A stretch of 64,000 nt of DNA from positions 137 through 64,136 of the forward strand of contig CALVZW010000001.1 of the NCBI GenBank assembly GCA_944372675.1. Direction: 5' to 3'. This DNA comes from an uncultured Clostridia bacterium. Its GTDB lineage: Bacteria > Bacillota > Clostridia > Christensenellales > UBA1242. Of this stretch, positions 1 to 64,000 are shown in pieces; the first letter of the stretch is position 1, and each line of letters starts with the position of its first letter. The notes beneath the pieces were generated by a model. That model ran no database searches and was not told the DNA's origin. It saw nothing but the letters and a program-made list of their open reading frames with translations. A program made the position numbers and the translations under genes.

Positions 1-24
1 ATAAAAAAAACTGCAATTGCAGTT
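1..24 (-). terminator. putative intrinsic terminator after the PRC-barrel gene
   Basis: A-run at 3-10, palindrome CTGCAATTGCAG at 11-22, then a T-run. On the minus strand this is a short hairpin followed by a U-run directly after the stop codon at 25-27. Confidence 0.45.
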
Positions 25-786
25 TTATGCTGAAAAAATTGCTAAATCTTTAATTTTTCCAAATTTTCTTGCGTTTTCAATAGTTTTAAGTGATATAATA
101 TTTCCTTTTTTTGCAATTAATTCTTTTGATTGTGTGTAAAGATTTTCCGTTATAACTCTGCCTAACAAAAAGTCGACTGAACTTGTAACTTTAGTAGGGA
201 GAGTAGGGGAAGTATTATCTTCATTATGTAATGGAACAATGTTATTAATGTTATCTATTCTTAAAATTTTAACAACTTCATTTGTTTTTGTAATGGCTGG
301 CTTTTTTGTTTTGAATTTAGTAACATCAATTTTTTTATTTTTATCTTGAATAATTGTTATGCCATCACTAAATTTTATTAAATTATCAATTTGAAATGAT
401 TGATTGTTGTTTAAAGCACATTCTGTTACATTAAAATTATCGTCAAACACTATATCGGTAATTTTACCTAAATATGTACCTAAAGCAGTGTATACAATAG
501 AATTGATTGGATTTACGATGTTTAACTCTGGTTCATAATTGCTTGCATTTTCTAAGCAACTATTATTTTTAATAACAACAGCATCTTGTCCTAAATTGTA
601 AATGTTTTTTGTTTCTAAAATTCTTAATTCATTTGTAATTTCTTCTTCATTATTATCATTAAATATTGAAAGGTATTTTATTTTTTTTAATTTTTTATCA
701 AATATTGCATTTAATATTGTTCCTTCAACTTGTCCATTATATAAAGAAATAACAGGCTTACCCAATACAGTAGAAAGTGTGTTCAT
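25..786 (-). CDS. PRC-barrel domain protein (tandem, YlmC/YmxH-like)
   Basis: 253-aa ORF with a GGAGGA SD just upstream of the ATG at 786. It has repeated PRC-barrel-like segments (GKPVISLYNGQVEGTI, LGTYLGKITDIVFD, LLGRVITENLY). The assignment is from pattern recognition only. Confidence 0.5.
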   Translation of the reverse strand: MNTLSTVLGKPVISLYNGQVEGTILNAIFDKKLKKIKYLSIFNDNNEEEITNELRILETKNIYNLGQDAVVIKNNSCLENASNYEPELNIVNPINSIVYTALGTYLGKITDIVFDDNFNVTECALNNNQSFQIDNLIKFSDGITIIQDKNKKIDVTKFKTKKPAITKTNEVVKILRIDNINNIVPLHNEDNTSPTLPTKVTSSVDFLLGRVITENLYTQSKELIAKKGNIISLKTIENARKFGKIKDLAIFSA

Positions 787-934
787 AAATTCCTCCGCTT
801 TAAAATATTTTATGATTGTAATATTTTAATTATGCTATTTATTAAAATTTTATGTTACAAGTTTAGTTATATTTAAATTAAATTTAAACTAAATAAATTT
901 AATGAGAATAATTTTATATCGATATTATATATTG

Positions 935-963
935 TTGCAAAATAATATATTATATGATATAAT
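935..963 (+). promoter_or_regulatory. sigma-A type promoter with extended -10, positioned for a leaderless mRNA
   Basis: -35 TTGCAA at 935-940, a 17-bp spacer, then TGATATAAT at 955-963. The ATG of the next gene is at 972 with no SD between. Confidence 0.55.
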
Positions 964-971
964 GAACTTAT

Positions 972-1724
972 ATGTTTACTAAAAAGTTTGAAAATTCATT
1001 TGAACAAGGGAAAATCACGCAAGATAAAATTCGTGTGCATAATATAAAATTAGGCTCAAAATTGGTTGTTCAACAAAATCAAGTTGCATTTATTGTAGTT
1101 AAGGGTAATGTACTTGATAAATTTCCTGAGGGAAGTTTTGAGTTGACAGGTAGTTACATACCGAAAGTTTTTAAATTTTGTAAACTTGATAAAGCCAGAA
1201 AAAAAAGAATATCTAAGAAAAAATACTACTTAAATCATTTTAATGGTAGTATTATGTTTATTAATTTGCAAGAATTTAAAGATTTAACTTTTGAAACTAA
1301 AAATATATTGTTATTTGATAGATTGGATGACTTTAAATTTAAAATTAGTGGAAGGTTTAATTTTAAAATTATTGACATTGATTTGTTTGCAAAATTCATT
1401 GCTAAATATGGAAAAAGTAATGATTATATTGTAAAGAATGTAATAAAATTTGTATCTAAAAAAATAAGGTACGAATTTCATAAAGAAGAATTTGAAATTG
1501 AATATTTTTTAATGAAAGAAAGTGCAATTTTTGAGAAAATAATGACAAAACTTAATAAAAGATTAATGAAGATAGGAATTGAGGTTTATGACCCAATTTT
1601 AACTGGTTTTAATGTCAACAAACATAACCAACGCAAAATTAATGAATTAATAAGTCAAGGACAAATTACAATAAGGTATCAAAAAATTAATCAAGGAGAT
1701 GAAAACTATGTTGACTTTGGATAA
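972..1724 (+). CDS. hypothetical protein, possibly SPFH/band-7-like (YdjI type)
   Basis: 250-aa ORF. The N-terminal stretch IKLGSKLVVQQNQVAFIVVKGNVLDKFPEGSFELTG resembles the start of SPFH-domain proteins. The 3' end overlaps the downstream ABC ATPase gene. Confidence 0.35.
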   Translation: MFTKKFENSFEQGKITQDKIRVHNIKLGSKLVVQQNQVAFIVVKGNVLDKFPEGSFELTGSYIPKVFKFCKLDKARKKRISKKKYYLNHFNGSIMFINLQEFKDLTFETKNILLFDRLDDFKFKISGRFNFKIIDIDLFAKFIAKYGKSNDYIVKNVIKFVSKKIRYEFHKEEFEIEYFLMKESAIFEKIMTKLNKRLMKIGIEVYDPILTGFNVNKHNQRKINELISQGQITIRYQKINQGDENYVDFG

Positions 1725-2442
1725 TGTAACAAAAGTATTTCGTAAAAATGATAAAAATTTTGTTGCAGTTGAAGATTTATCATTTAACATAAACAAAGGT
1801 GAAATATTTGGCTTAATTGGTACAAATGGTGCAGGGAAAACTACAACTATGCGAATGATTGCTACAACCTTAAAGCCTACTTACGGACAAATTAATGTTT
1901 GTGGTTTTGATTCAGTAAAGGACGATGCAAATGTTAGAAAATGTATTGGCGTACTATATGGTGGAGATACGGGACTATATGATAGGTTGACTGCTAGAGA
2001 AAACATAGAATACTTTGGTAGATTAAATGGTTTAAATGACGATGCAATAAACAAACAAATTGAATATTTATCCGAAGTTTTTGGTTTAAAAGGTTATCTT
2101 GATAGAAGGTGTGGTTCATTTTCACGCGGTATGAAACAAAAAACTTCATTTGCTCGTGCAATAATACATAATCCACAAGTTATGTTATTTGATGAACCAA
2201 CTGCAGGTTTAGATATTTTAGCAAGTGAAGAGGTTATCGATTTTATTAAACAATGTAAAAAACTAGGCAAGACAATATTGCTTTCTTCACATAATATGCA
2301 AGAAGTTGAAGAACTTTGCGACAGGGCATTAATTATAGACCACGGTAAAACTTTGTGCAGTGGTACTCTTGAAAATATATTGCAACAAACAAACACAAAC
2401 TCAATAAAAGAAGCGTTTATTAAAATCATAAAAAAGGATTAG
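1708..2442 (+). CDS. ABC transporter ATP-binding protein (ABC-2/NatA-like)
   Basis: Walker A GTNGAGKTT, signature-like FSRGMKQK, Walker B MLFDEPTAGLD and H-loop SSHNM. The SD AAGGAG at 1693-1698 favours ATG 1708 over the ORF-track ATG 1699. Confidence 0.85.
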   Translation: MLTLDNVTKVFRKNDKNFVAVEDLSFNINKGEIFGLIGTNGAGKTTTMRMIATTLKPTYGQINVCGFDSVKDDANVRKCIGVLYGGDTGLYDRLTARENIEYFGRLNGLNDDAINKQIEYLSEVFGLKGYLDRRCGSFSRGMKQKTSFARAIIHNPQVMLFDEPTAGLDILASEEVIDFIKQCKKLGKTILLSSHNMQEVEELCDRALIIDHGKTLCSGTLENILQQTNTNSIKEAFIKIIKKD

Positions 2443-2445
2443 ATT

Positions 2446-3696
2446 ATGAAAAACAAATTTTTTAATCAATTTTCTATCGTATTAAAAAAAGAATTAAAAG
2501 ATGCTTTTAGAGATAAAAAAAGTATTTTTGCTACTTTCATTTTACCTTTAATATTGTTTCCTATTTTTTTTGTTATTATTGGTATGAGTAGTAATAGCAT
2601 AACTGATAAAGCAATAAATCCTAAATTAACCATTGTTACAACTGGAACGGAAAGCAGTTTATCTGTTAATTCGCAAGAATATAAATATTTTGAAGAAAAT
2701 ATTTTTTCAATTAGTGATGATTTAAAAGTTAATTATGTTGAGTGTGAAAACTTTAAAGATGCACTAATAAATGGAGATATTTATTTAGCATTAATAATTG
2801 AAGAAAATTTTTTAAATAACATTAATGATGTAACAAAGTCGGTAAACATACAGGTTATTTATGACGATAGGTCAACAAGCGGTAATACAACTGCAAGTGT
2901 AATAGTTGAAGTTTTAAATGCTTATAGTGATGCACTGTTGCAAGATAGAGTTGAAGAACTGGACCCAGACATATCAATGACGCCAGTTGTAGGCAGTTCA
3001 CTTTCTTTGTCGCAAGCATTTGACGATATTCAAAGATATGGTACTGATAGTACAATACTTCTTCTTATTATACCTATGCTTTTGACAATGCTTATTTCAA
3101 TAGGTGGAGCATCTATTGCAACAGATTTAGTTGCTGGAGAAAAGGAAAGAAATACATTCGAACCTTTGTTGTCAACGGGTGCAAGCAGATTTAGTATTTT
3201 ATCTGCAAAGTATGCAGTTATTATAATATTTAGTTTTTTAAGTGCCATAGCCGAAGTTTTATCTATATTAATATCAATGCTTGTAACTAAAGATATGTTT
3301 GCTACAAGTGCCTTTTCATCTCTTTATTTGCCATTTTCTGGTGTTATTTTAGTAGTGCTAAATTTACTTATGTTAGCAGCATTGTTTAGTGGGCTGTTGC
3401 TAATTTTAACAAGTACAAGTAATACATTAAAGGAAGCACAAAGTAAATCAACAGTAATTATGTTTTTACCAATGATAATCGCTTTTGCAACAATGTATAC
3501 AGATGTTACTGATATTTCATTATGGAGTATGTGCTTGCCGATTTACAATGTAGTAATTAGCATTAAATTATTACTTGCTGGTGTTATGAATTACGCATAT
3601 TTGTGGGGAGCATTGGCAATAAATGTTATATATGCAATTTTATCAGTCTTTGTAACGGTAAAAACTTTTAGTAAGGAAAGTTTAATAACAAAATAA
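2446..3696 (+). CDS. ABC-2 type permease (NatB-like)
   Basis: 416-aa polytopic protein starting 4 nt after the ATPase stop. It has one N-terminal TM, a large external loop, then about 5 C-terminal TM helices. Confidence 0.7.
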   Translation: MKNKFFNQFSIVLKKELKDAFRDKKSIFATFILPLILFPIFFVIIGMSSNSITDKAINPKLTIVTTGTESSLSVNSQEYKYFEENIFSISDDLKVNYVECENFKDALINGDIYLALIIEENFLNNINDVTKSVNIQVIYDDRSTSGNTTASVIVEVLNAYSDALLQDRVEELDPDISMTPVVGSSLSLSQAFDDIQRYGTDSTILLLIIPMLLTMLISIGGASIATDLVAGEKERNTFEPLLSTGASRFSILSAKYAVIIIFSFLSAIAEVLSILISMLVTKDMFATSAFSSLYLPFSGVILVVLNLLMLAALFSGLLLILTSTSNTLKEAQSKSTVIMFLPMIIAFATMYTDVTDISLWSMCLPIYNVVISIKLLLAGVMNYAYLWGALAINVIYAILSVFVTVKTFSKESLITK

Positions 3697-3763
3697 TGTA
3701 CAAAATACTTGCTAAATTTGGATTTTTAATATATAATATCTAGGTTAATTAAAGGAGAAATTT

Positions 3764-5239
3764 ATGGATAATAATATTGATATGACCAATATTGATGCCA
3801 GCAATGAGTATGAAATTAGGTTAGAAAAATTTAAAAGAATTCAAGAAAGAGATGGGGTTGTTTATAAAGATAAGTTTGAAAGGACTCACACAATAAAAGA
3901 TGCTAGAGAACTTCCGTTGGATACAAATGTAAAATTGTGCGGAAGAATTACAGCAATTAGGGGATTTGGTAAACTTATTTTTGCAAGATTATATGATGTT
4001 GATGCACAAATTCAATTTAGTATTTCTTTAAATGAATGTCCTGATACATTTGAATTTTTTAAATCAAATGTTGATGTGGCTGATTATGTTGGAATTGAAG
4101 GTGAATTATATAATACACATAAAGGCGAATTAACTGTTAGAGTAAGAGGGTATGTAATTTTAAGTAAAGCACTAAGACCACTTCCTGAAAAATGGCACGG
4201 ACTTACTGATACCGATAAGAAATTTAGACAAAGATATTTGGATTTAATTGCGAATGAGGAATCACGAGAAGCATTAAAAACTCGTATAAAAGCAATTAAG
4301 TATATTAGAAATTATCTTGACCAAAATAATTTTACCGAAGTTGAAACTCCAATTTTACAAAATGTTGCAAGTGGGGCAGCAGCAGCACCATTTATGACAC
4401 ATCACAATGCTTTGGATAAAGATTATTACTTAAGAATTGCACCTGAATTGTTCCTTAAGCAAGTAATTGAGTGCGGATTTGATAGAGTTTTTGAGTTGGG
4501 TAAAAACTTTAGAAATGAAGGTATGGATGCAATGCATTTGCAAGAATTTACAATGCTTGAATGGTATGCTTCCTATTGGGACTACAAAGATAATCTTGAA
4601 TTTGTGAAGAAAATGATTCAAGGGTTAGTGCTTGAAACAAAGGGTGATTTAAAAATCACTTATCAAGGTACAGAACTTGACTTTTCAAAGTTTTATGAAT
4701 TAGATTATACAAATTCTTTGAATAAAGAATTAAATTGTGATATTTTATCAATTAATAATGTTGAAGAATTTAAAAATCATTTGTTGAGTTTAAACAAATT
4801 TGATGCAAACGAAGTAAAGGCATTAATTTCAATACCAACTGCTGTAGATTTTGCATTTAAAAGAACAATACGACCAACACTTGTTCAACCAACAGTTATA
4901 ACAAATTATCCAACATTTTTAATTCCACTTGCTAGACACAATGACAAAGATGATAGAATTATTGATATGTTCCAAATTGCAGTTAATGGAGCAGAAATAG
5001 TTAAAGCATATTCAGAACTTGTTAATCCAATTACTCAAAGACAAGCATTTGAAGAACAAGCAAAAAATAAAAGTGCTGGTGATGATGAAAGTTTTGAAAT
5101 TGACGAAAACTTTATTTTAGCAATGGAACACGGAATGCCACCAATGAGTGGATTGGGTTTTGGTATTGATAGATTTATTGCAATACTTGCTGACCAACCA
5201 ACTCTTAGAGATATTGTATTTTTCCCTCAAATGAGATAA
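3764..5239 (+). CDS. lysS: lysine--tRNA ligase (class II)
   Basis: 491 aa with SD AAAGGAG. It has an N-terminal OB-fold region and class II motifs (FELGKNFRNEG, GLGFGIDR). The full length matches the bacterial LysS pattern. Confidence 0.93.
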   Translation: MDNNIDMTNIDASNEYEIRLEKFKRIQERDGVVYKDKFERTHTIKDARELPLDTNVKLCGRITAIRGFGKLIFARLYDVDAQIQFSISLNECPDTFEFFKSNVDVADYVGIEGELYNTHKGELTVRVRGYVILSKALRPLPEKWHGLTDTDKKFRQRYLDLIANEESREALKTRIKAIKYIRNYLDQNNFTEVETPILQNVASGAAAAPFMTHHNALDKDYYLRIAPELFLKQVIECGFDRVFELGKNFRNEGMDAMHLQEFTMLEWYASYWDYKDNLEFVKKMIQGLVLETKGDLKITYQGTELDFSKFYELDYTNSLNKELNCDILSINNVEEFKNHLLSLNKFDANEVKALISIPTAVDFAFKRTIRPTLVQPTVITNYPTFLIPLARHNDKDDRIIDMFQIAVNGAEIVKAYSELVNPITQRQAFEEQAKNKSAGDDESFEIDENFILAMEHGMPPMSGLGFGIDRFIAILADQPTLRDIVFFPQMR

Positions 5240-5243
5240 AATT

Positions 5244-5275
5244 AAAAAGCAATACTTTTTGTATTGCTTTTTCTA
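5244..5275 (+). terminator. intrinsic terminator of lysS
   Basis: Stem AAAGCAATAC (5246-5255) pairs with GTATTGCTTT (5261-5270) around a TTTTT loop, followed by a T-rich tail. Confidence 0.7.
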
Positions 5276-5351
5276 TTAAGTAAAAATTTAATCATATAAG
5301 TTTGGTTTAAAATAAATATGTAAGTAAAACTAATAGTTTTATAAAAACAAA

Positions 5352-5804
5352 TTAAACATTATTATCTTTGCCATTTTTTGTAATTTCATTTCTTGCTAAT
5401 TCATCACATCTATTGTTGTATTTATCAGTAGAATGACCTTTAACTTTATGCCAATTTATTGTATGAAAATTATTTAAATTTATTAGTTTTTTCCATAAAT
5501 CATCATTTAAAACTTGTTTTTTACTCGATGTTCTCCATCCATTATTTATCCAAGAAGATATCCAATCATCTTTAAAGGCATTGTAAATGTAAGCAGAATC
5601 GGTGTAAATATCAATTATGCATTTTTCTTTTACTAATTCTAAAGCACATATAACTGCTTGTAACTCCATACGATTATTAGTAGTATTTGGGCAATAACCT
5701 GAAATTTCTTTTTCAATTCCGTTATAAATTAAAACTGCTGCCCAACCACCAGGCCCAGGGTTGTATGAGCAAGCACCATCAGTATAAATTACAATATTTT
5801 TCAT
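5352..5804 (-). CDS. rnhA: ribonuclease HI
   Basis: 150 aa. The N-terminus IYTDGACSYNPGPGGWAAVL and the later NNRMELQA and TDS motifs are typical of RNase H type 1. Confidence 0.88.
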   Translation of the reverse strand: MKNIVIYTDGACSYNPGPGGWAAVLIYNGIEKEISGYCPNTTNNRMELQAVICALELVKEKCIIDIYTDSAYIYNAFKDDWISSWINNGWRTSSKKQVLNDDLWKKLINLNNFHTINWHKVKGHSTDKYNNRCDELARNEITKNGKDNNV

Positions 5805-5830
5805 AACTACATTATAGCAAATATAAAAAT

Positions 5831-6676
5831 TTATTCAAATAAATTGTAATGCATTTTTACAAAATTTAAAAAATTATTAAAAAAAATTTTTTGTATATCA
5901 TTTTCATTATAACCATTTTTAAAAAATAATTGTATTAAATTGTCAAAGTCATCGTAAGATTTAAGATTAATAGGTAAATTTTCTGTTCCATAAAAATCGC
6001 TACCAATACCAATAGTGTTAACTCCAAATTTTTGAATTATAAAATCAATGTTTTTAAATACATCATATGCTGAAAAATTTTTTGATTTTGTTAAAAAGTC
6101 TTTAACAAATGTTATACCTAAAAAACCATTTGTATTATATATAACTTCTATTTGTTCTATGTTCAAATTTCTTTTATGATTTATTAAATTAAGGCAAGTG
6201 TGAGAATTAAATATAGGCTTTTGTGAAATTTTTACAATATCCCAAAAACTATTTTCGTTAAGATGTGCAGTATCTATCATAATATTATTTTCTTCAAAAA
6301 TCTTTACCAAATCTTTTCCATTTTTTGTAAGCCTGCCTTGTTCTAATGCACCGCCAGCAAATTGGTTATCATAATTCCAAGTTAAAGAACACGAAAAGGG
6401 TGAAAATTCTAATAAACTGTCTATTTGAAGTAAAGTTAAAAAACTTAAATTTTCAAATGAAAATATACAATGTTTTTTTAGTTCATTGTAAGGTGTAACT
6501 TTATTTTTTAATTCTATTGCTTTTTTAATATTAAAACCTTCATTTGATTTAGAAAAAAGAATAGCATTGCATAAAACAATATTATTCTTTTTAAATTCAT
6601 TGTTAAGTTTTTTAAAATTACAATCAGTTGAAGTTAAAAAATCATTATGAGCATCTGCAATTTTAATTTTATTCAT
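5831..6676 (-). CDS. membrane dipeptidase family protein (peptidase M19-like)
   Basis: 281 aa with motifs IADAHNDFL, IDTAHLNE and FNSHTC..HKRNL characteristic of M19 dipeptidases. Its start overlaps the stop of the upstream permease (TAATG). Confidence 0.7.
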   Translation of the reverse strand: MNKIKIADAHNDFLTSTDCNFKKLNNEFKKNNIVLCNAILFSKSNEGFNIKKAIELKNKVTPYNELKKHCIFSFENLSFLTLLQIDSLLEFSPFSCSLTWNYDNQFAGGALEQGRLTKNGKDLVKIFEENNIMIDTAHLNENSFWDIVKISQKPIFNSHTCLNLINHKRNLNIEQIEVIYNTNGFLGITFVKDFLTKSKNFSAYDVFKNIDFIIQKFGVNTIGIGSDFYGTENLPINLKSYDDFDNLIQLFFKNGYNENDIQKIFFNNFLNFVKMHYNLFE

Positions 6677-8430
6677 TATTCAATATCCCGCTTTTTAAAT
6701 ATAATATATGTTAAAGCGAGTAAAAGGGCTACAAAAACAGCAGTAATAATTAAACTAATGTAAAAATTGATGTCAGGATGAATAGGGCAAGAAAAGTCTA
6801 AACCAAGTACATTGCCATTAGTTGCTACAAATTCACCACCTAAAAATCTAAACAAATCAACATTTGCAAAAGGTAAATAAGCATAAACAACACTATCACC
6901 AAATAAATTACCAAATAATGCAACGAATACATATATCATAACTGATATTATTACTGCGGCAACATTGCTTTTAAATGCTGTTGAAATGAATACTGCTAAA
7001 ACTGTATAAACAATTATACGAACTAAAAGCGTTGCTAAAAATATCATGAATAAAGCAGGGGCAGAAATTACTGAAACAGTTTCAGCATTAAAAATCATTA
7101 AAATTGGATTACTACTTAAACCATATAATCTTGCACCGATAATAAATGTTGTAATAGTTCCTATTATTAGGAATATAATACCAATTAATAATGTTGCAGT
7201 TAATTTACCAGTTATTATTTTACTTCTTTTATAAGGTCTAATTGCAAGCATTTTCATTGTGCCACCAGAAGTTTCACCTGAAATCATATTTGCACCAATA
7301 ATAACGCAGAATATTATTATGATAAAACTTAGAAATTCTAGTGCATAATACATAAAATCATATGCATTTGTTTCTTCATTTGAATTGACATTTGATTGAA
7401 AAACATTTGAAAATTCGTAACTATATTTGTTATTTTCAAATAAGTAAACATTTTTTACTACATTTTCTTTTGCTTCATATTTGTTAAAATTTTGTAAATC
7501 TTGGTAGGTGTATTGTTTTAATTTCGATGTTGAAATATCGCCTACAATTTCTAACATTAATTGATTTGTAACGATATCTTCTACTTGTAAAATTGTTAAT
7601 TTATAGTTATCTGCAAGTGTTTTTATAGCATTTATGTTGTTATCGCTTGTATTGTATTCAGTATTTGTTAGGGCTTCGTTATATGAATTTGTCATTTCAT
7701 CATAAATTGATTGCAATTTATTCTCGGCAACTACGACATATTCTGTTTTTAAGTTATCAATTACATTCTGTTCTATTTGTACTGGTGTAATGTTATCAAA
7801 TTTTTCTTTCAAATTATTAAAATATTTATTTTCATCAATTGACTCAACTATTCTTAAATGATGTTCAATTTGTTGTAAATCTCCACTTGTTGCTAGTTCA
7901 ATATTTAATTGATTAAGTTGATGTAAAATGGAAGTATTATCATCATTTGTAACAAAAGCAACCAAAAAATTTTCATTTAGTCTTGAATAAGAATTAATTA
8001 AAACAGATAAAGAGTTTTTTAAGTTGTTTTTAGCACTTATGATATTATCCATATTCCCTTGAGTATAGGAAGTTACTAAATTTTTATAATCGTTATAATT
8101 TAAAACGACTTCATTGTAATATTCTTCTATTAAGGCTTTTGTAACAGTTTCGTTATCAACCCCAGAATAAAAAGCAAGCATATCTTTGACAAAATCTAAA
8201 TTTTCGTCAAAAACATATTTATTTTGATTATTATTAAAATTAGTGTATACTTCAGTTACACTTTCACCTTCAATGTTTGCTAAATCAACAAGGTCTGAAC
8301 GAGGAGATGGTGAAAACATAAGAACTGAAACAACAATTGCTAAAACAAAGAAACCTGTCATTATGAATATAGCAGGGCGAACAAAAATTTTATCGAGTTC
8401 ACCTTTAGTAATTTTTAAAAAACTGTTCAT
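6676..8430 (-). CDS. ABC-2 type permease with a large extracytoplasmic domain
   Basis: Start chosen at MNSFLKITKGEL (8430), 10 nt after the ATPase stop. The ORF-track extension to 8511 would overlap the ATPase gene. The protein has one N-terminal TM, a soluble region of about 330 aa, then about 6 TMs. Confidence 0.7.
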   Translation of the reverse strand: MNSFLKITKGELDKIFVRPAIFIMTGFFVLAIVVSVLMFSPSPRSDLVDLANIEGESVTEVYTNFNNNQNKYVFDENLDFVKDMLAFYSGVDNETVTKALIEEYYNEVVLNYNDYKNLVTSYTQGNMDNIISAKNNLKNSLSVLINSYSRLNENFLVAFVTNDDNTSILHQLNQLNIELATSGDLQQIEHHLRIVESIDENKYFNNLKEKFDNITPVQIEQNVIDNLKTEYVVVAENKLQSIYDEMTNSYNEALTNTEYNTSDNNINAIKTLADNYKLTILQVEDIVTNQLMLEIVGDISTSKLKQYTYQDLQNFNKYEAKENVVKNVYLFENNKYSYEFSNVFQSNVNSNEETNAYDFMYYALEFLSFIIIIFCVIIGANMISGETSGGTMKMLAIRPYKRSKIITGKLTATLLIGIIFLIIGTITTFIIGARLYGLSSNPILMIFNAETVSVISAPALFMIFLATLLVRIIVYTVLAVFISTAFKSNVAAVIISVMIYVFVALFGNLFGDSVVYAYLPFANVDLFRFLGGEFVATNGNVLGLDFSCPIHPDINFYISLIITAVFVALLLALTYIIFKKRDIE

Positions 8431-8440
8431 TTTACACCTT

Positions 8441-9361
8441 TTAATTTTGTTTATTATTAACAACATCCATAAAAATTTGTTCAAGTGATTTTGATACGGA
8501 TGCAATACCAAAGATTGGTACGTTTTTTGAAATTAAGTACGAAGTAACTTTAGGAATATCTTTTTCTTCCATATCACAAATTACATTTTGTCCAGCAACT
8601 TCACAATGGAATTTAAACTGATTCATTATTAATTTTCCTACAAAATTAGGATAATTTACTTTAATTGCAATTTTTGGTTTAACTTTTAAATCTTTAGATA
8701 AATTTGCTACCGTTTTAATTTGTTTTAATTTGCCAAAATCAATAATTGCAACAGTATCACATAAGGCTTCCATTTCACTTAAAATATGGCTAGAAACTAA
8801 AATTGATATTTTTTCTTTTCTTGCAATATTTTTAAGAAAATTTCTAATTTCAATTATTCCATTTGGGTCTAGTCCGTTGGTTGGTTCATCCAATATTAAA
8901 ATTTTTGGATTGTGTAAAATTGCTTGAGCAATGCCTAATCTTTGTTTCATTCCTAATGAATAAGTTTTGACTTTATCTTTAATTCTATCTTTAAGTCCAA
9001 CTAATTCAGCAACTTCATCTATTCTGGTTTTAGGAATACCTTTATATAAACTAGCATAATATTTTAAATTTTGTTTTCCAGACATGTATTGATACATAGT
9101 AGGGGTTTCAACAATTGCGCCGACATTTCTTATTGCTTTTTCAAAATTTTTTTTAATTGAAATGTCACAAATAGTAACATCACCACTTGTTATTTCACTT
9201 AAGCCAGTAATCATTTTTATTATTGAAGTTTTACCTGCACCATTAGGGCCTAATAATCCAAATATTTCACCTTCATAAATGCTAAAACTTACATCATTAA
9301 CCGCTAATCTATCTTTATATTTTTTAGTTAAATGATTTACAGTCAAAACTTTTTTTAACAA
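8441..9361 (-). CDS. ABC transporter ATP-binding protein
   Basis: Walker A GPNGAGKTS, signature YSLGMKQRL, Walker B ILILDEPTNGLD. It has a TTG start preceded by GGAAGGTGA. Confidence 0.88.
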   Translation of the reverse strand: MLKKVLTVNHLTKKYKDRLAVNDVSFSIYEGEIFGLLGPNGAGKTSIIKMITGLSEITSGDVTICDISIKKNFEKAIRNVGAIVETPTMYQYMSGKQNLKYYASLYKGIPKTRIDEVAELVGLKDRIKDKVKTYSLGMKQRLGIAQAILHNPKILILDEPTNGLDPNGIIEIRNFLKNIARKEKISILVSSHILSEMEALCDTVAIIDFGKLKQIKTVANLSKDLKVKPKIAIKVNYPNFVGKLIMNQFKFHCEVAGQNVICDMEEKDIPKVTSYLISKNVPIFGIASVSKSLEQIFMDVVNNKQN

Positions 9362-9475
9362 AATTCACCTTCCGTTAGGTAATTATAGCACATAATAATA
9401 AATTAGTAAACAATTATATCAAATTTTGTTTTAAATATGTAAAAAATGTTGTATAATATAATACATAGGAGAAAT

Positions 9476-10474
9476 ATGAACCAAAAGTTAAAAGATATAT
9501 TTAGCGTAACATTGTCTTTAATCTCTTTTACAATTGCTGTAATATCATTAGCATTAGATTGGGGGCAAAAATGGTGGATAGTTTGGATTTGCGCTTTGTA
9601 CTTTATTTTTATTGCAAATTTATTAATGTTTTCTCATTTTAAACATAATGTTAAAACATATAAATTATGTATTACATTATTAGTAATAGGAATTTTAGTA
9701 GTTGTAGCATATATGGTATGCTATTTAAATGGATGGCTCAAATATTTTGAAAATGCAGACACAATTAAAAATATAATTCTTGATTCGGGAATGTGGGGTA
9801 TTATTGTATTTTTACTAATACAAATTTTTCAAGTAGTTATTTCATTTATACCTTCCATGGTTACAACTTTAGTAGGTGTTGCAATTTATGGACCACTGGT
9901 TGCATCATTAGTTAGTACTGTTGGAATTTTGTTAGGAAGTATTTTATCATTCTTTATTGGAAGAATTTTTGGACGAAAAGTTGTTGTTTGGATTGCTGGT
10001 GAAGAACAAACAAAAAAGTATTGCGATTTATTGAATAAAAAAGGTAAATTCTTGTTAGTGCTTATGTTTTTGTTTCCTGTTTTCCCTGATGATTTGCTTT
10101 GTTTAGTTGCGGGTATAACGACTATGTCATTTAGATTTTTCTTCATAGCAAGTTTAATAACGCGTCCAGTATCAATATTTACTACAGCTTATTTTGGTAG
10201 CGGTCAGTTAATTCCTTATAGTGGGTGGGGACTTTATGTATGGCCTGTAATAATTATTTTACTAATAGCAGTATTTGTTCTTTGTTGGAAATATCAAGAT
10301 AAAGTTGAAAAGTACTTTGTTGAAAAATTTTCTTCTATATCGCAAAAATATAATAACAAAAATAAAAGCAATAAAAATTTAAACAAAGATAAAATTACGA
10401 ACAATAATGTAGATAAAGATAAAATAAATAAAAAAGATAAAGAAAATACTAAAAGTATGAAAGGTGATAAATAA
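9476..10474 (+). CDS. TVP38/TMEM64 (DedA-related) family membrane protein
   Basis: Polytopic membrane protein with the motif VFPDDLLCLVAGIT and a lysine-rich tail. The SD AGGAG at 9467-9471 favours ATG 9476 over 9446. Confidence 0.65.
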   Translation: MNQKLKDIFSVTLSLISFTIAVISLALDWGQKWWIVWICALYFIFIANLLMFSHFKHNVKTYKLCITLLVIGILVVVAYMVCYLNGWLKYFENADTIKNIILDSGMWGIIVFLLIQIFQVVISFIPSMVTTLVGVAIYGPLVASLVSTVGILLGSILSFFIGRIFGRKVVVWIAGEEQTKKYCDLLNKKGKFLLVLMFLFPVFPDDLLCLVAGITTMSFRFFFIASLITRPVSIFTTAYFGSGQLIPYSGWGLYVWPVIIILLIAVFVLCWKYQDKVEKYFVEKFSSISQKYNNKNKSNKNLNKDKITNNNVDKDKINKKDKENTKSMKGDK

Positions 10475-10532
10475 TTAAATCACAAATGAAAATGGTTTTT
10501 ACCTAAATAAGTATTATATTTTTTAACAATAA

Positions 10533-10580
10533 TAAAAAACGCTTTCAAGGGGTAATTTTTGAAAGTGTTTTTTATTTTTT
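10533..10580. terminator. bidirectional intrinsic terminator between convergent genes
   Basis: Stem ACGCTTTCAA (10539-10548) pairs with TTGAAAGTGT (10559-10568, one G-U). It is flanked by an A-run upstream and a T-run downstream. Confidence 0.6.
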
Positions 10581-10600
10581 ATATTTAATATTTTTATTAA

Positions 10601-12295
10601 TTATTTTTCTCTAAAAACTTTTAGTTGCAAAAACAGTGATTTATATAAATAATCTATAAAAACAACCAATGATGCAACGATTGGTATTATAATATAAGGC
10701 AAATAATCGATAAAATTACTAAGATTTAATCCGCATAAAAAGTTAACTGCAAAGGTCAATAAGACTATTACGGCAAAAATTATTAATCTTGGTAACCACT
10801 CTTTATTTATATTATAATAACCAATTAAACTAAATTCTTTTTTAACTGCAATAATTGCATAAACAATAGGGTAAATAATTGAACAACCTAAAATACCTAT
10901 TATTAAATAAGAAATTGATTGTAACTCAGTTAATGATTCTTTAAAAGCAAAATAGCATATAAACATTAATACAACCAATGTTGCGTATGATAAAATTGAT
11001 GTTAATAAATTAGTTTTATTTATGTAAACTTTATGTGATTTTAGTTTTGTGTTGTTTTTTCTATACCTTTGGACTTTTATACCATTTAGTTCACAATTAT
11101 CTATAAAATCTGTTAAAGTTGGTAAGTCATTTTCAATTTTATCTTCTTTAACATTGTCTTTGTAATTGATTTCGCTTTTTGTAATAATTGGTTCAATAAA
11201 TTGTTTTTTAGTAGATTGCGATGAATTGTAAAAATTATAATTATTAACAATATTGTTACTTCTTTTTAAAAATATGTTAGCTTTTAAATTATCATCAACT
11301 TTAACTTTATCTTTGATTAAATAAGAATCAACTTTGCTTTTTTTGACGGTTTCATTAGATTCGATACTTGGTTCGCCAAAAAGATTTTCATTGTATTGAT
11401 TACTGAGGTCTTGTTTTGAAAAGGGTAGTAAATCATTATTGTTATCAATTTTTAAAGTTGACTTATTGCTTACCATAGATTGATATTCATTCATGTACTT
11501 GCTTTTTTCATTTGGATTAAGCAAAATGCCTTGGTCAGTGTTTTCTAAGCCTGTTTTTATTACCTCATTGTTATCAGTTTTTAACTCATTTGAAGTGTTA
11601 TCTTTTTCAATCATTTCGCCAAATATGCTATCAAAGTCTATAGCATCTTCTTTTAAGTCATTATATGACAAAGTTGTTGGCTTATATAGTAGACTTGTTG
11701 AAGCGTCTTGTGGTATAATTTGTTTGTCGGATAATAATACGGCATCAGTTTTGTCATAAACTCTAAAATCATTTACTTCTTCATTTTCAGTTGAATTTTT
11801 ATTTTCAAATGATTTTTCATTTACGTTGTTTAAATTAGTATTTGCAGAGGATTGATTTAAATAATCGAGTATTGAATAATTTGAAATTGTTTCATCCTGT
11901 ATTTCTTCAGTTGGGGTAGGGGAAGAAGTATCAGTGCGTTTAGAATGTTCAATTGTGTTAAAGAAATCTGGTTGAATTGCTAAAGTTGATGAAACATTTT
12001 TACTTACATTTTCATATTTTTTAAATTCTTCAAAATTGTATGGATGTTCTTCAACATATTTTAAACCTTTTTCAGTTAATGCACTGTACCTTCGTTTGCC
12101 ACCAATTTCACTATTTTCCCAATAGGAAGTAATAAAACCTTCAGACTCTAATTTATGTAGACTACTATATAAACTTGGTAATTTAACATCTAATTGATTA
12201 AAAGTTAAATTTTTTATAGATTTAATAATTTCAAGCCCATACTTATTCCCATCTTTTAAAGTATTTAGTATGATTGAATTTATTTTTCCTCTCAT
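10601..12295 (-). CDS. PadR-family winged-helix regulator fused to a long linker and a C-terminal 4-TM membrane domain
   Basis: The N-terminal ~90 aa (NTLKDGNKYGLEII...LPSLYSSLHKLESEGFITSYWE...GGKRRYSALTEKG) match the PadR wHTH pattern. The middle is N/S/T/E-rich. The last ~150 aa contain four hydrophobic helices. Confidence 0.7.
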   Translation of the reverse strand: MRGKINSIILNTLKDGNKYGLEIIKSIKNLTFNQLDVKLPSLYSSLHKLESEGFITSYWENSEIGGKRRYSALTEKGLKYVEEHPYNFEEFKKYENVSKNVSSTLAIQPDFFNTIEHSKRTDTSSPTPTEEIQDETISNYSILDYLNQSSANTNLNNVNEKSFENKNSTENEEVNDFRVYDKTDAVLLSDKQIIPQDASTSLLYKPTTLSYNDLKEDAIDFDSIFGEMIEKDNTSNELKTDNNEVIKTGLENTDQGILLNPNEKSKYMNEYQSMVSNKSTLKIDNNNDLLPFSKQDLSNQYNENLFGEPSIESNETVKKSKVDSYLIKDKVKVDDNLKANIFLKRSNNIVNNYNFYNSSQSTKKQFIEPIITKSEINYKDNVKEDKIENDLPTLTDFIDNCELNGIKVQRYRKNNTKLKSHKVYINKTNLLTSILSYATLVVLMFICYFAFKESLTELQSISYLIIGILGCSIIYPIVYAIIAVKKEFSLIGYYNINKEWLPRLIIFAVIVLLTFAVNFLCGLNLSNFIDYLPYIIIPIVASLVVFIDYLYKSLFLQLKVFREK

Positions 12296-12378
12296 TTTTA
12301 AAACCTCAATTTATTAAATATATTCTACATTTTTTTATAGTATTTGTCAATTAAATACTATAATTTTATAAAAAATTT

Positions 12379-12436
12379 ATAATACACCATATTTAGTGTA
12401 TTATAAACTCATAATACACAATATAAGGGGTAATAT
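12379..12436. repeat. palindrome doublet, locus A (two 26-bp units in 32-bp phase)
   Basis: ATAATACAC-CATATTTA-GTGTATTAT at 12379-12404, linker AAACTC, then ATAATACAC-AATATAAG-GGGTAATAT at 12411-12436. The second unit contains the SD (AAGGGG) and abuts the ATG at 12437. Confidence 0.9.
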
Positions 12437-13117
12437 ATGATTGATTACATACAAAGAACTGCAAGAAAAACACTTTCAATAATAATTAATGAAAAAGGTG
12501 AAGTAACTGTAAAAGCACCTAAAAGAATGTCAGAAAGTGATATCTATAAATTTGTACAATCAAAAGAAAAATGGATTAACTCAAAAGTTAATTCAATTAA
12601 ACAGCAAAATGAAATTAATAATGATTTATTTAATTATAAATGTATTTTGTTTTGTGGCAAAAAATATAGAGTTATAAAAGATACAAAGGCAAAAGATATT
12701 CAATTGGAAGAGGGTATAATAACCATAAAAAAACTTTCTTCATTAAAAAGGGAAGTGCGAGTTTTAGAAAAATTTTTGAAAAACAAATGTTTAGAAATAG
12801 TAGGGCAAAGACTTAAATATTTTTCAAATATAATGCAGTTAGAGCCACAAAAAGTAGTTTTAATGAATTCAAAAAGAAAGTGGGGCACTTGTGATAGTGA
12901 CCAAGTAATATCTTTTAATTGGCGAATAATTATGTTAACACCTAATTTAATTGATTATGTAATTGTACACGAGTTATCGCATTTAATTGAAATGAACCAT
13001 TCTCCAGCATTTTGGGCAATAGTCAGTGCGGTATTACCAAATGTAAAACAATTGAGAAGCACTTTAAAACAATGTAATTTTATTTTACAACAATTTAGAG
13101 AAATTCCTATTGATTAA
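12437..13117 (+). CDS. YgjP-like zinc metallohydrolase (DUF45/M48-like)
   Basis: 226 aa with the C-terminal motif VIVHELSHLIEMNHSPAFW (HExxH) typical of the YgjP family. Confidence 0.75.
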   Translation: MIDYIQRTARKTLSIIINEKGEVTVKAPKRMSESDIYKFVQSKEKWINSKVNSIKQQNEINNDLFNYKCILFCGKKYRVIKDTKAKDIQLEEGIITIKKLSSLKREVRVLEKFLKNKCLEIVGQRLKYFSNIMQLEPQKVVLMNSKRKWGTCDSDQVISFNWRIIMLTPNLIDYVIVHELSHLIEMNHSPAFWAIVSAVLPNVKQLRSTLKQCNFILQQFREIPID

Positions 13118-13150
13118 TATATAATTTAACAGCAATATTAAACAAAATTA

Positions 13151-13184
13151 AGCAGAATATATTGTGGTATTCTGTTTTTTTTTA
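13151..13184 (+). terminator. intrinsic terminator of the ygjP-like gene
   Basis: Stem CAGAATA (13153-13159) pairs with TATTCTG (13168-13174), followed by T9 at 13175-13183. Confidence 0.75.
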
Positions 13185-13765
13185 CATGTAAAATTTATTA
13201 TGTGTTTAAAATTTGGTGTAGGGCGATATTGTTTTTAATATATACATATCTATTCGCTAAAGACAACTTTAGCGAATAGATATAGCAAAAATACCCTAAA
13301 AATAAGATTTTTTTCACAATATTTGTTAAATTTTATACATTATTTATTAAATTTTTTTTATTATATTTAAATAAAATTCTTTGTTTATTTTCAAATATTT
13401 TTGCATTTAATTTTGCATTGTAATCGATTTTTAAAAATTTTAATGAACTTTTATTCGTTTTTATTTTAAAATTTTGCTATAACATTTTTTATTTAATTTG
13501 TTTTATTTTTATAATACTATTAAAAAATATTTTCATAATACCATTTTCATATAATTAAATTTATTTGTAATATATAATACATTGATTATACATTTAAGTT
13601 TGTATAAAATTTATAAATATTTTTATAAATTGAAATTTTGTATTTGTAATTATTATAAGTTTAATTAACATAAATTTTTTTATGCTTGTTGAATTAGTTT
13701 TTTATATTATTATTAAAATTTAATATCAATAATTTAAATAATTAATTTAATATATTTGTATTTAA
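13185..13765. other. gene-free, extremely AT-rich intergenic desert
   Basis: No ORF of 60 aa or more in any frame between 13118 and 13800. This is the longest non-coding stretch in the window. Confidence 0.8.
13246..13283. repeat. perfect 38-bp palindrome (17-bp arms, 4-bp centre)
   Basis: ATATCTATTCGCTAAAG-ACAA-CTTTAGCGAATAGATAT with arms verified base by base. There is no adjacent U-run on either strand. Confidence 0.9.
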
Positions 13766-13794
13766 TTGATAAAAATTAAAAAATTTGATATAAT
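13766..13794 (+). promoter_or_regulatory. sigma-A type promoter with extended -10, positioned for a leaderless recombinase mRNA
   Basis: -35 TTGATA at 13766-13771, a 17-bp spacer, then TGATATAAT at 13786-13794. The ATG is at 13801 with no SD. Confidence 0.55.
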
Positions 13795-13800
13795 CAATGT

Positions 13801-14880
13801 ATGGATAATAATGAAACATACATTCAGCAAAGAGATGCAAAAAATATAATTAAATTAAGAAAATTAAGGGATGAATTACCTGTTTTTTGTTCAGAATTTT
13901 TTATAGGAATTGAAAATACAACAAGTGTTTTAACTAGAATTGCCTATGCACAAGATTTAAATGTATTTTTCAAGTTTTTAACACAAGAAATACCATATTT
14001 TGAGAACAAAGATATTCGCTTAATCGCCCTTTCCGACTTAAATCATGTAACTGCTGAAAATATAGAATTATTTTTAGACTATTTAAATTTATATTATAAC
14101 AATGGTAAAAAAGTTACAAATAATGATAAGGCAAAAGCAAGAAAACTTGCAACAATACGTAGTTTATTTAAGTATTTTTACAAAAAAAATAAAATTGAAC
14201 AAAATGTTGCGCAAAAAGTTGATATGCCTAAAATTTATAATAAGACTATTGTACGATTAGAGCCTAATGAAGTTGAAAATTTATTAAATATTGTGGATAA
14301 TGGTGATGTTTCATTAACTAGACAACAAAAAGATTTTCATAAGCACACCAGAACGCGCGATTTAGCAATTTTAATGTTATTTTTAGGTACTGGTATAAGA
14401 ATTAGCGAATTAGTTGGAATAAATATTAAAGATATTAATTTTGATGAAAATTCATTTGTTATAACTCGTAAAGGCGGTGACCAATATATACTTTATTTTT
14501 CAAATGAAGTTGCAAACGCCCTACTCCATTACAAAGTGCTTAGAGAACAAATAAAGACTAAAAATCCTCAAGATAATGATGCATTTTTTCTATCATTACA
14601 AAATAAAAGAATTACTACAAGAGCAGTACAAAATTTAGTCAAAAAATATAGTAAAATCGCATCTCCATTAAAGAAAATATCACCGCATAAATTAAGAAGT
14701 ACTTATGGAACAAATTTATATCAACAAACGCACGATATTTATATTGTTGCAGATGTTTTAGGACATAAAGATGTTAACACTACTAAAAAACATTATGCTG
14801 CCATTAGTGAAAATATAAGAAAAGATGCTTCAAAACATATTAAATTAAGAAATAATGATGAAGATAATTATGATGACTAA
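13801..14880 (+). CDS. site-specific tyrosine recombinase, Xer family (long, XerS-like architecture)
   Basis: 359 aa with catalytic pattern GIRISEL (Arg I), HKLRST (His/Arg II) and LGHKDVNTTKKHY (His, Tyr). The N-terminal SAM-like core-binding domain is longer than in typical XerC/D. Confidence 0.8.
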   Translation: MDNNETYIQQRDAKNIIKLRKLRDELPVFCSEFFIGIENTTSVLTRIAYAQDLNVFFKFLTQEIPYFENKDIRLIALSDLNHVTAENIELFLDYLNLYYNNGKKVTNNDKAKARKLATIRSLFKYFYKKNKIEQNVAQKVDMPKIYNKTIVRLEPNEVENLLNIVDNGDVSLTRQQKDFHKHTRTRDLAILMLFLGTGIRISELVGINIKDINFDENSFVITRKGGDQYILYFSNEVANALLHYKVLREQIKTKNPQDNDAFFLSLQNKRITTRAVQNLVKKYSKIASPLKKISPHKLRSTYGTNLYQQTHDIYIVADVLGHKDVNTTKKHYAAISENIRKDASKHIKLRNNDEDNYDD

Positions 14881-15076
14881 TTGTTTTACAGTTTTTAATT
14901 TAAATAATAATTAAAATTTAATTTTATAATCTATTAAATTTTATTTATTAAAAGTTTGTAAAATTTACAAATTTTATTATGTTTAATTATTATTTTTAAT
15001 TTTTAAACATTTTTTTGTGAATATAAAGGTATTTGATAACATATTTAAATAAACATATTTTTAATCAAAAAAACTT

Positions 15077-15090
15077 AGAACAATTGTTTG
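15077..15090. promoter_or_regulatory. LexA (SOS/Cheo) box upstream of lexA
   Basis: AGAACAATTGTTTG compared with the Firmicutes consensus CGAAC-N4-GTTCG. It ends 7 bp upstream of the lexA -35. Confidence 0.6.
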
Positions 15091-15097
15091 ATAATGA

Positions 15098-15126
15098 TTG
15101 ACAAAAAGTTTTTTATATGGTATACT
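15098..15126 (+). promoter_or_regulatory. lexA promoter
   Basis: -35 TTGACA at 15098-15103, a 17-bp spacer, then -10 TATACT at 15121-15126. Confidence 0.65.
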
Positions 15127-15154
15127 CAAGAAAAATACAAAGGAGAATATAATT

Positions 15155-15787
15155 ATGGCAAAAAATAATCAAAAAATTGACTATATGCTAGATTATATCG
15201 CATCTTACTCAAAAGATAATGGATTTCCCCCAAGCATACGAGAAATTCAAAATAAATTTAATTTTAAGTCGACTTCTACGGTGTCATATTATCTTAAGAA
15301 ATTAGAAGAAAGAGGCGATGTTGTTAGCAAAGGTAGAAAAAATAGAACATTAACAATTTCGCCAAGATATTATGATGAGCATCCGGAATTATCAAAAAAA
15401 TTCTTAGATAAAGATTTTAATTTAATTCCCCTACTCGGTTGTATAACTGCTGGTCAACCAATTTTAGCTGAAGAAAATTATGATGAATCATTTTTTATTC
15501 CAACTAACTTGTTTAGAGGTGATAACTTATTTATGCTTACAGTAAGTGGTGAAAGTATGATTGAAGCAGGTATTTATGATGGGGATAAGATTATCGTTCG
15601 TAAACAAGAAACAGCCGAAAATGGTGAAATTATTGTTGCTTTAATTGAAAATTCTGCTACAGTTAAAACTTATTATAAGGAAGAAAATAGAATTCGTTTG
15701 CAACCCGAAAACTCAACAATGCAACCGATGTACTTTGATAATATTAGTATTTTAGGTAAAGTTATTGGTTTAATTAGAAAAATGTAA
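15155..15787 (+). CDS. lexA: LexA repressor
   Basis: Start at MAKNNQ, with SD AAGGAGA upstream. The ORF-track start at 15098 lies in the promoter. It has an N-terminal wHTH and a C-terminal S24 peptidase with the GESM serine and the VKTY lysine. Confidence 0.92.
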   Translation: MAKNNQKIDYMLDYIASYSKDNGFPPSIREIQNKFNFKSTSTVSYYLKKLEERGDVVSKGRKNRTLTISPRYYDEHPELSKKFLDKDFNLIPLLGCITAGQPILAEENYDESFFIPTNLFRGDNLFMLTVSGESMIEAGIYDGDKIIVRKQETAENGEIIVALIENSATVKTYYKEENRIRLQPENSTMQPMYFDNISILGKVIGLIRKM

Positions 15788-15841
15788 TACACAAATTGTT
15801 GTGTATTATAAAAGTAGAATACACAATATAAAGTGTATTCT
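15784..15841. repeat. palindrome doublet, locus B (overlaps the lexA stop; the second unit doubles as a terminator)
   Basis: GTAATACAC-AAATTGTT-GTGTATTAT at 15784-15809, linker AAAAGT, then AGAATACAC-AATATAAA-GTGTATTCT at 15816-15841. The stem extends to 12 bp (15813-15844) and is followed by T8. Confidence 0.9.
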
Positions 15842-15990
15842 ACTTTTTTTTAAAAATTTTACAATTATAAATTTATAAAATTAAAGTAAATAAATACTGT
15901 ATTATATCTAATAATTTTATTTTAATTATCAATTATATTTAATTATATATTGATAAAAATTATTTGAATAATTATATTAAAATTATTTAA

Positions 15991-16962
15991 TTATTTAACA
16001 AATTGTTTATATTTTTGTAATACAAATTGAATTATATTTTGTTCATCTTGTAAATTTTCATTATTCATAAATATAATATTTTTTGTGTATCTTTTATACC
16101 AAGTTATTTGTCTTTTAGCATAATTTCGAGAATGTTGTTTAACTTTTTCAATAGCATTGTTTAATGTATCATTGCCATTAAAATAATCAAAAAATTCTTT
16201 ATAGCCAATTGCATATGACACTTGTAGTTTTTTATTTAATTTGTTTTGCAAATCGAAAATATATTTTGCTTCTGTTAATAGTCCATTTTCTAACATTTCA
16301 TCAACTCGTGAATTAATATCATTATATAATTTTTCTCTATCCTTATTTAAAAAAATTATAAAATATTCATAAGGTGAATTTTCAAAATTATTTTTGTTTT
16401 GTCTTATGTTAGATAATTTTTCATTTGTGGAATGACAAATTTCTAATGTTCTAATAATTTTTTTGGTATCGTTAATGTTTAATTTTTTTGCCGTTTGTTC
16501 ATCTACTTTTAGCAACAAATTATATAATGCTTTTTTCCCCTGCTCTTCAAGAATTTTATTTAAACATTTGCGATATTCTTCGTCTTTTTGACATTGTGCA
16601 AAATCATAAGGGAATAAAAGGCTTTCAATATATAAACCGGTTCCACCTACTATTATTGGCAGTTTTTTATTTTGATATATTAAATTTATTTGTTTAACTG
16701 TATCATTTTTAAATTCTGCAGTACTATATTCTTCTTCAATATTTTTTATGTCAATATTGTAATGAGGATATTTTTTTAGCAATTTTTCATCAAGTTTTGC
16801 AGTTGCAATATTACATTGTCTATAAATTTGCATTGAATCGGCAGAAATTAAAGAACAATTTAAAATATCATAAAGTTTAAGTGCTACTTTTGTCTTACCT
16901 ACACCTGTTGGGCCTGCTAATATAAGCAAAGGTATTTTATTTATAGTACTCGTTTGAACCAT
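15991..16962 (-). CDS. miaA: tRNA dimethylallyltransferase
   Basis: 323 aa with P-loop GPTGVGKT and the miaB-mutS-mutL-miaA synteny. Confidence 0.9.
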   Translation of the reverse strand: MVQTSTINKIPLLILAGPTGVGKTKVALKLYDILNCSLISADSMQIYRQCNIATAKLDEKLLKKYPHYNIDIKNIEEEYSTAEFKNDTVKQINLIYQNKKLPIIVGGTGLYIESLLFPYDFAQCQKDEEYRKCLNKILEEQGKKALYNLLLKVDEQTAKKLNINDTKKIIRTLEICHSTNEKLSNIRQNKNNFENSPYEYFIIFLNKDREKLYNDINSRVDEMLENGLLTEAKYIFDLQNKLNKKLQVSYAIGYKEFFDYFNGNDTLNNAIEKVKQHSRNYAKRQITWYKRYTKNIIFMNNENLQDEQNIIQFVLQKYKQFVK

Positions 16963-19106
16963 TTTTCAATGTCCTTTCTATCAATTTTGATTGCAATTGG
17001 TCGGCCGTGTGGACAAAATAATTCTGTATTATTTTCAAGTACTGCATCCACTAACACACATATTTCGTTTTCACTCATATCGTTCCCCGCTTTTATAGCC
17101 GCTTTGCACGCCCTTTGCATTAAATATTCATCAAAGTGCAAATTTTCCGCTACTTTTAATTCTTTGCCAATTTGTGATAGTATGCCGTCAAAAAATTGTT
17201 TGCAATCAAAATTTCCACCTAAGATATGAGGTACGGCAGATATTTTGTAAGATTTATCACCGAACTCTTCTAATTCAAAACCTAAATTATTAAATTGCTC
17301 TAAGTTTTGTTCGATAAAAGATTTTTCTTGGCTATTCACATTTAACATATATGGAATTAATAATGGTTGTGTTGCTTTTTCTTTATTTCCGTAAAATTTT
17401 TGCAACCTATCATAAATTATTCTTTCGTGTGCTGCGTGTTGGTCTATTAAAATAGCACTTTCACCACTTTCGACAAACAAGAATGTATTAAATAATTTTC
17501 CTACAACTTTGTAACCATTTTTTAACAATGATAAACTTTGTTCTTCATCTTCATCTTCAACATAACCGCGATATTGAAACTCTGGTTTTAATCTTTGATT
17601 AAAGGATGTATCATTATTTAAATTTTTGCTTGAAAATGCTTCAATACCAAGCGACATATTTTCTTCTTCGTTTACATTGACATTTTTAATTTCTTTAATT
17701 TTATCATCATTATTATCAAATATTTTTAGTTTATATATAGACGGTAATTCTTCATTATTATTTTCAATATTATTATTTTCATTTAATGAATTACTTAATG
17801 AAGTTTGTATATTGTTATTATTTATTTCATTGTTGTAATTTAAATTGCTAACATTGTAATTAGAGTTGTATTGTAAATCTTCATTAATATTATTTTTATC
17901 TTGAACCATAACATTTTCAAAAATTTTGTTATCATTAAAAATGGCATTTTCACTCGCAAACTTATGCTCGCTTGAATTAGAATATTTTAAATTTTGATTT
18001 GAGTTGTTTTCAAATAAGTTATCAAAATTTTTAAAAGCGTCTTGTTGTTCAGTTTGAATTAATGGTTCATTTTTTAGCGATTTTATTGGTTTATCAATTA
18101 AATCAATAGTATATAAATCTTGATTAGATAAAATCGTATTTGATACTGTTCTATAAACAAATGAGAATATAGAACTATTATCATCAAATCTTATTTCAAG
18201 TTTTGTTGGATGCACATTTACATCAATGCTTTCAGGGTTGACATCAAGAAACATTACAAAAAATGGAAATTGCCCTTTCATAAGGTGTGTTTCAAACCCT
18301 TTGTTTACTGCAACTGATATATTAGTATTTTGTACACATCTTTTATTTACAATTAAGGTTTGATATGTTCGGTTTGCTTTTGTAAAACTTGGTTTTCCAA
18401 TATAACCATATAAGTGCATTTGCTCTCTTTTACTATCAAACTTTAATAGATTTTGTAATGTATCAATTCCATATACTGCAAAAATTGCATCTTCTAAGTT
18501 TTTACCTGAACTATAATAAATTTGTTTACCGTCTACAATATATCTAATTGAAGTATTTGGGTTTGATAAGATAAGTCGCTGTACAATTGTTGTAATTTCG
18601 TGTTCTTCTTGTTTTGGCTTTTTTAAAAACTTTTTTCGTGCAGGCACATTATAAAACAAATTTTTAACAGAAACTTTTGTCCCAAGTGGTGCTGAGCATC
18701 TTTCAAAAACTTTAATTTCCCCGCCATCCAATTCAATTTTGGTTGCCAAGTCGTCATCTTCAATTTTAGTTAAAAGTTCAATTTGTGAAACTGAGGCAAT
18801 CGATGCTAATGCTTCGCCACGAAAACCTAGTGTTAAAATGGCTTCCAAATCTTCAACCGACTTAATTTTACTCGTTGCGTGGGGTAAAAATGCAGTTTTA
18901 ACATATTCGTTCTCAATGCCACAACCATCATCGATTACTGTCATTTCATCTATGCCACCATTTTTTATTTCAATGGTAATGTTTTTTGCTCCTGCATCAA
19001 TACTATTTTCAGTCAACTCTTTAATGACTGATGCCGGTCTTTCAACTACTTCGCCTGCAGATATTTTATTGTAAATTGTTGAATCTAGTACTTGTATTTG
19101 TGCCAT
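16941..19106 (-). CDS. mutL: DNA mismatch repair protein MutL
   Basis: GHKL ATPase motifs (ELTENSIDAGA, DDGCGI), an N-rich linker, and a C-terminal domain with DQHAAHERIIY. Confidence 0.93.
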   Translation of the reverse strand: MAQIQVLDSTIYNKISAGEVVERPASVIKELTENSIDAGAKNITIEIKNGGIDEMTVIDDGCGIENEYVKTAFLPHATSKIKSVEDLEAILTLGFRGEALASIASVSQIELLTKIEDDDLATKIELDGGEIKVFERCSAPLGTKVSVKNLFYNVPARKKFLKKPKQEEHEITTIVQRLILSNPNTSIRYIVDGKQIYYSSGKNLEDAIFAVYGIDTLQNLLKFDSKREQMHLYGYIGKPSFTKANRTYQTLIVNKRCVQNTNISVAVNKGFETHLMKGQFPFFVMFLDVNPESIDVNVHPTKLEIRFDDNSSIFSFVYRTVSNTILSNQDLYTIDLIDKPIKSLKNEPLIQTEQQDAFKNFDNLFENNSNQNLKYSNSSEHKFASENAIFNDNKIFENVMVQDKNNINEDLQYNSNYNVSNLNYNNEINNNNIQTSLSNSLNENNNIENNNEELPSIYKLKIFDNNDDKIKEIKNVNVNEEENMSLGIEAFSSKNLNNDTSFNQRLKPEFQYRGYVEDEDEEQSLSLLKNGYKVVGKLFNTFLFVESGESAILIDQHAAHERIIYDRLQKFYGNKEKATQPLLIPYMLNVNSQEKSFIEQNLEQFNNLGFELEEFGDKSYKISAVPHILGGNFDCKQFFDGILSQIGKELKVAENLHFDEYLMQRACKAAIKAGNDMSENEICVLVDAVLENNTELFCPHGRPIAIKIDRKDIEKWFKRVL

Positions 19107-19109
19107 TTT

Positions 19110-21704
19110 TTACTCCTTTATCATATTTTGCATAGTTTGTATAGTTGTTAATGCTTCAATTGGTGTCAATAAATTTACATTTATTGAATTAATATAAGCA
19201 CTTAACTTATTAAGTTTATCATTCTCTTTTTCTTGTTGCGTTTGAGGTAGTTCAATCTTGTTTAGTTTTACTTGGTTTAAGTTTAATGCTTGTAAAATTT
19301 CTTTAGCACGAGATATTACGGCATTTGGCAATCCTGCCATACTTGCAACTTCAATACCAAAACTTCGATTTGCACCGCCTTTAATAATTTTTCTTAAAAA
19401 TATAACAGTATTGTCAAATTCTTTTACAGATATTTGATAATTTTTTACCCCTTCTAGTTTGCCTTCGAGTTCTGTTAGTTCGTGATAGTGTGTTGCAAAT
19501 AGTACTTTAGATTTTGTTTGTTTAGATAAGTATTCTACAACTGCCCAAGCAATACTTAAGCCATCGTAAGTACTTGTTCCCCTACCAACTTCGTCAAAAA
19601 CTATTAAACTATTGTCAGTTAAATTTGCTAATATGTTCGATACTTCAAGCATTTCAACCATAAATGTGCTTTGACCAAATGCTAAGTCATCACTTGCACC
19701 AATACGCGTAAAAATTCTATCTGTTATTGCAATTTTTGCTGAACGAGCAGGAACAAATGAACCAATATGTGCCATTAAAACTATTAAAGCAACTTGTCTC
19801 ATATAAGTACTTTTACCAGCCATATTTGGCCCTGTAATTATTAATATTCTATTTTCGCCATTATCAAGATAAGTATCATTTGGAACAAATCTTTCATCTT
19901 TAAGAGTTTGTTCTACAACGCAATGCCTACCATCAATAATTTCTGTTTCTTTAATAGATTTGTTTATAAGTGGTTTGCAGAAATTATTTTCAAGTGCAAC
20001 ATATGACAATGACATCAATGAGTCAATCATTGCAAGAACTTTTGCAGTACTTAAAAGTGAAGGTATATTTGAAATAAGTTTTTCTCGTATTTGTTCAAAA
20101 ATTTCTTGCTCAAGTTTTAACTGCATTTCTTCAGCATTTAAAATTTCTGCTTCCAAAAATTTAAGTTCATCTGTTATATATCTTTCGCTGTTTGCAAGTG
20201 TTTGTTTTCGTTGATATCTTTCTTTAGGAATAAATTGAATTTGTGATTTTGGTATTTCTATGAAATATCCAAAAACTGAGTTGTAAGAAATTTTTAAAGT
20301 CTTTATGCCTGTAAGATTTTTTTCTTCATTCTCAATTTTAATAAGTTCAGTTCTTCCACCTGTTGCTTTTTCGCGTATTTGGTCAAGTTGTTGGTTAAAG
20401 CCTTTTTTGATAAAACCGCTATCACGAGTGTTAGTTGGAGAATTTTCATCAAAAGCACCATCCAACATTTCCACTAAATCTTCAAAATCTACAATTTCTT
20501 TTGTTGCAAATTTAAATAAATTGCTATGTAATGTTGCTACGACTTGTTTTATTTGTGGTATTTTTGAAATCGCAATTTTTAAATCGTTACATCCCCTTGG
20601 CGATATTGTTCCATAAGAAATTTTACCGCATATTCTTTCAATATCAGTTATCTCTCTTAATGTTTGTGAAATACTTTCACGAGCCAAAGTGTTGTTAATT
20701 AATTCTTCAACTGCATTAAGTCTTTCATTAATTTGAAGTTCATCTTGTAAAGGTTGTTCCACCCATTGACGCAATAATCTAGCACCCATAGATGTTTTTG
20801 TTTTATTTAAAACCCAATATAGCGAACCTTTTGTTTTTCTATCTTTCATTGATTCAACCAATTCAAGATTCCTTCTAGTATTAATATCTAGTTGCATAAT
20901 GCTTTTATCTTTTTCAACAACAATTTTTGTAATGTTGCTCATTGCTCTTTTTTGTGTTTCTTCAAGATATGAAAGCAAAGCCCCTGCTGACATTATTGCA
21001 TATTTGTTGTTACCTAAATCGGTTTTATCTAATGATAAAATATTTAGTTGTTTGCATATTTGTTTAGTAGCCCTTTCTAGTCCGTAAGCCCAATCATAAT
21101 ATTCATTTGCTTTTGGAGCAATACCGACTTTGTAACTTGTTAAGTTTGAATAAAACTCTCTAACTCTTGAATTACAAATAACTTCGCTTGGCTTTATTCT
21201 AGTAAGTAAGTCATTGATTTTGTCAATAGATAGTCCTTTATCACTTTTTAAAGCATACATATCGCCAGTTGTTATGTCTACATAACTAGCACCATAACCG
21301 CCGTCATCGCAGTATAGCGACATAATAAAATTGTTTTTAGTGTCGTCTAGTAATTCCGTTTCCATTATTGTCCCTGGTGTAACAACTCTAACAACATCTC
21401 TAACAACAAGCGGTTGCCCCTGTTTTGGTTGAGTTAACTGTTCGCATATAGCCACTTTGTAGCCTAATGAAATTAATTTAGTAATGTAGTTATTGCTTGA
21501 ATGAAATGGAATTCCACACATAGGCGCTTTTTTATTATCTCCACAATCTCGTGCAGTTAGAGTTAGTCCAAGCACTTTAGAAACTTCTAGCGCATCTTCA
21601 AAAAACATCTCATAAAAATCACCTAATCTATAAAACAGGATACAATCTTTGTATTCTTCTTTCTTATTTAGGTACTGTTGCATCATTGGTGATAATTTAC
21701 TCAT
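19110..21704 (-). CDS. mutS: DNA mismatch repair protein MutS
   Basis: 864 aa. It has an N-terminal mismatch-binding region (GDFYEMF) and a Walker A GPNMAGKST. The ATHYHEL motif is also present. Confidence 0.95.
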   Translation of the reverse strand: MSKLSPMMQQYLNKKEEYKDCILFYRLGDFYEMFFEDALEVSKVLGLTLTARDCGDNKKAPMCGIPFHSSNNYITKLISLGYKVAICEQLTQPKQGQPLVVRDVVRVVTPGTIMETELLDDTKNNFIMSLYCDDGGYGASYVDITTGDMYALKSDKGLSIDKINDLLTRIKPSEVICNSRVREFYSNLTSYKVGIAPKANEYYDWAYGLERATKQICKQLNILSLDKTDLGNNKYAIMSAGALLSYLEETQKRAMSNITKIVVEKDKSIMQLDINTRRNLELVESMKDRKTKGSLYWVLNKTKTSMGARLLRQWVEQPLQDELQINERLNAVEELINNTLARESISQTLREITDIERICGKISYGTISPRGCNDLKIAISKIPQIKQVVATLHSNLFKFATKEIVDFEDLVEMLDGAFDENSPTNTRDSGFIKKGFNQQLDQIREKATGGRTELIKIENEEKNLTGIKTLKISYNSVFGYFIEIPKSQIQFIPKERYQRKQTLANSERYITDELKFLEAEILNAEEMQLKLEQEIFEQIREKLISNIPSLLSTAKVLAMIDSLMSLSYVALENNFCKPLINKSIKETEIIDGRHCVVEQTLKDERFVPNDTYLDNGENRILIITGPNMAGKSTYMRQVALIVLMAHIGSFVPARSAKIAITDRIFTRIGASDDLAFGQSTFMVEMLEVSNILANLTDNSLIVFDEVGRGTSTYDGLSIAWAVVEYLSKQTKSKVLFATHYHELTELEGKLEGVKNYQISVKEFDNTVIFLRKIIKGGANRSFGIEVASMAGLPNAVISRAKEILQALNLNQVKLNKIELPQTQQEKENDKLNKLSAYINSINVNLLTPIEALTTIQTMQNMIKE

Positions 21705-21715
21705 TTCTTCCTCCG

Positions 21716-23047
21716 TTAATTTAAAACTTCTCCATAAAGTTGATTGTTTTCAATTTTTGTAATTTTAACATCTACAAAAGATAATTCTCGTAAGTCATTG
21801 CATTGAACTATTATGGTTTTCCCGCTATCAGTTTTAACTATATAACAATCTAAGTCTTTTGTATCTAATTTCCTTTCAACAATACAGTTTTCAACCTTGC
21901 CAATCATTTCATTATTTTTTTGTAGCGAAATTTCTTTTTCTAATTTTAATAAAGCATTTACGCGTTTGTTCTTTTCTTCTTGACTAACTTGTCCATCCAT
22001 TGTGGCTGCTGGCGTACCTTGTCGTGGTGAATACATAAAAGCAAATATTCCATTATATGAAACTGTTTTTACTAAATCGCAAGTCATATTAAAATCTTCT
22101 TCAGTTTCTGTTGGAAAGCCAACGATAAAATCACTTGTTAAAGAAACATTAGGTATTTTTTCTTTTATTTTATTAATTGTTTCCAAGTAGTGTTCGACTG
22201 TATATTTTCTATTCATCAATTTTAGTATTCTATTGCTTCCCGATTGTACCGGTAAATGTATTGCTTTTGAAATTTTGGGATTGTTTGCTATTACATCTAT
22301 GACATCATCAGTTAAATCTTTTGGATGCGAAGTCATAAACTTTAATTTAAATTCATAAGGCAAGTCTGCAATTTTTTGTAATAGCATTGCAAATGATATT
22401 CCATTGCTAAGGTCATTTCCGTAAGAATTTACATTTTGTCCTAACAATGTAATAACTTTATATTTTCCCGTTTTTAGTAAAGATTCTACTTCTTCAATAA
22501 TATCTTTTGCATCTCTACTTTTTTCTCTACCTCGTACATACGGAACAATGCAATATGTACAAAAGTTGTTACAGCCATACATAATGTTTACCCAACCGTT
22601 ATAGCCACTTGTCCTATACATAGGCACATTTTCGTTTATGTATACTTCATCTTCAATAGACTTAATTCTTTTGTGATTTAAATTAAAATCATCAAGAAAT
22701 TCGCCAAATTTGCTAAGGTTATGTGTTCCAAAAATAATGTTTACAAAGGGAAACTTTTTTTGTATTAAATCGGCCATTTCAGGCTGTTGACTCATACATC
22801 CACACACAGCAACAACTAGATTAGGATTTAATTTTTTTATTGGTTTAACTGCCCCAATATTTCCTAATATCTTTTCTTCCGCAGATTTTCTTATGCAACA
22901 AGTATTAAAAACAATAACATCTGCTTGGTTTTGGTTTTGAGTTTCAACATATCCTCTTTCTTCCAAAAATCCAGCAAGTTTTTCTGATTCATGTACATTC
23001 ATTTGACATCCATAGGTCAAAATGTGATAATATTTTGTGTTATTCAT
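21716..23047 (-). CDS. miaB: tRNA-2-methylthio-N6-dimethylallyladenosine synthase
   Basis: Start at MNNTKYYHILTYGCQMN (23047). It has a radical-SAM CNNFCTYC motif and a C-terminal TRAM-like domain. Confidence 0.9.
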   Translation of the reverse strand: MNNTKYYHILTYGCQMNVHESEKLAGFLEERGYVETQNQNQADVIVFNTCCIRKSAEEKILGNIGAVKPIKKLNPNLVVAVCGCMSQQPEMADLIQKKFPFVNIIFGTHNLSKFGEFLDDFNLNHKRIKSIEDEVYINENVPMYRTSGYNGWVNIMYGCNNFCTYCIVPYVRGREKSRDAKDIIEEVESLLKTGKYKVITLLGQNVNSYGNDLSNGISFAMLLQKIADLPYEFKLKFMTSHPKDLTDDVIDVIANNPKISKAIHLPVQSGSNRILKLMNRKYTVEHYLETINKIKEKIPNVSLTSDFIVGFPTETEEDFNMTCDLVKTVSYNGIFAFMYSPRQGTPAATMDGQVSQEEKNKRVNALLKLEKEISLQKNNEMIGKVENCIVERKLDTKDLDCYIVKTDSGKTIIVQCNDLRELSFVDVKITKIENNQLYGEVLN

Positions 23048-23170
23048 AATAATCCTTTTATGTTTAATTATATCATTTTTTGTAATAAAATAGCAAGTCA
23101 AAATACAAAATTCATAAAAAAAACAGTTAATATTTTACATATTTAAAATGATTATGCAAATAATAGTTTA

Positions 23171-25390
23171 ATGATAAATGTATTAAAAAAAGTTTTTAAA
23201 GTCGGCATAATTATTTTTGCTATCTTAGTAGTAGCAATTAGTTGTTGTTTAGGTTATTATTACATAAAAATTTCTAGCAAATATGACAACATAACTTTTG
23301 ATAAAGACAAGTTAATAACAGCAACTTCTTATGCTGAAATATTAGATAGCGAAAACCAAGTTGTAAGCAATGCTTCAATTGATGGAAGAAAAACCATTGC
23401 TTTTGATGAAATACCAGAACATACTATTAATGCTTTTATTGCAATTGAAGACCAAAACTTTTATAAGCATAATGGAATTAATTATAAAAGAATTTTAAAA
23501 TCAATTTTTGTTAATTTAAAATCTGGATATGCTAAGGAAGGAGCATCAACGATATCACAACAACTTATTAAAAATACGCATTTAAACAATGAAAAAACAT
23601 TGGAGAGAAAACTTAAAGAATTTTTTTTAACAAAAAAACTAGAAAAATCTTTTACTAAAAATGAAATAATGGAAGCATATTTAAATGTCATTTATTTTGG
23701 CAATAGTTGCTTTGGCATTGAAAATGCAAGTAATTTTTATTTTGATAAATCAGCAAGTGAACTAGACATTGCAGAATCTGCTATGCTTGCGGGTATTATC
23801 AAGTCCCCTAAGTTATATTCCCCTATTTTGCACGAAAATGATTGTAAGGCAAGACGCAATTTAGTTTTAAATCAAATGGCAAAATGCAATTATATAACTA
23901 GTGAACAAGAAAAAACTGAGTCGCAAAAGGATATTATTCTTAGCAAAAAGACCATTAATAATTGCCTTGAAAGAAATGTTTTGAATTTTTCTGCAAAAAC
24001 TCTTAATTTGGCAGAAAAAGATTTGATTAATTCAAAACTAAAAATTAAAACATATATAAAACCTAGTTTACAAAATTTCATAGATAATCTTGATTTAAGC
24101 ATTTTTAATTATGATAACAATATGCCAGAATATGCAATAATTATTGAAAACAATAAAAATGGCGGTATTGAAGCAATACGGACTTCCGAAGCCGTCAATC
24201 TTGAAGATACGTTAAGACAACCTGCTTCTTGCTTAAAACCATTTTTAGTCTATGCTCCTAACTTCGAAGATGGAAAGATAAACTTACTTACAAAGGTTGA
24301 TGACGAAAAAACTACTATAGCAGACTTTAGTCCTAAAAATGCGGGAAATAAATATAAAGGCAATATTTCTGTTAAAGAAGCCATAAGCACTTCATCAAAT
24401 GTTTGTGCAACAAAATTGCTGAACTACTACGGCATTAATAAAGCAAAAAAGACTGCTGAAAAGTTTGGTTTTAAATTTACAAAAAATGATAATCATTTAG
24501 CACTTGCTTTGGGTAGTTTATATAATGGGTGCGATTTGCTAACTTTGACTAACGCTTATGCAACTTTGGCTAATGGTGGTAAAAAACCAAACATAAGTGT
24601 TGTTGAAAGCATAAATGGACTAAATGACATACCTTTATACAAGAATGAAAGCAATAAACAAACTGTTATTTCAAATGAAACAGCATTTTTACTAACAAAA
24701 GCATTGCAAGATTGCACAAAAAATGGTACTGCTAAAAAATTGAAAGAATATGCGAATGTCGTAGCATCAAAAACCGGAACAAATGGTGCAATTAACAGCA
24801 ACAAAAATACCGATGCTTATTGCATTAGTTATTCGAAAGACTACACTGTTTGTGTTTGGATGGGTATTAAAAATAATGATGCCGAACTTTTACCGCAAAA
24901 TTATAATGGAGGCAATCAACCTGCTAGCATTTCAAAAAAAATATGGGATTATCTCAAGCCAACTCAAAAGTTTGAAATACCTAGCGGAATAGTTAAACTA
25001 AGGATTGATAAAGAAAACTACGATAATAATAACACTGTCAAACTTGCTACAAAAGAAACATTAGATAGATATGTAATTGAAGAGTATTTTAATAAAAAAT
25101 ATGCCCCTACTCTTTATGCCGATACATTTACGGCAGTTAGCAAACCAATTTTTGAATGTAAAGTAAGCGAAAAAAATGTAATATTAAATATTGAAACAAA
25201 CAAGCACACAAGTTATGAATTACACAGAATATCAAATGGCAAAGATGAATTATTAGATACAATTAAATCACAAAAAAATCAATATATTTATGAAGATGAA
25301 AATCTTAGTCCAAATTTTTATGAATATTATATAATTGCGGAAAAAGGCGAAAGTAAAAAAAGTGATATTATTAAAGTTTTAGTTGAATGA
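23171..25390 (+). CDS. class A penicillin-binding protein (glycosyltransferase + transpeptidase)
   Basis: N-terminal TM and GT51 motifs (EDQNFYKHNGI, GASTISQQL). Transpeptidase motifs SCLKP, SSN and KTGT, plus an extra C-terminal domain. Confidence 0.88.
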   Translation: MINVLKKVFKVGIIIFAILVVAISCCLGYYYIKISSKYDNITFDKDKLITATSYAEILDSENQVVSNASIDGRKTIAFDEIPEHTINAFIAIEDQNFYKHNGINYKRILKSIFVNLKSGYAKEGASTISQQLIKNTHLNNEKTLERKLKEFFLTKKLEKSFTKNEIMEAYLNVIYFGNSCFGIENASNFYFDKSASELDIAESAMLAGIIKSPKLYSPILHENDCKARRNLVLNQMAKCNYITSEQEKTESQKDIILSKKTINNCLERNVLNFSAKTLNLAEKDLINSKLKIKTYIKPSLQNFIDNLDLSIFNYDNNMPEYAIIIENNKNGGIEAIRTSEAVNLEDTLRQPASCLKPFLVYAPNFEDGKINLLTKVDDEKTTIADFSPKNAGNKYKGNISVKEAISTSSNVCATKLLNYYGINKAKKTAEKFGFKFTKNDNHLALALGSLYNGCDLLTLTNAYATLANGGKKPNISVVESINGLNDIPLYKNESNKQTVISNETAFLLTKALQDCTKNGTAKKLKEYANVVASKTGTNGAINSNKNTDAYCISYSKDYTVCVWMGIKNNDAELLPQNYNGGNQPASISKKIWDYLKPTQKFEIPSGIVKLRIDKENYDNNNTVKLATKETLDRYVIEEYFNKKYAPTLYADTFTAVSKPIFECKVSEKNVILNIETNKHTSYELHRISNGKDELLDTIKSQKNQYIYEDENLSPNFYEYYIIAEKGESKKSDIIKVLVE

Positions 25391-25581
25391 TATAAAAAAT
25401 TAAATAATTAAAGTATTTACAAGTTTTAAAAATATATAAATAAATAACAGACAGATTGTAGAAAAAAATAATAAAATGGAAACAACATAGCATACAAAAC
25501 AATTATATATTTAAAATTTAAAATTGTTTTAAAAACCATAATCTTATGAGTTGTAAAATGTATTAACATTTACTACAAAAT

Positions 25582-25615
25582 AAAAAATCACGAAATATAT
25601 TCGTGACTTTTTTAA
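25582..25615. terminator. bidirectional intrinsic terminator (PBP gene / rpmA)
   Basis: A-run, stem TCACGAA (25588-25594) pairing with TTCGTGA (25600-25606), then a T-run. Confidence 0.7.
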
Positions 25616-25891
25616 TTATTTTGCATAGACAGATACTTGAATCTTGTCTTTTGATTTGTGTTCAAATTTAACAACACCATCAATTAATGCGAAAATTGTG
25701 TAGTCTTTACCTAAACCGACATTGTTGCCAACAGCATATTTTGTGCCTCTTTGGCGAACTATTATATTACCGGCAAGAACTGATTGTCCATCAGATTTCT
25801 TTAGGCCAAGACGCTTAGATTCGCTATCTCTGCCGTTCTTTGAACTACTTCCACCTTTCTTAGATGCAAATAATTGTAAACTAATAAACAT
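25616..25891 (-). CDS. rpmA: 50S ribosomal protein L27 (with cleavable N-terminal extension)
   Basis: [23 protein letters not shown]... is a Firmicutes-type L27 with the propeptide removed by Prp. Confidence 0.93.
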
Positions 25892-26198
25892 CTCTTATCT
25901 CCTTTATTTGTAAATTTTTAGGATATCCACTTTCAATATCTCTTAAGCCATAAATCATAGAATTGATTATAATTTGCACTTCTTTGTTTTTAGGTATGTT
26001 TAACTCAATGTTTCCATCGCTAACTTTACTTAAAATATCAATATCATACATCTTTTTAACTGCTAAAACTGCCGTTTGTAAAAGTGTTGAAATGCCAGCG
26101 CAAACTATATCTTTTCCTGACGGAGCATAATCAGTGTGTCCATTGGCTTTAATTTGAACAATGCTGTCTCCGTTATAAACAATTTCAATAGTAGTCAT
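25881..26198 (-). CDS. prp: ribosomal-processing cysteine protease Prp
   Basis: 105 aa located between rplU and rpmA, with the motif [18 protein letters not shown]. Confidence 0.88.
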
Positions 26199-26506
26199 TA
26201 TTTTGTTATTGACAAAATTTTAACTCTTGTAAATGGTTGGCGATGCCCCATTTTGCGTCTTTCATTCTTTTTAGGCTTGTATGTGAATATTGTAAGTTTT
26301 TCGCCCTTGCCGTGAGCCATTACTTCACCTTCAACAACTGCATTTTTAACAATTGGTGTGCCAACTGTAGATTTTTTGCCGTCATTGAGTAATAAAACAT
26401 CAAACTTAACTTTATCGCCAACATTGGCATTTAAAAGTTCGATATCGTAGTAACGGTCTTGTTCAACTTTGAGTTGTTTTCCACCTGTTTTAATAATAGC
26501 GTACAT
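26198..26506 (-). CDS. rplU: 50S ribosomal protein L21
   Basis: MYAIIKTGGKQLKVEQD..., 102 aa. Confidence 0.95.
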   Translation of the reverse strand: MYAIIKTGGKQLKVEQDRYYDIELLNANVGDKVKFDVLLLNDGKKSTVGTPIVKNAVVEGEVMAHGKGEKLTIFTYKPKKNERRKMGHRQPFTRVKILSITK

Positions 26507-26590
26507 TTAGTTTCCCTCCTATAGTATTAAGACTCGCTGAATAAGGCGACTTGCGTACTTAAAAAGCCCACTCCAAGCGGTACTGCAGTA
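26507..26590 (-). promoter_or_regulatory. L21 (rplU) leader, ribosomal-protein autoregulatory 5' UTR
   Basis: This is the only GC-enriched, structured non-coding segment in the window. It sits between a consensus promoter and rplU, the position of the Firmicutes L21 leader. Confidence 0.55.
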
Positions 26591-26619
26591 AGTATATCTA
26601 AATTAACTCAATTTGTCAA
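26591..26619 (-). promoter_or_regulatory. rplU operon promoter
   Basis: On the minus strand: TTGACA (26619-26614), a 17-bp spacer, then TATACT (26596-26591). Confidence 0.7.
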
Positions 26620-26837
26620 GTAATTTACAAAAATAAATTTATCTTTTTTTGCTTGTTATGAATAATATCAATTTGATTACTAGTTATTGTATTTATGTCA
26701 TTATTTATATTTCTCAATTACATAAGAATAATTATAAATGAAATAAATACTTCGGTCTATACAGTTTATAAAGATTAAATGATTTTTATTTAAGTAATAT
26801 TTAATGTTTGTAATGACAAGTAAATAAGACTATTAAA

Positions 26838-27971
26838 TTATTTTCTTTTTCTTGTATCACAAACTTTATTGTTTACTATTTGATTTGAGTTGTTACTTAA
26901 TTTATTTAAAAGATTAACCCTTTTGTATAAAACTATCGCACAAATTACAAATACAATATCCATAAAACCAGTTAAAGGATAAAAGAAGTCTATAATAACA
27001 CTAAACCCAACCCTACTTAGCAAAAACGAAACTAAGCAAGTTATTGCAATAGATATGTGTTTGTCATTTATATAGCCGTTAAGCCACCAAGAAATAGTAA
27101 ACATGGTAGCGACGGCAGTTGTAAAAATTGCAAGCCATAAAATAACTACTGATAGTATTACAAAAATATTAGAAACCCCAAATGCTAGATAAACAAATGG
27201 CATATCATATTGAATAGATACAGGATTTAAAATAATTGATAAACTTGATAAAAAAGTAATAACAGTTAAAACTATTCCCGTTAATACACTTGCTTTCTTA
27301 TCTACATTTTTAGTCGTATTTGAGCCTGTTTTCATTAAAATAAAGCCCGTCAGGAACATATTACTGCATACAAAAATTATGCAACAACCTATTGAATTTA
27401 ATAGTGAGTTATATGAAAAGTTGAAAATATTTTCAAGATTAAAATTTGAAGTTTTAAAAATTGCAACAGTAAAGATTGCAAATAAAAATATTAAAAGTAA
27501 AGGCAGTAAAATTCCATTAAGTTTGGAAAGTTTATCAATTCCGCCAAGCACTGTTACAACGCAAAGCAATGCTCCAATTATTGAAATAATAGGAAAATCA
27601 AAGTTTTGGAATATTATGCCTTGTAAACTATCAAAACCTGCAAACATTGCACCTAAAACAATTATGTAAGAAAAAATTATTATAATTTCAAAAATATGCG
27701 CAAATTTACCAAACAACAATTTAAAAAAATCAGTTAATGAATCGGCTTTACAGTTTTTACCTAGTTGTAAAAAAATGTAACCTAGCAAAAAAAATGTTAT
27801 TCCCGCTACAATAGTCATTACCAATCCCCAAAATCCAAATCGTGCAAAATAAATATATACTTCCCTACCAGACGCAAAGCCAGCACCAACTATTGTACCA
27901 AAAAAAATTAAAAATACTTTAATAGTGGACATCGAATTGTTTTTATTTGATTTTTTTAAATTTAAATTCAT
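26838..27971 (-). CDS. YkvI-like membrane protein (putative transporter)
   Basis: 377-aa polytopic protein. The N-terminal FFGTIVGAGFASGREV motif resembles the YkvI family. The start is uncertain (27971 or 27932). Confidence 0.55.
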   Translation of the reverse strand: MNLNLKKSNKNNSMSTIKVFLIFFGTIVGAGFASGREVYIYFARFGFWGLVMTIVAGITFFLLGYIFLQLGKNCKADSLTDFFKLLFGKFAHIFEIIIIFSYIIVLGAMFAGFDSLQGIIFQNFDFPIISIIGALLCVVTVLGGIDKLSKLNGILLPLLLIFLFAIFTVAIFKTSNFNLENIFNFSYNSLLNSIGCCIIFVCSNMFLTGFILMKTGSNTTKNVDKKASVLTGIVLTVITFLSSLSIILNPVSIQYDMPFVYLAFGVSNIFVILSVVILWLAIFTTAVATMFTISWWLNGYINDKHISIAITCLVSFLLSRVGFSVIIDFFYPLTGFMDIVFVICAIVLYKRVNLLNKLSNNSNQIVNNKVCDTRKRK

Positions 27972-27982
27972 ATTTAATTATA

Positions 27983-28011
27983 TTGCAAATTTGTTAACTT
28001 TATGATATCAT
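27983..28011 (+). promoter_or_regulatory. sigma-A type promoter with extended -10, positioned for a leaderless tmcAL mRNA
   Basis: -35 TTGCAA at 27983-27988, a 17-bp spacer, then TGATATCAT at 28003-28011. The ATG is at 28018 with no SD. Confidence 0.5.
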
Positions 28012-28017
28012 TACAAT

Positions 28018-29118
28018 ATGAAAATTTGCGGAATAATATGCGAACTTAATCCGGCACATAACGGACATAAGTTTTTAATTGAAGAAGTAAAACGGAAAAC
28101 TAATTGTGATTTAGTCATAGCAATTATGAGTGGAAATTTTGTTCAGCGTGGCGAACCTGCTATATTTGACTACCAAACTCGTGCACAAATGGCTATAAAT
28201 GTTGGTTTTGATGCTGTTATTTATTTGCCAACGGTTTACACTTTAAATTCGGCTGAAAATTTTGCTGGGCAGACTTTGTTTGTAGCAAGTCAATTTAATT
28301 TAGATTATTTAGCATTTGGAGTAAACTCTAATGAAGAAATTTTATATAAAATTAATGATTTAAAACAAAATGTTGATTTTAATAATTTAATTAAAAACAA
28401 TTTATCAAAAGGCTTTTCATTTTCAAATTCGTTTAGTAAAGCAGTTTATGAAAAATTGCATACAAATATAACTGCTAATGATATTTTAGCACTAGAATAT
28501 TTGTCAGTTATTGATGATAAAAAATATAATTTTACACCAATTATTATCAATAGAAATAATGAAATATCAGCAACAAAAATACGAAAGTTAATTTTGACAA
28601 AGCAATTTGACAAACTTTCTAATATGATTGATGAAAATAATTTAAATTTAATAAAAAAATCTAAAGTCAATAACTATAACAAATTTAATATGGTTATTTA
28701 TTCCAACATAATATCAAGTACGAAAGAAACCTTAGTAAATATAAAAGATATGCGTGAAGGAATTGAAAACAAAATATACAACGCAAATTCCAATACACTA
28801 TATGGTTTAAATAAGCAAGTAAAATCAAAAAGATACAATCAAAAATATTTAAATAGATTGTACTTAAATATATTATTTGGCATAACAAAAGATTCTAATG
28901 TTATGCTTCCCTATTTAAAAATTGTTGCAGTAAAAAATAAAACTGTTTTAAATAATTTAAAGTGTAAATTGCCTTTAATTACAACTTTAAAAAATAAAAA
29001 TATTTTAAATGAAAATAGCATTTATGATTACGATATCTTAAGTTCAAAAATTTATAATTCCGTTAATAAAATAAATTCCAATGCTTTCCCATATCAAAAA
29101 ATTATAATACACAATTAA
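28018..29118 (+). CDS. tmcAL: tRNA(Met) cytidine acetate ligase (YlbM/UPF0348 nucleotidyltransferase)
   Basis: The N-terminus GIICELNPAHNGHKFLI...MSGNFVQRGEPA matches the YlbM/TmcAL pattern. Confidence 0.8.
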   Translation: MKICGIICELNPAHNGHKFLIEEVKRKTNCDLVIAIMSGNFVQRGEPAIFDYQTRAQMAINVGFDAVIYLPTVYTLNSAENFAGQTLFVASQFNLDYLAFGVNSNEEILYKINDLKQNVDFNNLIKNNLSKGFSFSNSFSKAVYEKLHTNITANDILALEYLSVIDDKKYNFTPIIINRNNEISATKIRKLILTKQFDKLSNMIDENNLNLIKKSKVNNYNKFNMVIYSNIISSTKETLVNIKDMREGIENKIYNANSNTLYGLNKQVKSKRYNQKYLNRLYLNILFGITKDSNVMLPYLKIVAVKNKTVLNNLKCKLPLITTLKNKNILNENSIYDYDILSSKIYNSVNKINSNAFPYQKIIIHN

Positions 29119-29161
29119 TTGCGTATTATAAAAATATAATACACTACATTTAGTGTATTAT
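29104..29161. repeat. palindrome doublet, locus C (overlaps the last codons and stop of tmcAL)
   Basis: ATAATACAC-AATTAATT-GCGTATTAT at 29104-29129, linker AAAAAT, then ATAATACAC-TACATTTA-GTGTATTAT at 29136-29161, followed by a T-run. Confidence 0.9.
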
Positions 29162-29219
29162 ATTTTTTTTATAGATAAAATTCATTTTTATAATATAGAT
29201 AAATGCAAAGTATTAATAA

Positions 29220-29894
29220 TTAATTTTTTGCAATAACTTCCCCACTATGCGGATCAATAATCACGCCCATTGAATTGCCGTTACTTCCCACAATGGAAAC
29301 ATACCAATAATAGTCATCAAAACTACTATTTAAATCTGTTATGATTTTTATATAAACTTCGCCATTAAAATTACCTTTTGAAATAAATTCATTTACATCA
29401 TCACCAAATTCTTCCACAGCAATTTCTAAGGCACTTGCCCAAGTGATTTCAAGATTTTCAGTTTTTGGAGATATAGTGCATTTACTTTCGCCATTGTCTG
29501 TAATAACAGTTAATTCAATAACTGCATTATCACTTACAATTTTGCCAATATCAACCATTAGCGTACCGTCATATTTGTTGTATTCCAAATTGCCTTTAAA
29601 TTCTTGTTCATCAACTTTAATGTTATACTGTGCAACAATAGGCATATCGTTAGATTTGTATTTTATTGTTAACATTCCAAATTCAATTACATCTTCTTTT
29701 ATTCCATTAACTATGTAAGGATTTTCTCGTTCTCCACTCATAAAAGTTGCAGTATACTCATCATTTTCACCAGAAAAAACATTATATCTAACTTCGGCAA
29801 TATTTGCTTTTACTAAATCAACTTTATTTGCACCACAAGCAGAAAAAATAACTGTCATAAATATGAGCAATGTGCCTAATATTATTTTATTCAT
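29220..29894 (-). CDS. putative lipoprotein
   Basis: Signal peptide with the lipobox VIFSAC. There is no recognisable catalytic motif, and the C-terminus is PepSY-like (weak). Confidence 0.55.
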   Translation of the reverse strand: MNKIILGTLLIFMTVIFSACGANKVDLVKANIAEVRYNVFSGENDEYTATFMSGERENPYIVNGIKEDVIEFGMLTIKYKSNDMPIVAQYNIKVDEQEFKGNLEYNKYDGTLMVDIGKIVSDNAVIELTVITDNGESKCTISPKTENLEITWASALEIAVEEFGDDVNEFISKGNFNGEVYIKIITDLNSSFDDYYWYVSIVGSNGNSMGVIIDPHSGEVIAKN

Positions 29895-30060
29895 TTATGC
29901 CTCCACTACTCTTTATATCTATGCTTGTACATTTTATTTTATACATAAAAAATACATTTACAAATTTTATAATTTTTGTAAATGCAGTTTATTTAATCTA
30001 TCGAGTTTATGTTGATGGATTAAAATTTAAATTATTTATTGATGTAATTTTTTAATTTTT

Positions 30061-30486
30061 TTATTCACTCAACATATCTACCCTTTTTTGATGCCTTCCA
30101 CCTTCAAAATTTGTTGTTAAAAAAGCATCAATGATTTTTTTATAAGTTAAAACAGTTTTCTTATTTCGACCTGCCAAAATTAAAACATTAGCATTGTTAT
30201 GTTGTCTTGAAAGAATTGCAGTTTTTTTATTATGGCATAATGCCCCCCGTATGTGTTTGTGTCTATTAATTGCAATGCTCATTCCAATGCCTGTGCCACA
30301 AATTAATATACCTTTGCAATCGTTATTTGCCATATAATCTGCCATTTTGTTTGCATAAATTGGATAATCTACTGATTTATTTGATTCTGTACCTAAATCA
30401 ACATACTCCAATTTTTTATTAGTTAAATATTTTTTTATTTTTTCTTTTAAATCATATCCCGCGTGGTCGGATGCTAAAACAATCAT
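30061..30486 (-). CDS. rpiB: ribose-5-phosphate isomerase B
   Basis: MIVLASDHAGYDLK..., ICGTGIGMSIAINR, 141 aa. Confidence 0.9.
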   Translation of the reverse strand: MIVLASDHAGYDLKEKIKKYLTNKKLEYVDLGTESNKSVDYPIYANKMADYMANNDCKGILICGTGIGMSIAINRHKHIRGALCHNKKTAILSRQHNNANVLILAGRNKKTVLTYKKIIDAFLTTNFEGGRHQKRVDMLSE

Positions 30487-30489
30487 AAT

Positions 30490-31464
30490 TTACTCCTTGT
30501 TATTATTTAAATTCTTATTTATTATATTTTTAATATCAATATCATTATTTAGAATTTTATGTAATTGTAATTTAGATATTTTTACTTCTTTAGAATTATT
30601 GTTATTAAAATTGTATGTACCTTTATCATTCGGGTCATATTTTCTTACATAACATTCATCTAAGTCTACAATATCTCCAAAATATGCACTTTCACCAATT
30701 GAATCTCTTTTTATTACTTGGTATATGCCCTTTTCTACATTTTTAAACATAACGCTTTCTTCATAAATCAAAGAATCTTCATCGAGCAAAATTAAATCTC
30801 TGTTTACATATCTTTCTTCGTCAAAGTCTTGTTTAAACATTTCAGCATTATTAAAGTATTCTTCATTTAAGTATGTTGCTTGAACTAGCCTAAAATTATC
30901 ATTTAAACAACAATCACCTTCAAAAACCGTATATTTGTTTTTTACAAATTTCCCGTTTTCAGTAACGGCACAAGTTAAAACATTTGAAAAATTAGGATTA
31001 AAAATTGTTGCTACAGTTTCGCTGTTATGATTTGTGAAATTATAGTCTTCATACATTTCGCCTGATTTGCTTAAAATAAGATATGCAACAGGTTGGTCGT
31101 AAAGTTTTGCACTTTTTACTTTTAGTTTTGAAGGCAAAAATAGTTCTGTTTTAGTGGTTAATGTTCCTTTTAATTGAAGCATACTTGTAAGGCGTAAAAC
31201 TTTACATTCAACAAAATCAGTAATAATCAAGTCAATTAAATTTTGTAAACAATCATATTCTATTTCGTATTTTATACCATTATTTTCTTTCGTCATTATG
31301 ATTTGTTCATTAGTGCCAATTTTATCATTAACTAAATTAATAAATTTATCCAATTCTTGCTCATCAAATTCTTTTAAAAAGTTTTTTATTTGATTTCTTA
31401 CATTATTGTTTTCTAGGAATGGTAAATATATAAACTTTCCTAAATGCGTTTCAAATTTTTCCAT
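30490..31464 (-). CDS. hypothetical protein
   Basis: 324-aa ORF tightly packed between maf and rpiB. I recognise no motif in it. Confidence 0.5.
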   Translation of the reverse strand: MEKFETHLGKFIYLPFLENNNVRNQIKNFLKEFDEQELDKFINLVNDKIGTNEQIIMTKENNGIKYEIEYDCLQNLIDLIITDFVECKVLRLTSMLQLKGTLTTKTELFLPSKLKVKSAKLYDQPVAYLILSKSGEMYEDYNFTNHNSETVATIFNPNFSNVLTCAVTENGKFVKNKYTVFEGDCCLNDNFRLVQATYLNEEYFNNAEMFKQDFDEERYVNRDLILLDEDSLIYEESVMFKNVEKGIYQVIKRDSIGESAYFGDIVDLDECYVRKYDPNDKGTYNFNNNNSKEVKISKLQLHKILNNDIDIKNIINKNLNNNKE

Positions 31465-31471
31465 AATATAC

Positions 31472-32056
31472 CTATAAATTATTTATTTCTTTTAAGATTT
31501 TTTTAATTGGTATTCCTATAACATTATCTCTTGAACCTTTGATAATGTGAGTATTTTTTTCAATTTCAGGGCAAAGAGTATACCCCCCAGCATTATTAAG
31601 TCCATTGTATTTATTTAGTAAAATATCTTTTTGTTTATCACTAAACAGGTCAAAGTAAAGTTTTGTTATATCTGCAAAAGTTTTACTTTTAAAATTTTTT
31701 GTATTAATTATCGTTACACCTGTTATTAAATAGTGAGGATATGTTGTAATTACTTTCATCATTTCTTCAAATTGATTTGTATTTTTTGGTTTTTCTAATA
31801 TTTTTCCTTTGATAAAAGCGACACTATCACATCCAATCACATATCCACTTAATTCGTTTGCAACACTTTTTGCTTTTCCATTTGATAGAAACTTAGTATA
31901 ATCAATAGCCTGTTGAAGTGTATTAACTTTAAATTTGCTTTTATATGATTCTTCATCAAATTTATTATTAACTAAAATCCAATTTAAATTATTATTTTTT
32001 ACTAGTTCTTTTCTTGAAACCGATGAAGTCGCTAAATAAATAATATTTTTATTCAT
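31472..32056 (-). CDS. maf: Maf-like nucleoside triphosphate pyrophosphatase
   Basis: 194 aa with the pattern LATSSVSRKELV...DE...GCDSV...AGGY...G.PI typical of the Maf family. Confidence 0.7.
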   Translation of the reverse strand: MNKNIIYLATSSVSRKELVKNNNLNWILVNNKFDEESYKSKFKVNTLQQAIDYTKFLSNGKAKSVANELSGYVIGCDSVAFIKGKILEKPKNTNQFEEMMKVITTYPHYLITGVTIINTKNFKSKTFADITKLYFDLFSDKQKDILLNKYNGLNNAGGYTLCPEIEKNTHIIKGSRDNVIGIPIKKILKEINNL

Positions 32057-32102
32057 AATTACATTCTACCATATAAACAAAAATTAATCAATATAAATAA
32101 CG

Positions 32103-32140
32103 AATAAAAAAATAATCTAAACAATGTTTAGATTATTTTT
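32103..32140 (-). terminator. intrinsic terminator of rpmF
   Basis: Perfect 12-bp stem, AATAATCTAAAC (32111-32122) pairing with GTTTAGATTATT (32126-32137). The A-run at 32104-32110 gives a U-run on the minus strand. Confidence 0.75.
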
Positions 32141-32143
32141 AAA

Positions 32144-32344
32144 TTATTCTTCTTCTTTTTTATTTTTTTCAAAGTCAACAACTTGTTTGCCATCATAATA
32201 GCCACAAGATTTGCAAACTTGGTGAGTTGCTTTTAATTCGTGGCAATTAGGACATTCAGTTAAAGTTGGGCTAGATATTTTCCAACTTGATGCGACTCTT
32301 TTATTTCTTCTTTGTTTAGATACTTTCTGTTTAGGTACTGCCAT
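32144..32344 (-). CDS. rpmF: 50S ribosomal protein L32
   Basis: MAVPKQKVSKQRRNKR... with CxxC...CxxC, 66 aa. Confidence 0.93.
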   Translation of the reverse strand: MAVPKQKVSKQRRNKRVASSWKISSPTLTECPNCHELKATHQVCKSCGYYDGKQVVDFEKNKKEEE

Positions 32345-32356
32345 TTATTTACCCTC

Positions 32357-32860
32357 CTAGTCATAATTTATGTCAATCAAACTTGCAAACGCATTGTTAA
32401 TTTGCTTTTTACATTCGCAGGTTTGAAAGTTAAGATTTGCAAAGCATTGCGGGCATAACCCTTTGCAATCTTCCTTGCACAAAACTTGATGTGGCAAAGA
32501 AGTCAATAGATTATCAATAATCATTTTCGTAATATCAATAACATTACCTTTGTAAAAATATTGATCATAGCAGTTATTAATATCCTTATCGTTTGCGGGC
32601 AAAAATTTTTCTTCAAACTTAAAGGTATGTAATAACTTAACTTCATCTCCACAACGAAAACAATTCCCCGTCAAATACACAGAGCCTTGCCCCTTCACAA
32701 GCACAAAATCTGAGTTGTATTGATATGATATTGAAATGTTACAAGGTGATTGAGTTTTAAAACCCAGATCATCAATGACATCACTCGGAATTTGAAATTC
32801 CAAATTTTTATGAACATCAATACCGCTTCTACTTTTTGCTAGGTTGAGGTCTAATAACAT
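32357..32860 (-). CDS. yceD: YceD/DUF177 family ribosome-associated protein
   Basis: 167 aa located upstream of rpmF, with C-terminal cysteine clusters (CKEDCKGLCPQC). Confidence 0.78.
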   Translation of the reverse strand: MLLDLNLAKSRSGIDVHKNLEFQIPSDVIDDLGFKTQSPCNISISYQYNSDFVLVKGQGSVYLTGNCFRCGDEVKLLHTFKFEEKFLPANDKDINNCYDQYFYKGNVIDITKMIIDNLLTSLPHQVLCKEDCKGLCPQCFANLNFQTCECKKQINNAFASLIDINYD

Positions 32861-32886
32861 TGCTCTCTCCTAATTTTGACTTATAA

Positions 32887-32915
32887 AGTATATAAGATTT
32901 TTTAATTATTGTCAA
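32887..32915 (-). promoter_or_regulatory. yceD-rpmF promoter
   Basis: On the minus strand: TTGACA (32915-32910), a 17-bp spacer, then TATACT (32892-32887). Confidence 0.65.
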
Positions 32916-33001
32916 TTGTTTTTAAGAAAAAATTGTTTTTAGTTTGAATTTATTTTACTTAAAATGTCAATTATGCTATAATAAATCGCTAGGAGATATT
33001 T

Positions 33002-35077
33002 ATGAATAGAAATTTGCAAACTTTATTAAACCCTAAATCTATTGCTCTAATCGGCGCATCAAACAAAATAGATTCCGTTGGTTATAGATTATTAAACAAT
33101 ATCATTAACGGTGGATATGAAGGAAAAATTTATCCTATTAATCCCAAATACGATAATTGTCAAAATTTAAAATGTTATAAATCTATCAATGATTTACCAC
33201 AAATTCCCCAACTTGTCATCATAGCAATCCCTGCTAAATCTGTTTTTGAAACAATTGTACAATGTAAAGATTTTGGAGTTCAAAACTTTTATATTATTAC
33301 ATCAGGATTTGGCGAACTTAATCAAGAAGGAAAACTTATTCAACAAAAAATTTCTGATTATGCTAAAGATAATGAATTAAATATTATCGGACCTAACACA
33401 ATTGGCTTTGTAAATAACAAACTTATGTTAAATGCAAATTTTGGGCAATCAAAATGTAAAAATGGAAGCATTGCCCTACTCAGCCAATCGGGCGCATATT
33501 TAAGCGGTATTATGAATATTATTGAAAATTCACAAATTGGACTAAAATATGCAATTAGTTTTGGAAATGCTTGTGATGTAAAAGTTCACGATTTAATTGA
33601 ATGTTTTAATAACGACAAAGATATTACACAAATTTTAATGTATCTTGAATCAATACCTTGTCCTAAAGAATTTATGAAAATTTGTAAAAAATGCAATAAA
33701 AAAATTATTTGCATAAAATCTGGTCGCAGTGCCAAAGGTGCTAGTGCAGCATCATCACATACTGGTACACTTGCAAGTTCTGATGTAATTGTAGATTCCT
33801 TTTTGAAACAATGCGGAGTAATGAGAGTTGATTCAATTTCACAAATGGTGGACCTTGCAACAATTTTTGCAACTACAAATAATTTTGAAACGGCAAAAAA
33901 TGCAGTAATAATTACGAACGCAGGTGGCCCTGCTATTATGGCGGTAGATGCTTTAAGCAACAATGGAATTGATTTATATAATTTTACTGACGATGAAAAA
34001 TCATATATGAAGTCATATTTACAAAGTCAAGCATCAGTAAAAAATCCAGTTGATATGGTTGCATCTGCTTCGGTTGATGACTACAAAAAAACTCTTGAAT
34101 TTTGTATTAATAATGAAAAAATTGATGCAATTATTTGTATACATTTATACATTATGGGTACAAAATCAATTGAAATAGCAGAAATTGTTGACAAATTAAA
34201 AGAACAACATCCTGATAAATTAATTATGGGAATTTTCATAACTCATCAAAATGAATTACTAGAAATAAAAAACAAAGTAAAACATCTACCAATTTTTGAT
34301 TCTAGTGAAAACATTGCTGATGCTTTAAAATTTGCAACTAAAAAAATTGAAAAATTAAAAATACAAGAAAAAATAATTAAAAATAAAAATATAGACAAAA
34401 TTATATTACAAGCAAAAAAAGAAAATAGAGAATTATTAACTACTTACGAATCTTTGGAAGTTTTAAAGGAACTAAAATTGCCATTAGTAAAATACGCATA
34501 TGTTAAAGATATCGAAACTGCTAAAGAACAAGCCAAACAAATTGGGTATCCAGTTGTTGTAAAAATTACATCAAAAACTATCACTCATAAAAGTGATGTT
34601 GGCGGTGTAAAAGTTGGAATTCAAGACGAAAACCAATTAATAAAAGCATTTGAAGAAATTAATATTAGTTTAGCAAAAAATAACTGTTTAGATGGTCTTG
34701 ATGGTTTTATCATACAACAAATGAAATCGTCAAATCGTGAATTTGTTTACGGAATTGTTAAAGATAGTCAATTTGATTTATGTTCAATGTTTGGGCTTGG
34801 TGGCATATTTGTTGAAGCATTAAAAGATGTATGTTTTAAAGTTTTGCCAACAAGTGAAATTGATATTGAAAATCAAATTAAAAGTTTAAAATCTTCTTCA
34901 TTGCTTAACAAAATTAGAAATTTACCACCTGCTAACTTAGAAGTTTTAAAAGATATTATGTTAAAAATTAATAATTTTGCTTTAAGTTATGACATAAAAG
35001 AATTAGACCTTAACCCAATTTTAATTGAAGATAAATCTGGCGAACCTGTTTTAATTGATGCTAGAATAAAAATATAA
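33002..35077 (+). CDS. acyl/acetyl-CoA synthetase (ADP-forming), fused CoA-binding and ATP-grasp domains
   Basis: 691 aa. The N-terminus LLNPKSIALIGASNK..VGY is a CoA-binding domain. It also has succinyl-CoA-synthetase-like flavodoxin domains and a C-terminal ATP-grasp (GYPVVVKI...HKSDVGGV). Confidence 0.75.
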   Translation: MNRNLQTLLNPKSIALIGASNKIDSVGYRLLNNIINGGYEGKIYPINPKYDNCQNLKCYKSINDLPQIPQLVIIAIPAKSVFETIVQCKDFGVQNFYIITSGFGELNQEGKLIQQKISDYAKDNELNIIGPNTIGFVNNKLMLNANFGQSKCKNGSIALLSQSGAYLSGIMNIIENSQIGLKYAISFGNACDVKVHDLIECFNNDKDITQILMYLESIPCPKEFMKICKKCNKKIICIKSGRSAKGASAASSHTGTLASSDVIVDSFLKQCGVMRVDSISQMVDLATIFATTNNFETAKNAVIITNAGGPAIMAVDALSNNGIDLYNFTDDEKSYMKSYLQSQASVKNPVDMVASASVDDYKKTLEFCINNEKIDAIICIHLYIMGTKSIEIAEIVDKLKEQHPDKLIMGIFITHQNELLEIKNKVKHLPIFDSSENIADALKFATKKIEKLKIQEKIIKNKNIDKIILQAKKENRELLTTYESLEVLKELKLPLVKYAYVKDIETAKEQAKQIGYPVVVKITSKTITHKSDVGGVKVGIQDENQLIKAFEEINISLAKNNCLDGLDGFIIQQMKSSNREFVYGIVKDSQFDLCSMFGLGGIFVEALKDVCFKVLPTSEIDIENQIKSLKSSSLLNKIRNLPPANLEVLKDIMLKINNFALSYDIKELDLNPILIEDKSGEPVLIDARIKI

Positions 35078-35082
35078 TTAAA

Positions 35083-35131
35083 AAATGAACTATTTGCAAT
35101 TTTAAATTAGTTGCATTAAGTTCATTTTTTG
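35083..35131 (+). terminator. intrinsic terminator of the acyl-CoA synthetase gene
   Basis: Outer stem AATGAACT (35084-35091) pairs with AGTTCATT (35119-35126), with inner TGCAA/TTGCA pairing and a T-run. Confidence 0.55.
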
Positions 35132-35204
35132 TTAATTAATTAAATAAATAAAATACATTATTTTTTTAAATTTTAATAAACAATAAATTATAATGTTTAA
35201 AAAC

Positions 35205-35262
35205 ATAATACACAACATATTGCGTATTATATTTTTATAATACTCAATATCTAATATTCGAA
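35205..35262. repeat. palindrome doublet, locus D (second unit decayed)
   Basis: ATAATACAC-AACATATT-GCGTATTAT at 35205-35230, linker ATTTTT, then a left arm ATAATACTC at 35237-35245 with no matching right arm. It overlaps the stop of the 86-aa gene. Confidence 0.8.
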
Positions 35263-35511
35263 TCTAAAATCGCCATTTAATCTTTCGAAAAATCTTATTA
35301 AATCAAAATCTTCTTCTTCAACATCTTGTTCAAATTCATTAAACAATTCTTTTGCCCTAACTTCGTCAATGACATAAAATTTTTGAGTGTTGCCATTATC
35401 ATCTCTTGCCCTATATAAATTAAGACTATTAAAAAAGTTATATGAAAGCAAACTCATTATTGTTCCGATTAAAAATAAACCAATTATAAAACATTTTAAA
35501 ATACTATTCAT
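35251..35511 (-). CDS. small membrane-anchored hypothetical protein
   Basis: 86 aa with an N-terminal TM helix and an acidic C-terminus. Its start overlaps the stop of the upstream gene (TAATG). Confidence 0.5.
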   Translation of the reverse strand: MNSILKCFIIGLFLIGTIMSLLSYNFFNSLNLYRARDDNGNTQKFYVIDEVRAKELFNEFEQDVEEEDFDLIRFFERLNGDFRFEY

Positions 35512-35993
35512 TATTCTTCACATTGATTTTTATCTTTAGGTTTAACTTTTAAATATTCAAAGAATGTATCAATATTATTTCTTTCATATTCAATAAGTTT
35601 ATTTGCTAAATTCATAATTTCAGTGTCAGCATTTTCATAATTAGTTACGGCTTTAACTAAATCAATAATGCCCATCATTGTTCCAATCAATAGCATTTCG
35701 GCAATATGCTGAGTGCATGCTGACGCTAACATATTAAGTTTTATTGATACCCATAATTGAGTTTTTTGAATTATATTATTATCTTTTAAGTTATAGTCTT
35801 TAGAATTTGCAATCATAATACATTCTTTTTCAAAAATATTGTATTCAGTGCTTTCTTTGCTTAATTCAACAGTTATATCTTCTAACTTTATACTTGTTAA
35901 AACATTTTCCAATGATTGCGTTGCCATTTTTACATTTTTATATATTTCATTCAACAATTCTATGCTATCGTCTTTTGTACAAATTTTTTCCAT
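35511..35993 (-). CDS. hypothetical helical protein
   Basis: Start at MEKICTKDD, preceded by a GAGGAG SD. It is predicted to be all-helical with no recognised motif. Confidence 0.5.
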   Translation of the reverse strand: MEKICTKDDSIELLNEIYKNVKMATQSLENVLTSIKLEDITVELSKESTEYNIFEKECIMIANSKDYNLKDNNIIQKTQLWVSIKLNMLASACTQHIAEMLLIGTMMGIIDLVKAVTNYENADTEIMNLANKLIEYERNNIDTFFEYLKVKPKDKNQCEE

Positions 35994-36040
35994 TGTATTT
36001 CTCCTCAACAATATTATGAGTATATACTAAAAAATTATTA

Positions 36041-36072
36041 AAAAAAACTCCAATTTTTTTTTTGGAGATTTT
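36041..36072 (-). terminator. intrinsic terminator
   Basis: CTCCAA (36049-36054) pairs with TTGGAG (36062-36067). The A8 run at 36041-48 gives a U-run on the minus strand, downstream of the gene ending at 36082. Confidence 0.65.
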
Positions 36073-36081
36073 TTCCATTTT

Positions 36082-36702
36082 TTATAGCAAACTATCTATA
36101 TTTACAAGTATTTGATTTTCTAATTTAAATACTTTTAATTTTTTTATCTTATCTAATTCAAAAGTTTCAAATGAACTAAAATATTCAACTAAAGCACTTG
36201 GTTTTAAATTCCCCTTTTGTCCGCACGCCATTATACAAGTAATAATATTTTCATTTGCATTAATAGAAAAAATTTTATTACTAAAATCTACATTCATTTT
36301 TCTTGCAAAACTTTCATCAGCAAAATTTAGTTTTACTTTGTTTGAGAAAATAAATTGATACTCAGCAAAATCATATAAGTCATAAAAATTTGGTTTTTTG
36401 TCAATTATTTTTGCAAATTCAACTTGTAGCCCTGCGGGTGCATATTTGTTAAATAATTCTTTAAAATTTTCAGCATTTTGATAATCTGTAACAATATAGC
36501 AATATTCGCAAAAACTTTCAATTCCCAACGAAGTTGGTGGACTAAAGTATAGTAATTCGTGCGGATTAAAACCTTGCGAATAATTAACATCTATCCCTGC
36601 TCTTTTTATAGTTTGTACAATCACATCTCGACAATCTAAATAAGAATTGTATGCAAAAGAATCTATTTTATTAAATTTTATTAGTAACACCACATCCTCC
36701 AA
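36082..36702 (-). CDS. TIGR03936-type radical-SAM-associated protein (DUF2344)
   Basis: 206 aa with the pattern NSYLDCRDV...RAGIDVNYSQGFNPHE. It overlaps the upstream radical SAM gene by 32 nt. Confidence 0.7.
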   Translation of the reverse strand: MEDVVLLIKFNKIDSFAYNSYLDCRDVIVQTIKRAGIDVNYSQGFNPHELLYFSPPTSLGIESFCEYCYIVTDYQNAENFKELFNKYAPAGLQVEFAKIIDKKPNFYDLYDFAEYQFIFSNKVKLNFADESFARKMNVDFSNKIFSINANENIITCIMACGQKGNLKPSALVEYFSSFETFELDKIKKLKVFKLENQILVNIDSLL

Positions 36703-38449
36703 ATTTAATTAAACCACAATTAGTACAACCTAAACGACAATCTCTTGTTGTCTTTTCGTTGCGAGAATTTAATCTTTCCTTTTTTAAATATTCTTTGCTT
36801 ACTCCAACATCAATATGTTCCCAAGGCAAAATAGTGTTTTCTTCTATTTCATCAAGATATTTTTTAAAATCAACATTTTTAAGTGCTTCTTGCCATTTTT
36901 CAAAATCAAACATTTCATTCCAACCATCAAAGATGCATCCTAATCTATAGGCTTTTTCAATAACTTTACAAAGTTCTCTATCTCCCCTTGCCAATATAGT
37001 TTCAATTAAACTTGTTTTGTAATCGTGGTAGTTATAATTAACTCCTATGGCACGAAGTCCATTCTTTAAATAATCAATTTTATTTAAAACATCGCTTTCA
37101 TCAGCAAATTTTTCAAATTGAAACGGAGTAAAAGGTTTAGGTACAAAAATACTTGTACTAACTGTAAGTTTTGGTCTTTTTTTTGCCCCTTTTACATTTT
37201 GGTAAACCAATTGTATTTTTTGGGCTAAATCTATGATGCCTTGTATGTCTTGTATAGTTTCAGTTGGTAAGCCAATCATAAAATATAATTTAATTTTATC
37301 ATAATTAGCATTAAATGCATCTTCAAGACTATGTAAAATATTTTCTTCAGTTATATTTTTATTAATAACATCTCTTAATCTTTGCGTACCCGCTTCTGGA
37401 GCAAATGTCAAACTTGATTTGCGACTTTCAAAAGAATATGCACCTTTAAAACTATCTAATCTTAATGAAGGCAATGAAAATTTTACATTTTTTAAAATTG
37501 GTTCATTTTTTAATTTATCCATTAACTCTAATAAATTTGGATAATCACCCGTTGACAAAGAAAATAAAGATAGTTCGCTATAGCCTGTATTTTGGATTAT
37601 ATTTGTTGAAATTTTGCAAATATTATCAATCGTTCTTTCTCTAACTGGTCTATAAATGTATCCTGCTTGGCAAAATCTGCATCCCCTAGTACAACCACGG
37701 AATAACTCAACTGCTCCACGATTATGTACTATGTCAATATTTGGTACGACTGGTTTTGACATATAAAATGCTTTGTTTAAATCTTGCACAATTGCTTTTT
37801 TAATTTTTTTATCATAATCAACTACTGTAAACTTATCTTTGTGTGTTTTATGTAGCATAGGAATATATATGCCATCAAAATCTTTAATTACATTAAAAAA
37901 TTCTTGCTTAGTCATTCCTTTACTATATACATTTTGAAGTTTTACATTAACTTCTTCACCATCACCCACAATAACAACATCAAGAAAATCAGCAATTGGT
38001 TCAAGATTAACTGCACAAGGGCCTCCCCCTATTATTATTGGGTAACTTTCATTTCTATCTTTTGCAAAAAATGGAATATTCGCTAAATCAAGCATATATA
38101 AAAAGTTTGTATAACTCATTTCGTATTGAAAAGTAAAATGTAAAAAATCAAATTTATTTAATTCAGTATGACTTTCCAAAGAAAACAATTTTTCATTTTT
38201 TTGCCTTAACAAATTTGCAAAATCTAATTTAGGTGCAAAACACCTTTCACAAAAACTGTTATCTAAACTATTTAATAATTCATATAATATTTTCATTCCT
38301 GTATGCGACATACCAACTTCATACAAATCAGGAAAGCAAAAACAATTACTTATTTTGTTCTTGTCAAAATGGTTAATGCTGTTAAATTCTCCCCCTAAAT
38401 AGCGAGAAGGTTTTTCAATTTTAATTAAATCACTATATTTCAAATTCAT
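36671..38449 (-). CDS. TIGR03960-type B12-binding-domain radical SAM protein
   Basis: 592 aa with a CTRGCRFC (CxxxCxxC) cluster motif. This is the usual partner of, or fusion with, DUF2344. Confidence 0.75.
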   Translation of the reverse strand: MNLKYSDLIKIEKPSRYLGGEFNSINHFDKNKISNCFCFPDLYEVGMSHTGMKILYELLNSLDNSFCERCFAPKLDFANLLRQKNEKLFSLESHTELNKFDFLHFTFQYEMSYTNFLYMLDLANIPFFAKDRNESYPIIIGGGPCAVNLEPIADFLDVVIVGDGEEVNVKLQNVYSKGMTKQEFFNVIKDFDGIYIPMLHKTHKDKFTVVDYDKKIKKAIVQDLNKAFYMSKPVVPNIDIVHNRGAVELFRGCTRGCRFCQAGYIYRPVRERTIDNICKISTNIIQNTGYSELSLFSLSTGDYPNLLELMDKLKNEPILKNVKFSLPSLRLDSFKGAYSFESRKSSLTFAPEAGTQRLRDVINKNITEENILHSLEDAFNANYDKIKLYFMIGLPTETIQDIQGIIDLAQKIQLVYQNVKGAKKRPKLTVSTSIFVPKPFTPFQFEKFADESDVLNKIDYLKNGLRAIGVNYNYHDYKTSLIETILARGDRELCKVIEKAYRLGCIFDGWNEMFDFEKWQEALKNVDFKKYLDEIEENTILPWEHIDVGVSKEYLKKERLNSRNEKTTRDCRLGCTNCGLIKFGGCGVTNKI

Positions 38450-38548
38450 AATATTTTTTCCTTAGGTTATTATAACATACTTTTTTTAAAAAAACATATC
38501 ATACTTATAAATACATAAAAAAATCATATAATAAATGAGAGGTGTAAA

Positions 38549-39580
38549 ATGAATATTGTACTAACTGGTGGCGGTAGCGCTGGACATATAATACCAAATT
38601 TAGCAATTGTAAAAGAACTTAAAAAACACTTTGATAATATATACTACATTGGTAGCAATAAAGAAAATGAAAAAAAATTGGTGGAACAATATGGAATAGA
38701 ATATTTCGCTATCACTCCCCCTAAATTAATTAGAAAATTTACTTTAAAAAATTTAACTATACCTTTTAAACTAATAAAATCCATTAATGAATGTAAAAAA
38801 TTATTAAAAAGTTTAAATGTTGATGTTATTTTTTCAAAAGGTGGTTATATATCTCTCCCAGTAGTAATGGCTGGTCATAAACTAGGCATAAAAGTTTTAA
38901 TTCACGAATCAGATACTTCATTAGGACTAGCAAATAAAATTTGTAGTAGATATTGTGACAAAATTTTTACAACATTTCCAATTTATAGCAAATCAAATAA
39001 AATCATACAAACCGGTACACCTATTCGAGAAGAATTTTTAAATCCTCCACATAAGCAAAATTTCTTCAAAAATAACAAAAAAACTATATTAGCTGTTGGT
39101 GGTAGTCAAGGTTCAAAAACAATTAATGAATTTATTTACCAAAATATTGATGAATTAACAAAAAATTATAATATAATTCATTTATGTGGCATTAATAAGT
39201 TAAAGCAAATTAAAAATGATAGTTATTTACAAATTGAATTTTCAAATGAAATGCCTTTACTTATTAATAGTAGCGATATTGTACTTACACGCGGTGGTTC
39301 AAATGCTCTTTTCGAAATTTTAGCAATTGGTAAGCCAATGATAATCGTTCCTTTAACTAAAAAAGAATCACGCGGGGAACAAATTGAAAATGCAAAATTT
39401 TTTACTCAACATAATTTAGGTTGTTATATGCCAATCTTAGAACTTAATTCATTTATTAATTTAGTTCAAAAACAATTAAATAAAACAAATCAAATACAAA
39501 CATTAAAAAATAAAAACACTTATTTACAAGGAAATGAAAATGTTGTGAAAGGAATTTTACAACTATGTAAAGCAAATTAA
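38549..39580 (+). CDS. murG: undecaprenyldiphospho-muramoylpentapeptide beta-N-acetylglucosaminyltransferase
   Basis: TGGGSAGHIIPNLA, GGSQGS, TRGGSNALFEILA..P.IIVP, 343 aa. Confidence 0.88.
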   Translation: MNIVLTGGGSAGHIIPNLAIVKELKKHFDNIYYIGSNKENEKKLVEQYGIEYFAITPPKLIRKFTLKNLTIPFKLIKSINECKKLLKSLNVDVIFSKGGYISLPVVMAGHKLGIKVLIHESDTSLGLANKICSRYCDKIFTTFPIYSKSNKIIQTGTPIREEFLNPPHKQNFFKNNKKTILAVGGSQGSKTINEFIYQNIDELTKNYNIIHLCGINKLKQIKNDSYLQIEFSNEMPLLINSSDIVLTRGGSNALFEILAIGKPMIIVPLTKKESRGEQIENAKFFTQHNLGCYMPILELNSFINLVQKQLNKTNQIQTLKNKNTYLQGNENVVKGILQLCKAN

Positions 39581-39611
39581 ATATTTACTTTTTATAAAAG
39601 ATAGCAAAAAT

Positions 39612-39669
39612 ATAATACACTAAATATGGTGTATTATTATTTTATAATACACCATATTTGCTTATTATA
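39612..39669. repeat. palindrome doublet, locus E
   Basis: ATAATACAC-TAAATATG-GTGTATTAT at 39612-39637, linker TATTTT, then ATAATACAC-CATATTTG-CTTATTATA at 39644-39669. The right arm of the second unit is decayed, and its centre is almost the reverse complement of the first unit's centre. Confidence 0.88.
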
Positions 39670-39680
39670 CATTATAAATT

Positions 39681-40523
39681 TTATTCTTCTTTCAAACTTT
39701 CTTTAATTTTTTTCATTAAATCTATTGCTAATGGAAAACCGCCTTCAAAACTTTGAGCCAAGTAATTCATAGATTTTTCCAAATTAACTTCAACACCCTC
39801 GCCTTTTGCATAAGCAAGCGCTAAAAGGTATTGTGCTCTTAAATCGCCATTATCTGCAGAACTTGTCAATAAAGTAATTACTTCTTGCGAAAAAACATTG
39901 TTTTGAGATGTTGCGCATAGTTGTATTGCAACTTCATATTGAGCAAACGGAGACCCTAATTTTGCCGCTTTTTTAATTAAATCCCAACCTTTAGTAATAT
40001 CTCTTTGAACTATCACACCATTATCTGACATATAAAATGAACCGAGCATATAGACTGCATTAGGATAATCGCTTTGAGATAGTTTTTCAAATATTGCAAA
40101 TGCTTTTTTTTCATTTTGTTCAATGCCGAAACCAAACATATAGCAAAGTCCTATTCTAAACTGTGCCAATGTGTTGCCACTTGTGGCTGATTGTTGTAAA
40201 CAATCAAATGCTTCTGCTTGGGCGTTATTTTTAAATAGGTAAACAGAATATTCAATTAGCGATTCTGCTTGCCCTTTCTTTGCTAATTCTTGCCATATCT
40301 TATATGCTTTTTCTTCATCTTCAATAATTTTGTAACCAGCATATAAACAACACGCATATTTATATTTATCAAAATCGCTACATTCATTTAAATTTAATTT
40401 TGTAGGTTCAAACTTGTCATATTCATTTGTGTTCCCTAACAAATAATATGATTGGACTTCATTTAAAAAAATACTTTCACCAGTTTTTTTAATAGCCATT
40501 AAATCTTCTTTGCTTATTCTCAT
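39681..40523 (-). CDS. Sel1/TPR-like repeat protein
   Basis: Repeated A..y.LG.my..G.Gv..n..kA patterns. The ATG at 40523 follows an AGGAG SD. The ORF-track start at 40529 is a GTG inside the SD. Confidence 0.65.
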   Translation of the reverse strand: MRISKEDLMAIKKTGESIFLNEVQSYYLLGNTNEYDKFEPTKLNLNECSDFDKYKYACCLYAGYKIIEDEEKAYKIWQELAKKGQAESLIEYSVYLFKNNAQAEAFDCLQQSATSGNTLAQFRIGLCYMFGFGIEQNEKKAFAIFEKLSQSDYPNAVYMLGSFYMSDNGVIVQRDITKGWDLIKKAAKLGSPFAQYEVAIQLCATSQNNVFSQEVITLLTSSADNGDLRAQYLLALAYAKGEGVEVNLEKSMNYLAQSFEGGFPLAIDLMKKIKESLKEE

Positions 40524-40610
40524 ATACACTCCTAAGATAAATTTCCATGCTTATCTTACTTAATAAGTATATCACATTATTTAAAAAAAACAAAATGATA
40601 TAAAGTACTT

Positions 40611-41453
40611 TTAAATAATATCTTTTAAAAGTTCAAAAGAATCAAATTTAGTAAATAGTTCGTCTAAATTTTTTTCCATTATAACTTTTTTTAATTTGTT
40701 AGATTTGTCATAAACTACAAAAATAGTATAGTTTTGAGTGTTAACAAATTTAACTAATTTATAAAGTGGCATATCTTCAGAAACTGCTACAATATTAACA
40801 TTACATCCTTTTTTAAAATTTTTTTGCAAATCTTTGCTAAATATTCTGCGTTTGTAAACTGCGTTCTTATTAAAATTAAATGCACCCGTCAATAAAAAAA
40901 TCGATACTAACGCCATATAAAAAAGTGGCTCGATAAAAATTGACACTATAAATACACCAAAAAATAATAATGATAATGTTATAGCAGTTACACTAACAAT
41001 TTTTTCAGTTGTTTTAGTATCCTTATATTTTGAAATAATTGCTCTAAATACCCTACCGCCATCAAGCGGAAATACGGGTAATAAATTAAACACAAATGTT
41101 ATAAAATTGCTAAAAACAAATAAATCAGTGTAATAATATGTTATTGGAAATATCCACCATAAAGATACACAAATTATAATTAATATTAAGTTAACTAATG
41201 GTCCAGCAACTGCAATTTTAATTTCGTCGCTTGGTGTAAAATTGTCGTCTTGTAAACTAAGTTCCGCACCAAACGGTAAAAGTGATATTTGTTCTAATTG
41301 ATAACCAAGATGCCTAGCAACTATTGCGTGTCCTATTTCGTGCAAAAGCACAGTTACTAAGTAACATAAAAATATTTCCCCTACACCAACAAAAAATGTT
41401 AATATTCCAATAACTAAAAACAATGGGTGTATTCTAAACTTTAATCGTTCCAT
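40611..41453 (-). CDS. site-2 protease family (M50) membrane metalloprotease, SpoIVFB-like
   Basis: HEIGHAIVARH (HExxH) and NLLPVFPLDGGR motifs in TM helices, plus a soluble C-terminal domain. Confidence 0.8.
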   Translation of the reverse strand: MERLKFRIHPLFLVIGILTFFVGVGEIFLCYLVTVLLHEIGHAIVARHLGYQLEQISLLPFGAELSLQDDNFTPSDEIKIAVAGPLVNLILIIICVSLWWIFPITYYYTDLFVFSNFITFVFNLLPVFPLDGGRVFRAIISKYKDTKTTEKIVSVTAITLSLLFFGVFIVSIFIEPLFYMALVSIFLLTGAFNFNKNAVYKRRIFSKDLQKNFKKGCNVNIVAVSEDMPLYKLVKFVNTQNYTIFVVYDKSNKLKKVIMEKNLDELFTKFDSFELLKDII

Positions 41454-42025
41454 TTTTCATCTCCTGAACTATTAAAGTTATCTATAATCTCATCTCCCTG
41501 TTTAAGATAAAATTGCATATCGCTTAACATCAAGGCAAGGGGTTGCCCTTTTCTTACATTATCACCGTTTTTTATTCCTAATCCAAATTTGCCAGAAAAT
41601 ACTGTACATAAATCTTCGCTATGCTTTATGGTTATTTGTGTAAAATTATCTACTAATTCTGTAATTTCTATTTCACCTTTAAAAGGAGCATATAAAATTC
41701 CTTTTGCACCAATTACAGTTATTATTCCACTATCATTAATAAAATTTTCATAGTCAGTTAACTGCAAATCATAATCAATAGGTTCTGTTGATACTAGACA
41801 AGAATTTTCTTTAAACAATACTGAAACTAATTTTACTCCACTTGTATCGTCAAATAGCTCTTCAGTTGGCTTTGCCGATTCTAATGTGGTTTTTATACTT
41901 TCAACTAAATTATCCCAAAACGAACGGTCAATTACATTAATTGTTAAACAACATATTCCAACAATTATTACAAAAAATATATTTTTGAGTTTAATAGTTG
42001 CAAAAATATTTCTAAAACTTTTCAT
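41441..42025 (-). CDS. membrane-anchored degenerate M23/LytM-domain protein, SpoIVFA-like
   Basis: N-terminal TM and a C-terminal LytM-like fold pattern (APFKGEI...GDNVRKGQPLA). I see no HxxxD/HxH metal ligands. It overlaps the downstream M50 gene. Confidence 0.55.
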   Translation of the reverse strand: MKSFRNIFATIKLKNIFFVIIVGICCLTINVIDRSFWDNLVESIKTTLESAKPTEELFDDTSGVKLVSVLFKENSCLVSTEPIDYDLQLTDYENFINDSGIITVIGAKGILYAPFKGEIEITELVDNFTQITIKHSEDLCTVFSGKFGLGIKNGDNVRKGQPLALMLSDMQFYLKQGDEIIDNFNSSGDEKWND

Positions 42026-42042
42026 ATCACATTTTATGCAAT

Positions 42043-42085
42043 AAAAAAAACAAATAGACTATACTTATTTTTATAGTCTATTTAT
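42043..42085 (-). terminator. intrinsic terminator after minE
   Basis: Stem AAATAGACTATA (42052-42063) pairs with TATAGTCTATTT (42072-42083). The A8 run upstream gives a U-run on the minus strand. Confidence 0.7.
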
Positions 42086-42100
42086 TTAGCATCCATTACA

Positions 42101-42355
42101 TTAATTTTTGTCAGGCACAATACCTACAATTTTTAATCTGCGTGCCAACGCACTTATATTTATGTTATATTCACCAAATTCATTAACTTGAATATTTACT
42201 TCGAAATCATCATTTTTTATATCAGCGTACTCTTTTAATACTTGATAAACTTCCGATTTTATTACTTCGCAAAATTTATCTGGTTTAAAGTGTTTATCAG
42301 TTGATAATGCTGATTTTACTCTATCTAATGCATTTGTAGTAATATATTTTTGCAT
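42101..42355 (-). CDS. minE: cell division topological specificity factor MinE-like
   Basis: 84 aa starting 3 nt after minD. The central pattern (VIKSEVYQVLKEYADIKNDDFEVNI) resembles MinE, but the N-terminus is atypical. Confidence 0.55.
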   Translation of the reverse strand: MQKYITTNALDRVKSALSTDKHFKPDKFCEVIKSEVYQVLKEYADIKNDDFEVNIQVNEFGEYNINISALARRLKIVGIVPDKN

Positions 42356-42357
42356 AT

Positions 42358-43152
42358 TTAAATTTTCCTTTTAATTTTTCGTTTTAAATATCCCCATAAT
42401 CCTTTATATTCGCTTTGAAAGTTAATAATTTTGTTTGAATTATATTGAATGTTTTCTGCCAACTGAGCAAAAGCCATTCCGGCTCTTGACTTTGATACAA
42501 CTGCTCCACCTGAGTTTAAACAAGTTGTTATGTTATCATCTTCAGGAATAACTCCAATTAGTTCAATGTCAAAAAGATGACTAATGTCGGTAATTGAAAG
42601 CATTTCATTACTAGCCATTAAATCACCTCTTGCCCTATTTATGACAAGTTTAGTACTAAATAATTCGTAAGTACTTAAAATGTCAACTACTTTTGAAGCA
42701 TCTTTTATGGCAGAAATGTGAGGTGTAGTTACGACAATTGCTTCAGAAGCAGAAAAAACTGCTCTATGAAATCCTAAATCTATCCCTGCTGGACAATCTA
42801 TCAAAATATAGTCAAATATGCTTGATAATTCATCGACTATAGATTTTATTTGTAATTTATTAATTTTATTTGAGTGTAAACTTTGTGTTGAAGGCATAAT
42901 GTATAGATATGGCTCATTATTATCTTGAATTAATGCCTGTTTAATTCTACAACGCCCTTCTATGCAATCAACAATATCATAAATAATTTGTTTTTCTACC
43001 CCCATAACAACATCTAAATTATTTAAACCGATATCAACATCAAGAATACAAACTTTTTGCTTTAAATGAGCAAGTCTTGAACCAAGATTAGCACATATTG
43101 TTGTTTTACCTACACCACCTTTGCCACTTGTTATTACAAATTTTCTTGCCAT
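42358..43152 (-). CDS. minD: septum site-determining ATPase MinD
   Basis: Deviant Walker A GKGGVGKTT and a C-terminal amphipathic helix (GLWGYLKRKIKRKI). The ATG at 43152 follows a GAGGTG SD. Confidence 0.9.
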   Translation of the reverse strand: MARKFVITSGKGGVGKTTICANLGSRLAHLKQKVCILDVDIGLNNLDVVMGVEKQIIYDIVDCIEGRCRIKQALIQDNNEPYLYIMPSTQSLHSNKINKLQIKSIVDELSSIFDYILIDCPAGIDLGFHRAVFSASEAIVVTTPHISAIKDASKVVDILSTYELFSTKLVINRARGDLMASNEMLSITDISHLFDIELIGVIPEDDNITTCLNSGGAVVSKSRAGMAFAQLAENIQYNSNKIINFQSEYKGLWGYLKRKIKRKI

Positions 43153-43406
43153 TTTCACCTCTTGCTTATTATAACATTAATAATGTTACGAAAAATATAC
43201 AATTTTGTTGCTAAACTAAAAAAAATGTAATTATTAAAAATTACAATTTTAAATAACTTTGTTATTACAAATAAAATAATTATGTTTTTACTCTAAAAAT
43301 TTTTAAAATAATAAAAAAATTTACTATCTTCTAGTGTTCCTTTTGATTTTATTTGTTTAATTTCTTAATAGTTTAACTTTAAAACTTTACTTTTTTAGCA
43401 ACGCTA

Positions 43407-43450
43407 ATAAAAAAACTCTTAAGCAAACATTAAAGTTTAACCTAAGAGTA
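43407..43450 (-). terminator. intrinsic terminator of rny
   Basis: ACTCTTA pairs with TAAGAGT around a structured loop. The A-run at 43408-43414 gives a U-run on the minus strand. Confidence 0.55.
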
Positions 43451-43501
43451 ATTACAAACTACTCAACTTTTTTAAGTTTTTATATAAATCAATTTAAAAC
43501 A

Positions 43502-45094
43502 TTATTTTGCATATTCAATCTTACGAGTTTCACGAATTACATTAACTTTAATTTGTCCAGGATATTCAACTTCTTGTTCTATCTTTTTAGCAATATCTTT
43601 TGCCAAAAATAGTGCTTCATCATCTGAAATTTCATCAGGTTTAACCATAATACGAATTTCTCTACCTGCTTGAATAGCATACGCCTTTTCTACACCATTA
43701 AATGAATTAGAAATTTCTTCAAGTTTTTCAATTCGTTTAACATAACTTTCAAGACTTTCTCGTCTTGCTCCTGGTCTAGCACTTGAAATAGCATCAGCAA
43801 CTTGTACTAAAATTGCTTCAATTGATTTAAAAGGAACATCGCCGTGATGTGCTTCAATACAATGAATAACAGCATCATTTTCTTTATATTTTTTTGCTAA
43901 TTGAACACCAAGTTCAACATGAGAACCTTCTAATTCTTGGTCAACTGCTTTACCTATATCGTGCAAAAGTCCACCGCGTTTAGCAGTTTCAACATCAACA
44001 CCTAATTCAGCAGCCATCATACTTGCTAAGTGCGAAACTTCCATTGAATGTACAAGCACATTTTGACCATAACTTGTTCTGTACTTTAATCGTCCTAAAA
44101 GCATTGATAATGCTGGGTGCAAACCGTGAACATCAACATCATAGGATGCATCTTCCCCAATTTGTTTCATTTCATTTTCTAAATCATTCTTAACTTTGTT
44201 AGCCATTTCTTCAATCCTTGCTGGATTAATTCTTCCATCTAACATAAGTTTTTCAATAGTTCGTTTTGCTATTTCGCGTCTTAATGGGTCAAAACTTGAT
44301 AATACTACTGTTTCAGGTGTATCATCAATAATTAAATCAATTCCAACTGCATTTTCTATTGCACGAATGTTCCTACCTTCTCTGCCAATTAATCTACCTT
44401 TCATTTCTTCGTTTGGAATTGAAATAGTAGATACGGTAATTTCTGCAGTGTAATCAGTAGCACATCTTTGTATTGCTTGAGTTATAATATTAATTGCATT
44501 TTTGTTAGCATTTTCTTTTGCTTCTTCTTCCATTAATCGAATTTCAGATGCAATGTTTTTACGCGTTTCATCTTTAATGCTTTCAATAAGGGCATTTTTT
44601 GCCTCTTCTTGAGTCATTTTGGACGCTTTTTCTAATTCGTGTGTAATATTTTGTTTTTTATTTTCTAACTCTTGCTCATAAGAATATAATTGATTTTCTT
44701 TTTGTTCAAGTTGTTGTTTGCTAATTTCTAATTGTTCAGCCTTTAATTCAAGACTTTGTTCTTTTTTGTTTTGATATTCTTCCCTTTGAAGAACTCGTTC
44801 TTCAATTCTTTGTATTTCTTGTCTTCTTTCTTTAATTTCTAAATCATTATCTGCTTTTAATTTAAAGATTTCATCTTTTGCTTCAAGAATAAGTTCTTTC
44901 TTTTGGGCTTTAGCATCATTTATGGCGTCTTCAATAATCTTTTTTGCCGATTTTGTAGCACTGTCAATTTTTTTCTGTATTATTAATTTATACAAAAAAT
45001 AACCGCCAACAACCCCTATAGCCACACAACCTAAAATTATTAAAATCAATGGGAAAACACCGATACTGATGCTATAAAGCATATTTATAGACAT
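43502..45094 (-). CDS. rny: ribonuclease Y
   Basis: N-terminal TM, coiled coil, KH domain ([11 protein letters not shown]) and HD domain (LLHDIGKA), 530 aa. Confidence 0.93.
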
Positions 45095-45142
45095 ACCGAT
45101 TATTTCTCCTTAAAAATTATACATATTTCTATGTACAAGATA

Positions 45143-45171
45143 ATTGTATATTTTTTTTAATATTTTGTCAA
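45143..45171 (-). promoter_or_regulatory. rny promoter
   Basis: On the minus strand: TTGACA (45171-45166), a 17-bp spacer, then TACAAT (45148-45143). Confidence 0.6.
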
Positions 45172-45384
45172 GCAATTAGTTTATTAAATTAAATAAAAAA
45201 CTATTATAAAATTTTTGAAAGTGTCAGTAATAAAAAAATATAAGTAATTAAGTAATATTACCCATTGCTGATATAACTCTTAGACTATAATTTTTGTAAA
45301 TTTATATAAAAAAACAACATTATATTTTTAGAGAATTTTTATAAAAATATTTCTCCAACTAACATAAATGTTGTTTATTTTTTA

Positions 45385-46374
45385 TTATTCAATAACTTCA
45401 TACAATGATTTAACTTTTTCATTAATTTCATTGTAGACATCTTTATTATCAATTAAATATTGTTTTGCAGCCTCTTTGCCTTGACCAATTTTTGTATCGT
45501 TATAAGAGAACCAAGAACCGCTTTTTTGTATTATATTTTTTTCAACAGCAATATCTAACAAACTTCCTTCTTTAGATATTCCTGTACCATACATAATATC
45601 AAATTCTGCAACTTTAAATGGTGGCGACATTTTGTTTTTAACTACTTTTGCTTTTGTTTTGTTTCCTATAATATTTTCGCCAGCCTTTATTACATCTGCC
45701 TTTCTAATATCAATTCTTATTGAAGCATAAAATTTTAATGCTTTACCACCAGTTGTAACTTCAGGAGAACCAAATAAAACTCCAACTTTTTCTCTTAATT
45801 GATTGATAAAAATAACACAAGTATTTGACTTATTAATAATGCCAGTAAGTTTTCTTAATGCTTGAGACATTAACCTTGCTTGTAAGCCTATAAAACTTTC
45901 ACCCATTTCGCCTTCGATTTCCGCTTTAGGTGTTAATGCTGCAACTGAGTCAATTACTATAATGCTAAATGCTCCGCTTCTAACTAGCGATTCAGTAATA
46001 TCAAGTGCTTGCTCACCTGTGTCTGGTTGTGATAGATATAAATTTTCAACATCTACACCAATTTTTGAAGCATAAACAGGGTCTAAAGCGTGTTCAGCGT
46101 CAATAAAGGCAGCCAACCCGCCCATTTTTTGTGCTTCGGCGATAATATGCAATGTAACTGTAGTTTTACCTGATGATTCAGGACCATAAATTTCAATAAT
46201 TCTACCTTTAGGAACACCCCCTATTCCTAACGCGTTATCAAGAGTGAAACACCCTGTAGGAATTACATCAATTTTTTGATAAAATTTGTCCCCCATTTTC
46301 ATTATTGCGCCTTTTCCATATTGTTTTTCAAGGTCCGCTAATACTTGTTCAAGTAATTTGTCTTTTTCTTCCAT
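45385..46374 (-). CDS. recA: recombinase RecA
   Basis: GPESSGKTT Walker A and full-length RecA pattern, 329 aa. Confidence 0.96.
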
Positions 46375-46414
46375 AGTTTACTCCATTTTTTAGAACATAT
46401 TTTTCATAAATACA

Positions 46415-47488
46415 TTATACAACATAATTTGAAATATTCAAAGCATTTTGACGAAGTTTTTTAATTAATTCAAAAATTACTGTATTTGTTGCATAATTTA
46501 TTGTAAATTTTTTATCTACAACTGCTTTATGTTGATAAACATTAACTGCATTTTTATCGCCTATTGCAGTAAAAAATACAACATTCCCATCTTTAGTTTT
46601 AACATTAAAATCGCCTACAGCTATTAACGACATATCACAATTTGTTTTATTTAAAAGAGATGTTGCCATTTCGTAAGCAGTTTCAGCACTTACCATTGAA
46701 TATTGATTTAAGATTTTTTCATCCACACCTAAAATTTTATTTATAGAATTTGGTGAATTAACTATAACAGATTCTTCAATAATATTTTTTGAAATTTTGT
46801 TTTGATTAATTATTGTACTAGCAATATTCCCACCTGTAAATGTTTCGGCAACACTTATTTTTAAATGACGCAAATCTAAAATTTCATAAATTGCTTCTGC
46901 TAATTTTATATCTTTTGACGCATAAAATGCCTGTTTTAAATCTTTAACAAAAGTAGATACAATATTATCTTGAATGGTTTTATTAATTGATGACATAAAG
47001 CGGAAAATAATTAAACTATCGCCATATGAATTTTCAACAGAGTATTCAAAAACATTATTTGAGTTTTTATATTCTTTTAAATAATTGTTTAAGTTAGTTT
47101 CAGAAACTCCAAAACATTTTATACAATAATTGTCATAGTCGATTTTTAAATTATTCTTTAAAATTGTTTTAAATTTTTCAAATGATTCAAAAATATCTAA
47201 ACCTACCACAATAATATTATTTGCTGGACTTATAAAAATACCATCACCACAATCTTGCATTTGGTTTAGCGGTACGAGTAAAGAACTAGCATTTTTATGT
47301 TCATCTTCGACAAAAATTGTTAGCCCTTTTGAAAATGATTTGTAGTCTATTCCTAACAAATCATTTACAACTCCAAATTGTGTTATATCTAAACCAAGTT
47401 TAAAAAATTGCTTATGTAATATATTATAATTTTTAACAATCCATTTGGCTTTGTCGTTTCCCATAACCACCAAAACTGATGTATTCAT
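46415..47488 (-). CDS. cinA: CinA-like competence/damage-inducible protein (divergent N-domain + PncC-type C-domain)
   Basis: The C-terminal SVAETFTGGNIAS...VSAETAYEMA pattern matches the CinA/PncC domain. The gene has the pgsA-cinA-recA synteny. Confidence 0.7.
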   Translation of the reverse strand: MNTSVLVVMGNDKAKWIVKNYNILHKQFFKLGLDITQFGVVNDLLGIDYKSFSKGLTIFVEDEHKNASSLLVPLNQMQDCGDGIFISPANNIIVVGLDIFESFEKFKTILKNNLKIDYDNYCIKCFGVSETNLNNYLKEYKNSNNVFEYSVENSYGDSLIIFRFMSSINKTIQDNIVSTFVKDLKQAFYASKDIKLAEAIYEILDLRHLKISVAETFTGGNIASTIINQNKISKNIIEESVIVNSPNSINKILGVDEKILNQYSMVSAETAYEMATSLLNKTNCDMSLIAVGDFNVKTKDGNVVFFTAIGDKNAVNVYQHKAVVDKKFTINYATNTVIFELIKKLRQNALNISNYVV

Positions 47489-48069
47489 TACTCACCCTTT
47501 AGTACATTTTTGTTTTTATAAAAATACTCCACTGTAGAATAAATAACCATAAACAAAGCAAAAGCACCAACAAAATAAACTATATAAGAAATTATATCAA
47601 CAGCAAGTCCACTAAACCAATTTTCTTGTAAATTACTTCCTAAAAACATCATTCCAATTAAAGCAATATCCAACAAAACTGTTTTAAGTTTTCCAGATTT
47701 ATCCGCTGCGATAACTACCCCTTTTGTGCTTGCTACTTGTCTTAAACTATTAACTAAATAATCTCTTGCAAAAATTAATGCACATATTAAAATATATACA
47801 TATAATGGTAAAATTAAATCTATTATTATAATTAATATACCAGCCATTACAAGCAATTTATCTGCTATTGGGTCTAAAAATTTTCCTGTATCTGTAACTT
47901 GATTATTTTTTCTAGCCAAGTACCCATCTAAAAAGTCGGTAGTTGATGCAATCAAAAATAGAATGGTTGCAACAAGTTTGCCATATGGTATACATTCTAT
48001 CATATAAAACGCCATAATAATAGGCACAAGAACTATTCTTGAAATTGTAATTTTATTAGGTAAATTCAT
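47488..48069 (-). CDS. pgsA: CDP-diacylglycerol--glycerol-3-phosphate 3-phosphatidyltransferase
   Basis: CDP-alcohol phosphatidyltransferase motif DFLDGYLAR...G..LDPIADK. Confidence 0.9.
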   Translation of the reverse strand: MNLPNKITISRIVLVPIIMAFYMIECIPYGKLVATILFLIASTTDFLDGYLARKNNQVTDTGKFLDPIADKLLVMAGILIIIIDLILPLYVYILICALIFARDYLVNSLRQVASTKGVVIAADKSGKLKTVLLDIALIGMMFLGSNLQENWFSGLAVDIISYIVYFVGAFALFMVIYSTVEYFYKNKNVLKGE

Positions 48070-48071
48070 TA

Positions 48072-49391
48072 TTATCTCCTTTTTATAACCTTTCCTAACA
48101 AGTCATATTCATAAAAACCGATAATTTCGACTTCATAAAATGCCCCCTGCTCTACTCCGTCAAAATTTTCACAATACACTACGCTATCAACTTCTGGCGA
48201 ATTATATTGATTTCTCATAATAATACTACCGTCATTTATTTCATCGCACACACACAATAGTGTTTTACCAACTAATTGCTCATTATTTATTTTAACAATA
48301 TTTTTTTGCAAATTATATAATTTCTTTCTTCTCAATTTCTTTGTTATATTGCAAATTTGTTTTGGCATACTGTAAGCAGGCGTACCGTTTTCCCTTGAAT
48401 ATTCAAAAACCCCTACATTATCTAGTTGTTGCGTTAAAATAAAATTTTTTAATTGTGCAAAATCATTGTGAGTTTCACTAGGAAATCCGACAATAAATGA
48501 ACTTCGAATTGCTATTTTATTTGGTTGATTTTTTATTTTTGTTATAAGTTCACAAATACTTTCATAACTACTTTTTCTGTTCATCTTTTTCAAAATGTTA
48601 TTACTAACATGTTGTAAAGGTATGTCTAGATACTTACACATTTTAGGTTCGTCATTTATGAACTTTATTAACTTATCATAAATAAGTTCAGGGTAGCAAT
48701 AATGTAATCTTACCCAAACGATACCATCAATTTTAACTAATTGTTGTAGTAAATCAACAAGTTTATATTCGTTGTAAATATCTATCCCGTATCTTGTTAC
48801 ATCTTGAGCAACAATAATCAATTCTTTTACACCATTTGTTGCTAATGCTTGACATTCTTCAACTATATCTTCAATTTTTCTACTTCTAAATCTACCCCTT
48901 ATTTTTGGTATAGTGCAATATGTACAAAAATTATCACAACCATCAGCAATTTTTACATAAGCATAATGATTTGGAGTTGAAAGTATGCGTGCTGGGCTTA
49001 CTAATTGACATACATTAAATTCACTTACATCATATAATGAATAAACTAATTCGACAATTTTGTCATAATCATCAATGTTAACAAGCAAATCAATACTAGG
49101 TATGCTTTCCCTAATTTCATCGCCGTTTCTTTGTACCAAGCAACCGCAAACAATAATTTTTTCGCATTTTCCTTGTTTTAGTTGTTCAACTTCAAGTATT
49201 CTTTCAATTGATTCTTTTTGTGCACTTAAGATAAAAGCACAAGTGTTTATAATAGCTATGTTGGCTTCTTTTACATCATTAACTAATTTAAAGCCTGCAT
49301 TTTTAAGTAAATATAGTATTTTTTCACTATCAACAGTATTTTTATCGCACCCAAGACTTATAAGTGCAAATGATTTTTCATTTGGATTCAT
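48072..49391 (-). CDS. rimO: ribosomal protein S12 methylthiotransferase
   Basis: MTTase N-domain (SLGCDKNTVDSE), radical SAM CDNFCTYC and a TRAM C-terminus, with the ftsK-rimO-pgsA synteny. Confidence 0.85.
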   Translation of the reverse strand: MNPNEKSFALISLGCDKNTVDSEKILYLLKNAGFKLVNDVKEANIAIINTCAFILSAQKESIERILEVEQLKQGKCEKIIVCGCLVQRNGDEIRESIPSIDLLVNIDDYDKIVELVYSLYDVSEFNVCQLVSPARILSTPNHYAYVKIADGCDNFCTYCTIPKIRGRFRSRKIEDIVEECQALATNGVKELIIVAQDVTRYGIDIYNEYKLVDLLQQLVKIDGIVWVRLHYCYPELIYDKLIKFINDEPKMCKYLDIPLQHVSNNILKKMNRKSSYESICELITKIKNQPNKIAIRSSFIVGFPSETHNDFAQLKNFILTQQLDNVGVFEYSRENGTPAYSMPKQICNITKKLRRKKLYNLQKNIVKINNEQLVGKTLLCVCDEINDGSIIMRNQYNSPEVDSVVYCENFDGVEQGAFYEVEIIGFYEYDLLGKVIKRR

Positions 49392-49405
49392 TCTTTTTCT
49401 CCGTT

Positions 49406-52084
49406 TTAACCTTTGTCGCCATACAATCTTAAAAATTCTTCCATTGTAATAAAGATTTGTCTAGGCTTTGTGCCATCTGCTTTAGAAATGTATTGTCTTG
49501 CTTCTAATTCATCAACAATGCGTGCTGCTCTGTTATATCCAATGCTAAAGCGTCTTTGAATAGATGAAATTGAACAAATTTGAGTTTCAATAGCATTTCT
49601 AAGTACTGGTATAAAATATTCATCCTTAGTTGCATCAGCACCATCACCAAAACTTGCTTCAGTTGTTTTTTCAACCATAATGCTTTTTTCTATTTCTGGG
49701 TCATATTCGCAAGTGTTATGCTCTTTTATAAATTTAACAATTGATGACACTTCTTGTTGCGTAATAAATGCCCCTAGTAAACGCGTAGGCTCTTCACCGC
49801 GTGGGCAATATAGCATATCACCACGACCAAGCAATTTTTCTGCCCCGCTTTGTTCAATAATTGTTTTTGAGTCATTATAGTTTGTTAACGCAAAAGCAAT
49901 TCTTGATGGCAAATTCGCTTTGATTGTACCAGTAATAACATCTACCGATGGTCTTTGAGTTGCCAATATTAAGTGTATACCGCTTGATCTAGCCTTTTGA
50001 GTAAGTTTAAGTATTTTCTCTTCAATTTCTTTTCTAGTACTAATCATTAAATCGCCTAATTCATCTACCATAATGACTATCTTATACATTTTTTCCAATG
50101 TTCCATCTTTAACTTCGGGCATATCATTGTATTCATCAATACTTCGAACATAATATTGCGCAAAAACTCTATTTCTTCTTTCCATTTCCTCGCAAGCCCA
50201 TGCCAAAGCACTTACTGCTTGTGCTGGTTCAGCAACAACTTTTGGTAAAAGCAAATGCGGTAAATTTTCAAATATAACAAATTCTACATATTTAGGGTCA
50301 ATCAAAATTATTCTTAAATCTTGCGGTGAAGATTTATATAATAAAGAAATGATAACTGCATTCATAAAAACTGATTTACCACTACCTGTTGAACCCGCAA
50401 CTAGAGTGTGCACTAATTTACCTACATCGGACAAAACCGGTCTATTTGTTATGTCTTTACCAAGTGCAAAAGTTAGTGGCGAAGGTGCTTCTCTAAATTG
50501 TTTAGTGTCAATAATATCTCTTAAACCAATGGTATCAACTGTATCATTTGGCACTTCAATACCAAATGCGTTTTTCCCAGGAATCGGGGCTTCGATTCTT
50601 ATTGCTTTCCTACTTTCAAGCACCATAGATATGTCATTAGTGTATTGTAAAACTTTATTAACAGTTACACCTTGTGGCATTTCAAATTCGTATCTAGTAA
50701 TTGCTGGCCCTCTTGTTACGCCAACGCACTTAACAGATATTTTAAATTCTTCAAACTTCTCTTCAATGATTCTTGCCTTTTCTTCATACTTTTCTTGCGA
50801 CATTGAAGGTATGGAACTTTGTGTTGTAAGAAGTTCAAGTGGTGGTCGCACATACTTTGCTTTTCTTTTTGGTTTAGGTGCTTCTTGTTTAACTACTTCA
50901 GTTTTTTGCGTATCTTGTTCTTTATTAAATAAATTATTTAACAAATCATCAGTTGTACTGCTAGCATTATTTGTTTTGTTGTTGTCAAATATAATATTTT
51001 CAGTATTAAATTCTTGATTACTAAAATTGTTTTCTTGTTTACTTAAGCCTAATTTAGTAAATGCATCATCTTCTAAATTAACGTTACTTTCAAAATTTCC
51101 AATTTGTTTTTCATTAAAATCGTCGACAACCGGCGAAACTTTAAATTCGCTAGTATTTTTTTCTTGCAAAATTGTTTTTGGCTTATCAAACAAGTTAGTT
51201 TCATCGCTTTCGTTAAAAATAAATTTTTGAGGCTTTAATGGTGTAACTTGACTACCGTCAATAGCATCTTGCAAAGTTATTGAACCTTTACCATCAATAA
51301 TATTATCAGAACTTATTATACCCGAATAAATAGTTGGGTCAACTTTCGTTTGCTTTACTGGTTCTCGTTTTTTAATATTTATTGGTTTAGGTGTAATTGG
51401 TGTAACTAAATCGTTAATTTTATCTTTTTCATCTTTTTCAATTTTTGCATTTAAAGTTAAAGGCATTGAAATAAAGGTTGGCATACTTTTGTTTTTTTCC
51501 ATTGTTGCGTTTGGAACTTTCATTGTTTGAGTTTTGCTAGATACCTTATTTAATTTCACCTTTTCTGTTGTTGTTGAATTATTTGTGGCTTGTCTAGGTA
51601 TTAGCAAGTGTTTGTGATGAAATTGTTTATCAACACATACACAAAAAAATACAATCATTAAAATGACAAATAAACATATTACGGCTTCAGTAGGCAACAA
51701 CAATCTTAGCGGATAAATGACAAATGAAAAAATTGCTCCAGCAGGAGTAAGATTACTAAACGGATACTCCATACAATCGACAAATGATAAATTATATGAA
51801 CTGCTTGTCAATGCTATGTGTATAATAAACATCATTGAAAAAGCAATAATACATAATGACACAATAAAACTTGGCGTAAATATGTTTTTATATCCCATAA
51901 TTTTGGATACAGACAAAGCAATTAATAGTAAAAGCAAAATATAAATACTTGCACCACAAATGCCTATCAATAAGTGATTTAACAAATCTAAAATTGAAAA
52001 TGATATGCAAATTAGCACAAGTAAAGACACAAACAACACAATCAATGGTGTTGTGTTTTCTCTTGTCAATATTTTACGAATCAT
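49406..52084 (-). CDS. ftsK: DNA translocase FtsK/SpoIIIE
   Basis: N-terminal TMs, a long low-complexity linker, a motor domain with Walker A GSTGSGKSV and Walker B VIMVDELGDLM, and a C-terminal gamma wHTH. Confidence 0.93.
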   Translation of the reverse strand: MIRKILTRENTTPLIVLFVSLLVLICISFSILDLLNHLLIGICGASIYILLLLLIALSVSKIMGYKNIFTPSFIVSLCIIAFSMMFIIHIALTSSSYNLSFVDCMEYPFSNLTPAGAIFSFVIYPLRLLLPTEAVICLFVILMIVFFCVCVDKQFHHKHLLIPRQATNNSTTTEKVKLNKVSSKTQTMKVPNATMEKNKSMPTFISMPLTLNAKIEKDEKDKINDLVTPITPKPINIKKREPVKQTKVDPTIYSGIISSDNIIDGKGSITLQDAIDGSQVTPLKPQKFIFNESDETNLFDKPKTILQEKNTSEFKVSPVVDDFNEKQIGNFESNVNLEDDAFTKLGLSKQENNFSNQEFNTENIIFDNNKTNNASSTTDDLLNNLFNKEQDTQKTEVVKQEAPKPKRKAKYVRPPLELLTTQSSIPSMSQEKYEEKARIIEEKFEEFKISVKCVGVTRGPAITRYEFEMPQGVTVNKVLQYTNDISMVLESRKAIRIEAPIPGKNAFGIEVPNDTVDTIGLRDIIDTKQFREAPSPLTFALGKDITNRPVLSDVGKLVHTLVAGSTGSGKSVFMNAVIISLLYKSSPQDLRIILIDPKYVEFVIFENLPHLLLPKVVAEPAQAVSALAWACEEMERRNRVFAQYYVRSIDEYNDMPEVKDGTLEKMYKIVIMVDELGDLMISTRKEIEEKILKLTQKARSSGIHLILATQRPSVDVITGTIKANLPSRIAFALTNYNDSKTIIEQSGAEKLLGRGDMLYCPRGEEPTRLLGAFITQQEVSSIVKFIKEHNTCEYDPEIEKSIMVEKTTEASFGDGADATKDEYFIPVLRNAIETQICSISSIQRRFSIGYNRAARIVDELEARQYISKADGTKPRQIFITMEEFLRLYGDKG

Positions 52085-52211
52085 ATAATCTCCTTATCAT
52101 TCCGCTATAAGAAAGATTATATCACAAAAAGTTTTTTTACACAACAAAAAACAATGAATTTATTTAACAATTAAAATCATTTATTAAAAATTTTGTCATA
52201 TTTTGTCAACT

Positions 52212-52913
52212 CTAATTTTTAATGTTTAAACATTTTGATACAGTTGTAATAGTTAGTCCATTTTTCTTGCAGTAATCAATAATTGAAGGTAATGCTTCTA
52301 GCGTATTTTTTGTTGGATGCATTAAAATTAAATCGCCATTTTTTAAATTATTAGTTGCCCTTTTTACTATTAAATCGGTATTTTTATCTCTCCAATCAAT
52401 CGTATCCTTTGACCACATTATAGTCTTGTAGTTTAGTGCAGAAGCAACTTGTAAAGTTGTTTTATTAAAATCGCCCGATGGTGGAGCAAATAAATTCATT
52501 TCAACATTAGTTAAACCTTTTACAACTTCGTGACACATATTAATTTCATTGTAATTTTGCTCATAAGTTAATTTTGAATGTTCCTTATGATTAAAACCGT
52601 GATTGCCCAATTCGTGCCCCGCTTCCACAATTTTATTTAATAATTCGGTATATTTATTTGCCCACGAACCACCAACAAAAAATGTAGTTTGTATGTTTGC
52701 TTCTTTTAGTACATCCAGCATCGATTCAATATATTCATTTCCCCAATAAACATTTATCATCAATGAAACTTGTGGCAAATTTGCGTCCCCGCAATAGTAA
52801 GGCTCGTCATTGCTTTGATTAAAAACACTTCTTATACTATTATCGTAAGTAACACAAAACAACGCAAATAACATACAAACAATACATACATTTGATAATA
52901 TTCTATAATTCAT
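52212..52913 (-). CDS. polysaccharide deacetylase (NodB domain, PdaB-like)
   Basis: N-terminal TM or signal sequence, plus NodB motifs TFFVGG and HELGNHGFNH. Confidence 0.75.
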   Translation of the reverse strand: MNYRILSNVCIVCMLFALFCVTYDNSIRSVFNQSNDEPYYCGDANLPQVSLMINVYWGNEYIESMLDVLKEANIQTTFFVGGSWANKYTELLNKIVEAGHELGNHGFNHKEHSKLTYEQNYNEINMCHEVVKGLTNVEMNLFAPPSGDFNKTTLQVASALNYKTIMWSKDTIDWRDKNTDLIVKRATNNLKNGDLILMHPTKNTLEALPSIIDYCKKNGLTITTVSKCLNIKN

Positions 52914-53051
52914 AAATATCTCCGTATATTATCTATATGCTATAAATTTTATTTTCTTAACCATAACGAAAAAATTTTGGACAACTATATAATAAATAAT
53001 TTTACAAAACAAAATAAATATAAAAAACAATCAATTGATTTATAAATCTAA

Positions 53052-53088
53052 TAAAAAAACAAATATAATATTTCATTATATTTGCTTT
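53052..53088 (-). terminator. intrinsic terminator of pnp
   Basis: Stem CAAATATAAT (53060-53069) pairs with ATTATATTTG (53075-53084). The A-run at 53053-53059 gives a U-run on the minus strand. Confidence 0.65.
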
Positions 53089-53133
53089 TAATAATAATTT
53101 AATTTTATAAATTTTTAACAAATTAATTTATTT

Positions 53134-55224
53134 TTAAATTTTTTGTATTAATCTTAAATCAATTCTTCCTCTGTTGTCAACTTTAATAACTTCAACTTTA
53201 ACCTTATCGCCCACAACAACAACATCTTCAGTTTTTTCAATATGTTTGTCGGAAAGTTTTGAAATATGAATTAAGCCTTCTTTAGTTGGAGATAATTTTA
53301 CAAATGCACCAAAATCACTAGTTCTAACAACTTGTCCATTTAAAATCATACCAACTTCAACTTCCATAACAATGCCTTCAATAATTTCTTTTGCTCGTTG
53401 AATCATTTTTGCATCAAAGCCGGCAATAGTAACAAAACCATCATCTTCAATGTCAATTTTTACATTTGTTTCTTCAATTATTTTATTGATACTCTTACCA
53501 CCAGAGCCAATAACATCTTTAATTTTATCAGGGTCAATATTTAAAGTTGCAATTTTTGGTGCGTATGGTGATAATTCAGTTCTTGGCATACTAATTGTTT
53601 CAAGCATTTTATTCATAATAAATAATCTACCGATTCTTGCCTTTTCCAAAGCAGTTCTTAAGATATTTTCATCAATGCCTTTAATTTTAATATCCATTTG
53701 AATTGCTGTAATACCCTTTTCAGTCCCTGCAACTTTAAAATCCATATCGCCATAAAAATCTTCTTCGCCTTGAATGTCAGTCAAAACAAAAGTTTTATCA
53801 TCGGCTTTGATTAACCCCATAGCAATACCTGCAACAGGTGAAGAAATTGGTACACCAGCATCCATCAAAGCAAGTGTAGAACCGCAAACACTTGCCTGCG
53901 AAGTTGAGCCATTTGAACTCAATACTTCTGAAACTGTTCTTATTGAATAAGGGAATTCTTCTTCAGTAGGTAAAACTGGTTCCAATGCCCTTTCAGCAAG
54001 TGCCCCATGTCCAATTTCACGACGACCAGGTGTACGCAACATTTTTGCTTCACCTGTGCTGTAAGGTGGCATATTGTATTGATGCATATATCGTTTTTCT
54101 TCTTCTTGTTGACTAAGCCCATCAATTTTTTGCATTTCACTTAACATACCCAAAGTACAAGTTGTTAAGACTTGTGTTTGTCCACGAGTAAAGACTCCTG
54201 AACCGTGAACTCTTGGAAGCAACCCAACTTGACACCAAATCGGGCGAATTTCATCTAATGAACGACCATCTAAACGAATTCCTTTTTCAACTATTTTATT
54301 TCTTACTTTTTCTTTTGTCATTGCATAAATAGTTGAATTTACAATGGCTTCAATATTTTCCACTTCAGGATATTTTGATGAAAATTCATTTAAACATTCT
54401 TGCTTTAAATCAGCATCTCTTTGCTGTCTTTCTTCACGAATGATTGTGTCAAGTACATAGTTAAGTTTTTCATTAGCGTAATCTTTTACTTCTGCCCTAA
54501 TTTGTGTAGTAAGTTCATCTTCAGTTGTAACGCATTTTTTATCTTTACTAAATTCTTTAATAATTTGTAATTGAAACTCAACTTGTTTTTTAATTTCTTC
54601 GTGTGCTACCATAATTGCTTTAAGCATTGTTTCTTCATCAACGAATTTAGCCCCTGCTTCAACCATTAAAATAGCGTCGTGTGTTCCGCTTACAGTTAAA
54701 TTAAGTAAACTTTTTTCTCTTTGTTCTAAATTAGGATTTAAAATAAATTCTCCATCAACAAGAGCAACATTTACAGCACCAGTTGGACCTTCAAACGGAG
54801 CAGACGAAATGGACAAGGCAATACTTGACCCAAGCATACACAATGCTTCAGGTGCTACATCTGGGTCAACTGAAAGCGGTGTCGCAACAATTGAAATGTC
54901 ATTGTAAAAGTTTTTAGGGAACAATGGTCTTAAAGGACGGTCAATTAATCTTGAGTTTAAAATTGCCTTATCAGAAGGCTTACCCTCGCGTCTTTTGTAA
55001 CTACCAGGTATTTTACCCACTGCATAAAGTTTTTCTTCAAAATCAACACTTAATGGAAGAAAATCAACTCCATCACGTGCTTTATCAGCAACTGTTACAT
55101 TAACCATTACTACCGTATCTTGACATCTTACTAAACAAGAACCATCGGCTTGCATTGCGTATCTGCCTAGTTCTACTTTTACTGGTTTTCCCCCATAAGT
55201 TGTTTCAAATATTTTATTTTCCAT
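53134..55224 (-). CDS. pnp: polyribonucleotide nucleotidyltransferase (PNPase)
   Basis: 696 aa with two RNase PH domains, KH and S1 domains, and the rpsO-pnp synteny. Confidence 0.96.
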   Translation of the reverse strand: MENKIFETTYGGKPVKVELGRYAMQADGSCLVRCQDTVVMVNVTVADKARDGVDFLPLSVDFEEKLYAVGKIPGSYKRREGKPSDKAILNSRLIDRPLRPLFPKNFYNDISIVATPLSVDPDVAPEALCMLGSSIALSISSAPFEGPTGAVNVALVDGEFILNPNLEQREKSLLNLTVSGTHDAILMVEAGAKFVDEETMLKAIMVAHEEIKKQVEFQLQIIKEFSKDKKCVTTEDELTTQIRAEVKDYANEKLNYVLDTIIREERQQRDADLKQECLNEFSSKYPEVENIEAIVNSTIYAMTKEKVRNKIVEKGIRLDGRSLDEIRPIWCQVGLLPRVHGSGVFTRGQTQVLTTCTLGMLSEMQKIDGLSQQEEEKRYMHQYNMPPYSTGEAKMLRTPGRREIGHGALAERALEPVLPTEEEFPYSIRTVSEVLSSNGSTSQASVCGSTLALMDAGVPISSPVAGIAMGLIKADDKTFVLTDIQGEEDFYGDMDFKVAGTEKGITAIQMDIKIKGIDENILRTALEKARIGRLFIMNKMLETISMPRTELSPYAPKIATLNIDPDKIKDVIGSGGKSINKIIEETNVKIDIEDDGFVTIAGFDAKMIQRAKEIIEGIVMEVEVGMILNGQVVRTSDFGAFVKLSPTKEGLIHISKLSDKHIEKTEDVVVVGDKVKVEVIKVDNRGRIDLRLIQKI

Positions 55225-55240
55225 TTATTTACTCCTTTGC

Positions 55241-55298
55241 ATAATACACTATATTTAGTGTATTTTATTATTATAATACCAAATATATGGTGTAATAT
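55241..55298. repeat. palindrome doublet, locus F (in the pnp 5' leader, abutting the SD)
   Basis: ATAATACAC-TATATTTA-GTGTATTTT at 55241-55266, linker ATTATT, then ATAATACCA-AATATATG-GTGTAATAT at 55273-55298. The pnp SD occupies 55232-55238. Confidence 0.88.
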
Positions 55299-55321
55299 AT
55301 TTATTTATATATTATTATTTA

Positions 55322-55352
55322 CAAAAAAGCCCAAAAATATTTTTGGGCTTTG
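55322..55352 (-). terminator. intrinsic terminator/attenuator between rpsO and pnp
   Basis: AGCCCAAAA (55328-55336) pairs with TTTTGGGCT (55341-55349). The A-run at 55323-55327 gives a U-run on the minus strand. Confidence 0.75.
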
Positions 55353-55357
55353 AACAT

Positions 55358-55609
55358 TTATCTAATGCCGAGTTCTGTAGCAATACTTCTGTATTGTTCA
55401 ATATCGGTTTTCTTAAGATAATTTAACAAGCCTTTTCTTTGCCCTACTAATTTAAGTAGACCACGGCGAGTGTGATTATCTTTAGGATGAACTTTTAAAT
55501 GTTCGTTTAAGTGATTAATTCTTTCTGTAAGCAAAGCGATTTGAACACTTGTTGAACCAGTGTCTTTTTCGTTCTTACCGAATTTAGCAATAATCTCTTT
55601 CTTATCCAT
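55358..55609 (-). CDS. rpsO: 30S ribosomal protein S15
   Basis: 83 aa with [33 protein letters not shown]. Confidence 0.94.
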
Positions 55610-55720
55610 ACTGATTTTCTCCTTTACTAATTTACTCCAAAAGCAAGGTAATGCGTCGGAGATTCGACAAAACTTTGCTAAAGGTATTTAAATGATAGCA
55701 CAAAGTAAATTATTTGTCAA
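55610..55720 (-). promoter_or_regulatory. rpsO promoter and structured leader (possible S15 autoregulatory element)
   Basis: On the minus strand: TTGACA (55720-55715), a 17-bp spacer, then TATCAT (55697-55692). The ~75-nt leader contains a GTCGAATCTCCGAC hairpin nested in AGCAA/TTGCT pairing. Confidence 0.45.
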
Positions 55721-55800
55721 GTATTTAAACTATTAATTAGTATCCTTTTATAACACAATGATTTAATTATTTGACAAAAAATTTACTAGCAAATATTCTA

Positions 55801-57432
55801 TTATAAGTAATTGTCAGGTAAATCATTATAAAATAAAATTACACATTCTTTATTATTTAATCTTTTAATAAAATCATTAATTGAATTTAATGCTTGAATT
55901 TGGTGTATTTTTGTTTCATCAAAATTTTTGTTTTTAAGGCCTTGTTTAATATCTAATGAATGAGTTACATTTACGATTACAACTTCATCAGCGACTTCAG
56001 CAATTCTTTCACCAAATTCAATATTTGCTTGCGTTTCTTTTGCTCCAAGTTCAACTAGTCCTGGTGTTACGACAATTTTATGTCCATTAAACATTTTTAA
56101 AGTTTCGAGTGCTTTTTTACTGCCTTCTATACTTCCGTTATAAGAATCATCTAAAATTGTCATTTTATCACTAACATTTATTAATTGCAATCTGTGGTCA
56201 ATTGGTTGTAATCTATTAATTCCTTTTACAATTTCTTCAATTGTTAACCCTAATTTGCTTGCTAATGCTGATGAAGTTAAAATATCTTCAACATTATGTT
56301 CCCCTAATAATTTTGTTTGACATTGTATTGATTCATCTTTTATGTGCAAAATAAATGTAGTACCATCTTTTGTAGTTTTTATATCAGTTGCATAAACATC
56401 AAACTTACTATTAAATCCTGTTATTAATTTATTTTTTGTTGTCTTTTCATATAATTCTCGGCAAATTTCATTTTCACCGTTGAAAACTATTGTTCCATCA
56501 CTTGGCAATGCTTCAACAAGTTCATATTTTGTATTTTTAATATTATCTAACGATTTAAAAGTTTGTAAATGTTGTTCCCCTACACTTGTAATAATTCCAT
56601 ATTGTGGTGATACCAAATCACATAACTCTTTTATATCTCCTTGAAATCTTGCCCCCATTTCAGCAATTAAAATTTGGTGCGAAAAATCTAAATATTGAAT
56701 TATTGATTTTGTAATTCCCATTGGGGTATTATAACTAAACGGACTAGCACAAACTGAATATTTTTCACTTAATATAGTTTGCAAGAAAAATTTTGTGCTT
56801 GTTTTTCCAAAACTTCCAGTAATTCCTATTTTAATTAAATCAGGATTTAATTTTAATTTCTTTTTTGCTAAAACTATGTAGTGTTTAGAAATTGTTTTTT
56901 CAAGCGGTAGTAATAATAAATTAACAAATGGTACAATAATTGGTAGCATTAAAGGAGTTAAGGCAATAGCGGCATATCTAATTGGATCTAAAAATGCTGT
57001 AAACAACCATATAAGTAAGAAAGTAATTAATGCACAAACAATGATAAATTCATATTTTAATCGATTTACCCTATTTGTTATTTTTAATGGTGTCTTTTTT
57101 GGTGCATTATATAAATTAACAATAAATACTGTTACTAAATAAAAGTAAAATATTAATCCCAAATACGCCCAAAAATCATTAATATTTTGCGTATCTAAAA
57201 TGACATTAGTAACTGCCATTAATGCTAAACTTAGTATTGAAAGCATAAATAATCGAGATATGTATTTACCCTTTGTGTCTTTAATCCACCCAAAATATTC
57301 CTTAGTTTTGTAGTTAGATAATTGCAATATTTGAAAGAATTTGTATGCCACAAACCACATTAAAATAGCATTTACTACTGCTAAGCCTATTCCTATATAT
57401 AAATGTATATTTGTTAAATAGAAAAATTTCAT
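55801..57432 (-). CDS. murF: Mur ligase family protein, MurF-like, with an N-terminal ~5-TM membrane domain
   Basis: Residues from ~200 onward carry MurF-type motifs: ITGSFGKTSTK, AEMGARFQGDI, ITSVGEQHL, GEHNVEDIL, DDSYNGS, TPGLVELG. The first ~180 aa are five hydrophobic helices. Confidence 0.65.
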   Translation of the reverse strand: MKFFYLTNIHLYIGIGLAVVNAILMWFVAYKFFQILQLSNYKTKEYFGWIKDTKGKYISRLFMLSILSLALMAVTNVILDTQNINDFWAYLGLIFYFYLVTVFIVNLYNAPKKTPLKITNRVNRLKYEFIIVCALITFLLIWLFTAFLDPIRYAAIALTPLMLPIIVPFVNLLLLPLEKTISKHYIVLAKKKLKLNPDLIKIGITGSFGKTSTKFFLQTILSEKYSVCASPFSYNTPMGITKSIIQYLDFSHQILIAEMGARFQGDIKELCDLVSPQYGIITSVGEQHLQTFKSLDNIKNTKYELVEALPSDGTIVFNGENEICRELYEKTTKNKLITGFNSKFDVYATDIKTTKDGTTFILHIKDESIQCQTKLLGEHNVEDILTSSALASKLGLTIEEIVKGINRLQPIDHRLQLINVSDKMTILDDSYNGSIEGSKKALETLKMFNGHKIVVTPGLVELGAKETQANIEFGERIAEVADEVVIVNVTHSLDIKQGLKNKNFDETKIHQIQALNSINDFIKRLNNKECVILFYNDLPDNYL

Positions 57433-58169
57433 TTTAAAAAATCCTTTATAATTTTATTAACTAAATTTGCTTCTTCAACATAAGCAAAATGCCCTGCATT
57501 TTTTACAACATATAGTTTACTATTTTTTATTTTTTTGTTTAATTTTTTTGCCATATATAATGGGGTATCCTTATCTTTTTCACCCCAAATAATTAATGTT
57601 GAACATTTAATATTTGATAAATATTTTTCTAAATATTCATTTACTACCCTATTAAAAACCCTTTTTTCTTCATTAGATAATTTTTTATAGTCATCAGAGC
57701 CATATTTTTCAAGGCTTTCTTTATCTTTTACATTAATTTTTACTAAAAATTTTGCAAACTTATATTTCATTTTTTTTAATGATTTTTTAATTGTATTTCT
57801 TGGTTTTAATCCTGCACTATCAATTAAAATCATTTTACTCACAATATCGTTTAATTGATTAGACAATATTATTGATATCCTACCACCAAATGAATGTCCA
57901 ACTAAAATAATATCATTTAAATTAAGTTTTTTTAAAAGTTCAGCAACAGCATTTGAGTATGAGTATATGTCAAAATTTTGCAATGGTTTGTCGCTTTGAC
58001 CAAAACCAAAAAAATCTAATGTTAAAATATTATAATTTTGAAACGATACTAATAATGGTGATAAACTTAAATGGTTGCCACCCCATCCGTGCAATAAAAC
58101 AACTGTTTGCTCTTTATTGTTAAATTGATAATCATAATATAGTTTTACTTTTTCAAATTCAAAAATCAC
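57429..58169 (-). CDS. alpha/beta hydrolase
   Basis: 246 aa with the HGWGG oxyanion region, the nucleophile elbow GHSFGG, and a C-terminal GH. Confidence 0.7.
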   Translation of the reverse strand: MIFEFEKVKLYYDYQFNNKEQTVVLLHGWGGNHLSLSPLLVSFQNYNILTLDFFGFGQSDKPLQNFDIYSYSNAVAELLKKLNLNDIILVGHSFGGRISIILSNQLNDIVSKMILIDSAGLKPRNTIKKSLKKMKYKFAKFLVKINVKDKESLEKYGSDDYKKLSNEEKRVFNRVVNEYLEKYLSNIKCSTLIIWGEKDKDTPLYMAKKLNKKIKNSKLYVVKNAGHFAYVEEANLVNKIIKDFLK

Positions 58170-58587
58170 TACTCCACTCCATTAAAACTCCATCTTCACC
58201 TTGTCCGTAGTAATTTTTCCTTAAACCATTTTGTCTAAAGCCATTTTTTTTGTAAAAATTAATTGCAACTAAATTTGTTGAATTAACTTCTAAATAAAGT
58301 TTATTTACATAATCTAAATTTTTAACAAAATTAATTAATTGACTACCTATACCATTATTTTGATAATTTTTGTTTACTCCAATTTTAAATACTTCATAAT
58401 AGTCTATATTATCATAGATTATTATGTATCCTAAAAGTTCAGTATTTACATAAGCAAAAATTTTGTATTTACAATTATGTAACATTTCATCAAATTGCTT
58501 TTTATTGTATTTATCATTATTAAACAAATCATTTTCTAAATTACAAATTTTAGGCAATAAACTATCATCTTTTATTTCCTTAATCAT
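58159..58587 (-). CDS. rimI: ribosomal-protein-alanine N-acetyltransferase (GNAT)
   Basis: GNAT motif A (YQNNGIGSQLI) and the tsaE-tsaB-rimI synteny. Confidence 0.75.
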   Translation of the reverse strand: MIKEIKDDSLLPKICNLENDLFNNDKYNKKQFDEMLHNCKYKIFAYVNTELLGYIIIYDNIDYYEVFKIGVNKNYQNNGIGSQLINFVKNLDYVNKLYLEVNSTNLVAINFYKKNGFRQNGLRKNYYGQGEDGVLMEWSSDF

Positions 58588-59204
58588 AATTTATGCCCTT
58601 TTTGCATTTCTGCTTGTGATAATCTTAAATACATTGGTTTCACATCAGTTGAATTTATTGCTTTATCCAAATTATCCAAAACAATTTTGTTCATCTTTGG
58701 AATATTAATAACTTCAATTTCACAATTTAATTCATTAGCAATATTATCACAACTGCAAATTTTTGTAGATTTGTCAATAATTTTCTTAAGTTCATCTTCT
58801 TTCATAAGACGCATTGATTCAACTTTGTTATTTTCGATAAAACCTACAAAATATTCATCCGCAACACCCTTCATAACGCAAAGTTGACAATCACTCAAAG
58901 TATTGTATGCAATTAATGATAATGTGTCTATTGGAATAATTTTTAAATTTAAGGCATTTGCTAGCCCTTTTGCTACAGCAATACCAATTCTAATACCTGT
59001 AAAACTTCCTGTACCAACACAAACAGCTATGTAATCTAATTGAGATTTGTCAATATTTGCTTTTATCATAATATCATCAATTTGTTGCATTAATGTAATT
59101 GAATGTTGAATATTTCCTTCACCTACATTTTCATAAAAAGTGTCATTAACAATTAATGACACATAACTTTGCTTTAAACAAGTATTAATACAAAGTATAT
59201 TCAT
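58584..59204 (-). CDS. tsaB: tRNA threonylcarbamoyladenosine biosynthesis protein TsaB
   Basis: GTGSFTGIRIGIAVAKGLA motif, 206 aa. Confidence 0.82.
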   Translation of the reverse strand: MNILCINTCLKQSYVSLIVNDTFYENVGEGNIQHSITLMQQIDDIMIKANIDKSQLDYIAVCVGTGSFTGIRIGIAVAKGLANALNLKIIPIDTLSLIAYNTLSDCQLCVMKGVADEYFVGFIENNKVESMRLMKEDELKKIIDKSTKICSCDNIANELNCEIEVINIPKMNKIVLDNLDKAINSTDVKPMYLRLSQAEMQKGHKL

Positions 59205-59626
59205 AAATGTTCCACCTTTATTTCTCTTTCAGTACTTGATAATTTAGAAATTGTAATAATAATCTTATGTTTTGGCATAATGCTTTCAGCAATTTGTGGC
59301 CACTCCACAAGCGAAATTTCATTTTTTGAATTAAGTATTTCTTCAAATCCAAGCAGAAAAAGTTCTTCAATATCTTCAAGTCTATATAAATCAAAATGAT
59401 TCAGTTTAATTCCATTATCGCCTACATAGGAATTTAACAAAGCAAATGTTGGACTAGTTATAGTATCTGCAATGCCTAATCCTTTTGCAAATCCTTTTGC
59501 AAAAGCAGTTTTCCCCGCCCCTAACTCTCCTATAAGTTCTACAACACTACCAATGGGTGTTGATTTTGCAATATTAAATGCAATTTTTTCTGTTTCATTT
59601 ACGCTATTTGATAAATATTTTTCCAT
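59201..59626 (-). CDS. tsaE: tRNA threonylcarbamoyladenosine biosynthesis ATPase TsaE
   Basis: P-loop GELGAGKT, then SPTF..., H.DLYRL, 141 aa. Confidence 0.85.
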   Translation of the reverse strand: MEKYLSNSVNETEKIAFNIAKSTPIGSVVELIGELGAGKTAFAKGFAKGLGIADTITSPTFALLNSYVGDNGIKLNHFDLYRLEDIEELFLLGFEEILNSKNEISLVEWPQIAESIMPKHKIIITISKLSSTEREIKVEHL

Positions 59627-59709
59627 ATATCATATGATACAAAAATTTAAAGATTTTGTCAATTATAAATATTAAAAATAATGTCAATAATACTAAAAAG
59701 GTGAAAAAA

Positions 59710-60489
59710 ATGAAAAATAAATTAGCATTTTTAATTGATGAAATATTTAAATTAGTAATAATATTCTTTATTTCTTTAGTGTTCTTTAAAGCAACATCGC
59801 TACCTTTTTGGTTGTGCATTGTCTTATCATCATTATTGACATTATTTTTATGTGTAGTTTTATATTTTTTAAAAACAAAAAGATATTCAAAAAAACAGTT
59901 AAAAATAAATGAAATTAAAGAAATTGAAAAACTTAAGGAACAATTTTCTTATGCTAGTAACACAGAAATTCAACATTATTTGAAGAAATTATTTAATGCT
60001 GAACTTAACTACAAAAAAGAATTAACAATTAATAGTAAATCGACAATTATAAATTATAATTTTGACACTCCGCTTTTAAATACTGAAAATATTAAAACTA
60101 TTTACAAGCAAAATAAAAACAGAAAAATAAACAAAGTTATAATTATTTGTAATGATTACAATGACGAATGTAAAAATTTTATTAAAAACTTTCAAAAAAT
60201 TGAATATGAAATTATGGATGTTGGAGATTTATATTTAAACTATATTATTCCACAAAATTACTTTCCAAATTTTGAAGTTGAAAAAATACCAAATGAAAAA
60301 TTTTCATTTAACAAATTTAAAAAATATGCTTTTAACAAACGAAAGGCAAAAACATATTTTTTTTGCGGTATAATTTTGTTATTTTCAAGTTATTTAGTGC
60401 CACTAAAAATTTATTATTTAACATTTTCGGCAATAATGTTTATTTCAAGTTTACTATGTTTTGTTTTAAACACAAAAAAAGCCAAATAA
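59710..60489 (+). CDS. hypothetical membrane protein (2 TM - soluble domain - 2 TM)
   Basis: The ATG at 59710 follows the SD AAAGGTG. It has hydrophobic helices at both ends and no recognised motif. Confidence 0.5.
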   Translation: MKNKLAFLIDEIFKLVIIFFISLVFFKATSLPFWLCIVLSSLLTLFLCVVLYFLKTKRYSKKQLKINEIKEIEKLKEQFSYASNTEIQHYLKKLFNAELNYKKELTINSKSTIINYNFDTPLLNTENIKTIYKQNKNRKINKVIIICNDYNDECKNFIKNFQKIEYEIMDVGDLYLNYIIPQNYFPNFEVEKIPNEKFSFNKFKKYAFNKRKAKTYFFCGIILLFSSYLVPLKIYYLTFSAIMFISSLLCFVLNTKKAK

Positions 60490-60628
60490 TAGTGTTACAA
60501 ACTCATAAACTAAATATCATATAAATAAAAAAAACTTTAATTTATAAAATACAAATTTAGTCTGTAACAACTATTAATTGACTTTTTTTAATTAAACCTA
60601 TTTCATAGGCTAAAAATTGAGATATACT

Positions 60629-60914
60629 CTATTCTTTATCACTATTTTCAGACTTTGCAAGAGCTTGTTCATAAGCAGTAAATATTGCACTTGTAATTTT
60701 TTCTCTTGTCTCATTATTCAAGGCATGCGCTAAATCAACTCTTTCGCCTGTAAGTAATCTCTTGCTTGGCATGCAAACGAATAATCCGCCTTTGCCATCC
60801 ATAATTCTAGCATCGTGGATAACAAAGCAGTCGTCGATTGTGAAATGTTACGATCGCCCTAACAGGTTGATCAGGTCTATCAACAATTTTCACTCTGACT
60901 TCTGTAATATTCAT
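60629..60914 (-). pseudogene. spoVG: spoVG interrupted by a single-base insertion (frameshift)
   Basis: ATG at 60914 encodes MNITEVRVKIVDRPDQPVRAIVTF, then the frame stops at 60807-60809. The next frame from 60841 gives TIDDCFVIHDARIMDGKGGLFVCMPSKR...AYEQALAKSENSDKE, ending in a stop at 60629-60631. The span is 286 nt (3n+1). Omitting the base at about 60842 restores a 94-aa SpoVG. Confidence 0.75.
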
Positions 60915-61123
60915 TTCTACCATCCTTATTTTATTTGTGTGAGAGTCCTAAATATAATACTATAAAAAGCAAAAAAATACAATTAATTTTCTTGATTTTT
61001 TAGTCTTTTTTTACAAAAATTAACATTTTTTTGTTAACTATAAATATTTTTACCAATTTTTACCAATTTATACATTAAATATAAATTTTAAACAAAAATT
61101 TCTTTAAAGCATAGTATATTGTT

Positions 61124-62473
61124 ATGATAAAAAATAAAAGAATTCATTTTATTGGTATTGGTGGAATTAGTATGAGTGCTTTAGCAAAGTACTTAAGTTT
61201 AAATAATTATGTTCAAGGTAGTGATATTGTTTTAAATGAAGAAATACAAGCACTAAAACAACAAAACATACCTGTTTTTATTGGTCATAACAAAAACAAT
61301 ATGAAGAACATTGATTTATGCGTCTATAATAATGCAATAGATGCAAAAAATGAAGAACTTGAATATGCCATAAAAAATAATATTGAAATAATTGAAAGAA
61401 GTCAATTATTAGGATTAATTGCAAAAGAATTTGAAACAATAATTGCAGTTTCAGGAACGCACGGAAAAACTACAACTACAGCAATGATTTCAAAAGTTAT
61501 GCTCGATTGTAATTTAAAGCCTACCATACATATTGGCGGACATTTTGACTATATTGACGGAAATTTTAAAATTGGTAGCAATAAATATTTTGTAACAGAA
61601 GCCTGCGAATACAAAAAAAGTTTTTTAAACTTACACCCACAATATACAATAATAAATAATGTTGAACTTGACCACACCGATTGCTATAATAACTTAACTG
61701 AACTTTATGATGCTTTTAAGCAACTTGTGAATTTAACACAAAATAAAGTTTTTGTTTATTATAATGATAAATTTTATAATGAGATTAAACACAATGCTAA
61801 AGTAATTTCTTTCGGTACGAATTTAAATGCCACCTATAGAGCATATAATTTTAGACAAAAAAATAACAACTATACTTTTGATGTATCATTTAATAAAGAA
61901 TATTTAACGACAATTTCACTTAGCATATCAGGTAAATATAATGCAATGAACGCACTTGGATGTGTCGCCCTTTGCCATACTTTACAAATACCTTGTGAGC
62001 AAATTAAATTAGCACTTAGCAATTTTAAAAATGTAGAGAGAAGATTTGAATTTATTAAAAAAATTAATAATGCCGATATTTTTCGTGATTACGCCCACCA
62101 CCCTACAGAAATAAAAAATTTACTTGAGAGTGCTAAAAAACTTAACTATAATAAACTAATTATTTACTTTCAACCACACACATATTCTAGGACAATAGGA
62201 TTGTTTAATGATTTTTTAAAGTGTTTTGTTAATTGCGATAAACTTTATTTATTGCCAACATATTCAGCAAGAGAACAAGAAATAAATGGTGGTAGAAGCG
62301 AAGATTTATATGCTAAACTTTCAAAAGTAAAAAAAAATGTTTATTTTATTAACTCTTTTAAAGATTGTTTAAAATCAATTAATGAAAATTCATATGAAAA
62401 TAATTTAATAATTTTAGTCGGTGCTGGCGATATTGGTAATTTATTTGATAAAACCAAAAATAACAACTTATAA
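61124..62473 (+). CDS. murC: UDP-N-acetylmuramate--L-alanine ligase
   Basis: IHFIGIGGISMSALA, VSGTHGKTTTTAM, 449 aa. Confidence 0.92.
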   Translation: MIKNKRIHFIGIGGISMSALAKYLSLNNYVQGSDIVLNEEIQALKQQNIPVFIGHNKNNMKNIDLCVYNNAIDAKNEELEYAIKNNIEIIERSQLLGLIAKEFETIIAVSGTHGKTTTTAMISKVMLDCNLKPTIHIGGHFDYIDGNFKIGSNKYFVTEACEYKKSFLNLHPQYTIINNVELDHTDCYNNLTELYDAFKQLVNLTQNKVFVYYNDKFYNEIKHNAKVISFGTNLNATYRAYNFRQKNNNYTFDVSFNKEYLTTISLSISGKYNAMNALGCVALCHTLQIPCEQIKLALSNFKNVERRFEFIKKINNADIFRDYAHHPTEIKNLLESAKKLNYNKLIIYFQPHTYSRTIGLFNDFLKCFVNCDKLYLLPTYSAREQEINGGRSEDLYAKLSKVKKNVYFINSFKDCLKSINENSYENNLIILVGAGDIGNLFDKTKNNNL

Positions 62474-62539
62474 AAATTGTCAAGGAAATTTTTTAAAAAA
62501 AAGTTTTAAATTTATGTAATATTAATTCATATAAATTTA

Positions 62540-62580
62540 AAAAACAAACTTGAATAAATTAAGTTTGTTTTTTTGTTTTT
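62540..62580 (+). terminator. intrinsic terminator of murC
   Basis: Stem AAACAAACTT (62542-62551) pairs with AAGTTTGTTT (62561-62570), followed by a T-run. Confidence 0.7.
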
Positions 62581-62652
62581 ATGTATTTTATCTCACGACG
62601 AAAAGACCATACTATGTGGCCTTTCTTATCTTATAGCATCCATTTTCATTTT

Positions 62653-64000
62653 TTATTCAACAGAAACAATGTAATAATATACTGGTTGCCCACCATAAAT
62701 GGCAGTAACTTCGCAATTAGTAAACTTTTCTGCTAATTTATCTTGCATTGCCATTGCTTGATTTTCGTCTATACCTGCTCCATAGAACAAAGTAATATTG
62801 ACAGAATCTTCATTAACTAATGCATTAACTAAATCTTCAAGCGTATTGTCAATAGAAGCACTCTTAGCACGAATATGAGATTCATCTAATCCAATAATTT
62901 CGCCTTCTTTAATGTCAAAACCGTCAACATTAGTTGTTCTAACGGCATTTGTTATTGCCCCACTTCTCACAGTCTTACAACTTTCATTCATTGTTTGTAA
63001 ATTTTCATCTTTATCAACTTCAGCATTAAATGCTAAAATTGCCGAAATTCCCTGCGGAACACTTGTTGTTGGTATAACATAAACTTGTTTTTGTGTTAAT
63101 GCTTTAGCCTGTTCTGCAGCCAAAATTATATTTTTATTATTAGGGAAAACATATACATTCTTTGATGGCACTAAATCAATTGCCTTTGCAATATCATCGG
63201 CACTTGGGTTCATTGTTTGCCCACCTTCAATAATGTAATCAACACCTAAATCTTTGAAAACAGCACTTAAACCATCACCTGCACAAACTGAAACCATACC
63301 AAATGGTTTTTCGTCCTTAGTTTCAGCAAGTTTTCTTAATTCTCGGTTTTGTTCTCTCATATTTTCAATTTTAACATTATACAATTCACCCAATTCTAAT
63401 GCATATCCTAATGCCTTGTTAGGTTCATTTGTATGAACGTGTATTTTAACAAGTGATAAATCGCCTACGCAATTTACAGAATCACCTATTGCCATTAATT
63501 TTTCTTTTAATTTATCAATGTCAGACTCAGTTGTTTTCTTAAACATATGAATTATCATAAACTCTGTGCAATAACCAAATTCAATATCAGCAAGTGTTTC
63601 AAGGTTTACATGGAATTCTTTATCCTTTTCAACAGCATTTGCTGTATCATTCATTTCAAATTCAAATGTTTCATCATTAATAATAACCTTGTAGAAGCCT
63701 TCGAAGATAACCATTAAAGCACGGCCACCAGCATCTATAACCCCTGCTTTTGCTAGTACTGGTAACATTTCAGGTGTCTTTTGTAAAATTTCTTCACCCT
63801 TTTCAATTACATACTTCATAAAGTCTTCAAAGTCAGTCATTTTCTTGCAAGCAGACCCTGCTTCTTCTGCCATTGTTCTAATAACTGTTAAAATTGTACC
63901 TTCTTTTGGCTTGGTAACCGCTTGATATGCTATAGCAGCACCTTCCTTTAAAGCCTTAGCAAATTGTTTTGTAGTTATTTCTGTACAAGTTTTTGTAACT
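62653..64000 (-). CDS. yloV: DAK2-domain fusion protein YloV (5' end outside the window)
   Basis: The reading frame stays open upstream of the ORF-track Met at 63873, through to the window edge (..KPKEGTILTVIRTMAEEAG..). It has a DAK2-like N-part and a DegV-like C-part pattern. Confidence 0.72.
   Translation of the reverse strand, partial: VTKTCTEITTKQFAKALKEGAAIAYQAVTKPKEGTILTVIRTMAEEAGSACKKMTDFEDFMKYVIEKGEEILQKTPEMLPVLAKAGVIDAGGRALMVIFEGFYKVIINDETFEFEMNDTANAVEKDKEFHVNLETLADIEFGYCTEFMIIHMFKKTTESDIDKLKEKLMAIGDSVNCVGDLSLVKIHVHTNEPNKALGYALELGELYNVKIENMREQNRELRKLAETKDEKPFGMVSVCAGDGLSAVFKDLGVDYIIEGGQTMNPSADDIAKAIDLVPSKNVYVFPNNKNIILAAEQAKALTQKQVYVIPTTSVPQGISAILAFNAEVDKDENLQTMNESCKTVRSGAITNAVRTTNVDGFDIKEGEIIGLDESHIRAKSASIDNTLEDLVNALVNEDSVNITLFYGAGIDENQAMAMQDKLAEKFTNCEVTAIYGGQPVYYYIVSVE

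Follow-up and report, generated by a model that had tools for sequence, protein, structure and literature searches.

Phased pairs of NrdR-type boxes upstream of a ygjP-like gene and at further non-reductase loci of an uncultured low-GC Clostridia bacterium

Results

Organization of the region between the padR-like and ygjP-like genes

The window analyzed in this work is a stretch of 64,000 nucleotides from an uncultured Clostridia bacterium (contig CALVZW010000001.1), and the locus of interest, locus A, is the intergenic segment 12296–12436 that separates two divergent genes. A preliminary description of the sequence had placed a palindromic doublet there, in a control region between a PadR-like regulator and a YgjP-like hydrolase, and both gene assignments are confirmed by matches to PF03551 and PF01863. 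The segment holds two 26-nt palindromic units of the general layout ATAATACAC-N8-GTGTATTAT, whose starts lie 32 nt apart and which together span 12379–12436 (pair A). The features of the locus are as follows.

10601–12295, minus strand: PadR-family gene, 564 aa (PF03551, E 1.5e-14), with an N-terminal winged-helix domain
12322–12350, minus strand: padR-like promoter, TTGACA, 17 nt, (TG)TAGAAT, conserved in 8 species
12344–12349 and 12367–12372, plus strand: alternative ygjP promoter predicted from the sequence, TTGTCA, 17 nt, TATAAA
12378–12383, plus strand: candidate −10 element of ygjP, TATAAT, a T joined to the five bases with which unit 1 begins; 7 of 8 orthologues have it
12379–12404: unit 1 of pair A, ATAATACAC CATATTTA GTGTATTAT, with perfect 9-nt arms and an 8-nt spacer (9-8-9)
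12384–12399: NrdR-type box 1, ACACCATATTTAGTGT, 6 of 6 conserved positions
12405–12410: gap between the units, 6 nt, which gives a box linker of 16 nt and 32 nt from centre to centre
12411–12436: unit 2 of pair A, ATAATACAC AATATAAG GGGTAATAT, with 2 mismatches against the consensus
12416–12431: NrdR-type box 2, ACACAATATAAGGGGT, 5 of 6 conserved positions (A at position 11)
12425–12430, plus strand: AAGGGG, read from the sequence as the Shine-Dalgarno element of the ygjP-like gene; 6 nt separate it from the ATG
12437–13117, plus strand: gene of a YgjP-like HEXXH metallohydrolase, 226 aa (PF01863, E 1e-54), whose start codon agrees with the orthologues

At 564 aa the PadR-family protein is unusually long. 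Behind the winged helix comes a long low-complexity and hydrophobic C-terminal part, with an Asn/Ser-rich middle, and the hydrophobic C-terminal part suggests that the PadR-like protein may be a membrane-anchored regulator. Beyond the ygjP-like gene lies an AT-rich spacer of 684 bp (13118–13800) that is free of ORFs and of strain-variable length (720 bp in L001, 848 bp in L002); inside it, a perfect palindrome with an 18-bp stem, TATATCTATTCGCTAAAG...CTTTAGCGAATAGATATG, is found at 13245–13284.

Alignment of locus A from eight species shows that the block conserved on the left side of unit 1 represents the promoter of the padR-like gene itself and not an operator. Pair A adjoins this promoter without overlapping it, about 28 nt upstream of its −35. 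The gene regulated by the pair is likely to be the ygjP-like one: with either of the candidate ygjP promoters, box 1 would come to lie at or just past the transcription start, which is a normal position for a repressor.

Unit 1 is the perfect copy that had been described, and unit 2 ends, again as described, on the base before the ATG at 12437, with AAGGGG inside it. The doublet had also been said to cover both the Shine-Dalgarno sequence and the start codon; the former does lie within unit 2, but the latter only abuts it. In the orthologues of locus A from seven further species, unit 2 and the ATG are separated by 0 to more than 45 nt, and the Shine-Dalgarno sequence is seen within unit 2 in the source species and in the orthologous locus L007. 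The overlap at ygjP is incidental and not the conserved feature, and because the distance varies among species, the proposed occlusion of the Shine-Dalgarno sequence is unsupported as a conserved mechanism. The predicted fold of the ygjP leader (−14.6 kcal/mol, z −2.6), which in its minimum-energy form pairs most of the Shine-Dalgarno sequence, is modest and would need a transcription start upstream of unit 1. Nor does pair A have the features of an intrinsic terminator: it stands upstream of the gene, and a terminator role misfits the locus because no T-run follows either unit.

Comparison with the NrdR operator

With up to three mismatches allowed, the 26-nt pattern occurs 10 times in the window, where 0.18 occurrences would be expected by chance. 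For a pair-specific pattern the corresponding figures are 8 matches (at 6 loci) and 0.00, and a profile search of the window (nhmmer) returned exactly six pairs and no other match. The doublet at 12379–12436 is confirmed as real and far above chance.

The NrdR site has been described as two partially palindromic 16-bp boxes separated by a linker of 15–16 bp, with highly conserved C4, A6, A8, T9, T11 and G13 (PMC13584703); both boxes are required, and the linker is fixed in length and not in sequence (PMC13584703; PMC12051234). The 16-nt cores of the pair units, which read ACAC-N8-GTGT and lie 16 nt apart, fit this operator. At locus A the two partially palindromic 16-bp boxes are those at 12384–12399 and 12416–12431, and all the pairs seen share a linker of 16 bp. 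In a set of 43 instances, drawn from 9 loci of about 10 species, the conserved positions have family-wide frequencies of 0.79–1.0; counting those that the search pattern left free, the values are 0.95 (A6), 0.88 (A8), 0.86 (T9) and 0.91 (T11) in box 1, and 0.84 (C4), 0.79 (A6), 0.93 (A8), 0.86 (T9), 0.86 (T11) and 0.84 (G13) in box 2. As a control, a variable-gap scan of a very large metagenome collection gave 68 stretches, almost all of them chance matches, and such chance matches to the same outer pattern mostly carry 2–4 of the 6 conserved positions. The 6-nt gap between the units is constant and its sequence variable, and this includes five pairs found without the fixed-gap pattern; a constant linker length with a variable sequence is what a helical-phase constraint predicts. 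The published regular expression for box pairs is satisfied in the window only by A and B, and is unusable as a test since it is unspecific in DNA of 27% GC (3.7 chance matches per window).

A profile built from the six window pairs alone found as its best match, with weak E-values (0.06–1.3), the box-16-box operator of nrdD in four of four Lachnospiraceae loci (L125–L128, from two assemblies of named species and two metagenome contigs), where the operator stands immediately before the −35 and −10 of nrdD. In L020 and L038, two other Lachnospiraceae MAGs, a match to the exact pair pattern is likewise found immediately upstream of a gene for an ATP-cone NrdD. In L125–L128 (about 1–2500) the order TPR protein, HflX, nrdD is conserved, and the NrdR operator abuts a TTGAC-type −35. 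Since these canonical nrdD operators lack the extended arms ATAAT...ATTAT, the arm extension is specific to the pair family of the window, and it may be related to hairpin formation. Unit positions 2 and 25 tend to covary (TA 30, GC 5), which hints at selection for hairpin formation as well. A literature search with the arm sequences brought up nothing but unrelated matches to shRNAs and primers.

No nrd or nrdR gene is present in the window or in its 10-kb extensions, and pair A, flanked by the padR-like and ygjP-like genes, does not stand at the promoter of a reductase or nrdR operon. Searches for NrdR and NrdD by regular expression and tblastn over all fetched loci found only the nrdD of unrelated Lachnospiraceae. 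The scan of GTDB genomes described below gave no reductase-adjacent match with the exact pattern from MAGs of the clade, which could be due to a 15-bp linker, to mismatches or to incomplete bins. The best 120 NrdD homologues listed are 74–99% identical to the Lachnospiraceae query, and so do not come from the AT-rich clade.

Further pairs in the window and their conservation

At least eight pairs lie near locus A, six in the window and two just to its left, and none adjoins an nrd gene. Those other than pair A are located as follows.

15784–15841: pair B, where lexA and miaA converge; unit 1 includes the stop codon of lexA, and a T-run follows unit 2
29104–29161: pair C, between convergent genes; the final 15 nt of a nucleotidyltransferase gene (28018–29118) are part of unit 1
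35205–35262: pair D, between a convergent acyl-CoA ligase gene (end 35077) and an 86-aa minus-strand ORF, whose stop codon (35251–35253) is in unit 2
39612–39669: pair E, between convergent murG and a Sel1-repeat gene; the right arm of unit 2 is degenerate
55241–55298: pair F, between rpsO (55358–55609, minus strand) and pnp (53134–55224, minus strand), 16 nt upstream of the pnp ATG
17756–17815 and 20349–20406 of L121: two further pairs in the left 10-kb extension of the window

The two pairs of the left extension are about 7 and 9.6 kb from the window start. One lies between convergent transporter and dehydrogenase-like genes and the other in the leader of a subtilisin-type peptidase gene, where the outer arms are degenerate and both boxes have 6/6 core positions. 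The right 10-kb extension contains no pairs. D and E, seemingly single copies, have a degenerate second unit present in register. Five of the eight pairs are away from promoters, and no sequence beyond the 58 nt is common to the pairs. The 86-aa ORF next to pair D (35251–35511, minus strand) has no family match; the part that encodes its C terminus is conserved in L008, L031 and L040.

All GTDB representative genomes were scanned with a pattern that matches all six window loci. Of the 46 stretches recovered, about 37 belong to some dozen low-GC MAGs, which carry the labels uncultured Clostridia, Eubacteriales or Lachnospiraceae; two more are the nrdD operators of L020 and L038, and the remaining ones look like chance. 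The comparison between species covered six of the eight pairs: all six window pairs (A–F) recur at the same orthologous intergenic spots in about 10 related low-GC Clostridia MAGs, whose loci are syntenic with the window at 65–80% nucleotide identity. That the same orthologous spots recur at this level of identity indicates that the pairs are selected cis-elements and not mobile repeats, and because the flanks diverge while the boxes stay, purifying selection can be argued and recent mobile repeats ruled out. Further conserved pair sites of the clade are located at spoVT|ftsY, rluA-like|yunB, dusB|hup and tpiA-gpmI and downstream of yloV, and a clade genome has about 7–10 pairs. In one related contig (L013, CAZSGM010000003.1, 2964–3180) an assembly gap in the form of an N-run separates two copies of the same rpsO-pnp doublet, which is probably a scaffolding artefact caused by the palindromes.

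Convergent junctions and hairpins

Pairs B, C, D and E, together with G, H and others elsewhere, are situated between convergent genes, and the promoter-operator reading is inapplicable to most pairs for this reason. For B and C, folding predicts two hairpins with a U-run behind each of them, for transcripts of either direction (z −7 to −8), so that the features of a stable hairpin and U-run terminator are present at these two junctions. Four convergent junctions with a pair have no ordinary terminator, whereas four without a pair each have a bidirectional terminator of their own, consisting of an A-run, a unique hairpin and a T-run (5244–5272, 10531–10576, 25582–25612 and 62541–62575). Since such terminators sit only at the convergent junctions without pairs, the pairs occupy the terminator niche.

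A hairpin role alone leaves unexplained the shared stem and loop sequence, the fixed spacing and the often broken stem of unit 2. The pairs may thus combine two roles, as protein-binding sites that would also serve as weak terminators or roadblocks. A search against Rfam, with the gathering threshold over the whole window and an E-value threshold at the locus, returned only a ribosomal protein L21 leader elsewhere and a meaningless miRNA match. This leader (RF00559, 36.4 bits) is at 26520–26594 on the minus strand, upstream of rplU-ysxB-rpmA.

Clustering of the pairs around a GC-skew switch

In window coordinates, the eight pairs all fall in the range from about −9.6 kb to +55 kb. When coding-strand effects were separated from position effects over the roughly 90 kb covered, the replication-linked GC skew was positive from the left extension up to about 16 kb and negative from there through the right extension; the maximum of the cumulative skew is at 15817, inside pair B. 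The dominant gene orientation also flips from plus to minus in 12000–24000 of the window. In a contig of a related MAG, CALVIT010000005.1, the skew likewise flips between A and B/C. Judged by the skew, the switch looks like a replication terminus.

A gene for a XerS-like tyrosine recombinase (359 aa) is located at 13801–14880 on the plus strand; its best NCBIfam match is XerS, with 190 bits, below the cut-off of 267. Its position at the skew switch is that of XerS/difSL modules. Searches with the B. subtilis dif and an approximate difSL sequence gave nothing convincing as a dif-like site. In the related MAGs nearly all exact matches of the whole genome are in the syntenic neighbourhood of the window; for example, one contig of 153 kb has 5 sites within 46 kb and none elsewhere. 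Where a strong box and a weak box can be clearly told apart, the pairs on one side of the flip share a direction, and in cases in which F is found on the opposite side it is turned round. Pair A is oriented like D–F, despite its place to the left of the skew maximum.

Discussion

The interpretation we favour is that the doublet would be a tandem NrdR-type operator, made of two 16-bp boxes with a 16-bp linker, each box being extended to a 26-nt palindrome. In the mechanism described for NrdR, both boxes are occupied simultaneously by a tetramer of the protein that carries ATP and dATP; NrdR proteins moreover bind the boxes of other species, and near-identical synthetic boxes (ACACAATATATAGTGG) are bound at about 40 nM (PMC13584703). 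The pairs should be bound if the organism has NrdR. At locus A this complex would be placed on the ygjP-like promoter and start, or shortly behind them, and would repress ygjP when dATP is plentiful; the padR-like promoter beside the pair would probably not be directly occluded. Repression by NrdR is the best reading of this locus because the pair is placed at or just after a plausible ygjP promoter, and from the sequence comparisons we regard it as reasonably probable that NrdR binds pair A and represses ygjP. The pairs in promoters or leaders (ygjP, pnp and the subtilisin-type peptidase gene) would act as operators, and those at convergent gene ends would probably be bidirectional terminators or roadblocks as well. 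For the pairs in general, both the binding of NrdR and an effect on transcription are what we infer. NrdR had been suggested in the preliminary description, and as far as the sequence architecture is concerned this is borne out by the consensus boxes, the 16-bp linker and the cross-detection of nrdD operators, but with at least eight pairs the frame of a single gene proves too narrow. The label of UTP pyrophosphatase for E. coli YgjP, which had been mentioned in this context, is annotation-level only.

The terminator-like properties of the junction pairs raise the question of an explanation confined to RNA, in which the pairs would be bidirectional terminators at convergent junctions and an SD-hiding 5′ leader at ygjP, with no part for NrdR. 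It would account for the double hairpins with U-runs at B and C, for the want of ordinary terminators at exactly those convergent junctions that bear a pair, for the pairing of most of the Shine-Dalgarno sequence in the minimum-energy fold at A, and for the joint changes of positions 2 and 25. We nevertheless consider it unlikely, as ordinary terminators share neither stem nor loop sequences, whereas A8 and T9 of the loop and the stem bases of the pairs are conserved in sequence across loci and species, with almost no compensatory change. The stem of unit 2 is often broken (pair 7–20 is C-A in 22 of the 43 instances), the 32-nt spacing is invariant, A and F have no U-run, the overlap with the Shine-Dalgarno sequence is not conserved, and there is no match to an Rfam family. 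Rather improbable, too, is that the pairs are terminus sites with an architectural or polar fork-pausing function, bound by NrdR or by another protein such as the PadR-like one, the regulation of ygjP being incidental. Here the clustering of eight pairs around the skew flip, the recurrence of this flip in CALVIT contig 5, the XerS-like gene, the near confinement of exact matches in related MAGs to the syntenic neighbourhood and the partial sorting of strong and weak boxes by side of the flip are set against a terminus that is derived from skew over about 90 kb with no dif-like site found. The orientation of the pairs could simply follow that of the local genes, pair A does not fit cleanly, no terminator-type protein was identified, and the recognition of a perfect NrdR motif by a PadR protein would have to be a coincidence.

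The neighbouring gene itself suggests a reading as operator of the PadR-family regulator, either for autoregulation or for control of ygjP, and the adjacent, divergent arrangement of the padR-like and ygjP-like genes in eight species agrees with it. PadR proteins bind dyads with an 8-nt spacer, a spacing that is shared here; the half-sites, however, read ACAC/GTGT, such pairs are also present at seven or more loci that lack a PadR gene in the vicinity, and the pair is upstream of the padR −35 and not over the promoter, all of which makes this reading very improbable. A classical PadR dyad was rejected for locus A, as ATGT-N8-ACAT is absent from 12296–12436 (the window has 47 against 64.7 expected, i.e. 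no enrichment), and the earlier view of PadR binding as a weak alternative agrees with this result. As for selfish or neutral repeats (REP, BIME or MITE-like) or Xer-like recombination sites, the extragenic palindromic doublets, often between convergent genes, do recall REP/BIME, the 9-8-9 layout resembles the core site of a tyrosine recombinase, and an assembly gap splits the duplicated pair in L013. But there are only about 7–10 copies per genome and not hundreds, held at fixed orthologous positions across species with no presence/absence pattern, and the spacers differ between sites yet keep the NrdR-specific A6, A8, T9 and T11; recombination between sites would be blocked because the spacers differ. 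Orthologous conservation largely refutes this reading, to which we assign hardly any probability, and mobile REP/MITE elements were rejected given the same orthologous spots at 65–80% identity and nothing shared beyond 58 nt.

Returning to the NrdR-type operator, the window pairs can be set beside known systems. The NrdR operators of E. coli nrdAB, nrdHIEF and nrdDG, of S. coelicolor nrdRJ and of L. monocytogenes nrdDG have the same two partially palindromic 16-bp boxes, the same core ACAC-wAtATaTw-GTGT with C4, A6, A8, T9, T11 and G13, and the same 16-bp linker of variable sequence, corresponding to three helical turns from centre to centre; pair A, like them, is placed at a promoter or beside one. 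Unlike these operators, of which a genome has 1–3, the window pairs are found away from reductase operons, most of them at the 3′ ends of convergent genes, number at least 8 in the genome region, clustered in about 65 kb, and have arms that extend to 9–10 bp (TATAATACAC). Enterobacterial REP/BIME elements are likewise palindromic doublets between convergent genes, and can act on mRNA 3′ ends and bind DNA-bending proteins; REP sequences, however, occur in hundreds of strain-variable copies without an NrdR-like core, whereas the pairs described here are few, positionally conserved and phased. CIRCE, the HrcA operator (9-N9-9 inverted repeat), is similarly a long inverted repeat that is thought to act both as DNA operator and as RNA structure, but it differs in sequence, occurs singly and not in phased pairs, and is confined to heat-shock promoters. 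The Ter/RTP system of B. subtilis shares with the pairs the arrangement of two adjacent imperfect dyads, one strong and one weak, in several copies around the terminus, here a putative one, and next to the gene of a small winged-helix regulator. It has no sequence similarity to them, polarity and terminus location are tentative in the present case, and no RTP homologue was identified. NrdR-type sequences outside nrd operons are also represented by the boxes at topA in Pseudomonas and at dnaA in Shewanella; those are single and of doubtful function (bioRxiv 10.1101/2025.03.28.645925), whereas full phased pairs conserved across species are found here.

The pairs before pnp and before the gene of a putative nucleotide hydrolase fit the logic of nucleotide-pool control: PNPase, the product of pnp, makes nucleoside diphosphates, which are the substrates of the reductase. 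The pairs at convergent junctions and the clustering near the likely terminus point beyond promoter repression. A wider proposal, which we put forward as a speculation with little probability in its favour, is that these low-GC Clostridia have put phased NrdR-box pairs to use at about 10 conserved non-reductase sites of the terminus region, where they would be dATP/ATP-dependent roadblocks replacing terminators between convergent genes and possibly an NrdR sink coupling reductase expression to replication, with ygjP and pnp as new members of the regulon. Such a position-dependent sink would be comparable with datA, the sink for DnaA.

NrdR has been described as reductase-specific (PMC9110341). 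In the newest genome-wide analysis, of E. coli and P. aeruginosa, paired boxes were found only at reductase operons, other genes having at most single boxes of doubtful meaning (bioRxiv 10.1101/2025.03.28.645925), and the large surveys examined only the regions upstream of reductase operons (PMC12051234). Against this literature of reductase-only paired boxes, the conserved phased pairs at about 10 non-reductase loci are new. As NrdR is described as reductase-specific and paired boxes as reductase-only, its role would widen, and conserved paired boxes outside reductase loci would extend what NrdR does.

Follow-up and report, generated by a model that had tools for sequence, protein, structure and literature searches.

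Paired boxes at conserved gene junctions of an uncultured gut Clostridia bacterium are predicted NrdR-type operators that may double as terminator hairpins

Six intergenic loci in the window, the entire 64,000-nt stretch of DNA from an uncultured Clostridia bacterium that was analysed, each carry two 26-bp palindromes with unit starts 32 bp apart, a doublet of 58 bp conserved at six loci of this uncultured gut Clostridia genome. All twelve unit starts and the exact 32-bp step to the second unit, as given by the original prediction, were re-found, as were the compensated arm AGAATACAC/GTGTATTCT at 15816-15841, the uncompensated arm change GCGTATTAT at 29121 and 35222 and the convergent genes flanking four of the six loci. 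Equally, the other terminators in the window do have stems that are unrelated to the doublets and contain more G+C. Neither an RNR gene nor nrdR nor a transposase gene was found within the 64-kb window. The doublets are listed below with their 16-bp boxes, the number of NrdR key positions kept in each box and the orthologous sites in related genomes.

Doublet 1, 12379-12436, no strand assigned: boxes 12384-12399 (ACACCATATTTAGTGT, 6/6) and 12416-12431 (ACACAATATAAGGGGT, 5/6); orthologues L104, L106, L060, L047, L091, L009
Doublet 2, 15784-15841, no strand assigned: boxes 15789-15804 and 15821-15836 (5/6 each); orthologues L106, L009
Doublet 3, 29104-29161, no strand assigned: boxes 29109-29124 (4/6) and 29141-29156 (6/6); orthologues L080, L096, L118, L035
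Doublet 4, 35205-35262, no strand assigned: boxes 35210-35225 (6/6) and 35242-35257 (5/6, G13 lost); orthologues L103, L089
Doublet 5, 39612-39669, no strand assigned: boxes 39617-39632 (6/6) and 39649-39664 (5/6, G13 lost); orthologues L038, L068, L089, L100
Doublet 6, 55241-55298, no strand assigned: boxes 55246-55261 (6/6) and 55278-55293 (5/6); orthologues L039, L023, L031, L053, L063, L105

Doublet 1 occupies a divergent promoter region, with the promoter of a PadR-like gene on one side (10601-12295, minus strand, encoding a protein membrane-anchored by C-terminal helices) and a ygjP-like gene on the other, whose ATG at 12437 is abutted by the second box, which also provides its AAGGGG ribosome-binding site. 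Doublet 2 lies at the convergent lexA/miaA junction, where its first unit contains the lexA stop codon; an A-run is found upstream, T8 downstream and no other terminator-like structure in the gap, and the window reaches its cumulative G-C maximum inside this doublet, at 15817. The first unit of doublet 3, again at a convergent junction and flanked by an A-run and a T-run, contains the stop codon of a PRK13670-type nucleotidyltransferase gene (tmcAL-like). Box 2 of doublet 4 overlaps the 3' end of an ORF on the minus strand (35251-35511), with a canonical bidirectional terminator (35080-35130) 75 bp upstream of the doublet. Doublet 5 is situated between the convergent murG and Sel1-repeat genes in a gap with no other terminator-like structure, and forms a long palindrome, as its second box is approximately the reverse complement of the first. 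Doublet 6, finally, is located in the pnp leader (minus strand) 16 bp from the pnp start codon, between the rpsO terminator (55323-55351, upstream of the doublet) and the pnp ribosome-binding site, and its sequence is identical in four metagenome assemblies.

The pattern ATAATACAC-N8-GTGTATTAT with at most three mismatches recovers 10 of the 12 units, compared to 0.18 matches (maximum two) in shuffled sequence at the same tolerance; decay is more advanced in the units at 35237 and 39644 than in the other ten. A two-box scan of the window scores the six loci at 24.7-38.6 and the best other position at 12.2, while a matrix scan of the window detects no further doublets and only two weak single matches, at 10966 and 33621. 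The 8-nt centres had been described as differing between loci, which they do, but they are not free, and their constrained positions had been overlooked. Position 6 is A in all 12 window units and position 8 is A in 10, with T at position 9 in 11 and at position 11 in 10 of the 12. These conserved centre positions are the main clue to the identity of the doublets, and since their conservation is palindromic, they suggest a symmetric dimer bound to double-stranded DNA and not the loop of a hairpin. Each unit contains a 16-bp box, ACAC-wAwATwTw-GTGT, and the linker between paired boxes is 16 bp at 6/6 loci, which places the box centres 32 bp apart, equal to three helical turns.

This is the anatomy of the NrdR operator, which consists of two 16-bp boxes, both required, separated by a linker of 15-16 bp (PMC13584703), with linkers of 14-17 bp being tolerated. 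The NrdR box has the conserved bases C4, A6, A8, T9, T11 and G13, leaves positions 5, 7, 10 and 12 free and must contain at least 63% A+T from C4 to G13 (PMC13584703). The window boxes keep 4-6 of the 6 key positions, and among 60 boxes from 30 doublets C4 is found in 56, A6 in 56, A8 in 53, T9 in 55, T11 in 55 and G13 in 54, with the variability at positions 5, 7, 10 and 12. The A+T content between C4 and G13 in the 60 boxes (mean 0.86, minimum 0.625) is weak evidence at 27% G+C. In the second box of doublet 6 (55278-55293) the conserved C is displaced by one base, and a one-base shift of C or G in one box is tolerated by NrdR (PMC13584703). Furthermore, a core matrix built from the 12 window units alone was run as a two-box model on E. 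coli K-12, and ranked the validated NrdR operator first in all three 50-kb regions (nrdAB, nrdHIEF and nrdDG), with the box pairs returned being the published ones. The doublets are equivalent to validated NrdR operators. The published regular expression for NrdR box pairs, on the other hand, matches loci 1, 2, 3 and 6 and does not discriminate here, since 20 matches are observed in the 27% G+C window versus 14 in Markov controls. Of the two earlier options, a cooperative protein-binding site is the better one, consensus, box pairing and phase being those of the NrdR operator; the REP/BIME-like copied element, the other option, retains the architecture only (inverted doublets with hairpin potential), set against orthologous positions, some 10 junctions and a window without transposase.

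Among the matches listed, doublets are carried by the same gene junctions in approximately 30 related metagenome-assembled genomes (MAGs), with most matches falling at the same ~10 orthologous junctions; recurring ones include rpsO|pnp, the gap between the PadR-like and ygjP-like genes, the lexA, murG and tmcAL-like gene ends, pheT and spoIIAA. Species sharing doublet positions are ~75% identical in coding DNA. The comparison of orthologous intergenic regions suggested by the original prediction revealed doublets kept at the same junctions within randomised flanks: orthologues share 76% identity within the doublet versus 36-48% in the 60-nt flanks, and the flanking DNA is not alignable. The doublets are phylogenetic footprints. 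Their stem sequence is constant across loci and across genomes of 25-41% G+C, and for the 116 genome loci among the matches listed the distribution of unit offsets has its peak at 32 bp, with 24 cases versus three at 31 bp and five at 33 bp. In other genomes, sites are also found upstream of minD or lexA, where the window has none. No RNR gene adjoins the related doublet sites among those examined, and neither nrdR nor RNR genes were found by tblastn with a validated query in ~1.4 Mb of related DNA. NrdR has been described as RNR-specific with ~3 target genes per genome, and to our knowledge NrdR sites at 3' ends have no precedent. As NrdR proteins bind operators of other species, these sites, close to consensus, should be recognised by any NrdR that the cell possesses.

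Might the doublets act in RNA only, as tandem or long hairpins that serve as bidirectional intrinsic terminators or as 3'-end and processing structures without a DNA-binding protein? That doublets between convergent genes could be bidirectional terminators holds up for loci 2, 3 and 5, where the doublet is the sole terminator-like structure at the convergent junction, but not for loci 1 and 6, nor for locus 4 with its canonical terminator; the A-runs and T-runs reported beside the convergent loci are clear at loci 2 and 3, and the layout of A-run, stem-loop and T-run is seen at these two, partly at loci 4 and 5 and not at loci 1 and 6. Every convergent junction of the window that has no doublet possesses a canonical terminator. 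Folds of -23 to -29.5 kcal/mol are predicted, with U-runs in both directions at loci 2 and 3, and convergent settings are enriched, accounting for 15 of 35 doublets versus 34 of 219 background gene pairs. Covariation of boxes 1 and 2 is mirrored, beyond what would be expected from the family consensus, with a mirror identity of 2.47 of 4 free positions versus a null of 1.61 and 8 of 30 doublets being perfect, and on the sense (transcribed) strand G.U pairs exceed A.C pairs by 16 to 3; together, the mirrored free positions and the G.U excess hint at selection on a hairpin. Doublet 6 would then be a regulatory hairpin of the pnp leader, similar to the one that RNase III cleaves in the pnp leader of E. 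coli. A hairpin, however, requires pairing and not the fixed stem sequence that is retained over the whole range of base composition, the presumed loop positions 6, 8, 9 and 11 are palindromically conserved, and while locus 4 has its own terminator, loci 1 and 6 need none. Moreover, formal pair-count covariation is only marginal, being reached by 34/500 and 2/500 shuffles, and the G.U excess reflects few independent events. No Rfam family matches the doublets. An exclusive role in RNA is thus considered unlikely.

Still less probable is an operator of another regulator, be it the PadR-like protein or a dimeric factor sharing the half-site geometry of NrdR, although the PadR-like gene has a doublet upstream in seven genomes (that of the window and those of the six orthologues of doublet 1), as expected for autoregulation, and PadR operators are built from inverted 4-bp half-sites spaced 8-10 nt, canonically ATGT-N8-10-ACAT. 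The half-sites here are ACAC-N8-GTGT, and the doublets were accordingly rejected as matches to the canonical PadR operator; two boxes at 32-bp phase are not known as a PadR requirement, the conserved centre and the cross-validation in E. coli are specific to NrdR, and a membrane tether is awkward for a factor with ~10 or more chromosomal sites. Very unlikely, in turn, is a REPIN/BIME-like non-autonomous element, mobilised by a RAYT transposase from a single-copy gene elsewhere in the genome and later co-opted. REPINs consist of two REP-like palindromes in inverted orientation that form a hairpin, and the doublets are similarly extragenic and palindromic with a short fixed spacer, have a second box that tends to be the reverse complement of the first, prefer convergent gene ends and have in part been gained or lost between genomes, as upstream of minD and lexA. 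Yet orthologous junctions are shared at ~75% coding identity while flanks are randomised, and no transposase, including a RAYT gene, is found within the 64-kb window. Recurrence of the same ~10 junctions among the matches listed suggests tens of copies at most, and the high copy number with varying positions typical of such elements was not observed among these matches. Variation is confined to positions that NrdR does not read, which indicates selection on function and not recent copying. The least probable alternative by our judgement, and a far-fetched one, are chromosome-organising or fork-arrest sites of the replication terminus, like matS/MatP or Ter/RTP: G-C skew maximum and gene-strand switch coincide at ~15.8 kb, with the maximum inside doublet 2, a gene for an Xer-type recombinase lies 1 kb away and matches in the closest MAGs, among those listed, are mostly in the same syntenic region. 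Against this, the left arm is visible for 16 kb only, other genomes have doublets at pheT and spoIIAA, doublet polarity is not mirrored around 15.8 kb and no dif-like site was found.

With somewhat better than even confidence, each locus is best explained as a predicted two-box NrdR-type operator, and such operators would double as terminator hairpins. The binder, we infer, would be dATP- and ATP-loaded NrdR or another protein that reads the same code, and a tetramer of it might contact the two boxes from the same face of the helix. At ~10 conserved non-RNR junctions of this uncultured gut Clostridia lineage, such operators, embedded in longer palindromes with ATAAT/ATTAT flanks, might have two levels of action. 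Protein bound in the leaders of pnp and the ygjP-like gene would block transcription beside the ribosome-binding site. At convergent gene ends, the palindromes may fold in RNA as bidirectional terminators of A-run, hairpin and T-run, and bound protein could strengthen termination or just be stored there as a reservoir. The position of the doublets away from RNR genes, most of them between gene ends, suggests a possibly broader role of the "single-purpose" NrdR or of a look-alike. That the conserved operator pairs constitute a titration reservoir or nucleotide-gated roadblock terminators, taking NrdR beyond RNR, is speculative and rather doubtful. If true, the pairs would be of high affinity, concentrated near the terminus and mainly between convergent genes, where binding cannot disturb promoters, a reservoir would set the level of free NrdR in analogy to datA for DnaA, and the few pnp, ygjP-like, spoIIAA, minD and lexA members would make the dATP/ATP ratio a signal for RNA turnover, division, sporulation and the SOS response.

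Compared with the known NrdR operators (E. coli nrdAB, nrdHIEF and nrdDG; S. coelicolor nrdRJ), the doublets have the same two partially palindromic 16-bp boxes with the same key and free positions, A+T-rich centre, 16-bp linker and tolerated one-base shift. They differ in being located away from RNR genes, in numbering six within 43 kb versus normally ~3 targets per genome and in residing in many cases at 3' ends of convergent genes. Equally, positions 1-2 and 15-16 and the linker flanks ATTAT/ATAAT are nearly invariant, whereas linkers of canonical NrdR operators are not conserved, and the whole doublet tends towards one long palindrome. With bidirectional intrinsic terminators they share the A-run/stem-loop/T-run arrangement, plainly at loci 2 and 3 and less so at 5, and they hold their place between convergent genes; their stems, however, have only 2-3 G-C pairs, fewer than the other terminators of the window, and are identical in sequence from one unrelated locus to the next and between species, the units come in pairs of fixed phase, and doublets also occur in two 5' leaders and beside a canonical terminator. 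REPINs and BIMEs are likewise extragenic imperfect palindromes in inverted pairs with short spacer and hairpin potential, are often located at the 3' ends of genes and in some cases function as terminators, but comprise hundreds of mobile copies in contrast to few doublets at conserved positions, whose sequence constraints match those of a known protein operator and for which no RAYT gene was seen in the window. PadR operators resemble the doublets in their inverted 4-bp half-sites ~8 bp apart, and a PadR-type gene lies beside one doublet, but the half-site sequence differs and PadR sites are not known to have a two-box requirement or a conserved centre. The dual use as double-stranded DNA motif and terminator hairpin is reminiscent, as an analogy only, of the uptake sequences DUS and USS, motifs read by a protein on double-stranded DNA whose inverted pairs at gene ends also serve as terminators, although those occur thousands of times and have sequences unrelated to the doublets.

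The six doublets, each made of two 26-bp palindromic units, are read here, on evidence that leans towards this view, as NrdR-type two-box operators that would be bound as such, while at convergent junctions the same palindromes would also act as terminator hairpins. What is new is the number and the non-RNR context (RNR, ribonucleotide reductase) of a well-defined operator, which are unprecedented. The window is a 27% G+C chromosome segment of a spore-forming member of the Clostridia with, among others, lexA, miaA, mutL, mutS, recA, ftsK, pnp, rpsO, murG and minDE; near-identical contigs were found only in gut metagenome assemblies. The doublets lie as follows:

12379-12436, locus 1, in the gap separating a PadR-like gene from a ygjP-like gene, the second box touching the ygjP-like ATG
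15784-15841, locus 2, between convergent genes
29104-29161, locus 3, between convergent genes
35205-35262, locus 4, between convergent genes
39612-39669, locus 5, between convergent genes
55241-55298, locus 6, flanked by the rpsO terminator and the pnp ribosome-binding site

Reading of the loci bears out the original prediction of twelve units at six loci, spaced exactly 32 bp start-to-start in every pair. The pattern ATAATACAC-N8-GTGTATTAT with at most three mismatches has 10 matches in the window, all of them within the six loci, against 0.18 in the shuffled window, and a two-box scan of the window scores the six loci at 24.7-38.6 and the next best position at 12.2; a matrix built from the twelve units found no further doublet in the window. 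The six-locus doublet pattern is real and non-random. Two weak isolated unit-like matches in coding regions (10966-10991 and 33621-33646, matrix scores 16.1 and 12.9), which have no partner box, are probably chance matches. Over the twelve units, the box, that is the 16 central bp of a unit, has A6 in all twelve, C4 and T9 in 11 and A8, T11 and G13 in 10; the unit centres, predicted to vary between loci, do so at positions 5, 7, 10 and 12, whereas A6, A8, T9 and T11 are constrained.

An exact-match scan of species-representative genomes gave at least 116 blocks, about half of those listed coming from uncultured gut Clostridia MAGs (25-41% G+C; human, rabbit and chicken gut). The predicted 32-bp pairing extends beyond the window, 32 bp being the commonest partner distance among the MAG matches listed (24 cases, with three at 31 bp and five at 33 bp). 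The contig CALVIT010000005.1, syntenic with the window at ~77% identity, carries doublets at loci 1, 3, 4 and 5, and comparison of orthologous intergenic regions finds doublets at corresponding junctions in related genomes. Recurring junctions were identified by clustering the flanking proteins of the sites.

Recurring junctions and number of genomes, among the matches listed
rpsO/pnp: at least 7
PadR-like/ygjP-like: at least 7
tmcAL-like end: at least 5
murG end: at least 5
lexA: at least 4
pheS/pheT and pheT end: at least 4
nucleoside hydrolase/spoIIAA: at least 4
acs end: at least 3

Site content varies between genomes: some others have a doublet ahead of minD or lexA, where the window has none. 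Each key position (C4, A6, A8, T9, T11, G13) is kept in 53-56 of 60 boxes among the matches listed, and orthologues share 76% identity over the doublet and 36-48% over the 60-nt flanks, which is near random for the composition. Judged by these sequence comparisons, the doublets have the pattern of functional sites that are conserved and form a set of regulon size. The gene pheT is bracketed in four related genomes by one site in the pheS/pheT junction and another after pheT (1501-1558 and 4016-4041 in locus L059; also L029, L098 and L019).

The orthologous positions with randomised flanks, together with a window devoid of transposase genes, speak against the predicted REP/BIME-like copied element; a REPIN-like element is accordingly very improbable, as the same junctions recur with the doublet conserved, which is not what a high-copy mobile repeat would show. 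That another regulator, for example the adjacent PadR-like protein, has the doublets as its operator is slightly less improbable, and the canonical PadR motif ATGT-N8-10-ACAT does not match the doublets, which were rejected as PadR operators on this ground. Least probable are terminus-organising sites. As a recombination site, a conserved multi-copy element is implausible; comparison with the dif sequences of B. subtilis and E. coli revealed no dif-like site (the closest approach to the consensus sequences, 20/28, lies elsewhere), so that a dif or tyrosine recombinase core site was discarded. A DnaA box was also rejected, TAATACACA matching TTATNCACA at 8/9 only if centre position 5 is A, which is true in 7 of 12 units, as were sigma-70 or sigma-E promoters within the doublet, whose weak 9/12 matches are no better than those of shuffles.

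First among the rivals, though in itself unlikely, is a family of hairpins or terminators acting at the RNA level only. The four loci 2-5 do lie between convergent genes, as predicted, and the 35 doublets among the matches listed occupy 15 convergent, 16 tandem and 4 divergent gene gaps, against 34, 152 and 33, respectively, for background gene pairs of the same loci. Every doublet-free convergent junction in the window carries a canonical bidirectional terminator:

5244-5272, canonical bidirectional terminator
10534-10573, canonical bidirectional terminator
25582-25613, canonical bidirectional terminator
62539-62574, canonical bidirectional terminator

At loci 2, 3 and 5 the doublet stands alone; locus 4 has the doublet plus a canonical terminator. 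At loci 2 and 3 the doublet has an A-run on one side and a T-run on the other and is predicted to fold stably as RNA (-23 to -29.5 kcal/mol), weak evidence alone since palindromes always fold. Terminator use of the doublets is thus plausible at some junctions, and the predicted bidirectional role is supported for loci 2, 3 and, less clearly, 5, where the doublet takes the position of a canonical terminator, but leaves loci 1, 4 and 6 unexplained. Neither the fixed stem sequence nor the palindromically conserved centre is explicable by a terminator role, and a site within an operon, as in pheS/pheT, is hard to reconcile with simple termination. In Rfam, the only match in the window is an L21 leader (RF00559, 26520-26594, minus strand; 36.4 bits, just above the gathering score) upstream of rplU-ysxB-rpmA; the doublets as a known RNA family were rejected. 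At doublet 1, box 2 (12416-12436) reads AAGGGGT instead of the consensus AAGTGT exactly where it supplies the ygjP-like ribosome-binding site, 7 nt before the ATG; related genomes have a separate GGAG after the doublet at this junction.

Within doublets, the two boxes tend to mirror each other at the positions not read by NrdR, box 2 approaching the reverse complement of box 1, with a mirror identity of 2.47/4 against 1.61 for boxes paired across loci and a perfect mirror in 8 of 30 doublets against 2% in the null. The permutation p<0.0002 is anti-conservative because orthologues are related; comparison of ten group means gives roughly p=0.01. Coordinated box changes occur in the pnp group (locus L023 versus L053) and the murG group (L089), and at tandem-gene sites the transcribed strand has 16 G.U against 3 A.C pairs, from few independent events. 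Whether scored as one long hairpin or as two unit hairpins, the doublets have 77.1% of cells paired, and the covariation is marginal, the observed score being reached by 34/500 and 2/500 shuffles, respectively. The mirroring may reflect either selection for a long hairpin or a known mutational bias, the correction of quasipalindromes by template switching.

The doublet 2 region has features of its own. The window's cumulative G-C skew reaches its maximum within doublet 2, at 15817 (region 15700-16000), where gene orientation shifts from mixed/plus to almost entirely minus; this peak is probably the replication terminus. Other features of this part of the window are:

10601-12295, minus strand, PadR-family protein of unusual structure (564 aa): a winged helix at the N-terminus and transmembrane helices at the C-terminus, joined by a low-complexity linker of ~300 residues in which N, K, S and E abound; orthologues have 562-667 aa and only 39-65% identity
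12350-12322, promoter TTGACA-17-TAGAAT of the PadR-family gene, conserved in five genomes
13118-13800, 680-bp A+T-rich gap before the Xer-type gene, with a hairpin at 13245-13284; it could hold the cognate recombination site of the recombinase
13801-14880, plus strand, Xer-type tyrosine recombinase, 1 kb from the skew switch, best match XerS below the curated cut-off

Palindromes further afield differ. A scan of viral sequences found 22 palindromes, all single, with no doublet among them; one type, ATAATACGCATTATATTGTGTATTAT, present without a second box in IMG/VR contigs (L122, L127, L130, L134, L135, L142 and relatives; 30-36% G+C), may be a phage operator or packaging-related site. Of the 52 loci that the inner palindrome picked out in metagenomes, nearly all are unrelated simple hairpins, and single perfect palindromes in distant phyla, which have no second box, look like unrelated local operators. 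In three Flavonifractor genomes (L015 4648, L095 7070, L115 2431; 62-69% G+C), ATAATACGCAGTGAACTGTGTATTAT is followed 30 bp downstream by GTAACACACAGTTTATTGCGTGTCAA, a conserved pair clearly non-random at that composition. This is another two-site operator, with a centre unlike that of NrdR sites. Two Nocardia species (L014 3616, L111 2801; 67% G+C) carry a perfect 26-bp palindrome, ATAATACACCCTTAAGGGTGTATTAT, which is probably the operator of a local repressor and has a partial copy 21 bp upstream.

About three quarters of bacteria have NrdR, which is regarded as a dedicated repressor of RNR genes and an antimicrobial target. If a conserved, multiplied set of near-consensus operators stands at non-RNR junctions, either a dATP/ATP sensor has taken on new tasks, with titration, roadblock termination and control of pnp and cell-cycle genes as candidates, or a different protein has come to read this DNA code by convergence. 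Should the favoured reading be true, one palindrome would be both protein operator and RNA terminator. The window contains no RNR gene and no nrdR, tblastn queries with the NrdR of E. coli and that of B. subtilis found no homologue in the window or any related locus fetched, and a protein search with B. subtilis NrdR gave only Bacillus relatives among the best 120 matches.

NrdR operators are defined by two partially palindromic 16-bp boxes, both required, with a 15-16-bp linker, six conserved box positions and at least 63% A+T between C4 and G13 (PMC13584703; PMC12051234). The doublets match this definition in the key box positions and in the 16-bp gap between boxes. The published box-pair regular expression matches loci 1, 2, 3 and 6, with 20 matches in the window against 14 in controls, and is non-discriminating in A+T-rich DNA. 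In a cross-test independent of base composition, the window 16-bp core matrix was applied as a two-box model to three 50-kb stretches of E. coli K-12. Each time the experimentally validated NrdR operator came first and its published box pair was recovered: for nrdA the distance ahead of the gene is 93 bp, for nrdH 120 bp and for nrdD 162 bp. The predicted cooperative protein-binding site is therefore best supported as an NrdR-type operator, by key positions, linker and cross-test, with terminator use in addition. NrdR is described as RNR-specific, with regulons of normally ~three genes; published surveys covered only 500 nt upstream of RNR operons, so that sites away from RNR genes would have escaped them. 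Binding by NrdR proteins extends to operators of other species, and canonical NrdR linkers are not conserved (PMC13584703), unlike the inner flanks GTATT...AATAC of the doublets, which are invariant in 30 doublets.

Follow-up and report, generated by a model that had tools for sequence, protein, structure and literature searches.

The palindrome and its surroundings

The window analysed here, a stretch of DNA of 64 kb taken as a whole, contains a perfect inverted repeat of 38 bp, ATATCTATTCGCTAAAG-ACAA-CTTTAGCGAATAGATAT, in which two 17-nt arms enclose a 4-nt spacer. The repeat lies inside a gap of 683 bp between the gene for a YgjP-like metallopeptidase and that for a tyrosine recombinase; lexA is the next gene after the recombinase and has a separate palindrome of its own (Table 1). 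The recombinase start codon follows 518 bp after the palindrome ends and 537 bp after the centre of the site as defined below. These measurements bear out the preliminary description of the locus, which had noted the 17-bp arms, a gene-free stretch of about 680 bp and a recombinase gene some 520 bp away. The repeat is not a chance outcome of AT-rich DNA, since a first-order Markov model of the window, run 100 times, gave longest perfect arms with a mean of 11.4 nt and a maximum of no more than 15 nt, and 17 nt were reached in none of the runs. The search for further copies or half-sites that the preliminary description proposed was carried through for the 64-kb window, in which neither a second copy or half-copy with up to three mismatches nor, by the family weight matrix, a second full site occurs.

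Table 1. Positions of the palindrome, its predicted parts and the neighbouring features, numbered within the window
Feature	Position	Strand	Basis or remark
YgjP-like metallopeptidase gene	12437..13117	+	
Hairpin plus T-run, terminator of YgjP-like gene	~13151..13186	+	context
Full palindrome	13246..13283	none	17+4+17 perfect inverted repeat
Left arm, predicted recombinase-binding, ATCTATTCGCTAAA	13248..13261	+	weight matrix, 19.3 bits
Centre GACAAC, presumed crossover region	13262..13267	none	low information content
Right arm, predicted recombinase-binding, TTTAGCGAATAGAT on + strand	13268..13281	-	weight matrix
Promoter-like TTGATA-17-TATAAT of recombinase gene	13766..13794	+	3' end 6 nt before ATG
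Xer-family tyrosine recombinase, 359 aa	13801..14880	+	Pfam Phage_integrase 1.3e-31, SAM-like N-terminal domain
Separate palindrome of lexA	14950..14975		
lexA	15098..15787	+	
L21 leader	26520..26594		Rfam scan
FtsK DNA translocase, alpha/motor/gamma domains	49406..52084	-	FtsK_SpoIIIE 3.8e-54, FtsK_alpha 1.8e-25, FtsK_gamma 4e-22

The YgjP-like gene is terminated by its own hairpin, so the palindrome is not needed for this purpose. No T-run follows the palindrome on the + strand; a terminator scan flagged it on the minus strand only, with a weak tail (TATATATT), and no minus-strand gene reads into it. The conclusion of the preliminary description that this is not a canonical terminator stands: the combination of a GC-rich stem, a U-run 3' of a gene and conserved pairing that marks an intrinsic terminator is not found here. 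The 201-nt region around the palindrome folds at -49.4 kcal/mol (z-score -6.1), and the L21 leader was the only match in an Rfam scan of the whole window, with none at the palindrome. The candidate promoter of the recombinase gene agrees with the consensus at 11 of 12 positions and has TG before its -10 element; the recombinase mRNA is possibly leaderless.

Conservation and anatomy of the site

Conservation was assessed in two samples. The first, drawn through the gene, comprises 80 loci from a scan of species-representative genomes, mostly metagenome-assembled genomes of Christensenellales and other Clostridia, with recombinases 51-83% identical. In these loci the half-site recurs 5' of the gene as an inverted pair with its spacing kept. 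The full site is present in 59 of the 80, mostly 50-600 bp 5' of the recombinase gene; the other 21 have no full site within 4 kb, and some of them have half-sites only. The preliminary description had regarded absence or non-conservation of the palindrome in relatives that keep the recombinase as the finding that would speak against a recombination site, and the 59 full sites are the answer obtained. When the window is aligned with its closest relative (L001, 83% protein identity), the palindrome stands out as a block of 43 identical columns, and the intergenic DNA outside it is scarcely alignable.

Because the first sample had been selected through the gene, a second was drawn by the site alone and consists of 120 metagenome contigs with the site pattern (GC 28-60%). 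A recombinase homologue at least 40% identical is encoded in 41 to 43 of these 120 loci, depending on the length filter, and, by the stricter of the two counts, in 24 of the 50 loci whose flanks reach 1.5 kb or more on each side. In all 41 linked loci the site is located 5' of the gene, at a median distance of 135 bp. Among the gene-first loci, about 13 have the full site at 1-3.9 kb from the gene and a separate half-site at the promoter. The ORFs between this distant site and the gene are of about 430 aa, which on its N-terminal sequence alone we take to be a seryl-tRNA synthetase (serS), and of about 310 aa; the intervening DNA was considered as a mobile element and rejected, as these ORFs resemble ordinary genes. 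Judged by these comparisons, the site-plus-gene pair is conserved across gut Clostridia.

The limits of the site were derived from a weight matrix built from the 118 half-sites of the 59 related loci. Each arm is 14 nt long, with the consensus WWCTATKCGYWAAA and 0.9-1.9 bits per position, and the left and right arms share this one consensus; the 6 nt between them have 0.2-0.5 bits per position. As information is concentrated in 14 nt of each arm and is low in the 6 nt between them, the anatomy of the site is 14-6-14, 34 bp in total. This replaces the reading as 15-8-15 that had been offered as an alternative. The lox/FRT-like geometry of the preliminary description is retained as to the inverted arms and the one recombinase, and is corrected as to the dimensions, which are not 13-8-13. 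A tyrosine-recombinase site takes its direction from an asymmetric centre. The centre is palindromic in none of 135 distinct related sites, and the site therefore has a direction. The arms are identical in 24 of the 59 related chromosomal sites and differ in 35; among 76 distinct viral sites (see below) they are identical in 13 and differ in 63. With the chromosomal sites as the measure, the perfect symmetry of the palindrome in the window is a local peculiarity.

Frequent differences between the arms, together with solitary half-sites at promoters, argue that the conserved element is a protein site and not a hairpin. In the viral sites the two arms are in fact identical less often than expected under independence at the two variable positions, -8 (0.41 versus 0.51) and -7 (0.38 versus 0.50). 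Solitary half-sites are found 15-130 bp 5' of the recombinase gene in 28 of the 80 relatives, where they abut the -35 element (AACTATTCGTAAAA-TTGACA) or sit in the spacer after it (TTGACA-TTTTGCGAATAGTT); in 10 cases TTGACA lies exactly at the position of the 6-nt centre. A further 19 relatives have a full site within 130 bp of the gene. The window has no detectable half-site at the promoter. The placement of half-sites at or inside recombinase promoters suggests that the recombinase may repress its own promoter in many relatives. Autoregulation has been proposed for difSL-xerS by Le Bourgeois et al. (PMC1914069).

The recombinase, its chromosomal setting and related systems

The recombinase scores below the curated cut-off of every named Xer family. 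Its top NCBIfam model is XerS, with 190 bits against a cut-off of 267 in an alignment over positions 6-356 of 360, and it is not a XerS orthologue by the cut-off of that model (NF003462). Next in the ranking come XerA, XerC (161 bits, cut-off 335) and XerD (152 bits, cut-off 330). The closest solved structures are those of XerA, XerD and XerH, of which the XerH chain 5jjv (E = 1.3e-12) is a weaker match than the other two, and the Cre and FLP families are absent from the matches. An alignment of 26 homologues shows no variation at R200, K224, H296, R299, H322 or Y332. Given this invariant catalytic set and the scores below cut-off, the protein is predicted to belong to the Xer group, to be competent in catalysis and to fall outside the named families. 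Homologues with 55-86% identity are plentiful in metagenome-derived Clostridia.

The gene order xer-lexA-miaA-mutL-mutS recurs on the 3' side in most loci, and the genes on the 5' side vary. A search of the window and the 80 host loci revealed no phage genes close to the site, apart from the cellular FtsK. Position on the chromosome was approached through GC skew, computed per gene and regressed on gene orientation with a breakpoint. For the window, the best breakpoint falls at about 12.4-23 kb (weighted error 205-240, versus 403 without a breakpoint) and the site is at 13.26 kb, the switch being placed to about 10 kb only and the sequence left of the site amounting to 13 kb only; corrected skew has a mean of about +0.07 on the left side, and past 22 kb the mean is about -0.08. 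In the relatives, corrected skew is higher to the left than to the right of the site in 48 of 55 loci (median difference 0.072), for which nominal p-values are too optimistic since related loci share 3' synteny. The + strand holds 82% of coding bases to the left of the site versus 42% to the right, the latter despite xer and lexA being on the + strand by construction, and the genes of the relatives converge on the site region. This switch of skew and orientation at the site has the direction predicted for a terminus, and the position may be described as terminus-like.

FtsK is the usual partner controlling Xer recombination, and an FtsK with alpha, motor and gamma domains is encoded in the window (Table 1). 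The canonical Firmicutes dif, ACTTCCTAGAATATATATTATGTAAACT, does not occur in the 64 kb with up to three mismatches, and this result and the sub-cut-off XerC and XerD scores place the locus apart from classical XerCD/dif systems.

The closest likeness is to other systems with one recombinase. XerS/difSL of streptococci and lactococci (PMC1914069, PMC2965235) also consists of a single recombinase of about 355 aa encoded beside its site as one module, and XerS is the top NCBIfam model here, aligned over nearly the full length. The arm cores are alike, TTTCCGAAAA and TTTTCTTGAAA in difSL (PMC5357621) versus ATTCGCAAAA here. The difSL site lies near the terminus and the present one at a terminus-like position, and an FtsK with a gamma domain occurs in both cases; the autoregulation through the site that was proposed for XerS is suggested here by the promoter half-sites. 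There are differences as well. A score of 190 bits is well under the cut-off of 267, so the recombinase is not a XerS equivalog. While difSL has 31 bp, is asymmetric and has unequal arms and a reportedly long centre, the site described here has 34 bp in the 14-6-14 arrangement, with full symmetry in many cases. Its hosts belong to Clostridia (Christensenellales and others) and not to Streptococcaceae, and the site is sometimes kilobases from the gene, with a separate half-site at the promoter. XerH/difH of Helicobacter and Campylobacter (PMC3325230, PMC5241119) is likewise built from a single Xer of about 360 aa with its gene linked to the site, and difH is a strongly palindromic dif site with A/T tracts in the inner arms. 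However, protein similarity to XerH is weak (5jjv), the phylum is another one, and so is the site sequence.

More distant systems share single features. XerCD/dif of E. coli, with CodV/RipX in B. subtilis, resembles the present case in the proposed FtsK-controlled resolution of dimers at the terminus and in its exploitation by mobile elements, but it employs two paralogous recombinases on an 11-6-11 site with unlike arms, compared with 14-6-14 and one arm consensus here. Cre/loxP of phage P1 and FLP/FRT have in common with it one tyrosine recombinase, inverted arms and an asymmetric centre; their sites, in contrast, are 13-8-13 and are borne by a phage or a plasmid, whereas this one is 14-6-14, chromosomal and embedded in housekeeping synteny. 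The lox/FRT analogy is valid in a general sense only, and the closest analogues are XerS/difSL and XerH/difH. The best reading of these comparisons is that of a putative single-recombinase Xer/dif module resembling both, yet distinct; from XerS/difSL it is set apart by the sub-cut-off recombinase and the different site sequence. The site or module is not described in four surveys and reviews (PMC3025954, PMC5357621, PMC1914069, PMC8136486), and a literature search on Xer, dif and XerS in Clostridia found no description of the system. A search for the arm sequence (CGAATAGTT or AACTATTCG) returned unrelated primers only. Le Bourgeois et al. predicted that further alternative Xer systems would exist (PMC1914069).

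Insertion at the site, its probable function and viral copies

One relative provides a view of the site in use. In locus L187 the order is a recombinase gene (product 49% identical to that of the window), a PP-loop ATPase gene, a site of which the left arm alone is perfect, an element of 5,266 bp, and a full site. Encoded on the element are an assembly ATPase of Zot type and a protein combining Viral_Rep with a helicase. A second locus, L212, is 99% identical to L187 over the host flank and is devoid of the 5,266 bp, and L202 and L313 are further empty sites. The empty site reads AACTATTCGCAAAA-CCTAAG-TTTAACGAATAGTT. At the left junction of L187, AACTATTCGCAAAA and CCT are followed by element DNA (GTC and a degenerate arm); at the right junction, element DNA is followed by AACTATTCGCAAAA, CCT, AAG and the host right arm. 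Both junctions share AACTATTCGCAAAACCT, and the crossover lies inside this segment, which corresponds to the left arm and the first 3 nt of the centre. From the junctions it follows that the site of the element has one good arm, a centre matching that of the host over 3 nt and a degenerate second arm.

The insertion is exact, its crossover lies in the left arm or the first 3 nt of the centre, and one intact site is regenerated, which is what characterises the target of an IMEX, a mobile element that integrates by way of the host Xer. The comparison is with CTX-phi and VGJ-phi of Vibrio (Huber and Waldor 2002 in PMC1914069; PMC5357621): the element in L187 lies exactly at the site, and its junction pattern is that of filamentous phages integrating through host Xer (PMC5357621). 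Unlike in the Vibrio cases, the host system presumably relies on one recombinase alone, and its hosts belong to the Gram-positive anaerobes. Two further contigs that encode Zot (L093 and L182) also carry the site. The empty and occupied loci show the site serving in vivo as a specific point of insertion in a relative whose recombinase is 49% identical, and from the layout we infer that integration of the element depends on the host recombinase.

Circular bacterial chromosomes need dimer resolution, for which the XerC/XerD pair is the textbook solution. To our knowledge, few single-recombinase alternatives have been characterised, namely XerS, XerH and archaeal XerA. We consider it quite probable that the palindrome is a dif-type chromosomal site for the Xer-family recombinase whose gene lies 0.5 kb downstream. 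Each of the two 14-bp arms would be bound by one recombinase monomer, and two such complexes, on sister copies, would synapse; cleavage and strand exchange would take place at the borders of the 6-bp centre, and the exchange would turn a chromosome dimer into monomers. On the model of XerS and XerCD, control would probably be exerted by FtsK, whose gene is also in the window. Comparison of the loci shows the site to be a conserved protein-recognition element linked to a recombinase gene family. That the recombinase is the binder, that it suffices as a single recombinase, that it resolves dimers in dependence on FtsK and that it regulates itself are conclusions that we infer. The preliminary description had already proposed a site of the downstream recombinase, and this proposal is supported by the linkage across 28-60% GC, the arm-centre-arm architecture and the insertion of the element in a relative. 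Proteins other than the recombinase may be binders as well, because many tailed phages carry the site with no such recombinase nearby.

Three rival explanations were weighed; each conflicts with several observations and was rated low. The first would have the site serve as an operator only, through which the recombinase-like protein or some other regulator, LexA for instance, controls xer-lexA with no recombination. The Firmicutes LexA box is GAAC-N4-GTTC. A LexA operator was set aside, as the motif is unlike this box, the arms are too long, the half-sites are solitary and lexA has its own palindrome. An operator role agrees with the half-sites against or inside its -35 and -10 elements in 28 of 80 relatives, with the full sites within 130 bp of the gene in 19 more, with lexA being directly 3' of the recombinase gene and with the proposal of Le Bourgeois et al. 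for difSL-xerS. It does not account for the site in the window, 537 bp from its gene and with no promoter half-site, or for the approximately 13 relatives in which a distant full site and a promoter half-site are separate; the catalytic residues, moreover, are invariant, and in L187 a mobile element lies exactly at the site. Regulation and recombination are compatible with each other, and it is regulation alone that we hold to be improbable.

The usual layout of an integration module is a site adjoining a recombinase gene, and the site is common in phage contigs; in one relative (L076) site and gene are turned round as a unit with respect to their neighbours. These observations would suit an inversion switch, or an int-plus-att module that belongs to a mobile element or to a prophage that has become defective. 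Such a module is hard to reconcile with the housekeeping synteny of lexA, miaA, mutL and mutS, kept at 51-83% protein identity, with the lack of flanking phage or plasmid genes in the window and the 80 loci, and with a position that coincides with the switch of skew and orientation. As only a single full site is present in the 64 kb, it also has no partner, in inverted or direct orientation, with which DNA could be inverted or excised. We regard this explanation as decidedly improbable. A hairpin acting in nucleic acid, be it a terminator, a transcript-stabilising stem-loop or a cruciform, is very improbable indeed: the window copy could form a perfect 17-bp stem, its region folds with the low energy given above and a pattern scan finds the minus strand terminator-like, but the + strand has no T-run and the YgjP-like gene has a canonical terminator, no minus-strand gene leads into the palindrome, the arms of relatives are often non-complementary and those of phages agree at -8 and -7 less than expected, isolated half-sites are conserved, and what is conserved is the arm sequence and not the pairing.

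A dif-type site together with its recombinase would make this a candidate for a further single-recombinase system, apparently widespread in Clostridia of 28-60% GC, largely of uncultured gut lineages. The class of mechanism is an expected one; what is new is the breadth among gut Clostridia, the promoter half-sites, the pair of empty and occupied loci and the sites in tailed phages. The site could serve as a sequence marker of the replication terminus in metagenome-assembled genomes, the recombinase and site form a directly testable candidate pair, and the system offers a way into the exploitation of host recombination by gut phages, tailed ones included.

The site pattern is found in at least 120 viral contigs of IMG/VR (GC 28-64%), and a large-terminase gene is present in at least 59 of these viral loci. 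The usual phage layout is a small-terminase gene, the site 5-170 bp past its stop codon, a gap, the large-terminase gene and the portal gene, the gap between site and large-terminase gene measuring 0.5-0.9 kb with few ORFs. Many tailed phages keep a single copy of the site, which, read in the direction of this layout, has a preferred polarity, AACTATTCGTAAAA-N6-TTTAGCGAATAGTT. The small terminases, GP3_package-like proteins, form three clusters that show no relationship to one another; because all three flank one type of site, the small terminase is unlikely to be the binder of the phage site. No close homologue of the recombinase was found near the viral sites. GenBank phage records searched with the phage-type site yielded uncultured faecal phages, weak microvirus matches and chance matches, and no cultured phage. 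An apparent location of the site near the ends of viral contigs was dropped from consideration, since flanks are often short even in 100-kb contigs and the ends of a locus are not the ends of its contig.

For the phages, the host enzyme might serve to integrate the genome, to resolve dimers or to circularise a genome with terminal redundancy, all of these being possibilities only. A wider proposal would be that of an undescribed, Clostridia-wide single-recombinase Xer/dif system whose site has been acquired by viruses of two kinds at least and possibly of three, with phages making use of the host Xer; taken as a whole, we think it rather unlikely. Filamentous-phage-like elements would integrate at the site, and microvirus records contain weak putative matches to it. 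In tailed phages, packaging from near the small-terminase gene would put the site in the terminal redundancy of the first headful, and the ever-present host Xer could then close the injected genome into a circle or bring about its integration with no integrase from the phage. Should this be true, the phage site would be a counterpart to Cre/loxP of phage P1, except that the enzyme would be borrowed from the host. The phage context described above was seen in the site-first sample as well, in 11 of its 120 metagenome contigs.

An element inserted at the site in a relative

Comparison of two loci that carry the dif-like 14-6-14 site (14-nt arms around a 6-nt centre) reveals an insertion exactly at this position. 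In L187, a relative's locus whose host recombinase is 49% identical to that of the window, the site next to the host recombinase gene is occupied by an element of 5,266 bp with genes for a Rep-helicase and a Zot-type ATPase; the empty allele is seen in the contig L212. The empty allele is further represented by L202 and L313, and the occupied one by L193 and L301. Alignment of L187 with L212 places the crossover inside the left arm and the CCT of the centre.

Loci with a different layout were also noted. The contig L265 has, left of its site, the right flank of the L187 site as reverse complement; to the right of the site, its first 45 nt agree with this flank read forward. L265 may represent an inversion or rearrangement with one endpoint at the site. 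In the Clostridia locus L076 (whole locus) the site and the recombinase gene together run opposite to their usual orientation among the conserved neighbours, and a subgroup of loci has a PadR-like gene downstream of the recombinase with upstream half-sites (lone arms) only. Besides L076, the loci concerned are L015, L031, L038, L042, L043, L056 and L058; in L031 and L038 some 75 bp lie between the two arms.

Half-sites and the recombinase promoter

Lone half-sites are found at the recombinase promoter in 28 of the 80 related Clostridia loci, either abutting the -35 hexamer TTGACA or in the spacer behind it, and in 10 of these 28 TTGACA stands where the 6-nt centre of the site would be. This placement suggests autoregulation of the recombinase. 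No half-site is detectable at the recombinase promoter of the window. The one half-site-like match in the window, AACTATGCGCAACA (16.2 bits), lies within a coding region and is probably due to chance.

In the window, the sequence that best matches a promoter has a -10 element that stops 6 nt short of the recombinase ATG, with no ribosome-binding site visible at this start. The distances from -10 to ATG are likewise short in relatives, and the recombinase mRNA may be leaderless.

Coordinates of the sites, half-sites and other features
Feature	Sequence	Positions	Remarks
Phage site	L124	6115-6144	
Phage site	L169	8131-8160	
Phage site	L117	8458-8487	
Phage site	L096	783-812	
Promoter half-site	L026	3938-3986	
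Promoter half-site	L055	3944-3992	
Promoter half-site	L015	3911-3959	
Promoter half-site	L043	3902-3950	
Region with the Rep-Zot insertion	L187	1860-7200	
Empty allele compared	L212	12850-12960	
Possible rearrangement	L265	3562-4949	
Recombinase promoter and start	window	13766-13803	
Half-site-like match	window	39888-39904	- strand
Palindrome AAAAGTTTGTAAAATTTACAAATTTT	window	14950-14975	gap ahead of lexA
Repeats TATAATACAC...GTGTATTATA	window	12378-12437, 15778-15847, 29092-29173, 39622-39659	
L21 ribosomal-protein leader (Rfam)	window	26520-26594	- strand; 36.4 bits, at gathering threshold

The site in tailed-phage contigs

The same 14-6-14 site is present between the terminase genes of many tailed-phage contigs (28-64% GC) among the IMG/VR viral contigs L081-L200, 5-170 bp past the small-terminase gene and 0.5-0.9 kb ahead of the large-terminase gene, and its polarity is fixed as AACTATTCGTAAAA-N6-TTTAGCGAATAGTT. 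The gap beside the phage site holds repeated TTATGCA-like and ATACAATATATTGTAT-like motifs. A short FtsK/SpoIIIE-like ATPase gene (~250 aa) lies ~1.7 kb from the site in 10 viral contigs (L119, L106, L125, L130, L133, L154, L171, L179, L189 and L195); its product may serve in DNA packaging or have a connection with Xer control.

Other features of the window

Two further kinds of repeat are unrelated in sequence to the recombination site. The palindrome AAAAGTTTGTAAAATTTACAAATTTT may be LexA's own operator, and the inverted repeats TATAATACAC...GTGTATTATA, named the ATAATACAC family in the preliminary description, recur at gene boundaries. The L21 leader agrees with the window being of Firmicutes origin.

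Follow-up and report, generated by a model that had tools for sequence, protein, structure and literature searches.

Introduction

NrdR has been described as a repressor specific for ribonucleotide reductase (RNR) genes. Its operators are located within the RNR operon's promoter region, overlapping the RNA polymerase site; two boxes are required, and also heterologous operators are bound, as by the proteins of E. coli and S. coelicolor. According to published rules each box conserves C4, A6, A8, T9, T11 and G13, and the boxes are separated by a linker of 15–16 bp (PMC13584703), which places the box centres approximately three helical turns apart. The linker may also be one helical turn longer, and its sequence is not conserved in the published sites. 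At E. coli nrdEF a G44C change abolished NrdR binding (PMC13584703). Two published NrdR surveys limited the search to 500 nt upstream of RNR operons, so that sites dispersed elsewhere would go unseen.

REP, BIME and REPIN elements, known for example from E. coli and Pseudomonas, are short imperfect palindromes in fixed-distance pairs. They are extragenic, frequent at 3' ends, in convergent gaps and within operons, and can form either one long hairpin or two short ones. REPINs, which are inverted REP pairs, reportedly persist vertically over very long times (PMC3337134; bioRxiv 10.1101/2022.05.22.493013). The third comparable system is the intrinsic bidirectional terminator, a hairpin flanked by an A-run and, opposite it, a T-run. 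In Neisseria, DNA uptake sequences and Correia elements present a functional motif as inverted pairs that double as gene-end terminators, the uptake sequences occurring also singly inside genes. These motifs are unrelated to the one described here, and nothing in the present data suggests competence or a MITE with target-site duplications.

The paired palindromes of the present study, hereafter doublets, agree with NrdR operators in their linker, which is here always 16 bp, in including occasional triplets, and in scoring like experimentally bound boxes. They differ from these operators in lying mostly at convergent gene ends or between cistrons instead of at RNR promoters, in numbering approximately one per 10 kb whereas the experimentally studied genomes have few, at RNR operons, and in that their boxes carry conserved ATAAT/ATTAT arms and some second boxes lack G13. 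With REP, BIME and REPIN elements the doublets share the form of short imperfect palindromes in fixed-distance pairs and the extragenic placement at 3' ends, in convergent gaps and within operons; folding into one long hairpin or two short ones may be a further parallel, and so may long persistence in a lineage. However, no RAYT gene was found in the clade loci, hardly any orthologous site is vacant across very divergent relatives, a gap of only 6 bp separates the tandem 26-bp palindromes, and the core coincides with a known transcription factor's site. Two doublets consist of hairpins flanked by an A-run and, opposite it, a T-run, and a canonical terminator occupies the orthologous place in one relative, both as in intrinsic bidirectional terminators; in contrast to these, the stems are AU-rich, share one conserved sequence and always come as paired hairpins, and several doublets lie just upstream of start codons and have no T-runs.

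Paired palindromes in the window

The window is the whole 64,000-nt stretch of DNA that was analysed. The pattern ACAC-N8-GTGT was found in it eight times against 0.52 expected, and the extended 26-bp palindromic unit ATAATACAC-N8-GTGTATTAT ten times with at most three mismatches (0.18 expected). The units form six doublets, named below after their start positions; pair scores are those of the NrdR position weight matrix (PWM) described in the next section, and orthologous doublets are given by locus.

d12379, 12379–12436, no strand assigned: units 12379–12404 and 12411–12436 with NrdR-like cores ACACCATATTTAGTGT and ACACAATATAAGGGGT; in the divergent gap between a PadR-like gene (- strand) and a ygjP-like gene (+ strand); a ribosome-binding site, AAGGGG, is part of unit 2, which is directly followed by the ATG at 12437; pair score 27.8 bits; orthologs in L013, L019 and L020.
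d15784, 15784–15841, no strand assigned: units 15784–15809 and 15816–15841; placed where lexA (+) and miaA (-) converge, with the TAA stop of lexA (15785–15787) within the left arm; unit 2 is the G2/C25 variant AGAATACAC...GTGTATTCT, then followed by T8 (15844–15851); on either strand the fold is a tandem pair of hairpins (z = -7.6 and -8.8); pair score 27.2 bits; ortholog in L020.
d29104, 29104–29161, no strand assigned: units 29104–29129 and 29136–29161; placed where a TmcAL-like gene (+) and a PepSY-like gene (-) converge, with the stop codon of the former (29116–29118) within unit 1; flanked by an A6 run on the left (29096–29101) and a T8 run on the right (29163–29170); its box at 29141–29156 is the best NrdR-PWM match of the window (17.2 bits); orthologs in L016, L018/L032, L021 and L031 (GC 39.6%).
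d35205, 35205–35262, no strand assigned: unit 1 (35205–35230) complete, unit 2 (35237–35262) with left arm and centre only, its box ACTCAATATCTAATAT having A in place of G13; placed where an ADP-forming acetyl-CoA synthetase gene (+) converges with an 86-aa ORF (-), the end of which is overlapped by unit 2; a weak third unit may lie at 35173–35198; ortholog in L017/L032, identical in 47 of 58 positions and with the same degenerate unit 2.
d39612, 39612–39669, no strand assigned: unit 1 (39612–39637) complete, unit 2 (39644–39669) with a degenerate right arm; placed where murG (+) and a Sel1-repeat gene (-) converge; the two units have reverse-complementary centres (inter-unit complementarity 7/8), so that a single central hairpin with a 17-bp stem is formed by the right half of unit 1 with the left half of unit 2, and 7–8 more pairs between the outer arms close it outside; orthologs in L009 and L017/L032, with a compensatory A-T to G-C change in the long stem.
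d55241, 55241–55298, no strand assigned: units 55241–55266 and 55273–55298; between the GC-rich rpsO terminator (approximately 55300–55335) and the ribosome-binding site of pnp (- strand; ctcc at 55232–55235 on the + strand, start codon at 55224); the best pair of the window by the NrdR PWM (28.1 bits); in the second box, ACCAAATATATGGTGT, the C is shifted by one position, to position 3; orthologs in L007, L008, L010, L011 and L014, and identical or nearly so in the same-species contigs L001–L006.

The start-to-start distance of the units is exactly 32 bp in each of the six doublets, and this spacing, corresponding to a 16-bp linker and 6 bp between the tandem 26-bp palindromes, was found in 24 of the 24 doublets of the window and its relatives. 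The preliminary description, made from the window alone, had given a tandem spacing of approximately 31–32 bp as in NrdR pairs, which agrees with these counts, and its two example boxes are present at 55246–55261 and 15821–15836. It had also counted twelve units. Ten of them are good, but the second units of d35205 and d39612 are half-degenerate, keeping the left arm and centre only, with scores of 6.4 and 8.4 by the PWM of the family itself (25–33 for the other units). The ATAAT/ATTAT extension that it had noted beyond the canonical 16 bp is real and conserved in position counts: arm conservation continues 5–6 bp past the box on each side (T-ATAAT-ACAC...GTGT-ATTAT-A). The middle four nucleotides of the linker vary, and conservation is strong in the six adjoining each box (the ATTATA and TATAAT arms). 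An unusual form of the unit, AAATAC...GTGTATTCT, occurs at two separate loci of the same genome (L008 and L015).

The doublets of the window are intergenic, apart from four that reach into a flanking gene by no more than its last few codons. Like REP-type elements they are short imperfect palindromes, extragenic and present in many copies, with a density of approximately one per 10 kb (eight in the approximately 82 kb of the source species).

Similarity to NrdR operators

The NrdR PWM was built only from 25 published NrdR boxes and is independent of the units of the window. Among the 63,985 16-mers of the window, ranks 1–8 were all taken by doublet units, and 10 of the 12 units were within the top 22. 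The units scored 9–17 bits, compared with 6.7–19.2 bits for the published boxes scored leave-one-out. Five doublets had pair scores of 23–28 bits, whereas the next unrelated pair in the window reached 9.0. The top pair score in 200 dinucleotide shuffles was 16.2, and none of the shuffles gave a pair of at least 20 bits, compared with the five pairs in the window. The identification as tandem boxes of NrdR type thus passed the PWM test proposed for it earlier. The published regular expression for NrdR box pairs (PMC12051234) was uninformative in the window, where GC is 27% and 273 single boxes are expected by shuffling, and both boxes passed it in only two of the six doublets. It was unusable at this GC, and the PWM from published boxes was therefore used in its place.

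The N8 centre has the form wAtATaTw. Its positions A6, A8, T9 and T11, which were outside the doublet search pattern, are kept in 20–23 of the 24 doublets, while positions 5, 7, 10 and 12 vary. The combination of C4, A6, A8, T9, T11 and G13 was found across the 24 doublets, with the exception of the second boxes of d35205, d39612 and d55241. The first two of these lack G13, and the half-degenerate units are nevertheless conserved in L032. The shifted box of d55241 is the same as the A3C,C4A variant, with which NrdR binding was retained in vitro (PMC13584703). Taken together, the box positions, the alternation of conserved and variable positions in the centre and the 32-bp phasing are unlikely to match NrdR operators by chance, and from this likeness we infer NrdR as the protein that would bind the doublets.

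Gene context

Doublets are present in four of the nine convergent gaps of the window, in one of the nine divergent gaps and in one of the 39 co-directional gaps. The preliminary description had placed four doublets where no promoter is expected; four of the six sit in convergent gaps. The doublets are biased toward the 3' ends of genes, and the enrichment in convergent gaps is the opposite of the classical repressor pattern. Doublets occur also inside the operon-like gene pairs rpsO–pnp, tpiA–gpmI and pheS–pheT; no T-run accompanies the doublets of pnp, ygjP, gpmI and pheT, which are located just before the start codons.

In a scan around the doublets, sigma-70-like promoter sites were no commoner than in shuffles, and no good -35 element was found to partner the TATAAT-like arms. 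The idea of the doublets as promoters was therefore dropped. The surroundings of the GC-skew switch contained no dif-like site.

No doublet is upstream of an nrd gene and none of these genes is nearby, as the preliminary description had stated: no nrd or nrdR gene was present among the ORFs of the window, and tblastn with NrdR proteins gave no match in the window or in the approximately 365 kb of related loci fetched. Neither was an nrd gene found in the 10 kb to the left and 8.4 kb to the right of the window, and none of the ten doublet contexts in the window and its relatives is an RNR promoter. A generic search for NrdR proteins gave matches in Tissierellia, Caldicellulosiruptor and similar taxa and none in the doublet clade. 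One NrdR candidate (P0060) was dropped as a clade member, since its source is a different organism, which has 39% GC and lacks doublets, and a metagenome scan yielded only two short contigs and no nrd locus of the clade. The ORFs of 166, 86 and 324 aa beside the doublets, which have no Pfam match, showed no Zn-ribbon or ATP-cone features.

Hairpins and termination

Folding of the doublets gave tandem hairpins with z-scores from -6 to -9. Flanking A-runs and T-runs are present at d15784 and d29104, and a hairpin with a T-run on one strand at d39612 and d35205; a hairpin with a T-run is lacking at d12379, d55241, L015 and L026. Such A/T-run flanks are present only where termination is expected, and beside T-runs the stem is lengthened by the G2/C25 variant. 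The five other convergent gaps of the window have ordinary terminators with no sequence common among them. A canonical terminator is present in L030 where its relatives carry the ortholog of d29104.

Complementarity between the centres of the two units was 5.40/8 compared with 4.88 on permutation, and 34 of the 5000 permutations reached the observed value. It is strong at rpsO–pnp and at murG–sel1 and absent at d29104 and d15784, and a single compensatory change between unit centres was found, at murG–sel1. The inter-unit complementarity, the A/T-run flanks, the terminator replacement in L030 and the conserved boxes without G13 point to a role at the hairpin level, and they are features that NrdR binding does not predict.

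Covariation within the hairpins, analysed over 46 units, was not significant (0.118 vs 0.104 shuffled; 80 of 500 shuffles reached the observed value). The centre pairs 5–12 and 7–10 are mostly non-complementary and 6–11 is conserved, which together with covariation at the shuffle level is more in line with a dimeric DNA-binding protein than with a continuous stem. The only Rfam match of the window at the gathering threshold was an L21 leader; the doublets gave hairpin matches far below the threshold.

Conservation and distribution

The pattern search of 185,579 species genomes gave 15 matches, 13 of them at positions orthologous to the doublets of the window. The family is restricted to a small clade of uncultured low-GC Clostridia, and it was absent from the nearest outgroups. 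Within the clade, the orthologous sites were occupied in every doublet-bearing relative sampled, and no lineage-specific insertion was seen among the sampled relatives. The in-clade relative L030 had no doublet in 21 kb. Doublets are carried by the MAGs CALVIT01, CASDSK01, CALVJT01, CAKVOD01, CAZSGM01, CALDMJ01 and JBNMHN01 and by contigs of the source species such as ERZ28614111 scaffold_282, whereas the doublet-free relatives are the L030 lineage (ERZ28634729 scaffold_330) and, as outgroup, Ca. Caccopulliclostridium DVOJ01. A perfect doublet is retained in a relative with 39.6% GC, and one consensus is shared by genomes from 27% to 40% GC.

Identity was compared among loci picked by protein homology alone. 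The doublets are identical in 43–47 of 58 positions, compared with 37–63% at the four-fold third codon positions of the flanking genes. Their orthologous positions are kept while the flanking proteins are only approximately 40–90% identical, which indicates that the doublets have been under purifying selection.

No doublet was found in viral contigs. Six single-unit viral matches had non-AT centres and no partner and were therefore regarded as unrelated to the family, and in phage and plasmid records blastn of a doublet detected no more than weak similarity (E at least 0.1). No Y1 transposase (RAYT) was present in the Pfam lists of the clade loci sampled; the outgroup locus L042 has a Y1_Tnp gene with unrelated GC-rich flanking hairpins.

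Discussion

The doublets match NrdR operators, are phased at 32 bp and are conserved at orthologous positions. The reading tentatively preferred, with a probability judged to fall a little short of even, is that they are NrdR operator pairs dispersed in the manner of REP/BIME elements and doubling as transcript hairpins, NrdR binding being putative. The preliminary description had offered an expanded or repurposed NrdR-type regulon, a repeat family that had captured or mimicked the site, and a different regulator with a similar site; a mix of the first two fits best, given the orthologous retention.

According to this preferred reading, the doublets would be an old, clade-restricted family of paired palindromes with a REP/BIME-like distribution at gene ends and between cistrons, and their core an NrdR operator pair of two 16-bp boxes and a 16-bp linker. 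Most likely they would serve as docking sites for the ATP/dATP-loaded NrdR tetramer. Copies may have spread in the genome of the ancestor of this low-GC Clostridia lineage, to be kept thereafter by selection. The ATAAT/ATTAT arms would extend the box to a palindrome of 26–28 bp, the transcript of which is predicted to fold into hairpins: in convergent gaps those flanked by A/T-runs would be bidirectional terminators, and at rpsO–pnp, tpiA–gpmI and pheS–pheT they would be intercistronic hairpins without T-runs. The effect of the putative binding is speculative, either a nucleotide-dependent roadblock at gene boundaries or a decoy pool titrating NrdR. Against NrdR stand the restriction of the family to one clade though NrdR specificity is near-universal, the conservation of the 5-bp extensions whereas published NrdR linkers are not conserved, and the contexts, which are not RNR promoters, with no nrdR or nrd operon in the window or in the approximately 365 kb of loci.

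The main rival to NrdR is a REPIN-like or RNA-only element: a REPIN/BIME-like repeat family that acts only at the single-strand or RNA level as terminators, protectors of mRNA 3' ends or intercistronic processing hairpins, possibly spread by a RAYT-type Y1 transposase, the NrdR-like core being a coincidence or a fossil of the starting sequence of the element. Such a family is considered somewhat unlikely. It would account for intergenic pairs of imperfect palindromes at a fixed distance (approximately eight in 82 kb), enriched in convergent gaps and present inside operon-like gene pairs, as well as for the clade restriction. Also the A/T-run flanks confined to places of expected termination, the canonical terminator of L030, the G2/C25 variant beside T-runs, the raised inter-unit complementarity with its one compensatory change and the AAATAC...GTGTATTCT variant at two loci of one genome are in its favour. 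However, a simultaneous match to NrdR in box, centre pattern and 32-bp phasing is unlikely by chance, and the stem covariation is not significant. Bidirectional termination requires a single hairpin only, as the five ordinary convergent gaps illustrate, and thus does not explain the doublet form. One consensus kept over genomes of 27–40% GC and the near-complete orthologous occupancy argue against turnover; further, no Y1 transposase was found in the clade loci and the hairpins beside that of the outgroup are unrelated. Ordinary intrinsic terminators that are alike through AT-rich composition, with no sequence-specific factor, are disfavoured and appear very improbable. The T-run hairpins of d15784 and d29104 and the terminator replacing a doublet in L030 are what they would give, but the ordinary terminators of the window have no common sequence, the doublets at pnp, ygjP, gpmI and pheT stand before start codons without T-runs, shuffles yield essentially no such pairs, and the doublet sequence is kept, without significant compensatory drift, across relatives whose proteins are 40–80% identical.

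Another DNA-binding protein, either a clade-specific dimeric regulator or a nucleoid-associated protein, might read the full palindrome of 26–28 bp including the TATAAT-like arms, with only partial overlap with NrdR specificity. Conservation that extends 5–6 bp past the 16-bp box on both sides, unlike in published NrdR sites, would suit such a protein, and so would the clade restriction and a density of approximately one site per 10 kb, which is nearer to the site sets of nucleoid proteins than to a small regulon. It is nevertheless regarded as distinctly improbable: no protein emerged as a candidate, both the centre pattern and the exact 16-bp linker are hallmarks of NrdR, and the conservation of the arms can be explained by hairpin stability instead. 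If NrdR does bind, it may in this lineage be a genome-wide dATP/ATP-sensing factor and no longer a repressor confined to RNR genes, with approximately a hundred conserved operator pairs of high affinity at gene boundaries, acting as nucleotide-dependent roadblocks or terminators, or as a decoy pool that couples dNTP synthesis to DNA content. In the decoy version the copy number of the sites would rise with replication and NrdR would be titrated off the nrd promoters, similarly to DnaA-box titration. This genome-wide role is considered unlikely.

Operator-grade NrdR box pairs at gene ends, approximately one per 10 kb, would mean a much wider role for NrdR if they are bound by it. Alternatively, the doublets would clearly exemplify a family of repeats that is built on the site of a transcription factor and retained under selection. 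In this Clostridia lineage, either the role of NrdR is much larger, or its site has been copied by such a family.

Sequence and gene context of the doublets

The six doublets of the window, where the GC content is approximately 27%, share the 26-bp palindrome consensus ATAATACAC-N8-GTGTATTAT.

Doublets in the window, by start position
12379: divergent gap, flanking genes PadR-like and ygjP-like
15784: convergent gap
29104: convergent gap
35205: convergent gap
39612: convergent gap
55241: rpsO terminator on one side, pnp ribosome-binding site on the other

The inner motif ACAC-N8-GTGT was present in eight copies against 0.52 expected, and the extended unit, with at most three mismatches, in ten against 0.18. 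The tandem spacing, given as 31-32 bp in the preliminary description, is exactly 32 bp from unit start to unit start in all six doublets. Ten of the twelve units counted there are good; unit 2 of the doublets at 35205 and 39612 consists of the left arm and centre only. In the alignment, conservation was limited to the 58-bp doublet, and beyond its edges only a tendency towards A-runs to its left and T-runs to its right was seen.

Pfam annotation of the window ORFs revealed a Bacillota-type set (LexA, MutS/L, MiaA, FtsK, RecA, PNPase, S15, SpoVG, MinD/E, L21-Prp-L27, Mur ligases) and, among the annotated ORFs, neither NrdR nor a ribonucleotide reductase (RNR) gene, in agreement with the earlier statement that no RNR gene is nearby. 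Doublets occupied 4/9 convergent, 1/9 divergent and 1/39 co-directional gaps. The stop codons of lexA and the TmcAL-like gene each lie within a doublet left arm, and unit 2 of the doublet at 12379 contains a ribosome-binding site and reaches directly up to the ygjP start codon. The last TmcAL-like codons (Ile-Ile-His-Asn-stop) are encoded by the unit 1 left arm and centre (window 29104-29118), and unit 1 also encodes the TmcAL end in the relatives L016, L031 and L032. The doublet at 35205 shares its gap with a canonical bidirectional terminator (A6, GAACT...AGTTC hairpin, T6) at 35080-35131, right behind the acetyl-CoA synthetase gene, so that the doublet is not required for ending this gene's transcript. 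The relative L017/L032 has no corresponding terminator.

Similarity to NrdR operators

The NrdR operator comprises a pair of partially palindromic 16-bp boxes with highly conserved C4, A6, A8, T9, T11 and G13, separated by a linker of 15-16 bp of non-conserved sequence, and binding requires both boxes (PMC13584703; PMC12051234). The published NrdR-box regular expression was rejected as too loose for the AT-rich DNA of the window, and therefore a position weight matrix (PWM) was built from 25 published boxes of E. coli, S. coelicolor, Listeria and Streptococcus, all in fragments with demonstrated NrdR binding (Table 1 of PMC13584703; Supplementary Table 3 of PMC12051234).

With this matrix, which is independent of the doublets, the eight best of the 63,985 16-mers of the window were all doublet units, and the top 22 positions included 10/12 units. 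The units scored 9-17 bits, compared with 6.7-19.2 for real NrdR boxes (leave-one-out). As pairs at 31 or 32 bp spacing, five doublets scored 23-28 bits, the next unrelated pair 9.0, and dinucleotide shuffles (n=200) at most 16.2. Over 24 doublets of the window and relatives, the box centre was wAtATaTw, with A6, A8, T9 and T11 kept and positions 5, 7, 10 and 12 variable, the centre having been left free in the search pattern. The resemblance to NrdR boxes proposed earlier thus withstood PWM scoring. The shifted box of the doublet at 55241 (ACCAAA...) is an A3C,C4A variant, a change with which NrdR binding is retained in vitro (PMC13584703).

A pair of NrdR boxes of classical appearance, made up of ATACAATAGATTGTGT, a linker of 15 bp and ACACTACATTTAGTGT, was also seen at 1496-1545 of an unverified 'Listeria phage' contig (L040, OR847450.1), directly upstream of AAGGAG and ATG. 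Its second box equals window 29141-29156 over 16/16 bases. The record ends within the downstream ORF, whose available part had no Pfam match.

Occurrence and conservation outside the window

Many ENA and Logan metagenomes of gut type contain the uncultured species. Within 18 kb of sequence outside the window, two further elements were found, approximately 7 kb and 9.6 kb to the left of its start. When 185,579 species genomes were scanned for the exact pattern, just 15 stretches matched, and these all belong to seven MAGs of uncultured Clostridia; 13/15 were orthologous in position to window doublets, with flanking proteins just 39-94% identical.

Elements in further contexts
L022 (same species) 17724-17814: triplet, spacings 33 and 32 bp, convergent gap
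L022 20348-20405: doublet, co-directional gap upstream of a peptidase S8 gene
Species-genome scan: convergent gap after ftsY
Species-genome scan: between tpiA and gpmI
Metagenome contig: pheS-pheT doublet

Triple NrdR boxes have been reported at some RNR promoters. All three between-cistron doublets lack the T-run, and the complete unit of each adjoins the downstream ribosome-binding site. Two non-orthologous doublets of MAG CALDMJ01, L008 3397-3454 (rpsO-pnp) and L015 3204-3261 (tpiA-gpmI), have in common an unusual distal unit, (A/T)ACAAATACTATATATGGTGTATTCT, which suggests that copies passed between loci or that there is a separate subtype just upstream of the start codon.

So as to avoid ascertainment bias, relatives were also fetched through TmcAL and PNPase homologs. 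L032 (27% GC) has all three orthologous doublets, and L031 (39.6% GC; TmcAL 44% identical) keeps a near-perfect doublet at the TmcAL end. NrdR recognition is unusually conserved among bacteria, which would explain one consensus being kept in genomes from 27% to 40% GC. The in-clade L030 (35% GC) has no doublet in 21 kb; in its place are a canonical terminator and a relic, ATAATATAC, in the last TmcAL codons, where 11090-11104 ends ...ATG ATA ATA TAC TAG, an arm relic. L039, L041 (Ca. Caccopulliclostridium) and L042, the outgroups, lacked doublets. In comparisons of the window with L032 or L031, 43-47/58 doublet positions were identical, against just 37-63% of four-fold third codon positions in the flanking genes. 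This identity and the presence and absence among relatives indicate that the family is clade-specific and old, that it keeps its positions and that purifying selection acts on it.

L042 also carries, 5 kb from pnp, a 151-aa Y1 transposase (PF01797; 499-954, minus strand). The GC-rich hairpins on either side of it (CCACGGG...CCCGTGG) are unrelated to the doublets, and the element looks like IS200/RAYT type.

Other features of the window

At the gathering threshold, Rfam gave a single match in the window, the L21 leader (RF00559) at 26520-26594 (minus strand; 36.4 bits, gathering score 36), upstream of the L21-Prp-L27 operon, and none at the doublets. No tRNA genes were found in the window. Cumulative GC skew peaks at approximately 14-16 kb, with genes to the right mostly on the minus strand, and the switch is adjoined by an AT-rich non-coding gap of 683 bp (13118-13800) and by a gene for a tyrosine recombinase of the XerC/D type (13801-14880). 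The replication terminus may lie near the region around 13000-16500; near the switch, a search with the B. subtilis dif sequence gave no convincing dif-like site. The hairpin terminator after the ygjP-like gene (13146-13178; AGCAGAATATATTGTGGTATTCTG followed by T9) has arms AGAATA/TATTCT resembling the G2/C25 unit variant with its centre collapsed. It takes rank 18 with the PWM and may be a decayed single unit. The terminator scan also gave an 18-bp perfect-stem hairpin, TATATCTATTCGCTAAAG...CTTTAGCGAATAGATATG, at 13245-13284 (minus strand) in the large non-coding gap past the same gene.

DNA site or hairpin

Among 46 units, a formal pair count detected no covariation beyond shuffles (0.118 vs 0.104 shuffled, the observed value being attained in 80/500 shuffles). 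Pair 6-11 was conserved, and 5-12 and 7-10 were mostly non-complementary, a pattern that, from the sequences, resembles a protein site of two-fold symmetry more than an uninterrupted stem.

Several features point to a hairpin role. The doublets at 15784 and 29104 fold as two tandem hairpins on both strands with A-run and T-run flanks, T-runs occur only where termination is expected, and the G2/C25 variant gives longer stems beside them. Inter-unit centre complementarity was 5.40 of 8 against 4.88 permuted (34/5000 permutations reaching the observed value, approximate as orthologs are not independent), and the long murG-sel1 hairpin shows an A-T to G-C compensatory change. The terminator at the doublet's place in L030 points the same way, as do two doublets whose second box lacks G13, yet is conserved; at E. 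coli nrdEF a G13 change abolished binding (PMC13584703).

Interpretation of the doublets

Plain terminators are a very improbable explanation: the five doublet-free convergent gaps have ordinary terminators (A-run, hairpin, T-run) with unrelated stems, and since a single hairpin suffices there, termination alone leaves the doublet form unaccounted for. More weight, though still well short of probable, is given to a REPIN-like or RNA-only element not bound by NrdR. The hairpin features belong to this side of the argument, and the distribution is like that of REP/BIME elements and unlike that of a repressor regulon; Y1 transposase genes exist near the lineage (L042), with none in the doublet-bearing loci examined. 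On the other side, the box positions, alternating centre and exact three-turn phasing would very unlikely coincide by chance. Another DNA-binding protein reading the full 26-28 bp palindrome is considered improbable.

No literature report of dispersed NrdR-box pairs was found, and two published surveys sought boxes only upstream of RNR operons. Because an NrdR-like core is combined with a REP/BIME-like distribution and an origin within one clade, a hybrid explanation is favoured, at somewhat less than even chances: dispersed, extended NrdR operator pairs at gene boundaries, with putative tetramer docking and transcript hairpins. An NrdR operator pair would have been extended into a longer palindrome, dispersed in the clade ancestor and retained at gene boundaries, where the DNA of these candidate sites may dock an NrdR tetramer and the transcripts would fold as terminator or intercistronic hairpins.
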